From: Actinomycetota bacterium
GTDB taxonomy: Bacteria; Actinomycetota; Aquicultoria; Aquicultorales; Aquicultoraceae
Direction of reading: 5' to 3'
Assembly: GCA_030018005.1 (NCBI GenBank)
Contig: JASEGT010000004.1
Location: 7,198-39,197, forward strand
Length of the DNA stretch: 32,000 bases
In this document: positions 1-32,000 of the stretch, in pieces
Layout of the letters: every line of letters begins with the position of its first letter
Position numbering within the stretch: position 1 is the stretch's first letter
Program-made: the position numbers and the translations under genes
Notes under the pieces: generated by a model
Database searches by the model: none
What the model was told of the DNA's origin: nothing
Seen by the model: only the letters and a program-made list of their open reading frames with translations

Positions 1-236
1 ACTGTATATGGGATAAAGACCTGCTCGGCGGTGCGTGAGGCGACATCGAAGATGGTATCGCGCCCTTCATGGGACGCGGTTATATCCAAAAAGACGAGTT
101 CGTCCGCGCCCGCTTTATCGTATACCTCGGCAAGCTCGACCGGGTCACCGGCGTCGCGCAGGTTGACAAAGTTGACGCCCTTGACTACGCGCCCTTCATG
201 GACGTCGAGGCAGGGAATGATTCTAACGGTTAGCAT
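1..236 (-). CDS. hisF: Imidazole glycerol phosphate synthase cyclase subunit HisF (5' part only; gene runs off the left edge)
   Basis: Not in the ORF track because it is truncated by the window. The reverse complement from ATG (236-234) reads [79 protein letters not shown]. This is the canonical HisF N-terminus (RIIPCLDV, [13 protein letters not shown]). The start overlaps the hisA 3' end by 14 nt. Confidence 0.85.
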
Positions 237-963
237 TGTCCCACCTCGCAAGCGCTATTGCTTCTGCGAGCGTGAAGTTGTTTTCATACAAGGCGCGACC
301 GATGATAACACCCTCGACGCCTGCGACCTGAAGCGGCTTTATCTGCCTGATATCGCTGAGTGTAGAAACGCCGCCGGAGGCGATGACCGGGATATTGATA
401 TTCTCGGCCAATTCCTCGGTGGCGAAGAGGTTGACGCCGGTCTGCGCGCCGTCCATCATGATGTCGGTGTAGACGATGCGACTGACGCCATAGACTTCGA
501 GCTGCATGGCGACATCGACGGCGAAGATATCGGTCTCTTCTACCCACCCCTTTATCGCTACTTTGCCCTCCCTGGCATCGAGACCCGCGACTATCTTGCC
601 CGGATATTTGGCGCAAGCCTCTTTGACCACCTCGGGGCTGCTTATAACAGAGGTTCCAAGGATGGCACGGGTCACGCCGACGCTGAAAACGCGATCCAGG
701 TCTTCGATGGTGCGTAAACCGCCGCCGAGCTGGACCGGCACATCGACCCGTTTGATTATCTCTTCGATTGCGCCGAGATTCTGCGACGACCCGGTAAAGG
801 CGCCGTCGAGGTCGACGACGTGCAGGAACTCGGCGCCATCGCCCTGCCACTTCTCGGCCATATCGGCCGGGACGTCGGCGTAGACGGTCGCGGCATCGGC
901 TCGGCCCTGGTATAAGCGGACGCACTTGCCGCCCATTATGTCTATGGCCGGATATATTATCAC
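223..963 (-). CDS. hisA: ProFAR isomerase HisA
   Basis: 246-aa ORF. N-terminus [20 protein letters not shown] and the later GGGLR and ASGGVS phosphate-binding motifs are typical of HisA. GTG start (963-961) overlaps the hisH TGA (GTGA). It lies between hisH and hisF. Confidence 0.9.
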
Positions 964-1574
964 TTACATAACCCCCCAAAATTCTCCAACACTTTCAAGC
1001 CCACGTCGCCGCTCTTTTCCGGATGGAACTGGACAGCGTAGACGTTACCGGACCAGATGCTGGAGGTAAACTCCAATCCGTAATCAGTCGTTGTCGAGAT
1101 TATTGCCGTATCCACCGGGTCGACATAGTAGGAGTGGACGAAGTAGAAGTTCGACTCTCTGGGAACGCCTTTGAATATCGGCGCCTTATTGACATAATGA
1201 ACCTGGTTCCATCCCATGTGGGGAATCTTGTGGTCTTCGGGCAGCCGCCGTACGATGCCGTCGAAAATCCCCAGCCCCTCGTGGATACCGTCTTCTTCGC
1301 TCTGTTTGAAGAGCAATTGTAACCCGAGACATATGCCGAGAAACGGCTTCTTGCTTGCGATGCTGTCTCGCACTGCGCCTTCTAAGCCCGCCGCCCGCAA
1401 GTTCGCCATGCAATCGGCAAACGCGCCGACCCCCGGCAAGACTACGCCTTCCGCGCGCCTTATGACGATCGGGTCGCCCGAGACGGTTACGTCGAAACCG
1501 AGCTTCTCGAAAGCTTTCTCAACACTTCTAAGGTTGCCCATCCCGTAATCGATTATCGCTATCAAACCTATCAC
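960..1574 (-). CDS. hisH: Imidazole glycerol phosphate synthase glutaminase subunit HisH
   Basis: 204-aa ORF with IAIIDYGMGNL, PGVGAF, GICLGLQLL (nucleophile Cys) and HSYY motifs of class-I amidotransferase HisH. The track start is GTG at 1574; a TTG three codons downstream is an alternative start. Confidence 0.9.
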   Translation of the reverse strand: MIGLIAIIDYGMGNLRSVEKAFEKLGFDVTVSGDPIVIRRAEGVVLPGVGAFADCMANLRAAGLEGAVRDSIASKKPFLGICLGLQLLFKQSEEDGIHEGLGIFDGIVRRLPEDHKIPHMGWNQVHYVNKAPIFKGVPRESNFYFVHSYYVDPVDTAIISTTTDYGLEFTSSIWSGNVYAVQFHPEKSGDVGLKVLENFGGLCK

Positions 1575-1686
1575 TCACTTTATCTATCGCTTCGCTTATA
1601 TCTGTCGCAAACTCAATTTATCTATCGCTATGGCCGTATCCCTTCCGCTCTTTATGCAACGGTTGCGCATGAGTTCGTGAAAACTG

Positions 1687-2280
1687 CTATATCCGGCCCT
1701 TAGTGCTCGGAATCTGCCCCGCGTTTCTCGGGTCTATCTCGACCGCTTCGCCGAGCGCGCGCGCCAGGCCTTTGAAGACCGCCTCCACCATATGGTGCGC
1801 GTTTCTCCCGGAGAGCATCTTGACATGGAGCGTTATGGCTGCGGTATTCGCAAAAGCCTGTAAGAACTCGACAGTCAAGAGCGTATCATAGCTGCCGATT
1901 ATCTCGGCCGGCAACTCGACATCGTATACGAGATACGGCCGCCCGCTGATATCGAGCGCCACCAGCGCGAGCGCCTCATCCATCGGCATGATACAGCTAC
2001 CATAGCGCCGGATTCCCTTTTTTTCGCCGACCGCCTCGTTGAGCGCCTGCCCAAGACAAATCCCGATATCTTCGACGGTGTGATGCCCGTCAACCTCTAA
2101 ATCGCCTTTAGCTTTGACCTTTAAATCCATGAGACCGTGCTTGCCGACCATCGCGAGCATATGGTCGAAGAAGGGGATTCCGGTGTCGACTTCGACCTCG
2201 CCCGTGCCGTCCAGGTTTAGAACCAGCTCGATATCGGTCTCTTTCGTCGTTCTTTTTATTTCAGATTTTCTTCTACTCAT
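1687..2280 (-). CDS. hisB: Imidazoleglycerol-phosphate dehydratase HisB (monofunctional)
   Basis: TKETDIEL, FFDHML and DGHHTVEDIGICLGQAL motifs of IGPD. The track ORF begins at a GTG (2322). The ATG at 2280 (MSRRKSEIKRTTKETDI) is preceded by GGTGAGG (2286-2292, 5-nt spacer), so I use 2280. Confidence 0.9.
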   Translation of the reverse strand: MSRRKSEIKRTTKETDIELVLNLDGTGEVEVDTGIPFFDHMLAMVGKHGLMDLKVKAKGDLEVDGHHTVEDIGICLGQALNEAVGEKKGIRRYGSCIMPMDEALALVALDISGRPYLVYDVELPAEIIGSYDTLLTVEFLQAFANTAAITLHVKMLSGRNAHHMVEAVFKGLARALGEAVEIDPRNAGQIPSTKGRI

Positions 2281-2363
2281 GGTAACCTCACCTTTTATAG
2301 CCGGCTCCCGTAGCTTTCTCACGGCTCAAATCCGAGATATCCGAGGAACGTCCCCTACAGCTG

Positions 2364-3413
2364 TTAAACCACTTCTCGTAGCGCTTTCAAGAACGCCTCG
2401 TTTTCCTCTGCGGAACCCACGGTCACCCGCAGGCAATCCTCGAGCAGCACTTGATTGCTGCAGTTTCGAATCAATATGCGCTTGTCGAGAAGGCCTTGCC
2501 AAACTTCGGCGGCGGGCTTCTCCGTCCTGAACATGATGTAATTCGCCTCGCTCGGAAACGGCGTCACACCTTCGGTCTTCGATAACTCTGCGAAGAGCCG
2601 GTCGCGCTCGCCGAGAATCGTCTCTATCTTCTTTTCAAATATATCACGATGCGAAAACGCGATTCGCGCAATCGCCTGCGATAGTTTGCTGAAATTGAAG
2701 AAGAGCTTCACCTTCAACAAACTCTCGATGACTTCGTTGTTCGCTAAGAGATACCCGGCGCGCAATCCCGCCAGCGAATACGCTTTGGAAAACGTCCGCA
2801 ATATTGCGAGGTTTTCATACTTGGCCATGAGCGGCAGCGCCGTCTGGCCGCTAAACTCGGCATACGCCTCGTCGATGACGACCAGCGCGTCGGTGTTTTT
2901 CAAAAGCTCTTCTATTTTCTCAAGCGAGACCAGGTCGCCCGTAGGGTTGTTCGGAGAGCAGAGAAAGATGAGCGCCGCGTCGACATCGTACGCCTGAGCG
3001 ATTGCGGAATCCGCACGGAGCGTCTCGGGATCGCGCAGCAAAGACACCATCTCGGTCTCGGTGATGCGTCCGGTAATCCCGTAAATCTCAAACATCGGGT
3101 CGAACGTGACCGCTTTGCGGCCCGGCCCGCCATATGCGAGGAAGAGATTTTGGATGACCTCATCCCCACCGTTTCCGACAAAGACGTTATCGAGGTCGAG
3201 CCCGTAATCGGCGGCAATTAAACCGCGCAGCTCGGTCGAGAATGGGTCGGGATAGCGATTATACGATATCCGATTGAACTCGTCCTTTATCTCATCAATT
3301 ACCGATTGCGGCAAATTATACGGGCTCTCGTTCGCTGCAAGCACGATATCGGCCTCTACCTTTGGTAAGTGATATGGCTTGATGGCCGCGATGTGCGGGC
3401 GTGGACCGATCAT
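2364..3413 (-). CDS. hisC: Histidinol-phosphate aminotransferase HisC
   Basis: 349-aa ORF, class-II aminotransferase. NPTG and the PLP-lysine motif TFSKAYSLAGLRAGY are present. ATG at 3413 lies one nt after the hisD TAA (3415-3417). Confidence 0.9.
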   Translation of the reverse strand: MIGPRPHIAAIKPYHLPKVEADIVLAANESPYNLPQSVIDEIKDEFNRISYNRYPDPFSTELRGLIAADYGLDLDNVFVGNGGDEVIQNLFLAYGGPGRKAVTFDPMFEIYGITGRITETEMVSLLRDPETLRADSAIAQAYDVDAALIFLCSPNNPTGDLVSLEKIEELLKNTDALVVIDEAYAEFSGQTALPLMAKYENLAILRTFSKAYSLAGLRAGYLLANNEVIESLLKVKLFFNFSKLSQAIARIAFSHRDIFEKKIETILGERDRLFAELSKTEGVTPFPSEANYIMFRTEKPAAEVWQGLLDKRILIRNCSNQVLLEDCLRVTVGSAEENEAFLKALREVV

Positions 3414-3414
3414 C

Positions 3415-4695
3415 TTATTCCTCCATGCGATATTCTATGGATCTCGCGTGCCCCCCCAGGCCTTCCCCGTTGGCGATAGTAACGGCCGCGTCGGCGACCA
3501 TCCCTAGAGACTGCTTAGAAAAGCTCAACACGCTCGATTTCTTTATAAATGTATCCACGCTCAGCGGTGAGTAAAACCTCGCGGTTCCCCCGGTGGGCAG
3601 AACGTGGTTGGGGCCGGCCACATAATCGCCGACGGCTTCGGGTGTGTACGCGCCCAAAAATATCGCTCCGGCGTTTCTCACCATGCCCAGAGCCTCCAGC
3701 GGGTTGTCTATCATCAGCTCGAGGTGTTCGGGTGCGATAATGTTGGAGAGGCGAATCGCCTCTTCGCGCGAGGCGACCAGGAATATCCGGCCGTTCTCAG
3801 CCAGCGATTTAGCGGCGATATCCTTGCGCTCCAGCCTCGCGAGCTGTATTTCCAGCGCTTCGACGACTTTTTGCGCCAGCGATGGAGAATCGGTTATTAG
3901 GATTGAGGACGCGTCCGGGTCGTGCTCGGCTTGGGCGAGCAGGTCGGCGGCGATATAGGCCGGTTTCGCGTTGGCGTCTGCTACGACCACGACCTCGCTC
4001 GGGCCCGCGAGCATATCGATATTTACCGAGCCCACGACCATTTTCTTGGCGAGCGTTACGTAAATATTGCCCGGCCCCGCGATGACATCGACCTTTTTAA
4101 CCGATTCCGTGCCGAACGCGAGCGCCGCAATCGCCTGGGCGCCTCCCACTTTGTAGACCTCGTCGACTCCGACCTCGGCGGCGGCAACAAGCACTTCGGC
4201 GCGGATCGCGCCGGGCACGACCATCGCTATCTCATCGACACCGGCGACCTTGGCCGGAATCGCGTTCATCAGTACCGATGACGGGTAAGCCGCCCGACCG
4301 CCGGGCACATAGATGCCGGCGCGCTCGACCGGTCTGACTAGCTGACCCAAGAACGCTCCATTATCAACGGCAAACCAGGAATTTTGCTTTTGCCTCTTGT
4401 GAAACGCGGTTACACGCTCTTTTGCCTCTTTTATAGCGCCTAGAAACTCGCTCTCGATTAAAGAGTAAGCTGCGTCGAACTCCTCGGCGCTTACCCGAAC
4501 CGTCTCCGGTGTCAGCGATATCTTGTCGAACTTCTCGGTATACTCAAAGAGCGCTCTGTCGCCGTCACGGGCGACGCCTCCGATAATGTCACGAACGGTC
4601 GCCTCGACATCCGGCCGGTCAAAAAGCGGCTTTGCGAGCAACTTGCGCGCTTCGAGTTCGTCAAACCCAATTTTTAATTCGATTTGCTTCATCAT
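3415..4695 (-). CDS. hisD: Histidinol dehydrogenase HisD
   Basis: QAEHDPDAS and GDYVAGPNHVLPTGGTARF motifs. The track start (4743) is a TTG. The ATG-ATG at 4695-4690 (MMKQIELK) is preceded by GGTGA (4700-4704), so I use 4695. Confidence 0.9.
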   Translation of the reverse strand: MMKQIELKIGFDELEARKLLAKPLFDRPDVEATVRDIIGGVARDGDRALFEYTEKFDKISLTPETVRVSAEEFDAAYSLIESEFLGAIKEAKERVTAFHKRQKQNSWFAVDNGAFLGQLVRPVERAGIYVPGGRAAYPSSVLMNAIPAKVAGVDEIAMVVPGAIRAEVLVAAAEVGVDEVYKVGGAQAIAALAFGTESVKKVDVIAGPGNIYVTLAKKMVVGSVNIDMLAGPSEVVVVADANAKPAYIAADLLAQAEHDPDASSILITDSPSLAQKVVEALEIQLARLERKDIAAKSLAENGRIFLVASREEAIRLSNIIAPEHLELMIDNPLEALGMVRNAGAIFLGAYTPEAVGDYVAGPNHVLPTGGTARFYSPLSVDTFIKKSSVLSFSKQSLGMVADAAVTIANGEGLGGHARSIEYRMEE

Positions 4696-4763
4696 TTGAT
4701 CACCATTCTTAGGTCCGGGTTTCGGGTTTAATACATCCTGCAAACCCCCGCTATACGCGTTTT

Positions 4764-4792
4764 ATTATACTATATGAGAACACTTTAGTAAA
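4764..4792 (-). promoter_or_regulatory. Candidate sigma70-type promoter of the his operon
   Basis: On the minus strand: TTTACT (4792-4787), 17-nt spacer, TATAAT (4769-4764), about 70 nt upstream of the hisD ATG. Pattern match only. Confidence 0.3.
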
Positions 4793-4916
4793 GTAAAGTA
4801 TTAAAGTATGAATGGCGCTTGCTTTTACGGGGTTTTTAGCACTTTCAGGCACTAAATAGGGTCGGTAAGGCATAGGATTACCGGTCTACTCATGAACCGA
4901 TATAAGAACGTCCACC

Positions 4917-7900
4917 CTACTCGATATTGACCGCGCCCTCACCACAGAGTTCTTTTAGCTCGGCAAAGAGGCCGTTCTGGGGTGAGATGTTGTATTCCGG
5001 CGCGAGGGCGAGAATCGTCGGCTCACCGCCGTTTTGCAGCTTTAAAAAGACCGGTACGGGGCCGGGCTGTGTGCGCAAAATCTCTTTCAGGCGGCCTAGA
5101 AATTGGGCCGTCATCATTGACTTCGATACCGTCAGCACTAGAGCCGTGTTCCCGTTGAGTTTTTTGCCGTTGCTTGCACCGTTACTGGCGCCACTGCCGC
5201 AGCCGTTACCATTGCCGTTGCCGTTGCCGTTGGGTTTTACTTTGCGACGGTTGGCGGCTTTTCCGCCGGTCTTCGCGTCGAATTCGCGTATCTCCAGCGA
5301 GATGACCTTTATCTCATCCTCTTTTATATCGAGTCGCCCTTTTATAAGTATTATTTTGTCCTCGGCCAAAATGTCCTTGAACTTATCGTAAACGGCCGGA
5401 AAGACGATTACCTCGACCGAGCCGTCCAAGTCCTCCACGTTCAAGAAGAGCATCAGGTCGCCCTTCTTCGTCGTCAATTTGGTGATTTTAGCGATGATGC
5501 CGCCGACCCAGGCGACGGTCCCATCCTTCTGCTCTTTAAGCTCGGATGTTGAATACTCGGTCTGGTTCAAGAACTCGTCGGCGACTCCGAGAAGCGGGTG
5601 GTCGGAGACGTAGAGTCCGAGCATCTCTTTCTCGTAGAGCAGCAGCTCGGGTTTGTCGAACTCGGGAACGATGTCGTCAATCGGGTCGTTGACCGCCTCG
5701 ACAGTGCCGGAATCTCCGCTGTCCCCCAGGTCGAAGATGGTAAACTGCCCCGCCGCCTTGTCTTTTTGGCTGCGTGCGCCCATCTCGACAGCTTTTTCAA
5801 AGGTCAGAAGGAGCTGCCTGCGGCTTACCTTGCACGAATCGAACGCCCCTCCCTTAATCAGACTCTCTATGGTGCGCTTATTGAGCGCGTTCATATCAAC
5901 GCGCCGGCAGTAATCATAGATCGAGCGGAACAGCCCGTTCTCTTCGCGCTCGCGAATGATGGCTTCGATAACGCCCTCGCCGACGTTTCGCACGGCGGAT
6001 AGTCCGAAGCGGATGGCTTTACCCACGACCGTAAAATCGCGGTAACTCTCGTTGACATCCGGCGGCAGAATCTCGATACCCATGCGCCGGCACTCGTTTA
6101 TATACTGGGCGACCTTGTCTTTGTTCCCCATAATGCTGGTGAGAAGCGCCGCCATAAACTCGACCGGGTAATTGGCCTTGAGCCACGCCGTCTGCCAGGA
6201 AATAGCCGCGTAAGCGGTCGAATGAGAATTATGGACAATCATACCATCAGCGACGAAGTTGTGCGTGTCCTCTATTTCCAGGTCGTATGTTTGCTCAATC
6301 CCAACATATTCGATATCCGCTATGGTGTCCCAATAGACATCCGAAGCCGCATGTTTCATTAACTCATCGGACTCGAAATACTCGGCAACCCTTTGCACTG
6401 TGCCGCGCCCGAACCCCTTCTTCCAGGCATGTAAACCGCCAACGAATTCCTTCATGCAGACGCCACTTTCATGCTCTATCTGACGCCAGCTCAAACCAGC
6501 CCGAGCTTTTTCCTGCTGCACTATTGTCTTTATGTCGCACGGGATCGTATCGCGGCAGAACTTCTCGCCTAGCGAGCTGTAGTAAGACTCAAGTCCGGCC
6601 AGTTCTTCATCTCGACCAATGATGTGCCGACCGATATTTTCGATAAAACTCGATATGCTATCGCGGCCCTGCAAGTACAGAGTATATCCGAGCCGTTCCT
6701 GACCACGGTATTTAAAGACTTTCTCTATGAGACTACTGACAATACCAAACCGCAGAAGTAGTTGCTGAAGCTGACTTGCCATGCGTTTAGAGGAAGTTGC
6801 GTAGTAGGGAATTTTGTTTGTTCCCGTTGATATCAAGAACCCATCACCCGACCAGAGCCGACCGATAAATACGGCTACTAACTCCGGGGTAAGCGAAAAC
6901 ACATCGGCAGGGATAAACTTCTCTAAGGAATTCTTGCCTATGAGATCGAGTTCTTCAAGCCATAACCTCGCACCAGATCGCGGGTTCCCCCCATTTATCG
7001 CTTGTCCAGATTCTTTCTCGCGTTTGTTCCAGGGAGTTTGCCCCTTCTTGAAGGTTGCGTCCTGACCAGTGCCTGCATAGACCTCAAAAATATTGCGGCG
7101 GTGCCGTACGGTTGCTTTCGTGTTATCGAACCGCTCAACGCTAAACACAAAATCATCTACCTGCAAATTGTTCTGGTTATAGTAGTAGAAGCCGCTTGGG
7201 TGGCAAGTATTCCCTTCAGCCAGAACACCCGCTAAGACTATCAGTTTATGTTTAGGCCAGCTGGCGGCGCCAAGGTTCGGCATAACGCGCGGTGTGGCAA
7301 TTCTGCTGCCTTCTGCCAAGTCTTTAAGCTCTTTCCATCCATCAAACGTGAGAAACGGGTGGTTGTCGGTGACGGTTATTTCGTAGCCCAGCCTGGTTCT
7401 TACCCGATAGACTCGCTTACGACCATTGGTTACACAATCGATAACGGAGCGCTTTACAATCCTGTAGCCGCTGTCGCAGCTTAGGGTGTTGATGCGCTTC
7501 CCTGTTTGAAAAAGGTGCTCAACAGTGACCAGTCGGCCAGAGTCGGCATCGACAATCTCAGTTGAGCCAATTACGCATTTATTAAATCCGTAACCCGCAA
7601 AGTGGACGATTAGGTCGAATATCTTGCCGGCCAGGTTAGCATCGACACCGTTGTCGACCGAGCCGCTGATGAATTTCTCGCGGAACTTGGCCAAGACCTC
7701 GGGGAGTTTCTTGCCCATCGCTTTGCGCAGGGTATCGCCCTCGCCCATCGAGAAACCGGCCATAGTCGACGCGATTAGCATGACCTGTTCCTGGTAGACC
7801 ATAACCCCATAGGTCTCTTTTAGAATAGGTTCGAGCATCGGATGGAGGTGACTTATCGGCTTGCGCCCGTGCTTGCGATCGACGAAGTCCTTGACCATTC

Positions 7901-9818
7901 CGGAGCCGAGCGGACCCGGCCGGTAGAGCGCCAGCAGCGCGATGATATCGGTAAACGCGGTAGGCTGGAGGTCGCGCAGGAGCGCCCGCATCCCCGAACT
8001 CTCAAGTTGGAAAACGCCGGTGCTCTCGCCGCGCCTAAGCAACTCATACGTCTTCTCGTCGCCCAGCGGCAGCGTGTCGATATCGATATCGACACCATGT
8101 TTCATTTTTATGTTCTTAACGGCGTTATCTATGACCGTGAGCGTCCTCAGCCCGAGAAAGTCCATCTTCAGAAGGCCGATTTTCTCGATACATCCCATGC
8201 TGTATTGGGTGACTATCTCCGCGTCGCCTTTGCGCTGGATGGGGGTGCGGTTCGTCAACTCCTGGTCGGCGATGACGACACCGGCGGCATGTATGGAATC
8301 CTGGCGCACCAGGCCTTCAAGATTCTTGGCCATGTCGATGACGCGCTGCGTGAGCTCGTCGCTCTCATAGGCATCGCGCATCTCCTGCGACACTTTAAGC
8401 GCGGCATCAATCGTCCACTGCCTGCCCTCGAACAGCCCGTCGGGAATTAATTTCGCGATTTTGTCGACCCGCCCGTAAGGGATATCGAAGACCCGCCCTG
8501 CGTCGCGAATCGCGGCTTTGGCCGCCATGGTACCGAAGGTGATTATCTGCGCGACCTTGTCCTCGCCATATTTCTTCGTCACGTAATCTATTACTTCGGG
8601 GCGCCTCTCGAAACAAAAGTCGATATCGATATCGGGTAAGCTTATGCGCTCAGGATTCAAGAATCGCTCGAAGAGTAGGTTGTATTCCATCGGGTCGATA
8701 TTGGTGATTCTCAGGCTATAAGCGACGATACTGCCGGCGGCGGAGCCACGCCCCGGCCCCACCTTTATATCATTTGATTTTGCGTAATTTACGAAATCAT
8801 GAACGACTAGAAAGTAGCCGGGGAAACCCATCTGCTCGATGACGCCGATCTCGTATTCGAGGCGTTCCTTGTGTGCTTCCGTCGGGTTCGGGTAGCGCTT
8901 TGCAAACCCTTCGCGACATAACTTTTCGAAATACTCGTCGACCGTGTAACCCTCGGGAATCTCGTAGTTGGGCAGGAGATACTCCCCGAATTTTATCTCG
9001 ACGTTGCAGCGCTCCGCGATGCCGCACGTGTTTTGGAGCACTTCGGGGCGACCGGGGAAAAGCGCCGCCATCTCGGCTCCGCTTTTCAGGTAGAACTCGT
9101 CGGTCTCGAACTTCATCCGACCCGGCTCGGCCAGGGTTGAGCCGGTCTGGATGCAGAGTAAGACATCGTGGGCCTGCGCGTCATCCTGTTTCGTGTAGTG
9201 GATATCGTTTGTCGCGATAACCGGGATTCCCAGCTCATCGGAGAGCTTGAACATGCCGATGTTTACTTTTTTCTGCTCGGCAAGGCCATGGTCCTGGACT
9301 TCGAGATAGAAGTTACCCTCACCGAAAAGCTCATTGAAATAGAGCGCCTCTTCCTTGGCGGCCTCGTAGTCGTCCTGGTTGAGGTGGCGCGCGACCTGAC
9401 CGGCCAAACACGCTGAAGCCGCTATCAGGCCATCATGATACTGCGCGAGAAGCTCCTTGTCTACACGCGGCTTATAATAAAAACCCTCGAAAAAGCTTAA
9501 AGCCACGAGCTTCATGAGGTTTCGGTAGCCCTGCTCGTTTTCGGCGAGCAAAAGCAGGTGGGTATATGACTCAGTGCCCCTAGTCTTCTCAAAACGGCTG
9601 CCGGGCGCGACGTAGACCTCGCAGCCGATAATCGGTTTTACTCCCTGTTTCTGGGCTTCCTCAAAAAACTCGATGATGCCGTACATGACCCCGTGGTCGG
9701 TGAGCGCAATCGCACTCATGCCAAGCTCTTTAGCTTTACTGACCAGCTCTTTTACGCGGGATGCCCCATCGAGCAATGAAAACTCTGAGTGTGTATGTAG
9801 GTGGACGAAGTCTGCCAT
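4917..9818 (-). CDS. dnaE: DNA polymerase III alpha subunit DnaE, interrupted by an intein
   Basis: 1633-aa ORF. It has an N-terminal PHP domain (FVHLHTHSEFSLLDGA), polymerase core motifs (PDIDIDF, GLLKMDFLGLRTLT, ALYRPGP) and a C-terminal OB-fold region. AGGAG (9823-9827) lies upstream of the ATG at 9818. The extein is 1183 aa after removing 450 intein residues. Confidence 0.95.
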   Translation of the reverse strand: MADFVHLHTHSEFSLLDGASRVKELVSKAKELGMSAIALTDHGVMYGIIEFFEEAQKQGVKPIIGCEVYVAPGSRFEKTRGTESYTHLLLLAENEQGYRNLMKLVALSFFEGFYYKPRVDKELLAQYHDGLIAASACLAGQVARHLNQDDYEAAKEEALYFNELFGEGNFYLEVQDHGLAEQKKVNIGMFKLSDELGIPVIATNDIHYTKQDDAQAHDVLLCIQTGSTLAEPGRMKFETDEFYLKSGAEMAALFPGRPEVLQNTCGIAERCNVEIKFGEYLLPNYEIPEGYTVDEYFEKLCREGFAKRYPNPTEAHKERLEYEIGVIEQMGFPGYFLVVHDFVNYAKSNDIKVGPGRGSAAGSIVAYSLRITNIDPMEYNLLFERFLNPERISLPDIDIDFCFERRPEVIDYVTKKYGEDKVAQIITFGTMAAKAAIRDAGRVFDIPYGRVDKIAKLIPDGLFEGRQWTIDAALKVSQEMRDAYESDELTQRVIDMAKNLEGLVRQDSIHAAGVVIADQELTNRTPIQRKGDAEIVTQYSMGCIEKIGLLKMDFLGLRTLTVIDNAVKNIKMKHGVDIDIDTLPLGDEKTYELLRRGESTGVFQLESSGMRALLRDLQPTAFTDIIALLALYRPGPLGSGMVKDFVDRKHGRKPISHLHPMLEPILKETYGVMVYQEQVMLIASTMAGFSMGEGDTLRKAMGKKLPEVLAKFREKFISGSVDNGVDANLAGKIFDLIVHFAGYGFNKCVIGSTEIVDADSGRLVTVEHLFQTGKRINTLSCDSGYRIVKRSVIDCVTNGRKRVYRVRTRLGYEITVTDNHPFLTFDGWKELKDLAEGSRIATPRVMPNLGAASWPKHKLIVLAGVLAEGNTCHPSGFYYYNQNNLQVDDFVFSVERFDNTKATVRHRRNIFEVYAGTGQDATFKKGQTPWNKREKESGQAINGGNPRSGARLWLEELDLIGKNSLEKFIPADVFSLTPELVAVFIGRLWSGDGFLISTGTNKIPYYATSSKRMASQLQQLLLRFGIVSSLIEKVFKYRGQERLGYTLYLQGRDSISSFIENIGRHIIGRDEELAGLESYYSSLGEKFCRDTIPCDIKTIVQQEKARAGLSWRQIEHESGVCMKEFVGGLHAWKKGFGRGTVQRVAEYFESDELMKHAASDVYWDTIADIEYVGIEQTYDLEIEDTHNFVADGMIVHNSHSTAYAAISWQTAWLKANYPVEFMAALLTSIMGNKDKVAQYINECRRMGIEILPPDVNESYRDFTVVGKAIRFGLSAVRNVGEGVIEAIIREREENGLFRSIYDYCRRVDMNALNKRTIESLIKGGAFDSCKVSRRQLLLTFEKAVEMGARSQKDKAAGQFTIFDLGDSGDSGTVEAVNDPIDDIVPEFDKPELLLYEKEMLGLYVSDHPLLGVADEFLNQTEYSTSELKEQKDGTVAWVGGIIAKITKLTTKKGDLMLFLNVEDLDGSVEVIVFPAVYDKFKDILAEDKIILIKGRLDIKEDEIKVISLEIREFDAKTGGKAANRRKVKPNGNGNGNGNGCGSGASNGASNGKKLNGNTALVLTVSKSMMTAQFLGRLKEILRTQPGPVPVFLKLQNGGEPTILALAPEYNISPQNGLFAELKELCGEGAVNIE
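5202..5231 (-). repeat. In-frame hexanucleotide repeat encoding a (Gly-Asn)n linker in DnaE
   Basis: Plus-strand units are gccgtt/accatt/gccgtt/gccgtt/gccgtt; the coding strand reads AACGGC x3, AATGGT, AACGGC. This encodes PNGNGNGNGNGCGSGASNGASNG. Confidence 0.7.
6228..7577 (-). mobile_element. Class-1 intein with LAGLIDADG homing endonuclease, inserted in dnaE (aa 748-1197)
   Basis: It interrupts HFAGYGFNK | SHSTAYAAISWQ. It starts CVIGSTEIV (Cys1, codon 7577-7575). Block B is TVTDNHPF. LAGLIDADG-like motifs are LIVLAGVLAEGNT and VAVFIGRLWSGDGFLIS. It ends THNFVADGMIVHN (Asn codon 6230-6228), followed by Ser+1. Confidence 0.85.
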
Positions 9819-9858
9819 GCCGCTCCTTGCGCTAGCCCGTTGTTGAAGTTTGAGTCAA

Positions 9859-9886
9859 TTATACCCCAGTATGTGAAGGCAGCAAG
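9859..9886 (-). promoter_or_regulatory. Candidate promoter of dnaE
   Basis: On the minus strand: TTGCTG (9886-9881), 16-nt spacer, TATAAT (9864-9859), about 40 nt upstream of the dnaE ATG. Pattern match only. Confidence 0.25.
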
Positions 9887-10095
9887 GGCGCTCCGTGCGC
9901 AAGGCCTCCATCCCGAACAGGGCAAAGCCGAACGGTCGATTCATTTAGCTGCGGTATTATAATCGGGTCGATTATTTCTTGGATTCCTCGAACCAGATGA
10001 GAATGTTTTCGAGCAGGCGGCGATTGCTTGCCGGCTCTATGGCCTTGTTGGATGGGATAACTATATGTAAATAATGCTTAGGAAATCATACGCAC

Positions 10096-11625
10096 ATGTA
10101 CTATAATAAAGGTATGTTCCAATTGCATAGCGATACATCGAAGCTAGCCCCCTTCACGTACAGCTTGCGCTCGCGCTTGCTGTTATTGCTGGTGGTCATG
10201 CTTCTTCCGTTAATACTGTTCTCCGTCTACCAGGCGTACCTCAGTTACGAGCAGCTCACAACGCAAATACTCGCTGACAACGCTCGTGATGCGAAAGAGG
10301 TAGGCAACAACATCGACGAGCTGATTCAATCAACCGCCGACCTGCTCGTCGCCATCTCAAGCAGCCAGCCGGCGCAAGAGCAGAACTTCGGCGAACTCAA
10401 ACAGTGGTTTGCCACCGTCGCCAAGAAATACCCCTACTATAAAAACATCATCTATGTCGACCTCGACGGGAACATCCGGGCAGCCGCATACACTTATACA
10501 AAGAAAGACGGGAAGATAATCGCCAACGTTAGCAATACCGCTTATTATAAGCGCTCGCTTACCGCGGACAGGCTCGCCTATGGCGACTTCATGCTCGGCA
10601 TCTTAAGCAATAAACCCGTAATCCATATAACCTATCCGGTCGAGAAAGGCGGCGAGAAGGTAGGCTTCGTTGCGGTCGCGTTCGACCTCGCCCGGCTACA
10701 AGAGCGAATCGTGACCTCGAATATCACCGAAGGCTCAGAAATATCCGTCTTCGACCAAAACGGCACGGTCATCGCTCGAACGCTCGATCCGAGCCAGTGG
10801 GTTGGCAAATGTTTTAAAACCAGCGATATTTTCGCATCGGCAGCCGGCGGTAAGAAGAACTTAACCGCTCCCGGCCCCGACGGCATCGTGCGGCTTATGA
10901 CCTTCCAGAGGACCGATATGACGCCCTGGGTTGTGACGGTCTGCTACGAGGAGGCCGCCATCAGAAAATTGGCGACAAACAACCTTCTCAACAAACTCAT
11001 ACTCTTTGTGCCGCTGCTTCTTGTCGCGCTCTTCGGCTGGCTCTGGATAGGCCGCGATGTCGACAAGCGCTACAAAGAAGCCCGTCGCTTGAGTCTGACA
11101 GACCCCAAGACCGGCCTCGGCAGTTTCCTGAAATTCAACCACGACTTGGAGCAAGATATTGCGCGCGCTAAGCTCCACATGCAATCCATGGCACTCCTAG
11201 TTCTGGGCGTGCAGGGACTACGCGAGATGAAACAGGGTGTGGCCTACGAATATGGCAACGAGGTGCTTATAGGAATAGCGGATATCATCCGCAATAACCT
11301 GAGCGACACCGATTTCGCCTACCGTTTCGATAGCGATGAGATAAGCGTTCTCTTGACCTCGACCGACGAATTCGACGCCTACGAGTTCGCCCAGCACGTA
11401 ACCGATGATATAGAAAGAAGCGCTTTGCTTAAAAAGCATGATTGGAACGAGCAGCTCGACATCGCTATCGGTATTGCGGTCTATCCGCTCGACGCATCCA
11501 CGGCAGACTGCATCGTCCTGTGCGCAACCGAGGCGCTCCATGACGCTAAAGCCTCCGTGCACACCAAAATATTTGCCTATTCGCAGACGCAAAGGCCTCC
11601 GAAGATAAAAGAGACCGCCGGCTGA
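10096..11625 (+). CDS. Membrane sensor protein: two TM helices, Cache-like periplasmic domain and a degenerate GGDEF domain
   Basis: 509-aa ORF. TM1 is LLLLLVVMLLPLILFSVY and TM2 is LILFVPLLLVALFGWLWIG. The region between them has Cache-like stretches (YKNIIYVDLDGNIRAAA, KPVIHITYPV, ISVFDQNGTVIART). The C-terminal domain aligns to GGDEF (LTDPKTGLGSF ... YRFDSDEISVLL ... IAIGIAVYP) but has FDSDE in place of GGDEF. Confidence 0.8.
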   Translation: MYYNKGMFQLHSDTSKLAPFTYSLRSRLLLLLVVMLLPLILFSVYQAYLSYEQLTTQILADNARDAKEVGNNIDELIQSTADLLVAISSSQPAQEQNFGELKQWFATVAKKYPYYKNIIYVDLDGNIRAAAYTYTKKDGKIIANVSNTAYYKRSLTADRLAYGDFMLGILSNKPVIHITYPVEKGGEKVGFVAVAFDLARLQERIVTSNITEGSEISVFDQNGTVIARTLDPSQWVGKCFKTSDIFASAAGGKKNLTAPGPDGIVRLMTFQRTDMTPWVVTVCYEEAAIRKLATNNLLNKLILFVPLLLVALFGWLWIGRDVDKRYKEARRLSLTDPKTGLGSFLKFNHDLEQDIARAKLHMQSMALLVLGVQGLREMKQGVAYEYGNEVLIGIADIIRNNLSDTDFAYRFDSDEISVLLTSTDEFDAYEFAQHVTDDIERSALLKKHDWNEQLDIAIGIAVYPLDASTADCIVLCATEALHDAKASVHTKIFAYSQTQRPPKIKETAG

Positions 11626-11742
11626 CGGTAGAACATAAGCGCCCCGTGCAGGGCAAGCACATTAACGCCATAATTCTCTTCAGCCTGGTGCCTGAGACCT
11701 AAGCCGAAGAAATTGAGATGCGCATCTTCACCTAGCAACCTG

Positions 11743-12720
11743 CTACCACCCGAGAATACACGCGAACATCAACGGCGCGACGATGGTCGCGTCACTCTCG
11801 ACGACGAACTTCGGCGTATCGGCCTCGAGTTTGCCCCAGGTTATCTTCTCGTTGGGGACCGCGCCCGAGTACGAGCCGTAACTAGTCGTCGAGTCGCTTA
11901 TCTGGCAGAAATATCCCCACACTGGTGTGTCGAGCTTCTTGAGGTCCTGGGTGAGCATGGGAACGACGCATATCGGGAAATCCCCAGCAATGCCGCCACC
12001 TATCTGGTAAAATCCGATGGACGCGTCCCGTGACATCTTCGTGTACCAGCCGGCGAACTCTATCATATACTCGATGCCGGTCTTCACGATATGTACGTCC
12101 TTTGTCTCGCCTATCATAACGCTGGCGGCAAACATATTGCCGAGAGTGGAGTCTTCCCAGCCGGGCACGATTATCGGGAGGTCCTTCTCCATCGCGGCGT
12201 AGAGCCAGCTGTCTTTGGTATCTATCTGATAATATTCTTTGAGCACGTCGCTCCGGAGCAGCTCGTAGAAATACTCGTGCGGGAAGAGACGTTTGCCCTG
12301 CTCGGCTGCCTCATCCCAAAGCTTGAACATGGCGCGCTCTATCCGGCGCATCGCCTCCTCTTCCGGGATACAGGTGTCAGTGACGCGGTTGAGGTGGCGA
12401 TCGAGCAGCGCCTGTTCGTCAGCCGGCGTCAAATCCCTGTAATGGGGCACGCGCTCGTAGTACTCATGGGCGACCAGGTTGTAGACATCTTCCTCGAGGT
12501 TGGCGCCGGTACAGGAGATGGTGTGTACCTTATCCCGGCGAATCATCTCCGCGAGTGAGAGGCCGAGTTCGGCCGTGCTCATCGCGCCGGCAAGCGTTAC
12601 CATCATCTTGCCGCCTTTCTCTAGGTGCTCCACGTATGCTTTTGACGCGTCGACTAGGGCCGCGGCATTGAAATGCCGGTAATGGTGCTCTATAAACCGG
12701 CTAATTGGGCCTCTGGACAT
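11743..12720 (-). CDS. Deoxyhypusine synthase-like (homospermidine/deoxyhypusine synthase family) protein
   Basis: 325-aa ORF. FNAAALVDA, TLAGAMSTAELG, ISCTGANLEEDV and the C-terminal VESDATIVAPL pattern are typical of the bacterial DHS-like family. A strong SD, GGAGGGG (12725-12731), lies upstream of the ATG at 12720. Confidence 0.8.
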   Translation of the reverse strand: MSRGPISRFIEHHYRHFNAAALVDASKAYVEHLEKGGKMMVTLAGAMSTAELGLSLAEMIRRDKVHTISCTGANLEEDVYNLVAHEYYERVPHYRDLTPADEQALLDRHLNRVTDTCIPEEEAMRRIERAMFKLWDEAAEQGKRLFPHEYFYELLRSDVLKEYYQIDTKDSWLYAAMEKDLPIIVPGWEDSTLGNMFAASVMIGETKDVHIVKTGIEYMIEFAGWYTKMSRDASIGFYQIGGGIAGDFPICVVPMLTQDLKKLDTPVWGYFCQISDSTTSYGSYSGAVPNEKITWGKLEADTPKFVVESDATIVAPLMFACILGW

Positions 12721-12796
12721 GTATCCCCTCCTTGTCTCATATACCTAAGCTCAAAACTTTACTATGCAATCCCTCTGAAAGCAATCATGACACATA

Positions 12797-13558
12797 TTAC
12801 TTATGCTCTATTAACTTCAGAAGCTCGTCATCCGGGCCATAGCGGACTACTTCGATGCGAGGTGCGCGCTGGGCGACTAGGTCACCAGTCATCACAGGTA
12901 GCTGGAACGGGAACAAGGCTGGGGTGTTCATAAGTAGGCCCATTGTACTTTTCCCCTCAGGTATGGCCTGTAATGCGCCCTCAAGAAGCAGCATAGCCAA
13001 ATCTATATCCCGAACAATGATCGGGTTGGCTTTCTCATAGCTTCCCTTGAATTCCGAATCTTTAAGGACACCCCAAGCAACAAATGATCGAATGACGTAT
13101 CGAGTATAGCGACTTATCGTTTCTCTATCACCATACTGTTCCTTGAGCCTACCGACAATCTGCTGATGGGTGACTTGTTCCTGGAGATTAAGCAAACGCC
13201 CTATCTGACGAGCAACGTTAAACCAAAACGGATATGCGGGCGAGATCATCGCCCAGTGCAACAACAAGCGGTTTTTAACTTTATTTGACCTCGCAATTTC
13301 AAGTGCTGCATCTCGTAGAGGGATAAGTGCTGCATCTGGACTAAACCACGCATTAGCCAAAGGGCCTATGGCCATAACGTAAGTTTTTTCGCCACGCTGA
13401 CCGCTGCCACCGCTTTGCTTTTTATCAGCAAGGTACTCCTTCAATTCCGACCGAACAGTTGTCGGATTCATACCTGCTAGGAGCATATCAAGCGTTTTTT
13501 CCATCCATTCAAGACGAATTACTTGTTTAATGCCAACCTTGTCGTGACGCTTGGCCAT
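12797..13558 (-). CDS. Hypothetical helical protein, last gene of the defence operon (possibly BrxA/DUF1819-like)
   Basis: 253-aa ORF. Its ATG (13558-13556) overlaps the pglZ TAA (TAATG). The sequence is helix-rich (LEWMEKTLDMLLAGMNPTTVRSELKEYL; LLLHWAMISPAYPFWFNVARQIGRLL). The functional label is only an impression of similarity in organisation to BrxA. Confidence 0.65.
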   Translation of the reverse strand: MAKRHDKVGIKQVIRLEWMEKTLDMLLAGMNPTTVRSELKEYLADKKQSGGSGQRGEKTYVMAIGPLANAWFSPDAALIPLRDAALEIARSNKVKNRLLLHWAMISPAYPFWFNVARQIGRLLNLQEQVTHQQIVGRLKEQYGDRETISRYTRYVIRSFVAWGVLKDSEFKGSYEKANPIIVRDIDLAMLLLEGALQAIPEGKSTMGLLMNTPALFPFQLPVMTGDLVAQRAPRIEVVRYGPDDELLKLIEHK

Positions 13559-15552
13559 TACCGCGCCCTCCGTTCGAATTTCACCAAGGGCACGATGACC
13601 TCTTCTAGGGATATGCCGCCATGGCCAACGGTCACTTCGTCTTCTTTGATAAAGGCATCACTCCCGTCAGCGACTAGCGGATAATAGCCTGATGGCAAGC
13701 CAACGGGCTCCCATTCCCTAGCAGACGTGAATGACTTGGCGACGGAGGCTCGAAGCTCTGCCGTTGGATATACTCGAGCCCGCTCACCGCGAGTCTCTGC
13801 TATAACGCCTTCTGACGGGCGACCAATCCCCCGGCACTCGATGTTGCCGTGGTCAGATGTCAGCCACACTAGACAATCATTCTTCAGAAGGTGCCCGATG
13901 AGTGTAGATAAGAATCCTTCTTTGCACCATTGCTTGATTTGGTTATGCATGCCGGCGGCCCCAAGCTGCATTCCATGCATAATTTTATCAACCTTGTCTA
14001 CAACCAAACCGATGGCCTTGGTCCGACCGGGATTTAGTGCGGCTTCGAGGGCGTCGGCAACGTCACCGTCTCCCAACCCACGTTGGTAACCGACGTCTAA
14101 CCGCGAAAGTCCGGCTCCTTCCCAGAATTGCCGCCAAAGATTGCCTTCGTTGTTTGTCGTATTGATCGACGAGGGATAGAAGATAGGCGGCTTCCCCGCG
14201 AATATCGCCTGTCTGGACACCGAAGTGAGCGTGGGAATCCAGGCAAAGGTTGCCGATTCCCGCATCACTAAGCTACGATCCTGTTCGCGCAGGATTTGAC
14301 GGATGGTCACCCACTGGTCTAGCGAGAGCCCGTCCACGACGATTAAGGCTACGCGAGCGCTTGGCTTGTCCTCAAGTTCTCGCACCAAACGACGCGGGAT
14401 ATGATGAAGCATGACCGGATTCGTTGGAGGGAGATTAATCAGGCTTGCATAATGGCCGTTCAGCCATTCCGCAAAAGCGTCATTGAGCGTGCCGCCGATT
14501 TGGCGGAAACGAGCCTGCTCGCTCTCCCGGCAACCGGCATGGACGAGAGCGCCTAGCTCAGCCCATTTCATGGCAAATGCCAGCCAATCTGAGTACCGCG
14601 CTTCTGCGGTCGGAACTGCCTTCTCAACGAGTTCGAGAAGGCGACTTATGCGGATATCGTCATCGGCAGCGCTTGTCTCGGCGAGTCCGCTTCGAATCCA
14701 GGAATGCGCCTCAACACTGATTTCAGGATGCCGAACAGGTTTGAGTTTCCCCTCGACAAACAGATTGTCGATGTAGACGCGGATATCTTCATGACCAAAA
14801 GGTAGTACATCCGGTCCGGGATATTTGAGCCCGTACTCGGATGTCTCCTCACATACCAAGTCATCAGAAGTGACACTACCCAGAAATACCGGCCATCTTT
14901 CCTGTAGGAATAAGAAAAATGCTTCCTCGTCGGGCACAATCTCTATCAATGGCCAGTTTTGAAAGTCGCCATGAGCATTAAGTACCTGTATCAATCGGGC
15001 ACACAGCAGCTCCGGGATGTCGAGCTTGTTGTAGTGGAGCCTGAGTAGTACCCGAAGCAGTTCAACCTCATTGCCGATGAGTTCCGCCGCAATGCCGAAC
15101 ACATGACGAAGAATGAAGTCTTTGGTGGCATTGTCACCCATGCGCTCCGGGGGAGATTTTTTCTGGGCATCGAACAGAGCATCCAGGAAACTGCGGTCCA
15201 GCTTCTCGACAACCGGATAGCTCAGGTTGGGGAAAAGGCCTCCGAGGTCGAACGCGAGCTTTCTGCCCGCCCTCAAAAGGTCGTAAGGCAAAGCGTCGAG
15301 TTCCGAGTCCCTCAAGCGGAGGATTACCACCAAATCGGTGTGTTCGCCCCGGTCCCAGATTGCCCGATACTTCGATTCATAAGCATAGCGAAACTCGACC
15401 GGATCATCGAATTCAATCAGGTCAAAACCGCGATTACGAAGCTCAAGTGCGAGCTTCTCCTCAGTCAACAAGGCGTCCGGGTCAGCCACCAGCGTCAGCT
15501 TGCTGACATGCGGCACAAAATCGTTCAGAATGGCATCCCGCCAGCTACTCAT
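13558..15552 (-). CDS. pglZ: PglZ-domain (alkaline-phosphatase superfamily) protein
   Basis: Hallmark PglZ motifs are present: ALIVVDGLSLDQW, IPTLTSVSRQAIFAG, VWLTSDHGN and VGHGGISLEEVIVPL. The track start (15567) is a TTG. The ATG at 15552 is preceded by GGAGG (15558-15562, 5-nt spacer), so I use 15552 (664 aa). It overlaps the helicase 3' end by 8 nt. Confidence 0.88.
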   Translation of the reverse strand: MSSWRDAILNDFVPHVSKLTLVADPDALLTEEKLALELRNRGFDLIEFDDPVEFRYAYESKYRAIWDRGEHTDLVVILRLRDSELDALPYDLLRAGRKLAFDLGGLFPNLSYPVVEKLDRSFLDALFDAQKKSPPERMGDNATKDFILRHVFGIAAELIGNEVELLRVLLRLHYNKLDIPELLCARLIQVLNAHGDFQNWPLIEIVPDEEAFFLFLQERWPVFLGSVTSDDLVCEETSEYGLKYPGPDVLPFGHEDIRVYIDNLFVEGKLKPVRHPEISVEAHSWIRSGLAETSAADDDIRISRLLELVEKAVPTAEARYSDWLAFAMKWAELGALVHAGCRESEQARFRQIGGTLNDAFAEWLNGHYASLINLPPTNPVMLHHIPRRLVRELEDKPSARVALIVVDGLSLDQWVTIRQILREQDRSLVMRESATFAWIPTLTSVSRQAIFAGKPPIFYPSSINTTNNEGNLWRQFWEGAGLSRLDVGYQRGLGDGDVADALEAALNPGRTKAIGLVVDKVDKIMHGMQLGAAGMHNQIKQWCKEGFLSTLIGHLLKNDCLVWLTSDHGNIECRGIGRPSEGVIAETRGERARVYPTAELRASVAKSFTSAREWEPVGLPSGYYPLVADGSDAFIKEDEVTVGHGGISLEEVIVPLVKFERRAR

Positions 15553-18433
15553 GACCGCCTCCTTCAACGATTCGCATCAGCAGAAGCGGCCTGATTTCCG
15601 GAACAATCTGCTTTGCCGTTTCCAACTCTTTCCGCCATTCGTCTTCTTCACTCGCGAGCCGGGCCGTCCGAAATTGGCGAACTTCGGGAAGGCCGACCCG
15701 TTCTATGGCTTTTCTCCGGGAACCAAATGCTATGACACCACGGTCCTCTTCGCGGCCGATGGATAACCGGTGTTCCTGCTGCAGCGCATCGAACAATTCC
15801 TGTCCGGCTTCTTCAGCAGCACCAAGAAGTCGTTCGTATGCGGTTACGGACTCGTCGTCGCCAAGGGACTGCGACACCTTCGGTTCTGCCGTCTGTAAGG
15901 CATCCCAGATGTGACGGGCCGTCGGCAGGAACACCTTGCCTGCGTCTGTCATAAAGACACTGACATATCGTCGTCTCACCAGCGGAATCCGTATGAGCCG
16001 GCTCTGCTTTTGCAGACCCGCCTGCAGGCGCACCTCAAAAAGTCCCCATAAGCCGGATAGGTTGGGTGGCAGACTTTTAACCGTCACACAAGGCAGCGGC
16101 TGCCCTGCGGCCATCTGCGGCAGATTAAGCGCCAGTCCCCTGATCCGGTTGTTCTCTAGGTTGAGCAGCTTTACGTCACTATACTGGTCAGCCTCCCGCG
16201 AGCTGAACACGCATTTCCGGTAATTCTCCCCATCGGGCCATGTGAGTTCCCACCAGGCTCGTTTGCGAAACGCCTGGCCGCCGTGAGAGTTGAGATACCC
16301 TACCGTCATCCGTTCAACCCAGTGAGGCAGCGGATGCGAACGCAGGCGTTCCGCCGCCTGGATATCCGGCTCATCTGAAAGTCCGTAAATAGCCGAGGAC
16401 TCTCGAACGGCTTTAATCTCATCTTGTATTTTAGCCATCGTGTAATCCACCGAGGCTTCGATAGTTTCCGGATTCATGAGCGCGGAAGTAAAAACTTCCT
16501 CGAACAGCTCCCCCGCCTGGGCTGAATCCAGCACATCGCCGGTTTTGTCGATGCCGAACTCCTCGAAGATGACCGAGAGTTTCTGTTCCAGCACCTCTCT
16601 GACCCGGAACTCGACCGAATCCTCGAACATGAAGTTGATCGCCAGCACCGTCTTGGCCTGGCCGATACGGTCGACGCGACCAATCCGCTGTTCTAGTCGC
16701 ATCGGGTTCCATGGGATGTCGTAGTTGATTACTACATGGCAAAATTGCAGGTTGAGGCCTTCGCCACCCGCATCGGTCGAAACCAGCACCCGGGCACTGT
16801 CCCTAAAGGCATCTTGTGCCCGTTTGCGCTCGCCCATGTCCATCGAGCCATTTAGATGGACAACGGAGATTCCGCGCGCCTCTAGAAATTCCCTTAGCAT
16901 CTCCTGGGTCGGAACGAATTCGGTAAAAATCAGAACCTTTAAATCCGATTCATTTTCATCGGCCTGCAGCTTATAAATCCATTCAATCAAGGCTTCTGCC
17001 TTGGCATCCGGACCGACCTGCTCGCACTTGAGCGCGGCATCCAGCAAGGTCTCAACATAACGGCCTTCGTTTTGCATGGCGGAAACTTGGGTCTTGAGAA
17101 GCTCATCTAGAAGCTCCTGGCCATCCATGTCGTAGAATTCGTCCAAACTCTCGGCACTGCTTTCCATCTCCTCCAGACGCCGGGCGGCCAGAAACTCATT
17201 TGTCTTTAGAGCTTCAAGTCGCCGTTCCAGGGTAGTCCGGATTGCCCGGGTGCTGGAAACAACCAGCCGCTGCATGAGAATCATCAGAAAACCGATGTGG
17301 CGCTTCTTTTCACGGAGCGCCTGGTTATAGCCCTCGCGCACGTAGTCGGTCACGGCTTCGTAAAGTAACTGCTGCAGGTGATGTCGGGACTCCCAGACTA
17401 CTCCAACCATTCGAGTTTGACGTGGCTTAAAGAGCGGCTTGCCATCGGCGTCGATAGCTTTGCGTTTCTCGGTGCGGATCACATAAGGAGCCACCCGCTC
17501 ACGAGAGACGCTTTCTATATCCGGGAACGCTGCTCCATCGAGCAGGTTTATCAGGCGATGGAAAGCGTCGGTTTTCCCCTGGTGCGGTGTTGCCGAGAGC
17601 AGCAGCACGTAGGGCGCGGCTTCCGCAAGCCCACGGCCGAGCTTGTAGCGGGCAACCTGGTCGGTACTGCCACCCAGACGATGGGCTTCATCGACGATGA
17701 CCAGGTCCCACCCGGCGGTCACCAGGTCTTCGAAGCGGATGCGGTTGTATTCCGCCACGCGTTCCGCCGACCAACCCCGACGCTTGTCCATCGGCTTAAC
17801 GGAATCGAGAGATACGATTACCTGGTTAAAAACAGACCACGGGGAACTGCGATAATCGCCCATCCCCGGAGCAAGGCGCTGCAGCGTACCGATATCATCG
17901 CCCAGCACAAGCTGGAAATCTTCGTTGAAATGGGTCTGCATTTCAGCCCCCCACTGAGTGGCAATCCCCTTGGGCGAAACAATGAGCGTCCGGCGAACCA
18001 AGCCTCGCAGCTTAAGCTCTCGCATGACCAGACCGGCTTCGATGGTTTTACCAAGGCCAACCTCATCGGCCAACAAGTATCGGACCCGGTCACCGGAGAT
18101 GGCGCGAGATAAAGCGTGAATCTGGTGAGGCAACGGAATAACGTTCGACTCCATGGGAGCTAAAAGCACATGCCCATCCGATGCGCTGGCGCCGCCCTCC
18201 AGTACTTCGGCAACCTTGGCTGCGGCTGCGATATATGAAATACGGTTGGATTCGATATCCGGCTGAAGATCGGAAGTTAATGGACGTAGCGATGATCGTG
18301 AAACCCGAACCACTGCGTCCTGGTTCGGTAGCCAGATACGGCAAACTGTTTGCCCCCATAGGGTTTCTTCGTCGATGACCTTGCAGGGGGAGTTGTGGGT
18401 TGTGCTGTATTGCCAAATGAACTCCATCACCAT
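15545..18433 (-). CDS. SNF2/RapA-like DEAH helicase (BrxHII-like) with N- and C-terminal extensions
   Basis: 962-aa ORF. Motif I is LLADEVGLGKTIEAG, Ia is LIVSPKGIATQW, II is VIVDEAHRLGG and III is LLLSATPHQG. The C-lobe reads VLVSTDAGGEGLNLQ ... WNPMRLEQRIGRVDRIGQ. About 330 aa follow the helicase core with no motif I recognise. Confidence 0.9.
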   Translation of the reverse strand: MVMEFIWQYSTTHNSPCKVIDEETLWGQTVCRIWLPNQDAVVRVSRSSLRPLTSDLQPDIESNRISYIAAAAKVAEVLEGGASASDGHVLLAPMESNVIPLPHQIHALSRAISGDRVRYLLADEVGLGKTIEAGLVMRELKLRGLVRRTLIVSPKGIATQWGAEMQTHFNEDFQLVLGDDIGTLQRLAPGMGDYRSSPWSVFNQVIVSLDSVKPMDKRRGWSAERVAEYNRIRFEDLVTAGWDLVIVDEAHRLGGSTDQVARYKLGRGLAEAAPYVLLLSATPHQGKTDAFHRLINLLDGAAFPDIESVSRERVAPYVIRTEKRKAIDADGKPLFKPRQTRMVGVVWESRHHLQQLLYEAVTDYVREGYNQALREKKRHIGFLMILMQRLVVSSTRAIRTTLERRLEALKTNEFLAARRLEEMESSAESLDEFYDMDGQELLDELLKTQVSAMQNEGRYVETLLDAALKCEQVGPDAKAEALIEWIYKLQADENESDLKVLIFTEFVPTQEMLREFLEARGISVVHLNGSMDMGERKRAQDAFRDSARVLVSTDAGGEGLNLQFCHVVINYDIPWNPMRLEQRIGRVDRIGQAKTVLAINFMFEDSVEFRVREVLEQKLSVIFEEFGIDKTGDVLDSAQAGELFEEVFTSALMNPETIEASVDYTMAKIQDEIKAVRESSAIYGLSDEPDIQAAERLRSHPLPHWVERMTVGYLNSHGGQAFRKRAWWELTWPDGENYRKCVFSSREADQYSDVKLLNLENNRIRGLALNLPQMAAGQPLPCVTVKSLPPNLSGLWGLFEVRLQAGLQKQSRLIRIPLVRRRYVSVFMTDAGKVFLPTARHIWDALQTAEPKVSQSLGDDESVTAYERLLGAAEEAGQELFDALQQEHRLSIGREEDRGVIAFGSRRKAIERVGLPEVRQFRTARLASEEDEWRKELETAKQIVPEIRPLLLMRIVEGGGHE

Positions 18434-19620
18434 AGCCGTTCTAATATAAAGCCCCGCGTGTCTACGAAAGCATCTATCGCGGCCCTATTTACATCAACGA
18501 TGTTCCCAAAATCTCTGTCCTGACCACGAACTCCAGCTCTGTGAGCAATACGAATCATTCCTTCAACGTCGTTCAAAAGCCTGTGCTGGTATTCAGCTGT
18601 TTCTTGAAATGATGTTTTACCTACAGTCAAGCATTGGTGTCGCAAGCAGCTCAAATAATGGCGAAAAGACTGCTGTTCAGAATAATCGGTAGTGGATGGT
18701 TGTGCACCGGAAAAAAGAATATCAGCATAATTAGAGCCATACTCAATAGGAGTCGCAATGGCGCCCAGCGGCCCCCGACGGAAAGCCATATCCAGGAATG
18801 GCAGTTTATACTCCGAGAGTGTCTGTGGACAGTAATACCATTTGACCCGTCTACTTACGCTATCCGAATCCGGCTTTTGAAATTTACCTGTACTGAATGA
18901 ACGAACATTTATCCAAGTTCCTGCGGCAATCGCATCCACGCCAGCACAAGCCAAACAAAGCATTTGGTGGTTTGAATAGCCAACAACAACTTCTTTCCCG
19001 TGCAACTTGAACCCAGCACATAGGTTAAGAAGGTTTGTAAGCCACAATGGATCGTCCGCTAAATACGAGCCATTGGGGTGCTCTGCGACAACATAATATC
19101 CATCTACGCCCCATTGTTCTGCAGCATTAAGCAATGTTTCGATCTGATCTTCAAAACGAACTATCTCTGCTGACAAGCATACGGTTGCCAACTTGGGCTT
19201 ATCCGTTATTAACTCGTGTGCTTCATTTATTATCGCGTCTTGAACAGCAAGCCAGTCTTCATCAATGCGTTGACAATAAAGACCTGGTAGTATGACTTTT
19301 TCAGTTTTTGCTAAGGTGTTGATCGAAATGATTTTCTCAAGAAGGGTTGTTAATGGCGGGCCAGAGAGAAACATCGCTGTGTTAAAGGTGTTTGGCCAAT
19401 AATCATGTTTAACCAGACCATGGTGGTCACCGCGAGGGTCGTAGAACTGAGGGTCGAGTAAGGTTGTACCTCCTCGCCCAGTGATATCATCTGATAAGCT
19501 GTCAATCTGTAATTCTGTCATATCGCGAGGACTTAGAATGACTGTGCCGCTTTTCCAGCTCTTAATAAGCTCACGGCAGTGATCCATCATTCCATGCCCA
19601 AACTGTAAGTGAAGTTTCAT
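18427..19620 (-). CDS. Hypothetical 397-aa protein (predicted alpha/beta, possibly barrel-like), family unknown
   Basis: ATG (19620-19618) overlaps the kinase TGA (ATGA). Its own TGA (18429-18427) overlaps the helicase start region. Short hydrophobic strands recur, each followed by helical sequence (TVILSP, TTLLDPQFY, KVILPGLY, ATVCLSAE, GYYVVAEH, EVVVGYSN, DAIAAGTW). I recognise no catalytic motif. Confidence 0.75.
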   Translation of the reverse strand: MKLHLQFGHGMMDHCRELIKSWKSGTVILSPRDMTELQIDSLSDDITGRGGTTLLDPQFYDPRGDHHGLVKHDYWPNTFNTAMFLSGPPLTTLLEKIISINTLAKTEKVILPGLYCQRIDEDWLAVQDAIINEAHELITDKPKLATVCLSAEIVRFEDQIETLLNAAEQWGVDGYYVVAEHPNGSYLADDPLWLTNLLNLCAGFKLHGKEVVVGYSNHQMLCLACAGVDAIAAGTWINVRSFSTGKFQKPDSDSVSRRVKWYYCPQTLSEYKLPFLDMAFRRGPLGAIATPIEYGSNYADILFSGAQPSTTDYSEQQSFRHYLSCLRHQCLTVGKTSFQETAEYQHRLLNDVEGMIRIAHRAGVRGQDRDFGNIVDVNRAAIDAFVDTRGFILERLW

Positions 19621-20480
19621 TTCATGCCCCTAATTATTTTTTCAGCTATCTGTTTAAACCACAATTTTGCCATTTTGGCAGAAGGAGGCCGCCTTGATGG
19701 ATATTTTTCCATTAGCAAACTAATAAACTGTGATAATTCGCCGGTTGTGTCCTCTTTAATATTTAAAATGTTAACTTGAAATGCCTCTGTACGCCTTAAA
19801 ATATCAAGGTAATCCCGTGCACCAGCTGCAAATGGATGGCTTCCAATAAGTACTTCATGTCCAACAACGCCTATCGAAAAAAGGTCAGCTCTCGCATCTA
19901 TCTTCTTCTTTATGTTGCGAAATTGTTCAGGCGCGGCATAGCCAGCTGTGTGCGGTCCAAAGTGAGCATTTGTAGCGGTAAGCGAAGGCTGGCGAAGGTC
20001 ACGCGCTATTCCAAAGTCCAATAACCAATATTTGCCATCATCCGAACAAAGAATATTTTCAGGTTTGATATCACGATGGACAACTTCTCGGGATTCAAGC
20101 GCTTCTATTGTTTCTAACAGGCTACCAAGCAGGCAGATTGCTTCTTCAGTCGTAAGAGTTTTCTGTTTATTCAGAACCTCACGCAAATCAACACCGCTTA
20201 TGTATTGTTCAATTATGTATAGATATTGAACTTCGCCTACTGTGCAATGCCCATGGCTGTAAATTTTTGGGACGTTCGGGAATGCGTATGATGACACGAT
20301 TTCTAGTTCCCTTTTGAAGCGGTCATCGGATCCATTTGGAAGCATGATTTTTACAACTACGACTCCATAACTCATATCCGTAGCAAGAAATACGGCTTTT
20401 TGACCACCAACCTTTATTTCTGATATCTCTGAAGCGTTTGGTAGTATTATTTTTACTATTTCGCAACTAGGCATTGCCAT
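19617..20480 (-). CDS. Hanks-type Ser/Thr protein kinase, catalytic core only
   Basis: 287-aa ORF. Motifs are VVVKIM (beta3 Lys), RELEIV (alphaC Glu), VVHRDIKPENIL, LLDFGIARD, GYAAPEQ and DLFSIGVV. GGAGAG lies upstream of the ATG at 20480. There are no additional domains. Confidence 0.9.
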   Translation of the reverse strand: MAMPSCEIVKIILPNASEISEIKVGGQKAVFLATDMSYGVVVVKIMLPNGSDDRFKRELEIVSSYAFPNVPKIYSHGHCTVGEVQYLYIIEQYISGVDLREVLNKQKTLTTEEAICLLGSLLETIEALESREVVHRDIKPENILCSDDGKYWLLDFGIARDLRQPSLTATNAHFGPHTAGYAAPEQFRNIKKKIDARADLFSIGVVGHEVLIGSHPFAAGARDYLDILRRTEAFQVNILNIKEDTTGELSQFISLLMEKYPSRRPPSAKMAKLWFKQIAEKIIRGMK

Positions 20481-20496
20481 GAGAACTCTCCATCCG

Positions 20497-21219
20497 TTAT
20501 GTATGCAAACGCCGACCTATCCACTCATTAAACAGCCAAGAAGCATAACTTGAGGGAAGCTGTCCATATTTTGATGGGCAGAGTTTTTTTATATTAGAAC
20601 CGCTTGGCATGGAATAGATGCCAACCCCTTTATCACGAGACTTCTCTAATATTTGTTTTTGCGGACTTGACATAGGCAAAAGGACATAGGATTCAGATGC
20701 AAACCATCTATTCATTTCCGCTTGTTGGAATGCAGATGCCCAATTTTTCATTTTTGCCTCAATGGCAACAATACTTCTAACCGCATATCTTGATTTTAGG
20801 GTTCTAGGTGTCCACTTTTTACCATGCCAACGGATCAAGCTTGACCCTAAAAGTCGTTCCAATGATCTGACCAGGCTCTTACTGTCAACCCCCAAGATTT
20901 TTTCTATGCTTTCGGAATCCGCCCCACCCACGAAATACAGATGGTGAAGAATTTTTAGGTCCACTAATGTTAAGTTTTTGCGCTCATTCGTCCATTGGTC
21001 GAGCACACGCGGGTTGTAGGCGACTATTACAATATCAGGAAAACCGGTATCTAACTGGGGTTCTGCAAACAATGCATAATGTCGTTTACGATTCTTGAGA
21101 GTAGGGAGTGTTTTATCTACAAACTCTGCAGTAAGTTCACTTTCTGGACCTGTTCGAGTTGAGCGAACAAATAAGTTTATAGAACGGTCAGCACATGTAA
21201 AATTTAAGACAGGAACCAT
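20497..21219 (-). CDS. Hypothetical protein with PD-(D/E)xK-like motifs and a wHTH-like insert
   Basis: The track ORF starts at a GTG (21261) inside the methylase gene. The ATG at 21219 (MVPVLNFTCADRS, 240 aa) is more plausible. Candidate nuclease motifs are FAEPQLDTGFPDIVIVAY and RSIVAIEAKMKNW. The intervening stretch LTLVDLKILHHLYFVGGADSESIEKILGVDSKSLVRSLERLL looks like a winged helix. Confidence 0.7.
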   Translation of the reverse strand: MVPVLNFTCADRSINLFVRSTRTGPESELTAEFVDKTLPTLKNRKRHYALFAEPQLDTGFPDIVIVAYNPRVLDQWTNERKNLTLVDLKILHHLYFVGGADSESIEKILGVDSKSLVRSLERLLGSSLIRWHGKKWTPRTLKSRYAVRSIVAIEAKMKNWASAFQQAEMNRWFASESYVLLPMSSPQKQILEKSRDKGVGIYSMPSGSNIKKLCPSKYGQLPSSYASWLFNEWIGRRLHT

Positions 21220-24041
21220 GTTATTCGCCCCCCCATTCTTGTTAGTGCTTGATCGTACCACATGAGCAGCTTTGGGTCTTCTTCGAGGACATTGTTGGGA
21301 ATTTTATCGGCCACAGCAATAATAGTTGCATAGTCGCGCTCCTGCCAGGCTTTCTTAAACCCGGCGCGGACAGCCTCAAGACGGAAGACTTTGAGTTTCT
21401 TTTTGGCTTGTTTGTATTCCTCGAACTCCTTGAGCAACACCTTTTCGCGAAGCTTCTCCAGGTCGCCCGCTTTGTTGGGATCAGGAACGTACCAGCGGCC
21501 TCGCGCCTTGGCTACCAGAGTCGTATCGTCTTTGGGCAGGTTGCGCAGTTCCTTCCAGTTGGTGGAAAGGTAGGCGTGGATCTGTTCCGGCACCGGTCCC
21601 TTGCCGTCGTAGCAGAGGAAGTTCTGCTCCAACAAAATGGAGAGTTCCAGCATCAGTTCGTTTTTGCTCCAGCCACCCAACTCGCGGATGAACTGGGGAT
21701 GAATCTCCTGAAAGGTGTGTGGCTTTTCTTTGAGTAGCTGACGAAGCCACTGGATCGCGGAGGCTTCGTCGGTAACAAACAGATCTAGTTGTCGAATACC
21801 AGACACCGTCATGCGTTTCTTGTCATACTCTACAGCTTGGTCTGAGAGGAAATACATATCGTCACGGACTGCAAATCGTTGTTCAAGACCCGCATAAAAG
21901 TCTGTAGAACTTAGGGGCACCATCACGCCACGGCGCACATGAAAAGCCACCATGCGATCGAACAAGAGATAGCTCATCCTCTCCACAATGGGTTCCACCT
22001 GGCCATCTTTTGCAACAAATACAGGCAATTGCTTTAAATGTGTGCGAACGAAATCCCAGGCGCCATCTTCAGTACCGGCTTCGAGTTTGAAGCGCTCCTC
22101 TAAACCGCCGTTTGGTTTGTAGACGGATATAACCAAATCCTGCTTGACCAACTTTTGAATTGATTGCTTGTATGTTTCTTGCTGTTTATCGAGCGTACGC
22201 ACATCGGCCACGACAAAGCCTGCCATCTCAAGTGCTTCTTGAATGGCAATCCAGACACTGTTCCGTGAATTGTGGAATTCAATTGTTACCCAACGCCCTG
22301 ACTTCAATACCCGGTATATCTCACGAAAAGCATCGGCCATTAAGGCCTGGTAGTCCTGAAGCGTTCGACTTCGTCCTTTGTCCATCACGGCTTCCGGCTC
22401 GCGCTGAGTCAGTATATTCAACCAGGCTTCCCAGAAGAAATTAAGTTCGGAGTAATGTAGGTTGTTACCAAAAGGCGGGTCTATAAAGATATAATCGAGA
22501 CTCATGTCGGGCAGCGAACTAAGGTTAGTTGTTGACTGGCACGTAATGGCCGATTGTCCAGATACTCCTGGTAGCACAAGTTTACATAACCTCTTCAGCT
22601 TATTCGTCATAGAATAGGCTGGTGACACTTCTGAAATTAGGGAACCAACAAAAAGAGTTCCAGAGAAGTAGCGATTGACCTGTGATCCTCCGACACGACC
22701 AAATTGCACAGGCTGATAGCGATTCATTTTTGTAAAACCAAGATTGTTTCCTTGTACAAAGAAACGGACAAAGGCATTGGGACGGGCGTGTAACTTTGCC
22801 CAGAGTCTTGAATAAACAATCAAAGCGCGCCGAAAATAAAAATGGTGAAGATGTGTAATGCCCTTCAGGTGGTATCCATCCTTTCCTTTGCGCTCACCTT
22901 CAAGCATTTCCCAAGCTGGGAACCAATCAGCAATAGTTGTTTCGTCGATGCGCCTCAGAACTTCCAAGTCATGCTCGTCAGGTTTCTTTTCATAACGTTT
23001 GCCATCAAGCTGATAACTAATGAGAACAGGGGAATAGCGCACTAATTGATGTGTTTTTTGAAGCGGTTTATCATAAAAGGACTGCCATAACCGTTGCATC
23101 GCTTTTTTGATGAGATCAGCCCCACAATTAGGGCAGAAAAAATTGTCCATTACCTTGAATGTTTCTTTCTGGACCGCAGCATCGAAGTAAACAACTTCCT
23201 TGCCACAATGCGGACACGCAAAAACCTCGCTCCAAACTGTGTAGTTGATCTTCCCGATCCGTCCATCGGAGTGCTTAGTCTCATACATCCAACCACATTC
23301 TTCTTCAACTTCTTTTAGAATGCGCTTAGCTTCCTTTTCAAACGTCGCCACGTCCACCGGCGTGTTGTAGTTATGGGCAATGAATGTAGCAGCCGGTGAT
23401 AAGTCATTCAAAACCGCCCGACGCACGCCAAGCTTAGAGAAGGCCACCCAAGTCTTCTTGCCATCCTCATCCAGCTCTTCGCGTAAGACAGTGTCGTCTG
23501 GCTTCACCTGGTAACCAAGCGACATGACTACCTCCCGGTCGCCGCACAGCTGAGCAGCCACGCCCGTCATGCCGGTTCCACAGAAACCATCGAACACGAT
23601 ATCCCCCGGCTCTGTGTAATGGAGGATGTAGCGCATGATGGCTTTGTGCGGCACCTTGGTGTGGTAGGAGTGCGCGTTGTATATGGGGTCGTTCTTGCCC
23701 TCGCTCACATCTGCCGCAAAGGGCTCGCGGTGGTAGACATATCCCTCCGGTTTGGCCAGCTTTTGCGCTTCCCACTCCTGGATAAAATCGGTAATCCAGG
23801 GGTTCGGGCATGCAGTATAATACGGCGGATCGCTCAAGGCGAGGATGGCCTCATCGGTGCCGATAGGGAATCCCTCGATTTCACGAAATGCAGGGTCTTG
23901 CAGCTTCTCGCGAAGCTTTTCGGTAAAATGCTTGCGACGCTCCTCGTCATTGTCGAAGGTCAGCCCCAGGCAGGTCACCGGACCTTTGCTTACTTGCTCC
24001 GATTGGCCGTCTCCAAAATCCAGGGGGTCTTGTTGATTCAT
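21204..24041 (-). CDS. DNA methyltransferase (N6-adenine/N4-cytosine type, motif order I...TRD...IV) with a Zn-ribbon; the PglX-equivalent of the locus
   Basis: 945-aa ORF. AdoMet motif I is DIVFDGFCGTGMTGVAAQ (about 23563-23595). Catalytic motif IV is YIFIDPPFGNN (22467-22481). The Zn-ribbon is CPHCGKEVVYFD...FFCPNCGADL (23124-23215). An N-terminal LSDPPYYTACPNPW motif is also present. The ATG at 24041 overlaps the upstream TGA (ATGA). Confidence 0.85.
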   Translation of the reverse strand: MNQQDPLDFGDGQSEQVSKGPVTCLGLTFDNDEERRKHFTEKLREKLQDPAFREIEGFPIGTDEAILALSDPPYYTACPNPWITDFIQEWEAQKLAKPEGYVYHREPFAADVSEGKNDPIYNAHSYHTKVPHKAIMRYILHYTEPGDIVFDGFCGTGMTGVAAQLCGDREVVMSLGYQVKPDDTVLREELDEDGKKTWVAFSKLGVRRAVLNDLSPAATFIAHNYNTPVDVATFEKEAKRILKEVEEECGWMYETKHSDGRIGKINYTVWSEVFACPHCGKEVVYFDAAVQKETFKVMDNFFCPNCGADLIKKAMQRLWQSFYDKPLQKTHQLVRYSPVLISYQLDGKRYEKKPDEHDLEVLRRIDETTIADWFPAWEMLEGERKGKDGYHLKGITHLHHFYFRRALIVYSRLWAKLHARPNAFVRFFVQGNNLGFTKMNRYQPVQFGRVGGSQVNRYFSGTLFVGSLISEVSPAYSMTNKLKRLCKLVLPGVSGQSAITCQSTTNLSSLPDMSLDYIFIDPPFGNNLHYSELNFFWEAWLNILTQREPEAVMDKGRSRTLQDYQALMADAFREIYRVLKSGRWVTIEFHNSRNSVWIAIQEALEMAGFVVADVRTLDKQQETYKQSIQKLVKQDLVISVYKPNGGLEERFKLEAGTEDGAWDFVRTHLKQLPVFVAKDGQVEPIVERMSYLLFDRMVAFHVRRGVMVPLSSTDFYAGLEQRFAVRDDMYFLSDQAVEYDKKRMTVSGIRQLDLFVTDEASAIQWLRQLLKEKPHTFQEIHPQFIRELGGWSKNELMLELSILLEQNFLCYDGKGPVPEQIHAYLSTNWKELRNLPKDDTTLVAKARGRWYVPDPNKAGDLEKLREKVLLKEFEEYKQAKKKLKVFRLEAVRAGFKKAWQERDYATIIAVADKIPNNVLEEDPKLLMWYDQALTRMGGRITWFLS

Positions 24042-25549
24042 ACCCGCTCCTTGTTGTGTGCTATTTGCGACTGCAGGGCTCGGCCTTTTTCTGTTAGTTG
24101 ATACTTCTGTTTGCTGCTTTGCGGTTTATCGGGAATGGTCATTTCAATCAGGCCTTCCTCAATCAATGGACTGAGAACTTGGTGCCGGAACTTGGTTCTA
24201 TCGGATCGCTGGGCTATTGCCATAAGGTCCACTAGCGCGGTCTCTTCGCGGCACTTTTCGAGGATTTCGACTTGGTGCCGACTTAGTGCCAACTTGGTGC
24301 CGACTTGTTCAAACACTTCCCTGGTGACTTCTTGCGGAACCGGACGCCACAGCGTCTGCACAAACTGTCCGCCGTCCTGGCGAAAATCAGGTGTGGGCAA
24401 ATCGGCCTCGGCACAGCGAGCGATCATATCTAAGGTTCCCGTGCCTGCCTTCTCAATATATCCGGCGAGAAACAAGGGTCCGGCAAGCAAGGGGTTGTGT
24501 GGGATAGATGCATGCGGTACCCGCAATGACTCCAGCGTCAAGGTGGACGGGAGCTGACCGGGGTTCCAAACTTCGAGCCGGTCGGCGAAGAGCATGACCT
24601 GCACACTGGCGTTGCTGGTGTAATCGCGATGAGCGATGGCGTTGACGATGGCTTCGCCTACGGCTTCGCGCGGCAATTCGTATTCGACCGGGGCTTGCGG
24701 CCCCTGCTCCCGGGTACCGACCGAGCGGGCTATTTTAGACATCACGAAATCCAACGCCTGGTCTACCAATTCGAATACAGTGCCTTTATATATCTGATAT
24801 GATGGAATCGGCTTGCGTACCTCGGTGCCATGGAAATGCAAGCATTTGACTTCTGAGGTTACCAAAAATCGTTGCGGCAACTTGCCAAAGAGCAGGACTG
24901 CCGCATGGCTGGGGTATTTCCCCGCAAGAAGATCGAGGTGCGCTAAGGCCTTGCGCATTGTTGTTCCGGGGCCTAACGGATAGCCGCGATTGCTTTGGGC
25001 ACGCGCCAAGAATTCATCCAGCTTCTCAGTGGAGAGATCTTCAAGTGTCGCGCGCGGGCAAACGGATGCGTCAAACGGCCCTGCCTGAATGACCCCAACC
25101 CGCTCCAGGTGCTCGACCAAGCTGGCATAAAGCGCAGACGTCAGCTCGGGTAAGTCGGTAAAACGGCGGCGTATAAGTTGTTTGCCTGCCTTGCGAACAA
25201 GCTCGCGCATCTTGGGATGGCGGGCGTCGTCGTTTTGGCCCTTTATAAAAATTAGGCGCGGTTTGCCCGCGGCCGTAGCTCTATCAAATTCGCGCTCGGT
25301 GGGCGACATACCTTCCGCATCCTCATACCCATAGTCCTGGCCGAACAAGCCGACATAGATGTCGCAGCGATCCACCTCATCAAGATATACGGAATCAGCC
25401 CGGCGGTCGGATGCGGGTAGGTCCTCGAACAGGAAGACTTCGAAAAAGCGGCGCAATAATGGGTCGCCGTGAAGGTACGCCTTCAGTTCTCGGCGTTCTT
25501 CGGCAAACTCTTTCTGGGCGCTGCTGATAAAGATACGGAGCCTGTTCAC
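24038..25549 (-). CDS. DUF4062-like N-terminal domain fused to a Schlafen/AlbA_2-type domain, an HATPase_c_4-like region and a C-terminal wHTH
   Basis: 503-aa ORF with a GTG start (25549-25547), 5 nt after the upstream TAA. The N-terminus RIFISSAQKEFAEERRELKAYL...DRCDIYVGLFGQDYGY matches my recollection of DUF4062. The middle and C-terminal parts (GKPRLIFIKG; REAVGEAIVNAIAHRDYTSNASVQVMLFADRLEVWNPGQLP; LSRHQVEILEKC...IEEGLIEMT) match proteins often annotated as a 'RecG-like' putative DNA-binding protein. Confidence 0.75.
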   Translation of the reverse strand: MNRLRIFISSAQKEFAEERRELKAYLHGDPLLRRFFEVFLFEDLPASDRRADSVYLDEVDRCDIYVGLFGQDYGYEDAEGMSPTEREFDRATAAGKPRLIFIKGQNDDARHPKMRELVRKAGKQLIRRRFTDLPELTSALYASLVEHLERVGVIQAGPFDASVCPRATLEDLSTEKLDEFLARAQSNRGYPLGPGTTMRKALAHLDLLAGKYPSHAAVLLFGKLPQRFLVTSEVKCLHFHGTEVRKPIPSYQIYKGTVFELVDQALDFVMSKIARSVGTREQGPQAPVEYELPREAVGEAIVNAIAHRDYTSNASVQVMLFADRLEVWNPGQLPSTLTLESLRVPHASIPHNPLLAGPLFLAGYIEKAGTGTLDMIARCAEADLPTPDFRQDGGQFVQTLWRPVPQEVTREVFEQVGTKLALSRHQVEILEKCREETALVDLMAIAQRSDRTKFRHQVLSPLIEEGLIEMTIPDKPQSSKQKYQLTEKGRALQSQIAHNKERV

Positions 25550-25554
25550 AGTTC

Positions 25555-28500
25555 TTACTCCATTACTATACGTACGTTGGCCGGGTCTTTGCCACGGGTG
25601 AGCTGATCTATGTATTCATCAAACCGTTTTTTTATCTCTGTTGGGGTCGCCGGTCCGCCCATCACTTGCAAGGCATTTTGCAGCTCTTTCGTCTTGACGG
25701 TTACTTTTACCAGGCTGGAGAGGACCTCCTTTAGAGCGTGAACGAAGTTACTATCAAGCGGCACCGGTAGCTCCCGAGACGCGATGAAGGCTTCGAGCGG
25801 TTCGCGGTCGTCGACTTTGAGCAGACCCATATTGGCCTGGGTCATCGGGTCTTCGAGGTTGCCGAGGATGGTTGATGTCCAGCCATCCGCCATGGCGTCG
25901 AGCTGTGCATCCATCTGATCGATAATCTGAGAACCTGCGGCACTCGCTTCTATTGATGGCCGAAAGCCACAATGCGGGCAGACCGGGGTGGAATCGAGAT
26001 TCTGCTCGGTTAAAGCAAAGCAACTCTTGAGCCCCGCCAGGCGCTCTTGGAAGTCGATGAGCTGTTGCCGGGGCATCAAATCTATCCCAGCCAGTTTCTG
26101 CAGTGTATGCAGACGAGAATCGTTCAGTAGCGCCACTTTACGCTTGTCATCATTAACACCGAGACGCGACTTCGTGTGTAATGCTATGTAAGTGATGATG
26201 TAGTCTCTTTTAAGTTGCTGTAGCTTGGCTGCAATGCTTTTAGATTGTTCCGACATCGCGGCGAAATCGGCCTGTTTCAGGCTATCCAAAACATCCTGCC
26301 GGGTGACCTTCATGCGGTCCACCCAGTCATGGTCGGTAGAAAGAACGGACTCGGCCGTAGTAAGCCAGGATGCGATCGGGCTATGGTCCATCACGAACGC
26401 GCGCAGCGCGTCCAGATCATCCAACGCCTTAACGGCCTTCTCATGCGATGTGACCTCTTGAGCGCTATAGTTAAAATTCTTGAGTTTACCGGGCGTAGAG
26501 TACGCTTGCAGAGACTCGAAAAATGTCTTGGCTTCATCCAAACCACCTGCCTGCATCCCCAGATCGGTTTCCGCAAGCAGGTTTAAGCCCCAAAACGAGA
26601 TGCCGCCTTGCATGGCCTGCTGGGTCATGACGATGCGTTTCACCATATTACCCACGGCCTGTTGAAGATTCTGTACCGGCTCATCCTTACCCTGGGTGAT
26701 GAGCTGCGCCATGCCCGGCGTCATCCCGAGCAGTTCAAACAGCGCCTTGAGCGCCGGTAGGTTCCATTCTTTTGGTTGCTCCAAATGCTTAAAGCGGATC
26801 AGCTCGTCCATGCTCGTAGCCGCCACATGCTGAAGCCCTGTGGCGTCAAACTTTTTCCCAGGGATGGAGAGTACGATATCACCTGAGTAGACGAGCGCGG
26901 CCAAGACGACCACCGCCCATTCCAGCTCTAGTCGGGCCGCGCCGGGGTTCATATATTCCAAGCCGTGGTCGTCCTCGATTATTTCGCTGCGATTGATCAC
27001 TTGCCCGTGGCCTTTAGCTTTGAGTGCATCGATAATAAGGCTCGCGTACCTGGATTTATAGGGGTCAATCTTCTCGCCGTCGAGCAGTTCCAATGCGTCT
27101 AGCACAGCGGCGGCCTGTTTGGTGCGGTTTTGCCCGGCGATAGCCCGTAAGGCATCTTGAGCAGCCTGCGTGCGATTGCTACCGGTGATCAAAACCGAGA
27201 AGAACGGATATTCGGGGGCCTGGTCGGCAAAATGCGGAGCCAAACAAATGCCCGCGATGGTGTTGACCAGGTCGCGGAAGTTGATAGTCTCGTGCGCTGA
27301 CAGGCCAGACAGGTCGCGAATGGATTTGCCTTTCGCCCACTCAGCCATTGACCTAGCGCGTCCCTGATACGTCACCTCAAAGGCATCGCTCATATGTTGT
27401 TGCAGCCACTGCACCAGCTTGCGCAGAAAACTATTGGCCTTGGATTCATACGTCGCCTTGGCGTGGCCGGAAGAGGTCGCCGCCAAGTCCAGCGCGGCCG
27501 CGTAACTCTTGAGTGCGGTCCGGAAATCCTCGTCGATTCCCTTTAAGTAAAAGAAGACCTCGTCGCCCTGCTTCTCATCCCTGAATCGCGGCGGCTCGTT
27601 CGGTTGAATGAAATATAGATAGAAGTCACGCTGCGGAACTGCAGTGGAGCGCTCGTTGGGAGCGCCGAAGAACAGGTAGCCAGAGCGAGCGGCCTTATGT
27701 TCCTGCCACACCAGCTCGTGCTGCCAGATTCTGTAGCCGGTGACATAGGTCGCGTCTTGGCATTCCATTACTCGTTTGAGAGCCTCGTAGTAGAAGCGAT
27801 CGAGCTGGGCATCGCCCATGCTCTCGGCCCGTTTGTCGATGAGGGCGTCAAAGTCGTCAGTCTTCTTCAGGTCCAGATAGAACTGGCGGTTGTCCGGGCT
27901 AAATGAGATGAATTGCCCGCTCACGGTCTTGTGTATCTCACGCAGAACCGTTTCTACATGGGTCTGCAAATCTTTTTCGGGTTCATCGCTGCCCATTTCG
28001 GCAATCATCGGCTCAAACAGACACAGGCTATCGCGCAGCTCTTCGGCAGTCGCACCGAGAGGGGCGTAAATGTCACCGGTAGTGAGACGGTGAACCGATA
28101 GCGCATCTATCAAGCGCAAGGCCATTGGCTTGTATGGTGGGCGGGTGAAGGCCTGCTGTATGCGTGATTCCAGCACCTGGCTGCAATCGATCACAGCCCG
28201 AATCTCGGGAATTGCCCGAAAGGCGGCGTTCTGTTTTAGCGTAGCCCAATAACTGTCATAGGAGAGTAGCCCGGGTTGGTCCTCCGGCACCTCTTTATCC
28301 AGGATACCTTTCATGCTCATGGACAGAGTTTTTAATATCTCGCGCTTTTCGACCACCGTCACCCGTTCGAAGGTGTCTATGTAGTCGGGATGTATCGGAA
28401 AAAGGCGGACGAATTCGTCCATCCTTTCATTCAGGTGACTATAGTATTTCGCAAACGGCATTAAATACTCTCGGATTTTGGCCTGCTGCTCTGCCGTCTT

Positions 28501-29283
28501 CTTTAGTAAACGCTCGGAGACGACAAATTTCACGTCGTTGCGGGCAATCAGAACCTGCTCGAAACGGTCTTTTACCCGACGAATGCTGTCGGATACAAAG
28601 GCAAAGCGCGGGCTATCGAAGATGGCTTCCTGGACGCCGGCGATAAAGCGGAATCGGAGGTCTTTGCAGACCTCGCCGACTTCGCGAAGAAAGTTCAGGT
28701 CTAGAATTAGTTCCTGGTCTTTACGGGAGCGAAGATAGTCAAGAAGTTCATCAACGACGAGGAGCAGGCCATGATCCGGGTAAGCCTGATGAAAAGCGGT
28801 CATCATCTCCTCGAAGGCCCGTTTATGGCTGGAGATTGTGTCCGCTTCAGGAAACACATACATCACGCCGAGTTTGTCGAGGTTTTCTTCCAGTTCGGCG
28901 ACGAGGATATCGCGCAGCGACATTGTCGTCGCACCGATTTCGGTACGGATTACCTTGAACCGTCCGGCAATCTTCTTGGCGGCATCGGCGACGCCGGTAT
29001 GATTCAGGACATCTAGCAGAGAAGCGTCTTCGGCGATACTGGAGACCACCGACATCAAGTGAGATTTACCAGTTCCGTAGTTGCCGACAACCAGCATTCC
29101 CTTATTATCGACCGGTTCGTCGAACTGCAATTGCGGAACGACAAGCCCGATTAGCCGCTCAGCCATTTCTTCGGAAATGACGTAAGTGCTCACCAAATGA
29201 TGCGCAGCGCCGGACTTAGCCGCGTCGCGCAGTTGAACCACCGTTTCAATTGGGTCGAACTGGATAAGATCGCCGTATTTCAT
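25555..29283 (-). CDS. Large P-loop NTPase, BrxC/PglY-class
   Basis: 1242-aa ORF. Walker A is [15 protein letters not shown] and Walker B is [15 protein letters not shown] long helical C-terminal part contains a single CPHC knuckle (25969-25980). Its size, motifs and position next to a methylase and PglZ match the BREX ATPase role. The ATG at 29283 overlaps the upstream TGA (ATGA). Confidence 0.75.
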
Positions 29284-29795
29284 GCTTGTCCTGCCTCTCT
29301 CGTATCCTTTATAGAATCGGCCTCTACTGCGCTGTCCATCCGCACCAGCAATGTGTCGCTCAGACCATAGTTTCGATACTCTGGATGACCTGCTTCGGCA
29401 TATATGAGCTTCCCTTTCTCCGCTAAACCATTCCAGGAAGCAACCACACAGCGATTTCTTGAAACACTCTGCAAAAGCCTCAAGGGGTCTTGCTTCAACT
29501 CTTTGTCGAACAAAATTTCAAGATTGTCGAGCACTACGGTCGACCCCTCTGCCCCCGCAATTTGGTCGAGAATTTCCGGCAGCCGAAGGGCGCGTTGTTT
29601 TGAAGTTAATTCAAGTAGGCGTGCCGAAAGCTCTAAATTGATATTGATGACCGGAACGCCGAGATCGTCAGCCACGGCACGAAGGGCTACCGTCTTGCCT
29701 GTGCCGGTTTCTCCAACCAACAAAACAAGCCTGTAATACAGCCCTTCCGCAGCCTGAAGTGCACGTTTAACTTGGTCTCGAATCGGCACAGTCAT
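29280..29795 (-). CDS. Small P-loop ATPase, first gene of the operon (BrxF-like)
   Basis: 171-aa ORF. Walker A is [14 protein letters not shown] and the Walker-B-like motif is [16 protein letters not shown] lies upstream of the ATG at 29795. The BrxF label rests on size, position and my recollection of that family. Confidence 0.7.
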
Positions 29796-29848
29796 AGTTT
29801 ATTCCTCAGCGTTCCTTTTTCGTTTGTTTGGCTTATCAGTCACAATCC

Positions 29849-29878
29849 ATCTTAGCTTGTCATGTTTATCACATTCAA
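29849..29878 (-). promoter_or_regulatory. Candidate promoter of the defence operon
   Basis: On the minus strand: TTGAAT (29878-29873), 18-nt spacer, TAAGAT (29854-29849), about 50 nt upstream of the ATG at 29795. It lies inside a 378-bp AT-rich non-coding stretch. This is a weak pattern match. Confidence 0.2.
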
Positions 29879-30173
29879 AAAGCCGCGATCATCGCCCGCC
29901 AGTTGGCTCTCTTACATAAACCTTCGTCCTATATTATAGCGAAGTTTCAGTCAACGGCTGAAAATCTCCGGATAATCACATCATGTGGATATAATGACAC
30001 AATATATACTCATAAACTATACGGGAATACTACGAACAATAAGATTTTCTTACCAAGTCTAGATGAGTTTTCCGAAGTTAATACCCTTTGCTTTTCTAAA
30101 CCCTGTTTAAACCACAGGTGCTCCATGGTTTAACGATTTCAGGTACGACTGGGCTCGATATTTCTCGTCCCGT

Positions 30174-30920
30174 CTAAATCTGCACCTTCGAGAAGAGATA
30201 CCCGCCGATGAAAAGCAAAATAGTACCGCCGATACCGAGCGCCGCAAAGTCGACGAGGAAGCCGAAGTGAGTCGATCCTATAAGTGCTCCGCGCAGGGCA
30301 TCGACGCCGTACGAGAGCGGGTTAAACATGGTTATATAGGTCAAAACGCCCGGCAATCCTTCGAGCGGAAATAGCGCGCCCGAGAGGAAAAACGTCGGCA
30401 TTATAAGAAAGCTCATGATTAGCTGGAAGCCCTGCATATCCTCTAGAAACGAGGCAATAGCGGTGCCGAGCGCCGTAAAGAGCATGGCCGTTAAGAACAT
30501 GAAGACTATTGCGATCGGCGCCATCAGCCAATTCTCGACTTTGAACCCCGCGACAAACGAGATGGAGAAGACGACAAAGCCCTGGAAGATGGCGATTGTC
30601 GCGCCGCCCAGGCTCCGGCCGAGCATGATGTGAAAGCGCGATACCGGTGCCACCAGCGTCTCTTTCAGGAAACCGAATTGCCGATCCCAGATTATTTCGA
30701 TACCGGTAAACATCGAAGTAAAAAGTATTGTCATCGCCATGATGCCGGGAACGAGAAACTGAATGTAGTCGCCCTGCCCCGCCTGCTGGTAAATCGGGCC
30801 GAACCCGAAGCCGAGCGCGAACAAGAACAAGAGCGGCTGACCAAGCGCACCGACTATGCGCGATTTCGAGCGGAAGTAGCGCTTGAGCTGCCTGAGCCAA
30901 AGGATGTACACGGCATTCAT
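30174..30920 (-). CDS. ABC-2 type transporter permease
   Basis: 248-aa ORF with six hydrophobic segments and the N-terminus ILWLRQLKRYFRSKSRIVGALGQPLLFL typical of ABC-2 permeases. The ATG at 30920 overlaps the ATPase TGA (ATGA). Confidence 0.85.
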   Translation of the reverse strand: MNAVYILWLRQLKRYFRSKSRIVGALGQPLLFLFALGFGFGPIYQQAGQGDYIQFLVPGIMAMTILFTSMFTGIEIIWDRQFGFLKETLVAPVSRFHIMLGRSLGGATIAIFQGFVVFSISFVAGFKVENWLMAPIAIVFMFLTAMLFTALGTAIASFLEDMQGFQLIMSFLIMPTFFLSGALFPLEGLPGVLTYITMFNPLSYGVDALRGALIGSTHFGFLVDFAALGIGGTILLFIGGYLFSKVQI

Positions 30921-31744
30921 CGTCTAGCCTTCCTGGTCCACATCTTGCTTGCCATCCTCATGTTGTCGAGGCCGGTCGCCTCTTCCTCGCGGATGGTCTT
31001 GCCGGTATAGGTGAGGAAGGCTTCTTCGAGCGTTGCGGACCCGGTCCGCTCTTTAAGTTCGCGCGGTGTGCCTTGCGCGACTATCTTGCCGTGGTCTATG
31101 ATGGCGACTTTGTCGGCCACCCGGTCGGCCTCCTCCATGATGTGAGTGGTAAGAAAGACGGTGATGTGCTCCTTCTTGTTCAAATCTTTTATGTGCTCCC
31201 AAATGAGATTTCGCGTCTGCGGGTCGAGCCCGAGCGTCGGTTCATCCAGGAAGAGTATCTTCGGCAAGTGCAGCAGCCCGCGCGCTATCTCGAGACGGCG
31301 TTTCATGCCGCCCGAGAAGAATTTGACCTGGTCATCTCTTCGCCCCCAGAGCTGGACAAACTTGAGCATCTCCTCGATTCTTGCCTTGCGCGTGCTTTTC
31401 GGTATCTTATATAAGACCGCATGAAAATACATATTCTCATACGTGGTAAGCTCGTCGTCGAGGCTCGGGTCCTGGAAGACGATGCCGAATGAGCGCCGTA
31501 CCTCGTTTTGTTCCCGCGCCGGGTCGAACCCGTCGAGGAGCATCTCGCCGCTCGTAGGCTGCAGTAGCGTCGTCAGCATCTTTATCGTCGTCGTCTTGCC
31601 TGCCCCGTTCGGACCGAGAAACGCGAATATCTCACCTCTTCGCACGTCGAACGAGACATCGTCCACGGCGGTAAAATCCTTGAATTTCTTAGTCAGGTTT
31701 CTGACCTGTATTATGCTGTCGTTTTTCAAATATGCTTCATGCAT
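30917..31744 (-). CDS. ABC transporter ATP-binding protein
   Basis: 275-aa ORF. Walker A is GPNGAGKTT, the signature is [15 protein letters not shown], Walker B is [12 protein letters not shown] and the H-loop is LTTHIMEEA. Confidence 0.92.
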
Positions 31745-31939
31745 CTCTAGTCTTTATCTCCATCACTTTCAAAGAAATCACTAAGCGTGCATAGCTGTTG
31801 TCATCACAGCCGCAATCCTTATTATATTCCATAACACAACCGATGTGTTGGGCGAGGATGATTCCTGATTGATTAGTGAATCGACCCATATTAGGCGGCT
31901 GGCCGGATGGGTAAGAGAGAAGACAAAGGAGATGATAGT

Positions 31940-32000
31940 ATGACGAGTGACAGGGACTCATCCAGGCATGCCCGCAAAGACAACTCAGGGGCACCGGCAA
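31940..32000 (+). CDS. Possible 5' end of a divergently transcribed gene (runs off the right edge)
   Basis: AGGAG (31927-31931), an 8-nt spacer, then ATG at 31940 reading MTSDRDSSRHARKDNSGAPA. The frame stays open to the window end. It is too short to identify. Confidence 0.3.
   Translation, partial: MTSDRDSSRHARKDNSGAPA

Follow-up and report, generated by a model that had tools for sequence, protein, structure and literature searches.

The window, a stretch of 32,000 nucleotides, comes from an Actinomycetota metagenome-assembled genome and contains a chromosomal BREX operon. Ten open reading frames run on the minus strand, and direct reading of every junction confirmed the coordinates and overlaps that an earlier note on this DNA had claimed. 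In order of transcription they are brxF, brxC/pglY, a DUF4062 gene (gene 3, cargo A), pglXI, a nuclease-like gene (gene 5), a kinase gene, a TIM-barrel gene (gene 7), brxHII, pglZ and brxA; gene 5, the kinase gene and gene 7 form cargo B, hereafter the triad. ATGA overlaps occur at 29280-29283 (brxF/brxC), 24038-24041 and 19617-19620, and pglZ and brxA are joined by TAATG at 13556-13560. At 18425-18433, ATGGTGATG gives an overlap of 1 or 7 nt between gene 7 and brxHII, while brxHII and pglZ overlap in ATGAGTAG at 15545-15552, with a GGAGG 7 nt ahead of the pglZ start codon (ATG, 15552). pglXI and gene 5 share 16 nt (21204-21219), and the gaps between brxC and gene 3 and between gene 5 and the kinase gene measure 5 nt (25550-25554) and 16 nt (20481-20496). 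The program-called starts at 21261 (GTG) and 15567 (TTG) are mechanical, with ATG 21219 and ATG 15552 as the likely real starts. Ten overlapping, co-directional reading frames across 17 kb far exceed chance. The sole sizeable non-coding gap on the minus strand from 12797 to 30173 is an AT-rich region upstream of brxF (29796..30173; GC 0.405 at 29700-30099), which we presume to hold the operon promoter; a consensus promoter scan of this region gave no result above chance.

Each of the six core proteins has a full-length match among the BREX core models. BrxF (29280..29795; 171 aa), the small P-loop protein of BREX-3, scored 196.5 bits against the NCBI model NF033453 BREX_3_BrxF (cutoff 50) and E=8.8e-60 against PADLOC BrxF PDLC02497. 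The large ATPase BrxC/PglY (25555..29283; 1242 aa) matched PADLOC BrxC PDLC02482 with 2115.6 bits over residues 1-1242, and Pfam PF19557 DUF6079 with 1920 bits over its full length. PglXI (21204..24041; 945 aa), the BREX-3 N6-adenine methyltransferase, matched PADLOC PglXI PDLC02541 with 1441 bits over residues 13-938 and is also matched by Pfam N6_N4_Mtase. BrxHII (15545..18433; 962 aa), an SNF2/RapA-like helicase, scored 1582 bits against PADLOC BrxHI|BrxHII PDLC02500 over residues 3-957, contains the Pfam domains SNF2-rel_dom and Helicase_C, and scored 205 bits against the RapA model. PglZ (13558..15552; 664 aa from ATG 15552) reached 876 bits against NF033449 BREX_PglZ_3 (cutoff 250) and 1069 bits against PADLOC PglZ PDLC02558. 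The product previously described as a 253-aa helical protein is BrxA (12797..13558), which matched PADLOC BrxA PDLC02444 with 324 bits (E=1.6e-97) over residues 1-250 of the 251-position model.

BREX type 3 reportedly comes from the scheme of Goldfarb et al. 2015. The profile matches bear out the identification of the locus as BREX and the use of BrxF, an SNF2 helicase and a non-PglX methylase as marks of type 3. The products that the earlier note had named from motifs (small and large P-loop proteins, methyltransferase, kinase, SNF2 helicase and PglZ) were also largely correct. The earlier note was wrong to place the locus outside every canonical subtype: all six core proteins have full-length BREX matches, and BrxF and PglZ clear the NCBI models specific for BREX-3. 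The missing BrxB is no anomaly, since type 3 uses BrxF, a BrxB homologue according to a re-analysis of BREX type 3 (PMC12839542). PglXI has an internal four-cysteine insert (C276, C279, C303 and C306, all invariant) and a DPPFG motif, in agreement with BrxXI as described there. The gene order is not different either: brxF-brxC-pglXI-brxHII-pglZ-brxA is the usual order, shared by almost all of 80 related BREX-3 loci from many phyla, chosen as those with the PglXI closest to ours and not as a random sample of type 3. Orthologues of brxHII occupy the same position in related loci. A Ser/Thr kinase does lie inside the operon beside type 3 markers, and an unclassified subtype uniting type 2 and type 3 parts had been the main reading proposed. 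However, the core set is full-length and in its usual order, PglW, PglX, BrxD and BrxHI are absent, the 287-aa kinase reaches 53 bits against the PglW model (cutoff 990), and the sampled homologous loci lack the extra genes. The profile matches and the survey of loci both contradict this reading, and we regard it as barely credible.

The locus differs from BREX type 3 in having added genes, exactly four where at least four had been counted, interleaved at two junctions that are generally variable in BREX-3. The brxC|pglXI junction (slot A) exceeded 500 bp in 42 of 62 loci and the pglXI|brxHII junction (slot B) in 23 of 29. In relatives, slot A carries SLFN_AlbA_2–HATPase_c_4–Fic-like_C proteins (22 cargo ORFs in the 62 loci) as well as YhcG, OLD-type AAA_21, HerA/SIR2 and MazF. 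Slot B carries known or candidate defence systems, with AriA-like OLD-ABC in 14 ORFs, and also IetAS, Ppl, NsnB-like, HEC-01/03, PDC-S28 and Mrr. The DUF4062 gene was found in none of the 42 filled slots A, the triad in none of the 50 sampled BREX-3 genome loci evaluable at the pglXI|brxHII junction, and this cargo pair in none of the 80. On the evidence of the sampled homologous loci, the extra genes are passengers. The locus amounts to a type 3 BREX operon of the ordinary kind plus two extra defence-type modules, and the fallback once offered, BREX fused with a second system, came near the truth. Backup effectors embedded in BREX operons have been described (PMC12839542, section 35), including PARIS-like OLD-ABC/TOPRIM, Schlafen–HATPase–wHTH and REases. 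As here, these extras are co-directional, lie in the same slots and have core genes on both flanks. In the main text and the available supplements of that paper DUF4062 does not appear, and no Hanks kinase/TIM-barrel module is named apart from PglW.

Cargo A is a single-gene module (24038..25549; 503 aa) in which Pfam recognizes DUF4062, a TIR-like NADase domain (74.9 bits), HATPase_c_4 (69.3 bits) and a Fic-like_C wHTH (54.6 bits). It had been called DUF4062/Schlafen-like; the DUF4062 part holds, and the Schlafen part does not, as a Schlafen/AlbA_2 domain was undetectable in the Pfam search down to E<=10. A 100% identical protein from an Actinomycetota MAG (P0241) is named 'DUF4062 domain-containing protein'. 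In the family alignment (A7), E42 and E87 are invariant and the GHKL motifs are kept. The family is widespread, and its members occur alone or within other RM-like loci, among them a DUF499/DUF1156 system and a type III-like RM locus. Its body is the same HATPase_c_4–wHTH as in the Schlafen accessory, with DUF4062 replacing the Schlafen RNase head, and gene 3 is an effector-swapped relative of that accessory. Two 2026 preprints (10.64898/2026.05.01.722283, 10.64898/2026.09.04.749371) present DUF4062 as an NADase acting in abortive infection, and experiments have validated DUF4062 proteins as NADases of defence. Gene 3 resembles these Swarozyc/NIR-domain NADases in its defence context and in its layout, an N-terminal DUF4062 whose glutamates are conserved, joined to an auxiliary sensing region. 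The catalytic residue of KpSwz is E97. The auxiliary part differs, being HATPase_c_4 and Fic-like_C wHTH here, an architecture that does not appear in the consulted passages of the preprints.

The triad has no curated family as a module in any library searched. Gene 5 (20497..21219; 240 aa) matched no family in Pfam, PADLOC or NCBIfam. Its residues E26, E53, P61-D62, E154, K156 and Q166 are invariant, and the PD-(D/E)xK call made earlier is upheld by E53, P61-D62 and E154-x-K156. An AF2 model (pLDDT 92.9) has the topology alpha-beta-beta-[wHTH 72-138]-beta-alpha-beta. Foldseek matched the wHTH alone and did not recover the nuclease fold, so that the call rests on motifs and predicted topology, and gene 5 is a candidate PD-(D/E)xK nuclease into which a MarR-like wHTH is inserted. 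The kinase (19617..20480; 287 aa) is a stand-alone Hanks-type Ser/Thr kinase (Pfam Pkinase, 118.8 bits) and looks active from its complete motifs (K44, H135-R136-D137, D155-F156-G157 and A183-P184-E185). Gene 7 (18427..19620; 397 aa) matched nothing in Pfam (to E<=10), PADLOC or NCBIfam. Its AF2 model (pLDDT 88.9, pTM 0.91) shows a TIM barrel with a C-terminal helical bundle, for which Foldseek returned generic TIM barrels only. The gene 7 family comprises 1395 clusters at 90% identity, and its 924 matches among 50%-identity representatives are all full-length members of 385-422 aa.

PD-T4-6 is said to be a single-gene Ser/Thr kinase defence described by Vassallo et al. 2022. Our kinase matches the PADLOC models PD-T4-6 (E=2.6e-46) and mad6 of MADS (E=1.7e-43) at the domain level only; the mad6 score is 111.6 bits against a cutoff of 460, and no PADLOC model, of MADS or otherwise, matches gene 5 or gene 7. 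Both kinase models also catch housekeeping PknB-type kinases, and PADLOC reports PD-T4-6 in every S. thermophilus genome examined.

The order gene 5–kinase–gene 7 was kept in 64 of 64 loci with room for the triad; outside these, 21 loci were cut by contig ends and in L061 the kinase match fell under the coverage threshold. The triad is strictly linked across bacterial phyla and archaea, and no recurrent fourth gene was found beside it. The 61 evaluable loci divide into 45 that stand alone, with no BREX gene for up to 10 kb around, and 16 inside BREX-3 operons, a fraction biased upward since the 80 triad loci were those most similar to the BREX-embedded query. In a quick neighbour-joining tree of gene 7, made without support values, embedded triads form at least four groups, with stand-alone copies interspersed between them, and in L017 the triad sits in slot A. 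The triad is autonomous and has been embedded in BREX-3 operons repeatedly.

The triad could in principle belong to a distinct BREX-3 sub-variant in which all ten genes form one system. As a split PglW analogue (nuclease, kinase and wHTH), it would sense phage DNA or use phosphorylation to regulate the BrxHII/PglZ machinery. In type 2 BREX/Pgl, PglW joins a NERD nuclease, pseudokinase, kinase and wHTHs in 1400-1600 aa, and nuclease-kinase pairing recurs in DNA-modification defences, in PglW, some DndF and MAD6 in MADS (PMC12839542). Our triad likewise ties a PD-(D/E)xK-clan nuclease, a Ser/Thr kinase and a wHTH to a BREX system. In at least four groups it is found in the same pglXI|brxHII slot, where start and stop codons overlap or nearly abut, and 16 of 61 evaluable triads lie in BREX-3, which is itself rare. 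The triads of L016, L072 and L079 adjoin SNF2-type helicase genes weakly similar to brxHII, and neighbouring ORFs match DUF499 (2) and PLD-helicase/DrmD models (2), as in BREX-related systems. In contrast to PglW, the domains are split over small proteins with a TIM-barrel partner, no match of gene 5 to NERD appeared down to E<=10, and the kinase, with 150 bits to PknB, is no nearer to PglW than to generic kinases. Most triads occur without BREX, and the 50 loci lacking the triad include those with the nearest BrxC, BrxHII and PglZ (74-87% identity); relatives fill the slot with unrelated defence cargo. The GC content is 0.418, 0.409 and 0.451 for gene 5, the kinase gene and gene 7 (GC3 0.33-0.41 across the triad) versus 0.54-0.56 for brxC, brxHII and pglZ (GC3 0.59-0.64). 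In L032, BrxC and BrxHII are 83% identical to ours and the triad only 51-54%, whereas L001 and L007 share 68-74% identity with our triad and only 56-58% with our BrxHII. These comparisons show discordant histories of triad and BREX core, and we consider a sub-variant unlikely.

Another reading would deny the four genes any defence role. Genes 3 and 5 would be wHTH operon regulators like the C proteins of RM systems, and the kinase and TIM-barrel protein would be unrelated passengers from metabolism or signalling, or else a selfish addiction module. Both genes do contain wHTH domains, the identical 240-aa gene 5 protein at NCBI (P0121) is named a MarR-family regulator, and in unrelated loci gene 3 homologues immediately precede methyltransferase genes. 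Housekeeping genes surround one of these homologues of gene 3 and some of the stand-alone triads. However, gene 5 keeps its invariant nuclease motif set, gene 3 retains the DUF4062 glutamates and GHKL motifs of a family with validated defence NADases, and mobile defence modules typically show such strict linkage and such a mixture of embedded and stand-alone copies. Triad neighbours include integrases, type I RM, DruA, AbiEi and HipA. Taken together, such a non-defence role seems quite improbable.

We therefore favour, as the probable explanation, a type 3 BREX operon carrying two co-directional, translationally coupled cargo modules in its variable slots. If the system works like the BREX systems studied elsewhere, a motif in the host DNA would be methylated by PglXI, and BrxC, BrxF, BrxA, BrxHII and PglZ would then keep phage DNA that lacks this methylation from replicating. 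The slot A gene would most likely be a backup abortive-infection effector that depletes NAD+ once triggered. The slot B triad, autonomous and horizontally mobile, would most likely serve as a second layer of defence, independent of BREX but carried within its operon and co-expressed with it. Within it, the wHTH-nuclease may bind or cut DNA, the kinase may switch or execute the response through phosphorylation, and gene 7 may add an enzymatic step. All activities, any defence phenotype and the division of labour in the triad are inferred, the defence roles by guilt by association. The three-gene kinase module deserves testing. Its packing against pglXI and brxHII is as tight in other embedded loci as here, which fits long-term integration, possibly with functional coupling, equally well as passive carriage.

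The profile matches place the operon at 12797-29795 on the minus strand in BREX type 3. Type was assigned from per-protein HMM matches, and the subtype was set by two subtype-specific NCBI models, NF033453 (BREX_3_BrxF) and NF033449 (BREX_PglZ_3). BrxF scored 196.5 bits with the former (cutoff 50), and PglZ scored 876.4 bits with the latter (cutoff 250, residues 10-664) and 1069 bits with PADLOC PDLC02558. The large ATPase BrxC/PglY matched PADLOC PDLC02482 over its full length (2115.6 bits, residues 1-1242) and PF19557 (1920 bits), but reached only 44.6 bits with the generic NF033441, which was built on other subtypes. The methyltransferase PglXI (BrxXI) matched PADLOC PDLC02541 (1441 bits, residues 13-938) and keeps the four-cysteine insert described in PMC12839542, with C276, C279, C303 and C306 invariant in the PglXI alignment of related loci. 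The helicase, which is RapA-like with SNF2-rel_dom and Helicase_C domains, matched PADLOC PDLC02500 over its full length (1582 bits); in PADLOC the model carries the description 'BrxHI', yet the protein fits the definition of BrxHII in PMC12839542. The last gene, recorded in an earlier note on this DNA as a 253-aa helical protein, is BrxA (PADLOC PDLC02444, 323.8 bits, residues 1-250 of a 251-position model). In PMC12839542 the type 3 core is made up of these six components, with BrxF treated as the BrxB homolog. Therefore the missing BrxB, which had been taken as an oddity, is expected. The proposal that the operon fits no canonical subtype is not upheld, since six of its genes match BREX profiles and BrxF and PglZ clear the BREX-3-specific models.

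The operon had also been read as a hybrid of type 2 and type 3 parts. A profile-HMM check supported PglZ, BrxC, BrxF, BrxHII, PglXI and BrxA, but not PglW, the kinase of type 2/Pgl. PglW has a NERD-pseudokinase-kinase-wHTH architecture, whereas the kinase in the window has only 287 aa and scored 53.4 bits with NF033442 (BREX_PglW) against a cutoff of 990. PglX, BrxD and BrxHI are absent as well: the methyltransferase is PglXI, no protein matches BrxD and the helicase is of the SNF2 type. BREX type 2/Pgl was rejected on both counts.

The layout described in the earlier note was borne out by the ORF listing and by re-reading each junction, with ten minus-strand ORFs at the positions it gave. Direct reading showed ATGA overlaps at 29280-29283, 24038-24041 and 19617-19620, TAATG at 13556-13560, ATGGTGATG at 18425-18433 and ATGAGTAG at 15545-15552, where GGAGG lies 7 nt 5' of the pglZ ATG. 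Genes overlap by 16 nt at 21204-21219, and the intergenic gaps are 5 nt at 25550-25554 and 16 nt at 20481-20496. The core forms one co-directional cluster, brxF-brxC-pglXI-brxHII-pglZ-brxA, interrupted by one gene between brxC and pglXI (gene 3; slot A) and by three genes between pglXI and brxHII (gene 5, a Hanks kinase and gene 7; slot B).

This order was compared with that of 80 BREX-3 loci, obtained by scanning species-representative genomes with a PglXI alignment from related loci. They span many bacterial phyla and one Methanosarcina. A tblastn search with the ten window proteins found the order brxF-brxC-pglXI-brxHII-pglZ-brxA in nearly all of them. The same order is the norm, and the order of the window, which had been considered different, is therefore canonical. 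A rare variant occurs in a Dehalococcoidales MAG (L131:6708-12187), where brxHII precedes pglXI. The loci were ranked by similarity to the window, so that the following frequencies are not population estimates: the brxC-pglXI junction exceeds 500 bp in 42/62 loci, reaching up to 5.5 kb, and the pglXI-brxHII junction does so in 23/29, reaching up to 4.5 kb. ORFs in the slots lie almost without exception on the same strand as the operon. Slot A cargo includes 22 ORFs with the architecture SLFN_AlbA_2–HATPase_c_4–Fic-like_C, as well as YhcG nucleases, OLD-type AAA_21 proteins, HerA/SIR2 and MazF. Slot B cargo includes 14 ORFs for AriA-like OLD-ABC ATPases, and IetAS, Ppl, NsnB-like, HEC-01/03, PDC-S28 and Mrr proteins. 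Judged by sequence, the slot content is varied and of defense type, in agreement with PMC12839542, which describes "auxiliary and backup effectors" lying within BREX operons. Embedded cargo is an already known feature of BREX type 3, and the four extra genes of the window occupy exactly slots A and B.

Two-gene slot B cargo was seen in at least seven BREX-3 loci (L092, L103, L109, L110, L122, L123 and L136); the recurrent pair consists of an AriA-like OLD-ABC ATPase (about 640 aa) and a smaller partner protein (about 350 aa). In six loci (L008, L092, L096, L105, L122 and L142) brxHII is reduced to a short remnant, 3-15% of its length, beside pglZ and adjoining the cargo slot. PMC12839542 puts the share of type 3 systems with BrxHII at only 77%.

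The ten-gene arrangement as a whole was not seen in the sampled loci. The kinase triad was found in 0/80 BREX-3 genome loci, 50 of which were evaluable at the pglXI-brxHII junction, and DUF4062 was absent from the slot A cargo of the sampled loci (42 filled of 62). Two features are not covered by the libraries and literature searched, namely a DUF4062-headed slot A accessory inside BREX and the kinase triad as a unit. What appeared to be a new BREX subtype instead illustrates neatly how type 3 BREX holds cargo in two slots.

Gene 3 (24038-25549, minus strand) carries DUF4062 at its N-terminus (PF13271, 74.9 bits, cutoff 24.7, residues 5-91), followed by HATPase_c_4 (69.3 bits) and a C-terminal Fic-like_C wHTH (54.6 bits). 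SLFN_AlbA_2 (PF04326) gave no match even at E<=10. Gene 3 shares its body and the brxC-pglXI slot with the Schlafen–HATPase_c_4–wHTH accessory of BREX but lacks the SLFN_AlbA_2 head; it is therefore the body of the Schlafen accessory with a different head. The gene 3 family is large and strongly conserved, with 62-73% identity across phyla and archaea, and proteins identical to gene 3 (record P0241) and to gene 5 (record P0121) are on record, although exact-sequence searches with gene 5 and gene 7 of the window led to no recorded contig. One homolog stands alone amid housekeeping genes. Two others, about 70% identical, are joined to their operons by overlapping codons: L169:8001-9533 in a DUF499/DUF1156 BREX-related system, and L170:8001-9512 directly upstream of the methyltransferase in a type III-like RM locus. 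The DUF4062–HATPase_c_4–wHTH module thus appears, from these contexts, to target RM-like operons generally. Two preprints from 2026 (10.64898/2026.05.01.722283 and 10.64898/2026.09.04.749371) show DUF4062 to be a TIR-like NADase of abortive infection, named Swarozyc or NIR. E42 and E87 of gene 3 are invariant in an alignment of 22 homologs. We infer that gene 3 is a putative backup NAD+-depleting effector. In slot A, a DUF4062 NADase would then have replaced the Schlafen RNase as effector while the sensor body was conserved, and such a swap is direct evidence for modular BREX accessories.

The triad at 18427-21219 has a GC content of 0.41-0.45 and GC3 of 0.33-0.41, compared with 0.54-0.56 and 0.59-0.64 for brxC, brxHII and pglZ. 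No convincing repeats flank it. Two weak promoter-like minus-strand matches (21348-21319 and 21201-21174) are close to the gene 5 start, in a scan that overall was not above chance. The curated families of Pfam (2025 copy), PADLOC 2.0 and NCBIfam 20.0 include neither gene 5 (240 aa) nor gene 7 (397 aa), gene 7 giving no Pfam match even at E<=10. In 38 homologs of gene 5, E26, E53, P61-D62, E154, K156 and Q166 are invariant. Its confident AF2 model (pLDDT 92.9) is arranged as alpha-beta-beta-[wHTH insert]-beta-alpha-beta. When solved structures were searched by Foldseek and by sequence profile, only a MarR-like wHTH was recovered and not a nuclease fold. We read gene 5 as a predicted PD-(D/E)xK nuclease into which a wHTH is inserted, and the invariant motif set together with the AF2 topology indicates that the earlier guess of a PD-(D/E)xK protein was sound.

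The kinase consists of the kinase domain alone and has K44, HRD (135-137), DFG (155-157) and APE (183-185). It matched PADLOC PD-T4-6 (E=2.6e-46), whose models also match generic and housekeeping Hanks kinases, and PADLOC would probably label it PD-T4-6. PD-T4-6 is a single-gene Ser/Thr kinase defense, whereas the kinase of the window always occurs together with two partner genes; automated PD-T4-6 calls would overlook the real three-gene unit. Two other assignments were rejected. For MADS (MAD6 together with MAD7 and MAD8), the kinase reached only 111.6 bits with the MAD6 model NF047741 against a cutoff of 460, and none of the mad models hits gene 5 or gene 7. A TerY-P-type kinase triad was dismissed because neither partner of the kinase matches any PADLOC model.

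The model of gene 7 (pLDDT 88.9, pTM 0.91) shows a TIM barrel followed by a helical bundle at the C-terminus. No specific fold could be assigned, as Foldseek against the PDB returned only generic TIM barrels (TM <=0.51, about 10% identity), and a profile search against the PDB gave no match. An HMMER scan of 50%-identity representatives gave 924 hits; full-length members are all 385-422 aa, and only family members of the same length were found, with no informative fusions. The family comprises at least 1395 clusters at 90% identity in bacteria and archaea. The catalytic face of a TIM barrel is the side just after the beta-strands. Many of the invariant polar residues of gene 7 (among them D33, D56, Q58, Y215, N238 and R240) lie just past predicted strands, which suggests that it is an enzyme. 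The nuclease and enzyme assignments in the triad are thus predictions based on motifs and modeled structures.

Triad loci were collected from a metagenome scan (80 loci) and from exact look-ups (six loci). Where there was room for the triad, gene 5, the kinase and gene 7 followed one another in this order in 64/64 loci; the count leaves out 21 loci ending at a contig edge and L061, whose kinase match fell under the coverage threshold. Among 61 triads with evaluable flanks, 16 lie inside BREX-3 and 45 have no BREX-3 gene nearby, a fraction that is not a population estimate as the loci were ranked by similarity to the window. Fifteen of the 16 embedded triads occupy the pglXI-brxHII slot. The remaining one, in a metagenome (L017:4622-7428), lies between brxC and pglXI; therefore the module can sit in either slot. 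Neighbors of stand-alone triads include integrases, type I RM, DruA, AbiEi, HipA and DUF499/PLD-helicase systems, and no recurrent fourth gene was found beside them. In a neighbor-joining tree of gene 7, calculated without support values, the embedded copies are scattered among the stand-alone ones in at least four groups. Identities between loci are discordant. Locus L032 matches the window at 83% identity in BrxC and BrxHII but at only 51-54% in PglXI and the triad, whereas L001 and L007 match it at 68-74% in the triad and at only 56-58% in BrxHII. Linkage, the stand-alone majority, the interleaved tree and the discordant identities therefore indicate, at the level of sequence, that the triad is an autonomous mobile module that entered BREX-3 repeatedly. 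A second low-GC patch (0.44-0.46) lies apart from the triad at 22100-23300 inside pglXI and overlaps the four-cysteine insert by position. Taken with the low PglXI identity to loci that match the window at 83% in BrxC and BrxHII, this patch suggests exchange of the specificity region of pglXI between loci.

The chief alternative is a triad functionally integrated in BREX as a split analog of PglW. It is favored by the tight coupling of the triad genes with the BREX operon, by the repeated use of one slot by embedded triads and by nuclease-plus-kinase modules recurring in Pgl, DndF and MADS. However, most triads (45/61) stand alone, the triad is missing from the sampled BREX-3 loci (0/50 evaluable), and its GC content and identities disagree with those of the BREX core. 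We therefore regard functional integration as unlikely and favor an autonomous module. BREX-3 would exclude phage DNA on the basis of methylation, and gene 3 and the triad would be independent second layers co-transcribed with BREX, in parallel with the PARIS-like modules in the same slots of relatives. Within the triad, the wHTH-nuclease of gene 5 may act as a DNA-binding sensor or effector, the kinase as a switch or executor, and the TIM-barrel protein of gene 7 may carry out an enzymatic step.

Three triads outside BREX-3 (L016, L072 and L079) adjoin SNF2-type helicase genes with 28-31% identity to BrxHII, and the whole set of triad neighbors contains two ORFs with a DUF499 match and two with a match to the PLD-helicase/DrmD models. 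These neighbors hint at a wider link of the triad to BREX-related systems. A more speculative proposal, which we hold to be improbable, is that the triad is an undescribed three-gene anti-phage system with functional affinity for SNF2-helicase/methyltransferase defenses (BREX-3 and DUF499-type BREX-related systems), a mobile split analog of PglW that adds kinase signaling. No description of a kinase/TIM-barrel/nuclease system was found in the literature searched, an absence that is not proof. BREX slots have already yielded defense systems (PARIS-like pairs, IetAS and HEC candidates), and the triad is for this reason a well-supported candidate for experimental testing.

The flanks of the operon are chromosomal, with a his operon, dnaE, a dCache-GGDEF gene, a deoxyhypusine-synthase-like gene and an ABC-2 transporter. 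Neither tRNA genes, as integration sites, nor an integrase were found within the window, and a promoter and terminator scan of the window was not above shuffled expectation. The AT-rich stretch upstream of brxF (29700-30099, GC 0.405) is likely to be the promoter region of the operon. The dnaE gene (4917-9818, minus strand, 1633 aa) is interrupted by an intein carrying a LAGLIDADG homing endonuclease (Pfam Intein_splicing, residues 759-1197; LAGLIDADG_3, residues 980-1063).

Follow-up and report, generated by a model that had tools for sequence, protein, structure and literature searches.

Stk2 of staphylococci is a Hanks kinase that reportedly triggers abortive infection by phosphorylating proteins of the cell. 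PD-T4-6, as modelled in PADLOC, is a defence system made of a single gene, the product of which is a Ser/Thr kinase resembling those of eukaryotes. In PglW, a component of methylation-based BREX, a restriction-endonuclease-fold domain is joined to a Hanks-type Ser/Thr kinase and to winged-helix DNA-binding modules (PMC12839542), and MAD6 is a Hanks kinase essential in MADS, an eight-gene, BREX-like, methylation-associated defence operon (10.1101/2023.03.30.534895). Variants of DndF, in a restriction system, are wHTH-NERD-pseudokinase-kinase fusions (PMC10853773). Autonomous defence systems can also be nested between BREX core genes, as is the case for PARIS-like OLD-ABC pairs, Gabija, Schlafen-HATPase_c_4 and GmrSD/BrxU (PMC12839542). 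Here we describe three genes, A, B and C, that lie together within a BREX operon and compare them with these systems.

A three-gene cassette within a type 3 BREX operon

The window, meaning the whole 32-kb stretch of DNA that was analysed, carries a type 3 BREX set complete in one operon (BrxF, BrxC, PglXI, BrxHII, PglZ and BrxA; PADLOC, E from 0 to 9e-60). The trio, in the order A-kinase-C on the minus strand (18427-21219), sits between PglXI and BrxHII, so that the operon reads BrxF-BrxC-(503 aa)-PglXI-trio-BrxHII-PglZ-BrxA. Its features are listed below.

29280-29795, minus strand: BrxF, type 3 BREX core (PADLOC, 8.8e-60)
25555-29283, minus strand: BrxC, type 3 BREX core (PADLOC, E=0)
24038-25549, minus strand: second non-core gene, 503 aa (Pfam DUF4062, HATPase_c_4 and Fic-like_C winged helix)
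21204-24041, minus strand: PglXI methyltransferase, upstream border of the slot (PADLOC PglXI, E=0; Pfam N6_N4_Mtase)
20497-21219, minus strand: gene A, 240 aa, putative PD-(D/E)xK nuclease core with an inserted winged-helix DNA-binding domain
19617-20480, minus strand: gene B, 287 aa, predicted minimal Hanks-type Ser/Thr kinase, catalytic domain only
18427-19620, minus strand: gene C, 397 aa, predicted orphan (beta/alpha)8 TIM barrel with a C-terminal three-helix bundle
15545-18433, minus strand: BrxHII SNF2 helicase, downstream border of the slot (PADLOC BrxHI/BrxHII, E=0)
13558-15567, minus strand: PglZ, type 3 BREX core (PADLOC, E=0)
12797-13558, minus strand: BrxA, type 3 BREX core (PADLOC, 1.6e-97)
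about 18440 to about 21360, no strand: low-G+C tract, marker of the acquired segment (fine-scale G+C profile)

The 503-aa protein shares 28-34% identity with Schlafen-HATPase_c_4 proteins from other BREX-3 loci.

At each junction of the trio, the stop codon of one gene overlaps the start codon of the next or lies very close to it. The open reading frame of gene A was called as 20497-21261 with a GTG start (254 aa), but the alignment of homologues, together with an identical protein at NCBI, places its start at the ATG at 21219, giving 240 aa and a 16-nt overlap with the end of pglXI. The kinase ATG is preceded by a 16-nt spacer containing GGAG, the kinase gene and gene C overlap in ATGA, and the end of gene C overlaps the BrxHII start by 7 nt. 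The trio also has the lowest G+C content anywhere in the 32 kb, at 42.9%, compared with 53.5% in the remainder of the window. All non-overlapping windows of 2793 nt give a fraction of 0.535 +/- 0.015, from which the trio, at 0.429, lies about 7 SD away, and GC3 is 33-41% in its genes against 47-64% in the BREX genes. The low-G+C tract is bounded by the junction of gene C and BrxHII on one side, and on the other it ends about 150 nt inside the 3' end of pglXI. The initial annotation, made from the letters of the sequence, had already described three coupled genes between a methylase and a helicase, lying in an AT-rich block. Both descriptions stand: the reading frames and their overlapping or nearly abutting junctions were found, its hand counts of G+C per 60 nt (20, 21, 24, 32 and 36) are exactly right, and the compositional break is real when examined by windowed G+C.

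Predicted folds and conserved residues

Protein A is labelled a MarR-type regulator at NCBI. It matches no family in Pfam, NCBIfam, PADLOC or PHROGs, and the Pfam NERD model gives no match even at E<=10. Its AF2 model (pLDDT 92.8) has the elements a1(25-42)-b1(47-52)-b2(63-68)-(wHTH 70-138)-b3(147-155)-a2(160-172)-b4(176-181), an order that fits an alpha-beta-beta-beta-alpha-beta core interrupted by a winged helix after its second strand and before its third. An acidic residue on helix 1, an Asp at the beginning of strand 2 and E154-x-K156 on strand 3 agree with the PD-(D/E)xK pattern. Residues E26, E53, D62, E154, K156 and Q166 are kept in 80-82 of 82 homologues and also in a haloarchaeal homologue of only 22% identity. 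Protein A is thus predicted to be a PD-(D/E)xK nuclease, an assignment that rests on motifs and strand order, as the fold search recovered the winged helix only; this insert matches MarR/Lrp/Z-alpha winged helices weakly.

Protein B is, on sequence evidence, a Hanks-type Ser/Thr kinase. Pfam Pkinase matches residues 27-269 of 287 with 118.8 bits (cut-off 31.7), the Pfam search found no second domain, and the beta3 Lys, alphaC Glu, HRD, catalytic Asn, DFG and APE residues are all present. Among the trio kinases, K44, E58, H135-R136-D137, K139, N142, D155-F156-G157, S166, T168, T178 and E185 are kept in 78-82 of 82. The PADLOC PD-T4-6 model PDLC04042 matches at 2.6e-46 (157 bits, profile positions 17-265 of 292), as do more than 20 further PD-T4-6 models, and PADLOC mad6 matches at 1.7e-43. 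The generic Stk1 model gives 151 bits. Two NCBIfam models stay far below their cut-offs: antiphage_MADS6 gives 111.6 bits against 460, and BREX_PglW (NF033442) gives 53.4 bits (E=9.6e-15) against 990, covering the kinase domain only. With catalytic residues kept in at least 93% of 82 trios, both kinase and nuclease look active. Each of the motifs singled out in the initial annotation is present, GFPDIVIV and IVAIEAKMKNW in protein A and VVVKIM, HRDIKPENIL, DFGIARD and AAPEQ in protein B, and its description of a nuclease-like protein with a wHTH-like insert, followed by a bare kinase core with intact key residues, agrees with the AF2 model and the Pfam result.

Protein C has no sequence match in Pfam, NCBIfam, PADLOC, PHROGs or the PDB. 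Its AF2 model (pLDDT 93.2, pTM 0.92) places a barrel at about residues 1-300 and a three-helix bundle at 315-396; eight strand-helix units and fold-level Foldseek matches indicate a (beta/alpha)8 TIM barrel. Foldseek returned generic TIM barrels only, many with probability 1.0, at E>=1e-4 and TM 0.27-0.43, the best TM-scores being scattered over unrelated TIM families, and there was no TGT among the top 50. Assignment to a named TIM family (TGT/DpdA, endonuclease IV/xylose-isomerase-like, glycosidases, PEP/pyruvate enzymes) was rejected, as Pfam, NCBIfam, PDB sequences and Foldseek gave no family-level match. The initial annotation could not place this protein, and it does match no named family; what the model adds is a fold. 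Protein C is the most conserved of the trio, with 62 columns at least 93% conserved over 82 sequences and clustered just past the barrel strands. At the mouth of the barrel, the invariant residues make up a set like that of an enzyme; what protein C does is a guess, as its structural neighbours are uninformative. The family comprises 942 clusters at 50% identity.

Distribution, mobility and the pglXI-brxHII junction

A GTDB scan limited to two peptide patterns matched 169 of 185,579 species genomes. Two collections were scanned, with the best 80 loci of each scan retained, and simple methods served for the neighbour gene calls and the trio tree. Among the best 80 GTDB loci, the order A-kinase-C on one strand was found in all 75 that had enough upstream DNA, with and without BREX, and a search for a conserved fourth gene among the trio loci found none. 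Co-occurrence is strict, and the proteins co-evolve, their pairwise distances being correlated at r=0.84-0.88. The trio ranges over more than 20 bacterial phyla, archaea, plasmids and integrative elements. BREX genes are absent near about 70 of the best 80 GTDB loci, and trios without BREX occur in Desulfuromusa, Zixibacteria, Desulfosarcina widdelii, Thioalkalivibrio, Bacillus plasmids and one haloarchaeal plasmid. The trio is AT-richer than its flanks at 57 of 62 loci, and near-identical copies are found in eight Flavobacteriaceae, across genera, within an element with PRTRC genes. Its neighbours include type I HsdM (8 loci), TniQ, integrases, GmrSD, AbiEii and Schlafen. Many standalone trios adjoin ordinary genes (tRNA synthetases, Tex, transporters), and many copies are chromosomal.

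The junction occupied by the trio in the window is a variable one. In 53 related metagenomic BREX-3 loci the gap between PglXI and BrxHII runs from -66 to 4423 nt, and 45 of them (85%) hold at least 1 kb of co-oriented cargo there. This cargo includes Gabija, Thoeris, IetAS, Ppl, HEC-03, PARIS-like, PDC-S19 and Schlafen-HATPase_c_4. As all of the cargo that can be named consists of known or candidate defence systems, the unnamed occupants of this junction, among them the trio, are promising places to look for new systems. The closest relatives of the window's BrxHII and PglZ (80-84% and 72-74% identity, respectively) lack the trio, BREX-3 loci that do carry it have a BrxHII only 52-73% identical to that of the window, and at one locus (L016) it is flanked by a repeat, 125 nt long, of pglXI 3'-end sequence. 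The trio is therefore cargo, not part of the BREX core. The eight BREX-embedded copies all lie at the same junction and, in the trio tree, all fall within a single clade, so that a functional link of some kind to BREX-3 is conceivable.

Interpretation and comparison with known systems

We consider the trio to be a self-contained mobile cassette, carried as cargo in the BREX-3 slot, and most likely (with a probability of about 0.65) a candidate kinase-centred anti-phage or anti-plasmid system that has yet to be named. Defence is argued from position and neighbours: a mobile unit in a slot that usually holds other defence systems is probably itself one. A closer bond with the host operon would make the trio a BREX-3 accessory that phosphorylates PglXI, BrxHII or PglZ, or supplies the missing nuclease, as an analogue of PglW in type 2 BREX or MAD6 in MADS. 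The start/stop overlaps on both sides, the one junction and one clade of the embedded copies, the pairing of nuclease and kinase that mirrors the N-terminal half of PglW (PMC12839542) and the retention of the trio at a locus (L092) where brxHII is deleted are all consistent with this. It is nevertheless unlikely, since solo copies are interleaved with the embedded ones in that clade and make up all the others, unrelated autonomous systems (Gabija, Thoeris, IetAS, Ppl) use the same junction, none of the best 80 BREX-3 loci nearest the window's BrxHII has the trio, and the phylogenies of trio and backbone are decoupled. The initial annotation had proposed two origins for the cassette. One of them, PglW function split into separate polypeptides, draws on the presence of a nuclease-fold protein next to a Hanks kinase inside a BREX operon and on the weak NCBIfam PglW match (9.6e-15), but it is contradicted on several counts and very improbable: the 53 bits of that match are exceeded by the Stk1, MAD6 and PD-T4-6 models, protein A lacks a NERD match, the trio has a single kinase domain and no pseudokinase, C-terminal winged-helix triad or sensor region, PglW has nothing that corresponds to the TIM barrel, most loci are free of BREX, and the host operon is type 3 rather than type 2. 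The other, an independent kinase-based system nested in the operon, is supported, together with its horizontal acquisition: the three genes strictly co-occur, copies also stand alone, the block is AT-rich, its phylogeny does not follow that of the BREX backbone, and the slot is of a kind that takes up such systems.

Carriage on plasmids and an integrative element, proximity to TniQ and integrases, and the AT-rich nature of the cargo would also suit an addiction or regulatory module of mobile elements, in which a kinase or nuclease toxin is restrained by a partner for maintenance or exclusion; kinase-based toxin-antitoxin systems are known (HipA; KKP, PMC11341870). Such a module is quite unlikely, as the trio consists of three large conserved proteins with no small labile antitoxin and many chromosomal copies have no mobile-element genes within 10 kb. 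Its slot-mates and neighbours are defence systems, yet the two functions are compatible. TIM barrels and Hanks kinases are frequent in metabolism and signalling, and protein A bears its regulator label, but an ordinary housekeeping signalling or metabolic operon lying here by chance is scarcely credible. It is already contradicted by the patchy distribution (169 of 185,579 species genomes in the scan with two peptide patterns), the near-identical copies across Flavobacteriaceae genera and an AT-richness relative to the hosts, besides the conserved catalytic residues of the nuclease and the location inside a defence operon; no match of the trio to housekeeping families was found.

If the trio is a defence system, its proteins would be co-produced from the coupled genes and assembled as a complex. 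The kinase itself lacks a sensor domain, so a partner would have to switch it. Protein A, with its winged helix and putative PD-(D/E)xK core, is a candidate for both foreign-DNA sensor and DNA-cutting effector, and protein C could add a second catalytic activity or act as a regulator that senses a ligand. Infection would lead to phosphorylation of the kinase itself, its partners, or host or phage proteins; nuclease or enzyme activity would then be released and the invader stopped, possibly at the cost of the cell. A PP2C or metallophosphoesterase gene, adjacent in some genomes, could reset the switch. A bolder and more tentative reading, possible though speculative, is of a new immune pathway conserved in Bacteria and Archaea, in which a sensor-less Hanks kinase relays a signal between a nuclease that reads DNA and an orphan enzyme of TIM-barrel fold, the latter with new effector chemistry acting on nucleic acids, nucleotides or a metabolite. 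Were this true, it would amount to immunity gated by phosphorylation and involving an enzyme family so far absent from the databases. Protection against phages, if borne out, would make the trio a further kinase-centred system and a small three-protein model for Hanks kinase switching in immunity, a question that also arises for PglW, MAD6 and PD-T4-6.

According to the initial annotation, neither a PglW split in this way nor a nested kinase-based system of this sort was known to have been described. The searches agree: the trio has no model in Pfam (2025 release), NCBIfam (June 2026), PADLOC (2023) or PHROGs, and the searched literature yielded no description. Two large families, those of proteins A and C (the barrel alone with some 940 clusters at 50% identity), are thus without a model in these collections. 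PD-T4-6 is the best database match of the trio kinase. Annotation built on such models could therefore give its gene the label PD-T4-6, a system of one gene, and overlook two obligate partners. The match is to a generic catalytic domain (157 bits versus 119 for Pfam Pkinase), and whereas PD-T4-6 is a single gene, the trio kinase is flanked by A and C at every one of the 75 informative loci among the best 80 from GTDB. Stk2 provides a model for a kinase as a defence switch, but it is larger, senses through a region within the same single protein and, unlike the trio kinase, has no nuclease or TIM-barrel partners.

PglW likewise pairs a nuclease fold, a Hanks kinase and winged helices in a BREX operon. 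It is, however, a single chain of 1400-1600 aa that unites a NERD nuclease, a kinase along with a pseudokinase, a sensor region and, at the C-terminal end, three winged helices, whereas the trio comprises three proteins, with a putative non-NERD nuclease bearing a winged helix in its core, a single kinase and a predicted TIM barrel, and mostly occurs without BREX, having no obligate association with type 2. MAD6, of about 610-660 aa, has extra domains, in contrast to the 287-aa catalytic domain of the trio kinase. Identification of the trio as MADS was rejected on the MADS6 score (111.6 bits, cut-off 460); proteins A and C match no PADLOC mad model and the other MAD proteins are unrepresented. 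The DndF variants, too, combine a winged helix, a nuclease fold and a kinase, but there these modules are fused to the DndF P-loop core and act with DndG and DndH, the nuclease is NERD and there is no TIM barrel. The systems embedded in BREX belong to protein families unrelated to the trio, which is not among the embedded effectors named in the text of the survey (PMC12839542), but in BREX-3 relatives they occupy exactly the junction at which the trio is found.

Gene order and composition of the cassette

The minus-strand operon running from 29.8 to 12.8 kb encodes BrxF, BrxC, PglXI, BrxHII, PglZ and BrxA and is a complete type 3 BREX system according to the PADLOC models. Three further genes, A, B and C (the trio, or cassette), lie between PglXI and BrxHII:

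21204-24041, minus strand: PglXI, upstream border of the trio
20497-21219, minus strand: gene A, 240 aa counted from ATG
19617-20480, minus strand: gene B, kinase, 287 aa
18427-19620, minus strand: gene C, 397 aa
15545-18433, minus strand: BrxHII, downstream border of the trio

An ATG was chosen as the start of gene A; a GTG 14 codons upstream is unsupported by homologues. The trio genes are tightly coupled to one another and to both BREX neighbours. The start of gene A and the stop of PglXI share 16 nt, the kinase gene is preceded by a 16-nt spacer containing GGAG, genes B and C meet in an ATGA overlap, and the BrxHII ATG overlaps the stop of gene C by 7 nt. The initial annotation had described three coupled genes between a methylase and a helicase; the reading frames and overlaps bear this out, and the motifs it quoted are all found in the three proteins. 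A scan of 18-22 kb for promoters and terminators gave no site above shuffled expectation.

The AT-rich break with the operon neighbours, previously noted from five hand counts of G+C that proved exact on recount, is real: the trio has 42.9% G+C against 53.5 +/- 1.5% for same-size non-overlapping windows, and is the lowest-G+C stretch of the entire window. GC3 is 33-41% in its genes versus 47-64% in the BREX genes. One end of the low-GC tract falls exactly at the junction of gene C with BrxHII and the other about 150 nt inside the 3' end of pglXI. A search of the window for repeats around the trio found short, chance-level matches only.

Other features of the window deserve brief mention. The middle of pglXI (about 22000-23400) has a G+C of 0.44-0.47 versus 0.52-0.54 at the gene ends, and may be an exchanged target-recognition region. 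A second non-core gene (24038-25549, minus strand), between BrxC and PglXI, encodes DUF4062, HATPase_c_4 and a Fic-like_C winged helix; its product is a distant relative of the Schlafen-HATPase_c_4 proteins that BREX loci commonly contain, and this type of gene occupies the pglXI-brxHII junction in other loci. The DnaE (DNA polymerase III alpha) gene (4917-9818, minus strand) is interrupted by an intein bearing a LAGLIDADG homing-endonuclease domain.

The three proteins

Protein B consists solely of a Hanks-type catalytic domain: Pkinase covers residues 27-269 of 287 (118.8 bits), in agreement with its earlier description as a bare catalytic core. K44, E58, HRD, N142, DFG and the APE glutamate are kept in 78-82 of 82 sequences, as are three Ser/Thr residues of the activation loop. 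The best matches are generic (PADLOC PD-T4-6, 2.6e-46, and mad6, 1.7e-43; NCBIfam Stk1, 7e-44) and all fall far under the curated whole-protein cut-offs.

Proteins A and C have no meaningful family in Pfam (to E=10), NCBIfam (to E=1), PHROGs or PADLOC. The AlphaFold2 model of A, built on the homologue alignment (pLDDT 92.8), has the helix-strand-strand-strand-helix-strand topology of PD-(D/E)xK nucleases. The winged-helix-like insert recognized in the initial annotation appears in the model as a domain of five helices and two strands (residues 70-138) between core strands 2 and 3. E26, E53, D62, E154, K156 and Q166 occupy the PD-(D/E)xK catalytic positions and are kept in 80-82 of 82 homologues; the same residues are found in a haloarchaeal homologue of 22% identity. 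Fold and sequence searches with A picked up the winged helix only (weak matches to MarR, Lrp, Csa3 and Z-alpha types), and so it is from motifs and topology that A is predicted to be a PD-(D/E)xK nuclease with an inserted winged helix. When the PDB was searched by sequence with three profiles (C, A, and the nuclease core of A minus the winged helix), nothing beyond weak winged-helix matches or noise came back. The NCBI name of P0121, a protein identical to the product of 20497-21219, is 'MarR family winged helix-turn-helix transcriptional regulator', which overlooks the conserved nuclease core; the public record places its metagenome-assembled contig in Actinomycetota.

Protein C is modelled (AlphaFold2 on the homologue alignment, pLDDT 93.2) as a (beta/alpha)8 TIM barrel (approximately residues 1-300) with a three-helix bundle at its C-terminal end. 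Structure comparison places it next to generic TIM barrels of many unrelated families (E>=1e-4, TM<=0.43). A DNA-modifying barrel of the TGT/DpdA kind was considered and rejected, there being no TGT in the top 50 structural hits and no sequence signal. The active sites of TIM barrels are located just after the barrel strands, and it is mostly here that the conserved columns of C (62 columns at least 93% conserved across 82 sequences) are found: SPRD after strand 2, DPQ after strand 3, GY..HQ after strand 7 and G..N.R after strand 8. The barrel mouth is conserved in an enzyme-like manner. Among the three proteins, conservation is highest in C and lowest in A. Homologues of C form 1395 clusters at 90% identity and 942 at 50%, all unnamed and almost all 390-420 aa long.

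Distribution and the BREX cargo slot

A scan of GTDB (one genome per species, two peptide patterns only) found relatives in 169 species, and the best 80 loci were analysed. These represent over 20 phyla. Among the carriers in culture are Desulfosarcina widdelii (PP31), Thioalkalivibrio denitrificans (ALJD), several Flavobacteriaceae (Flagellimonas pelagia for one) and Microcoleus, and a Thermoplasmatales archaeon is also present. The order A-kinase-C on one strand holds in all 75 of these loci with enough upstream DNA, and pairwise distances among the three proteins correlate (r=0.84-0.88). Clustering of all genes neighbouring the trio revealed no fourth conserved gene. Divergent trios are carried by Bacillus plasmids (31-32% identity) and a Natribaculum plasmid (25%); a Bacillus example is the B. 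mycoides SIN2.2 plasmid NZ_CP128131.1 (65,234-67,922). On the Natribaculum breve plasmid (L089:9201-9890), the gene directly after C encodes a metallophosphoesterase, and there is a type IIG-like methylase on the upstream side; in three bacterial GTDB loci the trio adjoins PP2C phosphatases. Both kinds of enzyme might serve to reset the kinase. Some copies look degraded, with the kinase split by about 1.1 kb (L027) or truncated (L085), gene A split (L039), or several BREX and trio genes in fragments (L020), which could reflect decay or assembly errors.

The cassette is autonomous and mobile, and is located in places reserved for defence genes. BREX genes are absent around about 70 of the 80 best GTDB loci, and in 57 of 62 loci the A+T content of the trio exceeds that of its flanks (median difference 4.9 points). 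Eight Flavobacteriaceae (L053-L060; Flagellimonas, Maribacter, Cytophaga, Euzebyella, Croceitalea and Allomuricauda) hold near-identical copies, indicating recent horizontal spread, within a common element that also carries PRTRC-system genes, a 1671-aa methylase-helicase, an AbiEi-like gene and integrases. Neighbours elsewhere include type I HsdM (8 loci), tyrosine recombinases (7 loci), TniQ, GmrSD, AbiEii, Schlafen-HATPase_c_4 and a PRTase-CE/ORC-CDC6-like pair. Some trios also have ordinary housekeeping genes beside them. In a Thermoplasmatales contig (L006:596-6371), a DNA methylase, a PRTase-CE/ORC-CDC6-like pair and a ThyX-type thymidylate synthase precede the trio, the end of the ThyX-type gene overlapping gene A. 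Among phage collections, INPHARED gave no match and IMG/VR two of 2.9 million contigs.

The trio lies inside type 3 BREX in eight loci including the window, each time after PglXI. A metagenome search with the window's BrxHII found it in none of the 80 best BREX-3 loci (L093-L172). In the 53 of these with PglXI visible, the gap between PglXI and BrxHII measures -66 to 4423 nt: nothing lies in six gaps, less than 1 kb in two, and co-oriented genes spanning 1-4.4 kb in the other 45. The cargo comprises Gabija (GajA, GajB), Thoeris (ThsA-Macro, ThsB-TIR), IetAS, Ppl, HEC-03, PARIS-like AriA/AriB, PDC-S19 (DUF3644), Schlafen-HATPase_c_4 and an NsnB-like ATPase, together with unnamed genes including those for a 500-aa protein and a 349-aa partner of the NsnB-like ATPase. 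Because the named cargo consists of known or candidate defence systems, the junction is a defence-cargo slot, of which the trio is one rare occupant. The accessible text of a 2026 BREX diversity survey describes effectors, nucleases among them, that lie within BREX loci, and does not mention the trio.

Backbone and cargo have separate histories. The nearest relatives of the window's BrxHII (80-84%) and PglZ (72-74%) hold different cargo, BrxHII of trio-bearing loci is 52-73% identical to that of the window, and in one such locus (L090) the trio is 70-74% identical, BrxHII 58% and BrxA 38%. In another (L016), a 125-nt direct repeat of the pglXI 3' end (147-271 and 3098-3222, 2951 nt apart, 83% identical) surrounds the trio and looks like the scar of a cassette insertion via recombination in the conserved end of pglXI. 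The PglXI C-terminus is among its best-conserved parts (75-88% identity). This conservation, the repeat and the reach of the low-GC tract into pglXI suggest recombination in this flank as the route by which the cassette passes from one BREX-3 operon to another. A further trio-bearing type 3 BREX locus (L092:8401-11400) has lost brxHII, a 38-residue N-terminal remnant being left before PglZ.

Interpretation and possible working

With a probability of about 0.65, we favour reading the trio as an independent defence cassette that is mobile and lodged in the cargo slot of BREX-3. The initial annotation had offered such a kinase-based system as one of two readings, and the autonomy and mobility of the trio and the other defence cargo of the slot support it. 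Its other reading, PglW split into separate polypeptides, is rejected as very improbable: kinase B scores 53 bits on the PglW model against a cut-off of 990, every comparison with PglW that was run came out negative, and most trios stand apart from BREX genes. The trio might instead be a functional BREX-3 accessory, as the tight coupling to BREX genes and the grouping of all eight embedded copies in a single clade would suggest; this is unlikely, however, as standalone copies are interleaved within that clade (all other clades being standalone), the slot holds other occupants, and the trio and backbone phylogenies are decoupled. An addiction module of mobile elements, which would be compatible with a defence role, is a rather doubtful alternative, and a housekeeping operon, contradicted by distribution and composition, hardly credible. 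CapK/CapS, a kinase-repressor pair upstream of immune operons (PMC13373217), was rejected as an identity because CapK is an anti-sigma-factor-type kinase and not a Hanks kinase.

The trio genes are co-inherited and translationally coupled, and A and B have intact catalytic sites of known type. In a mobile defence cassette of this kind the kinase would act as the switch and, as it has no regulatory domain, would be controlled in trans. Protein A, with its DNA-binding insert, would be a natural reader and cutter of foreign DNA, and C could be a second effector or a ligand-sensing regulator. A phosphorylation switch would accord with the phosphatases found next to the trio in a small number of genomes. 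Our confidence in this specific order of events is much lower than in the defence cassette itself.

The trio is best regarded as a widespread candidate defence system that has yet to be named and that includes two protein families missing from the family databases; it is not described in the accessible portions of the literature searched, including the 2026 BREX survey, a Dnd reappraisal, DefensePredictor and the MADS preprint. As a candidate it falls among the kinase-plus-nuclease defence modules, a known kind. In related methylation-based systems, a kinase is essential or integral, namely PglW in BREX-2 and MAD6 in MADS (PMC12839542; 10.1101/2023.03.30.534895).
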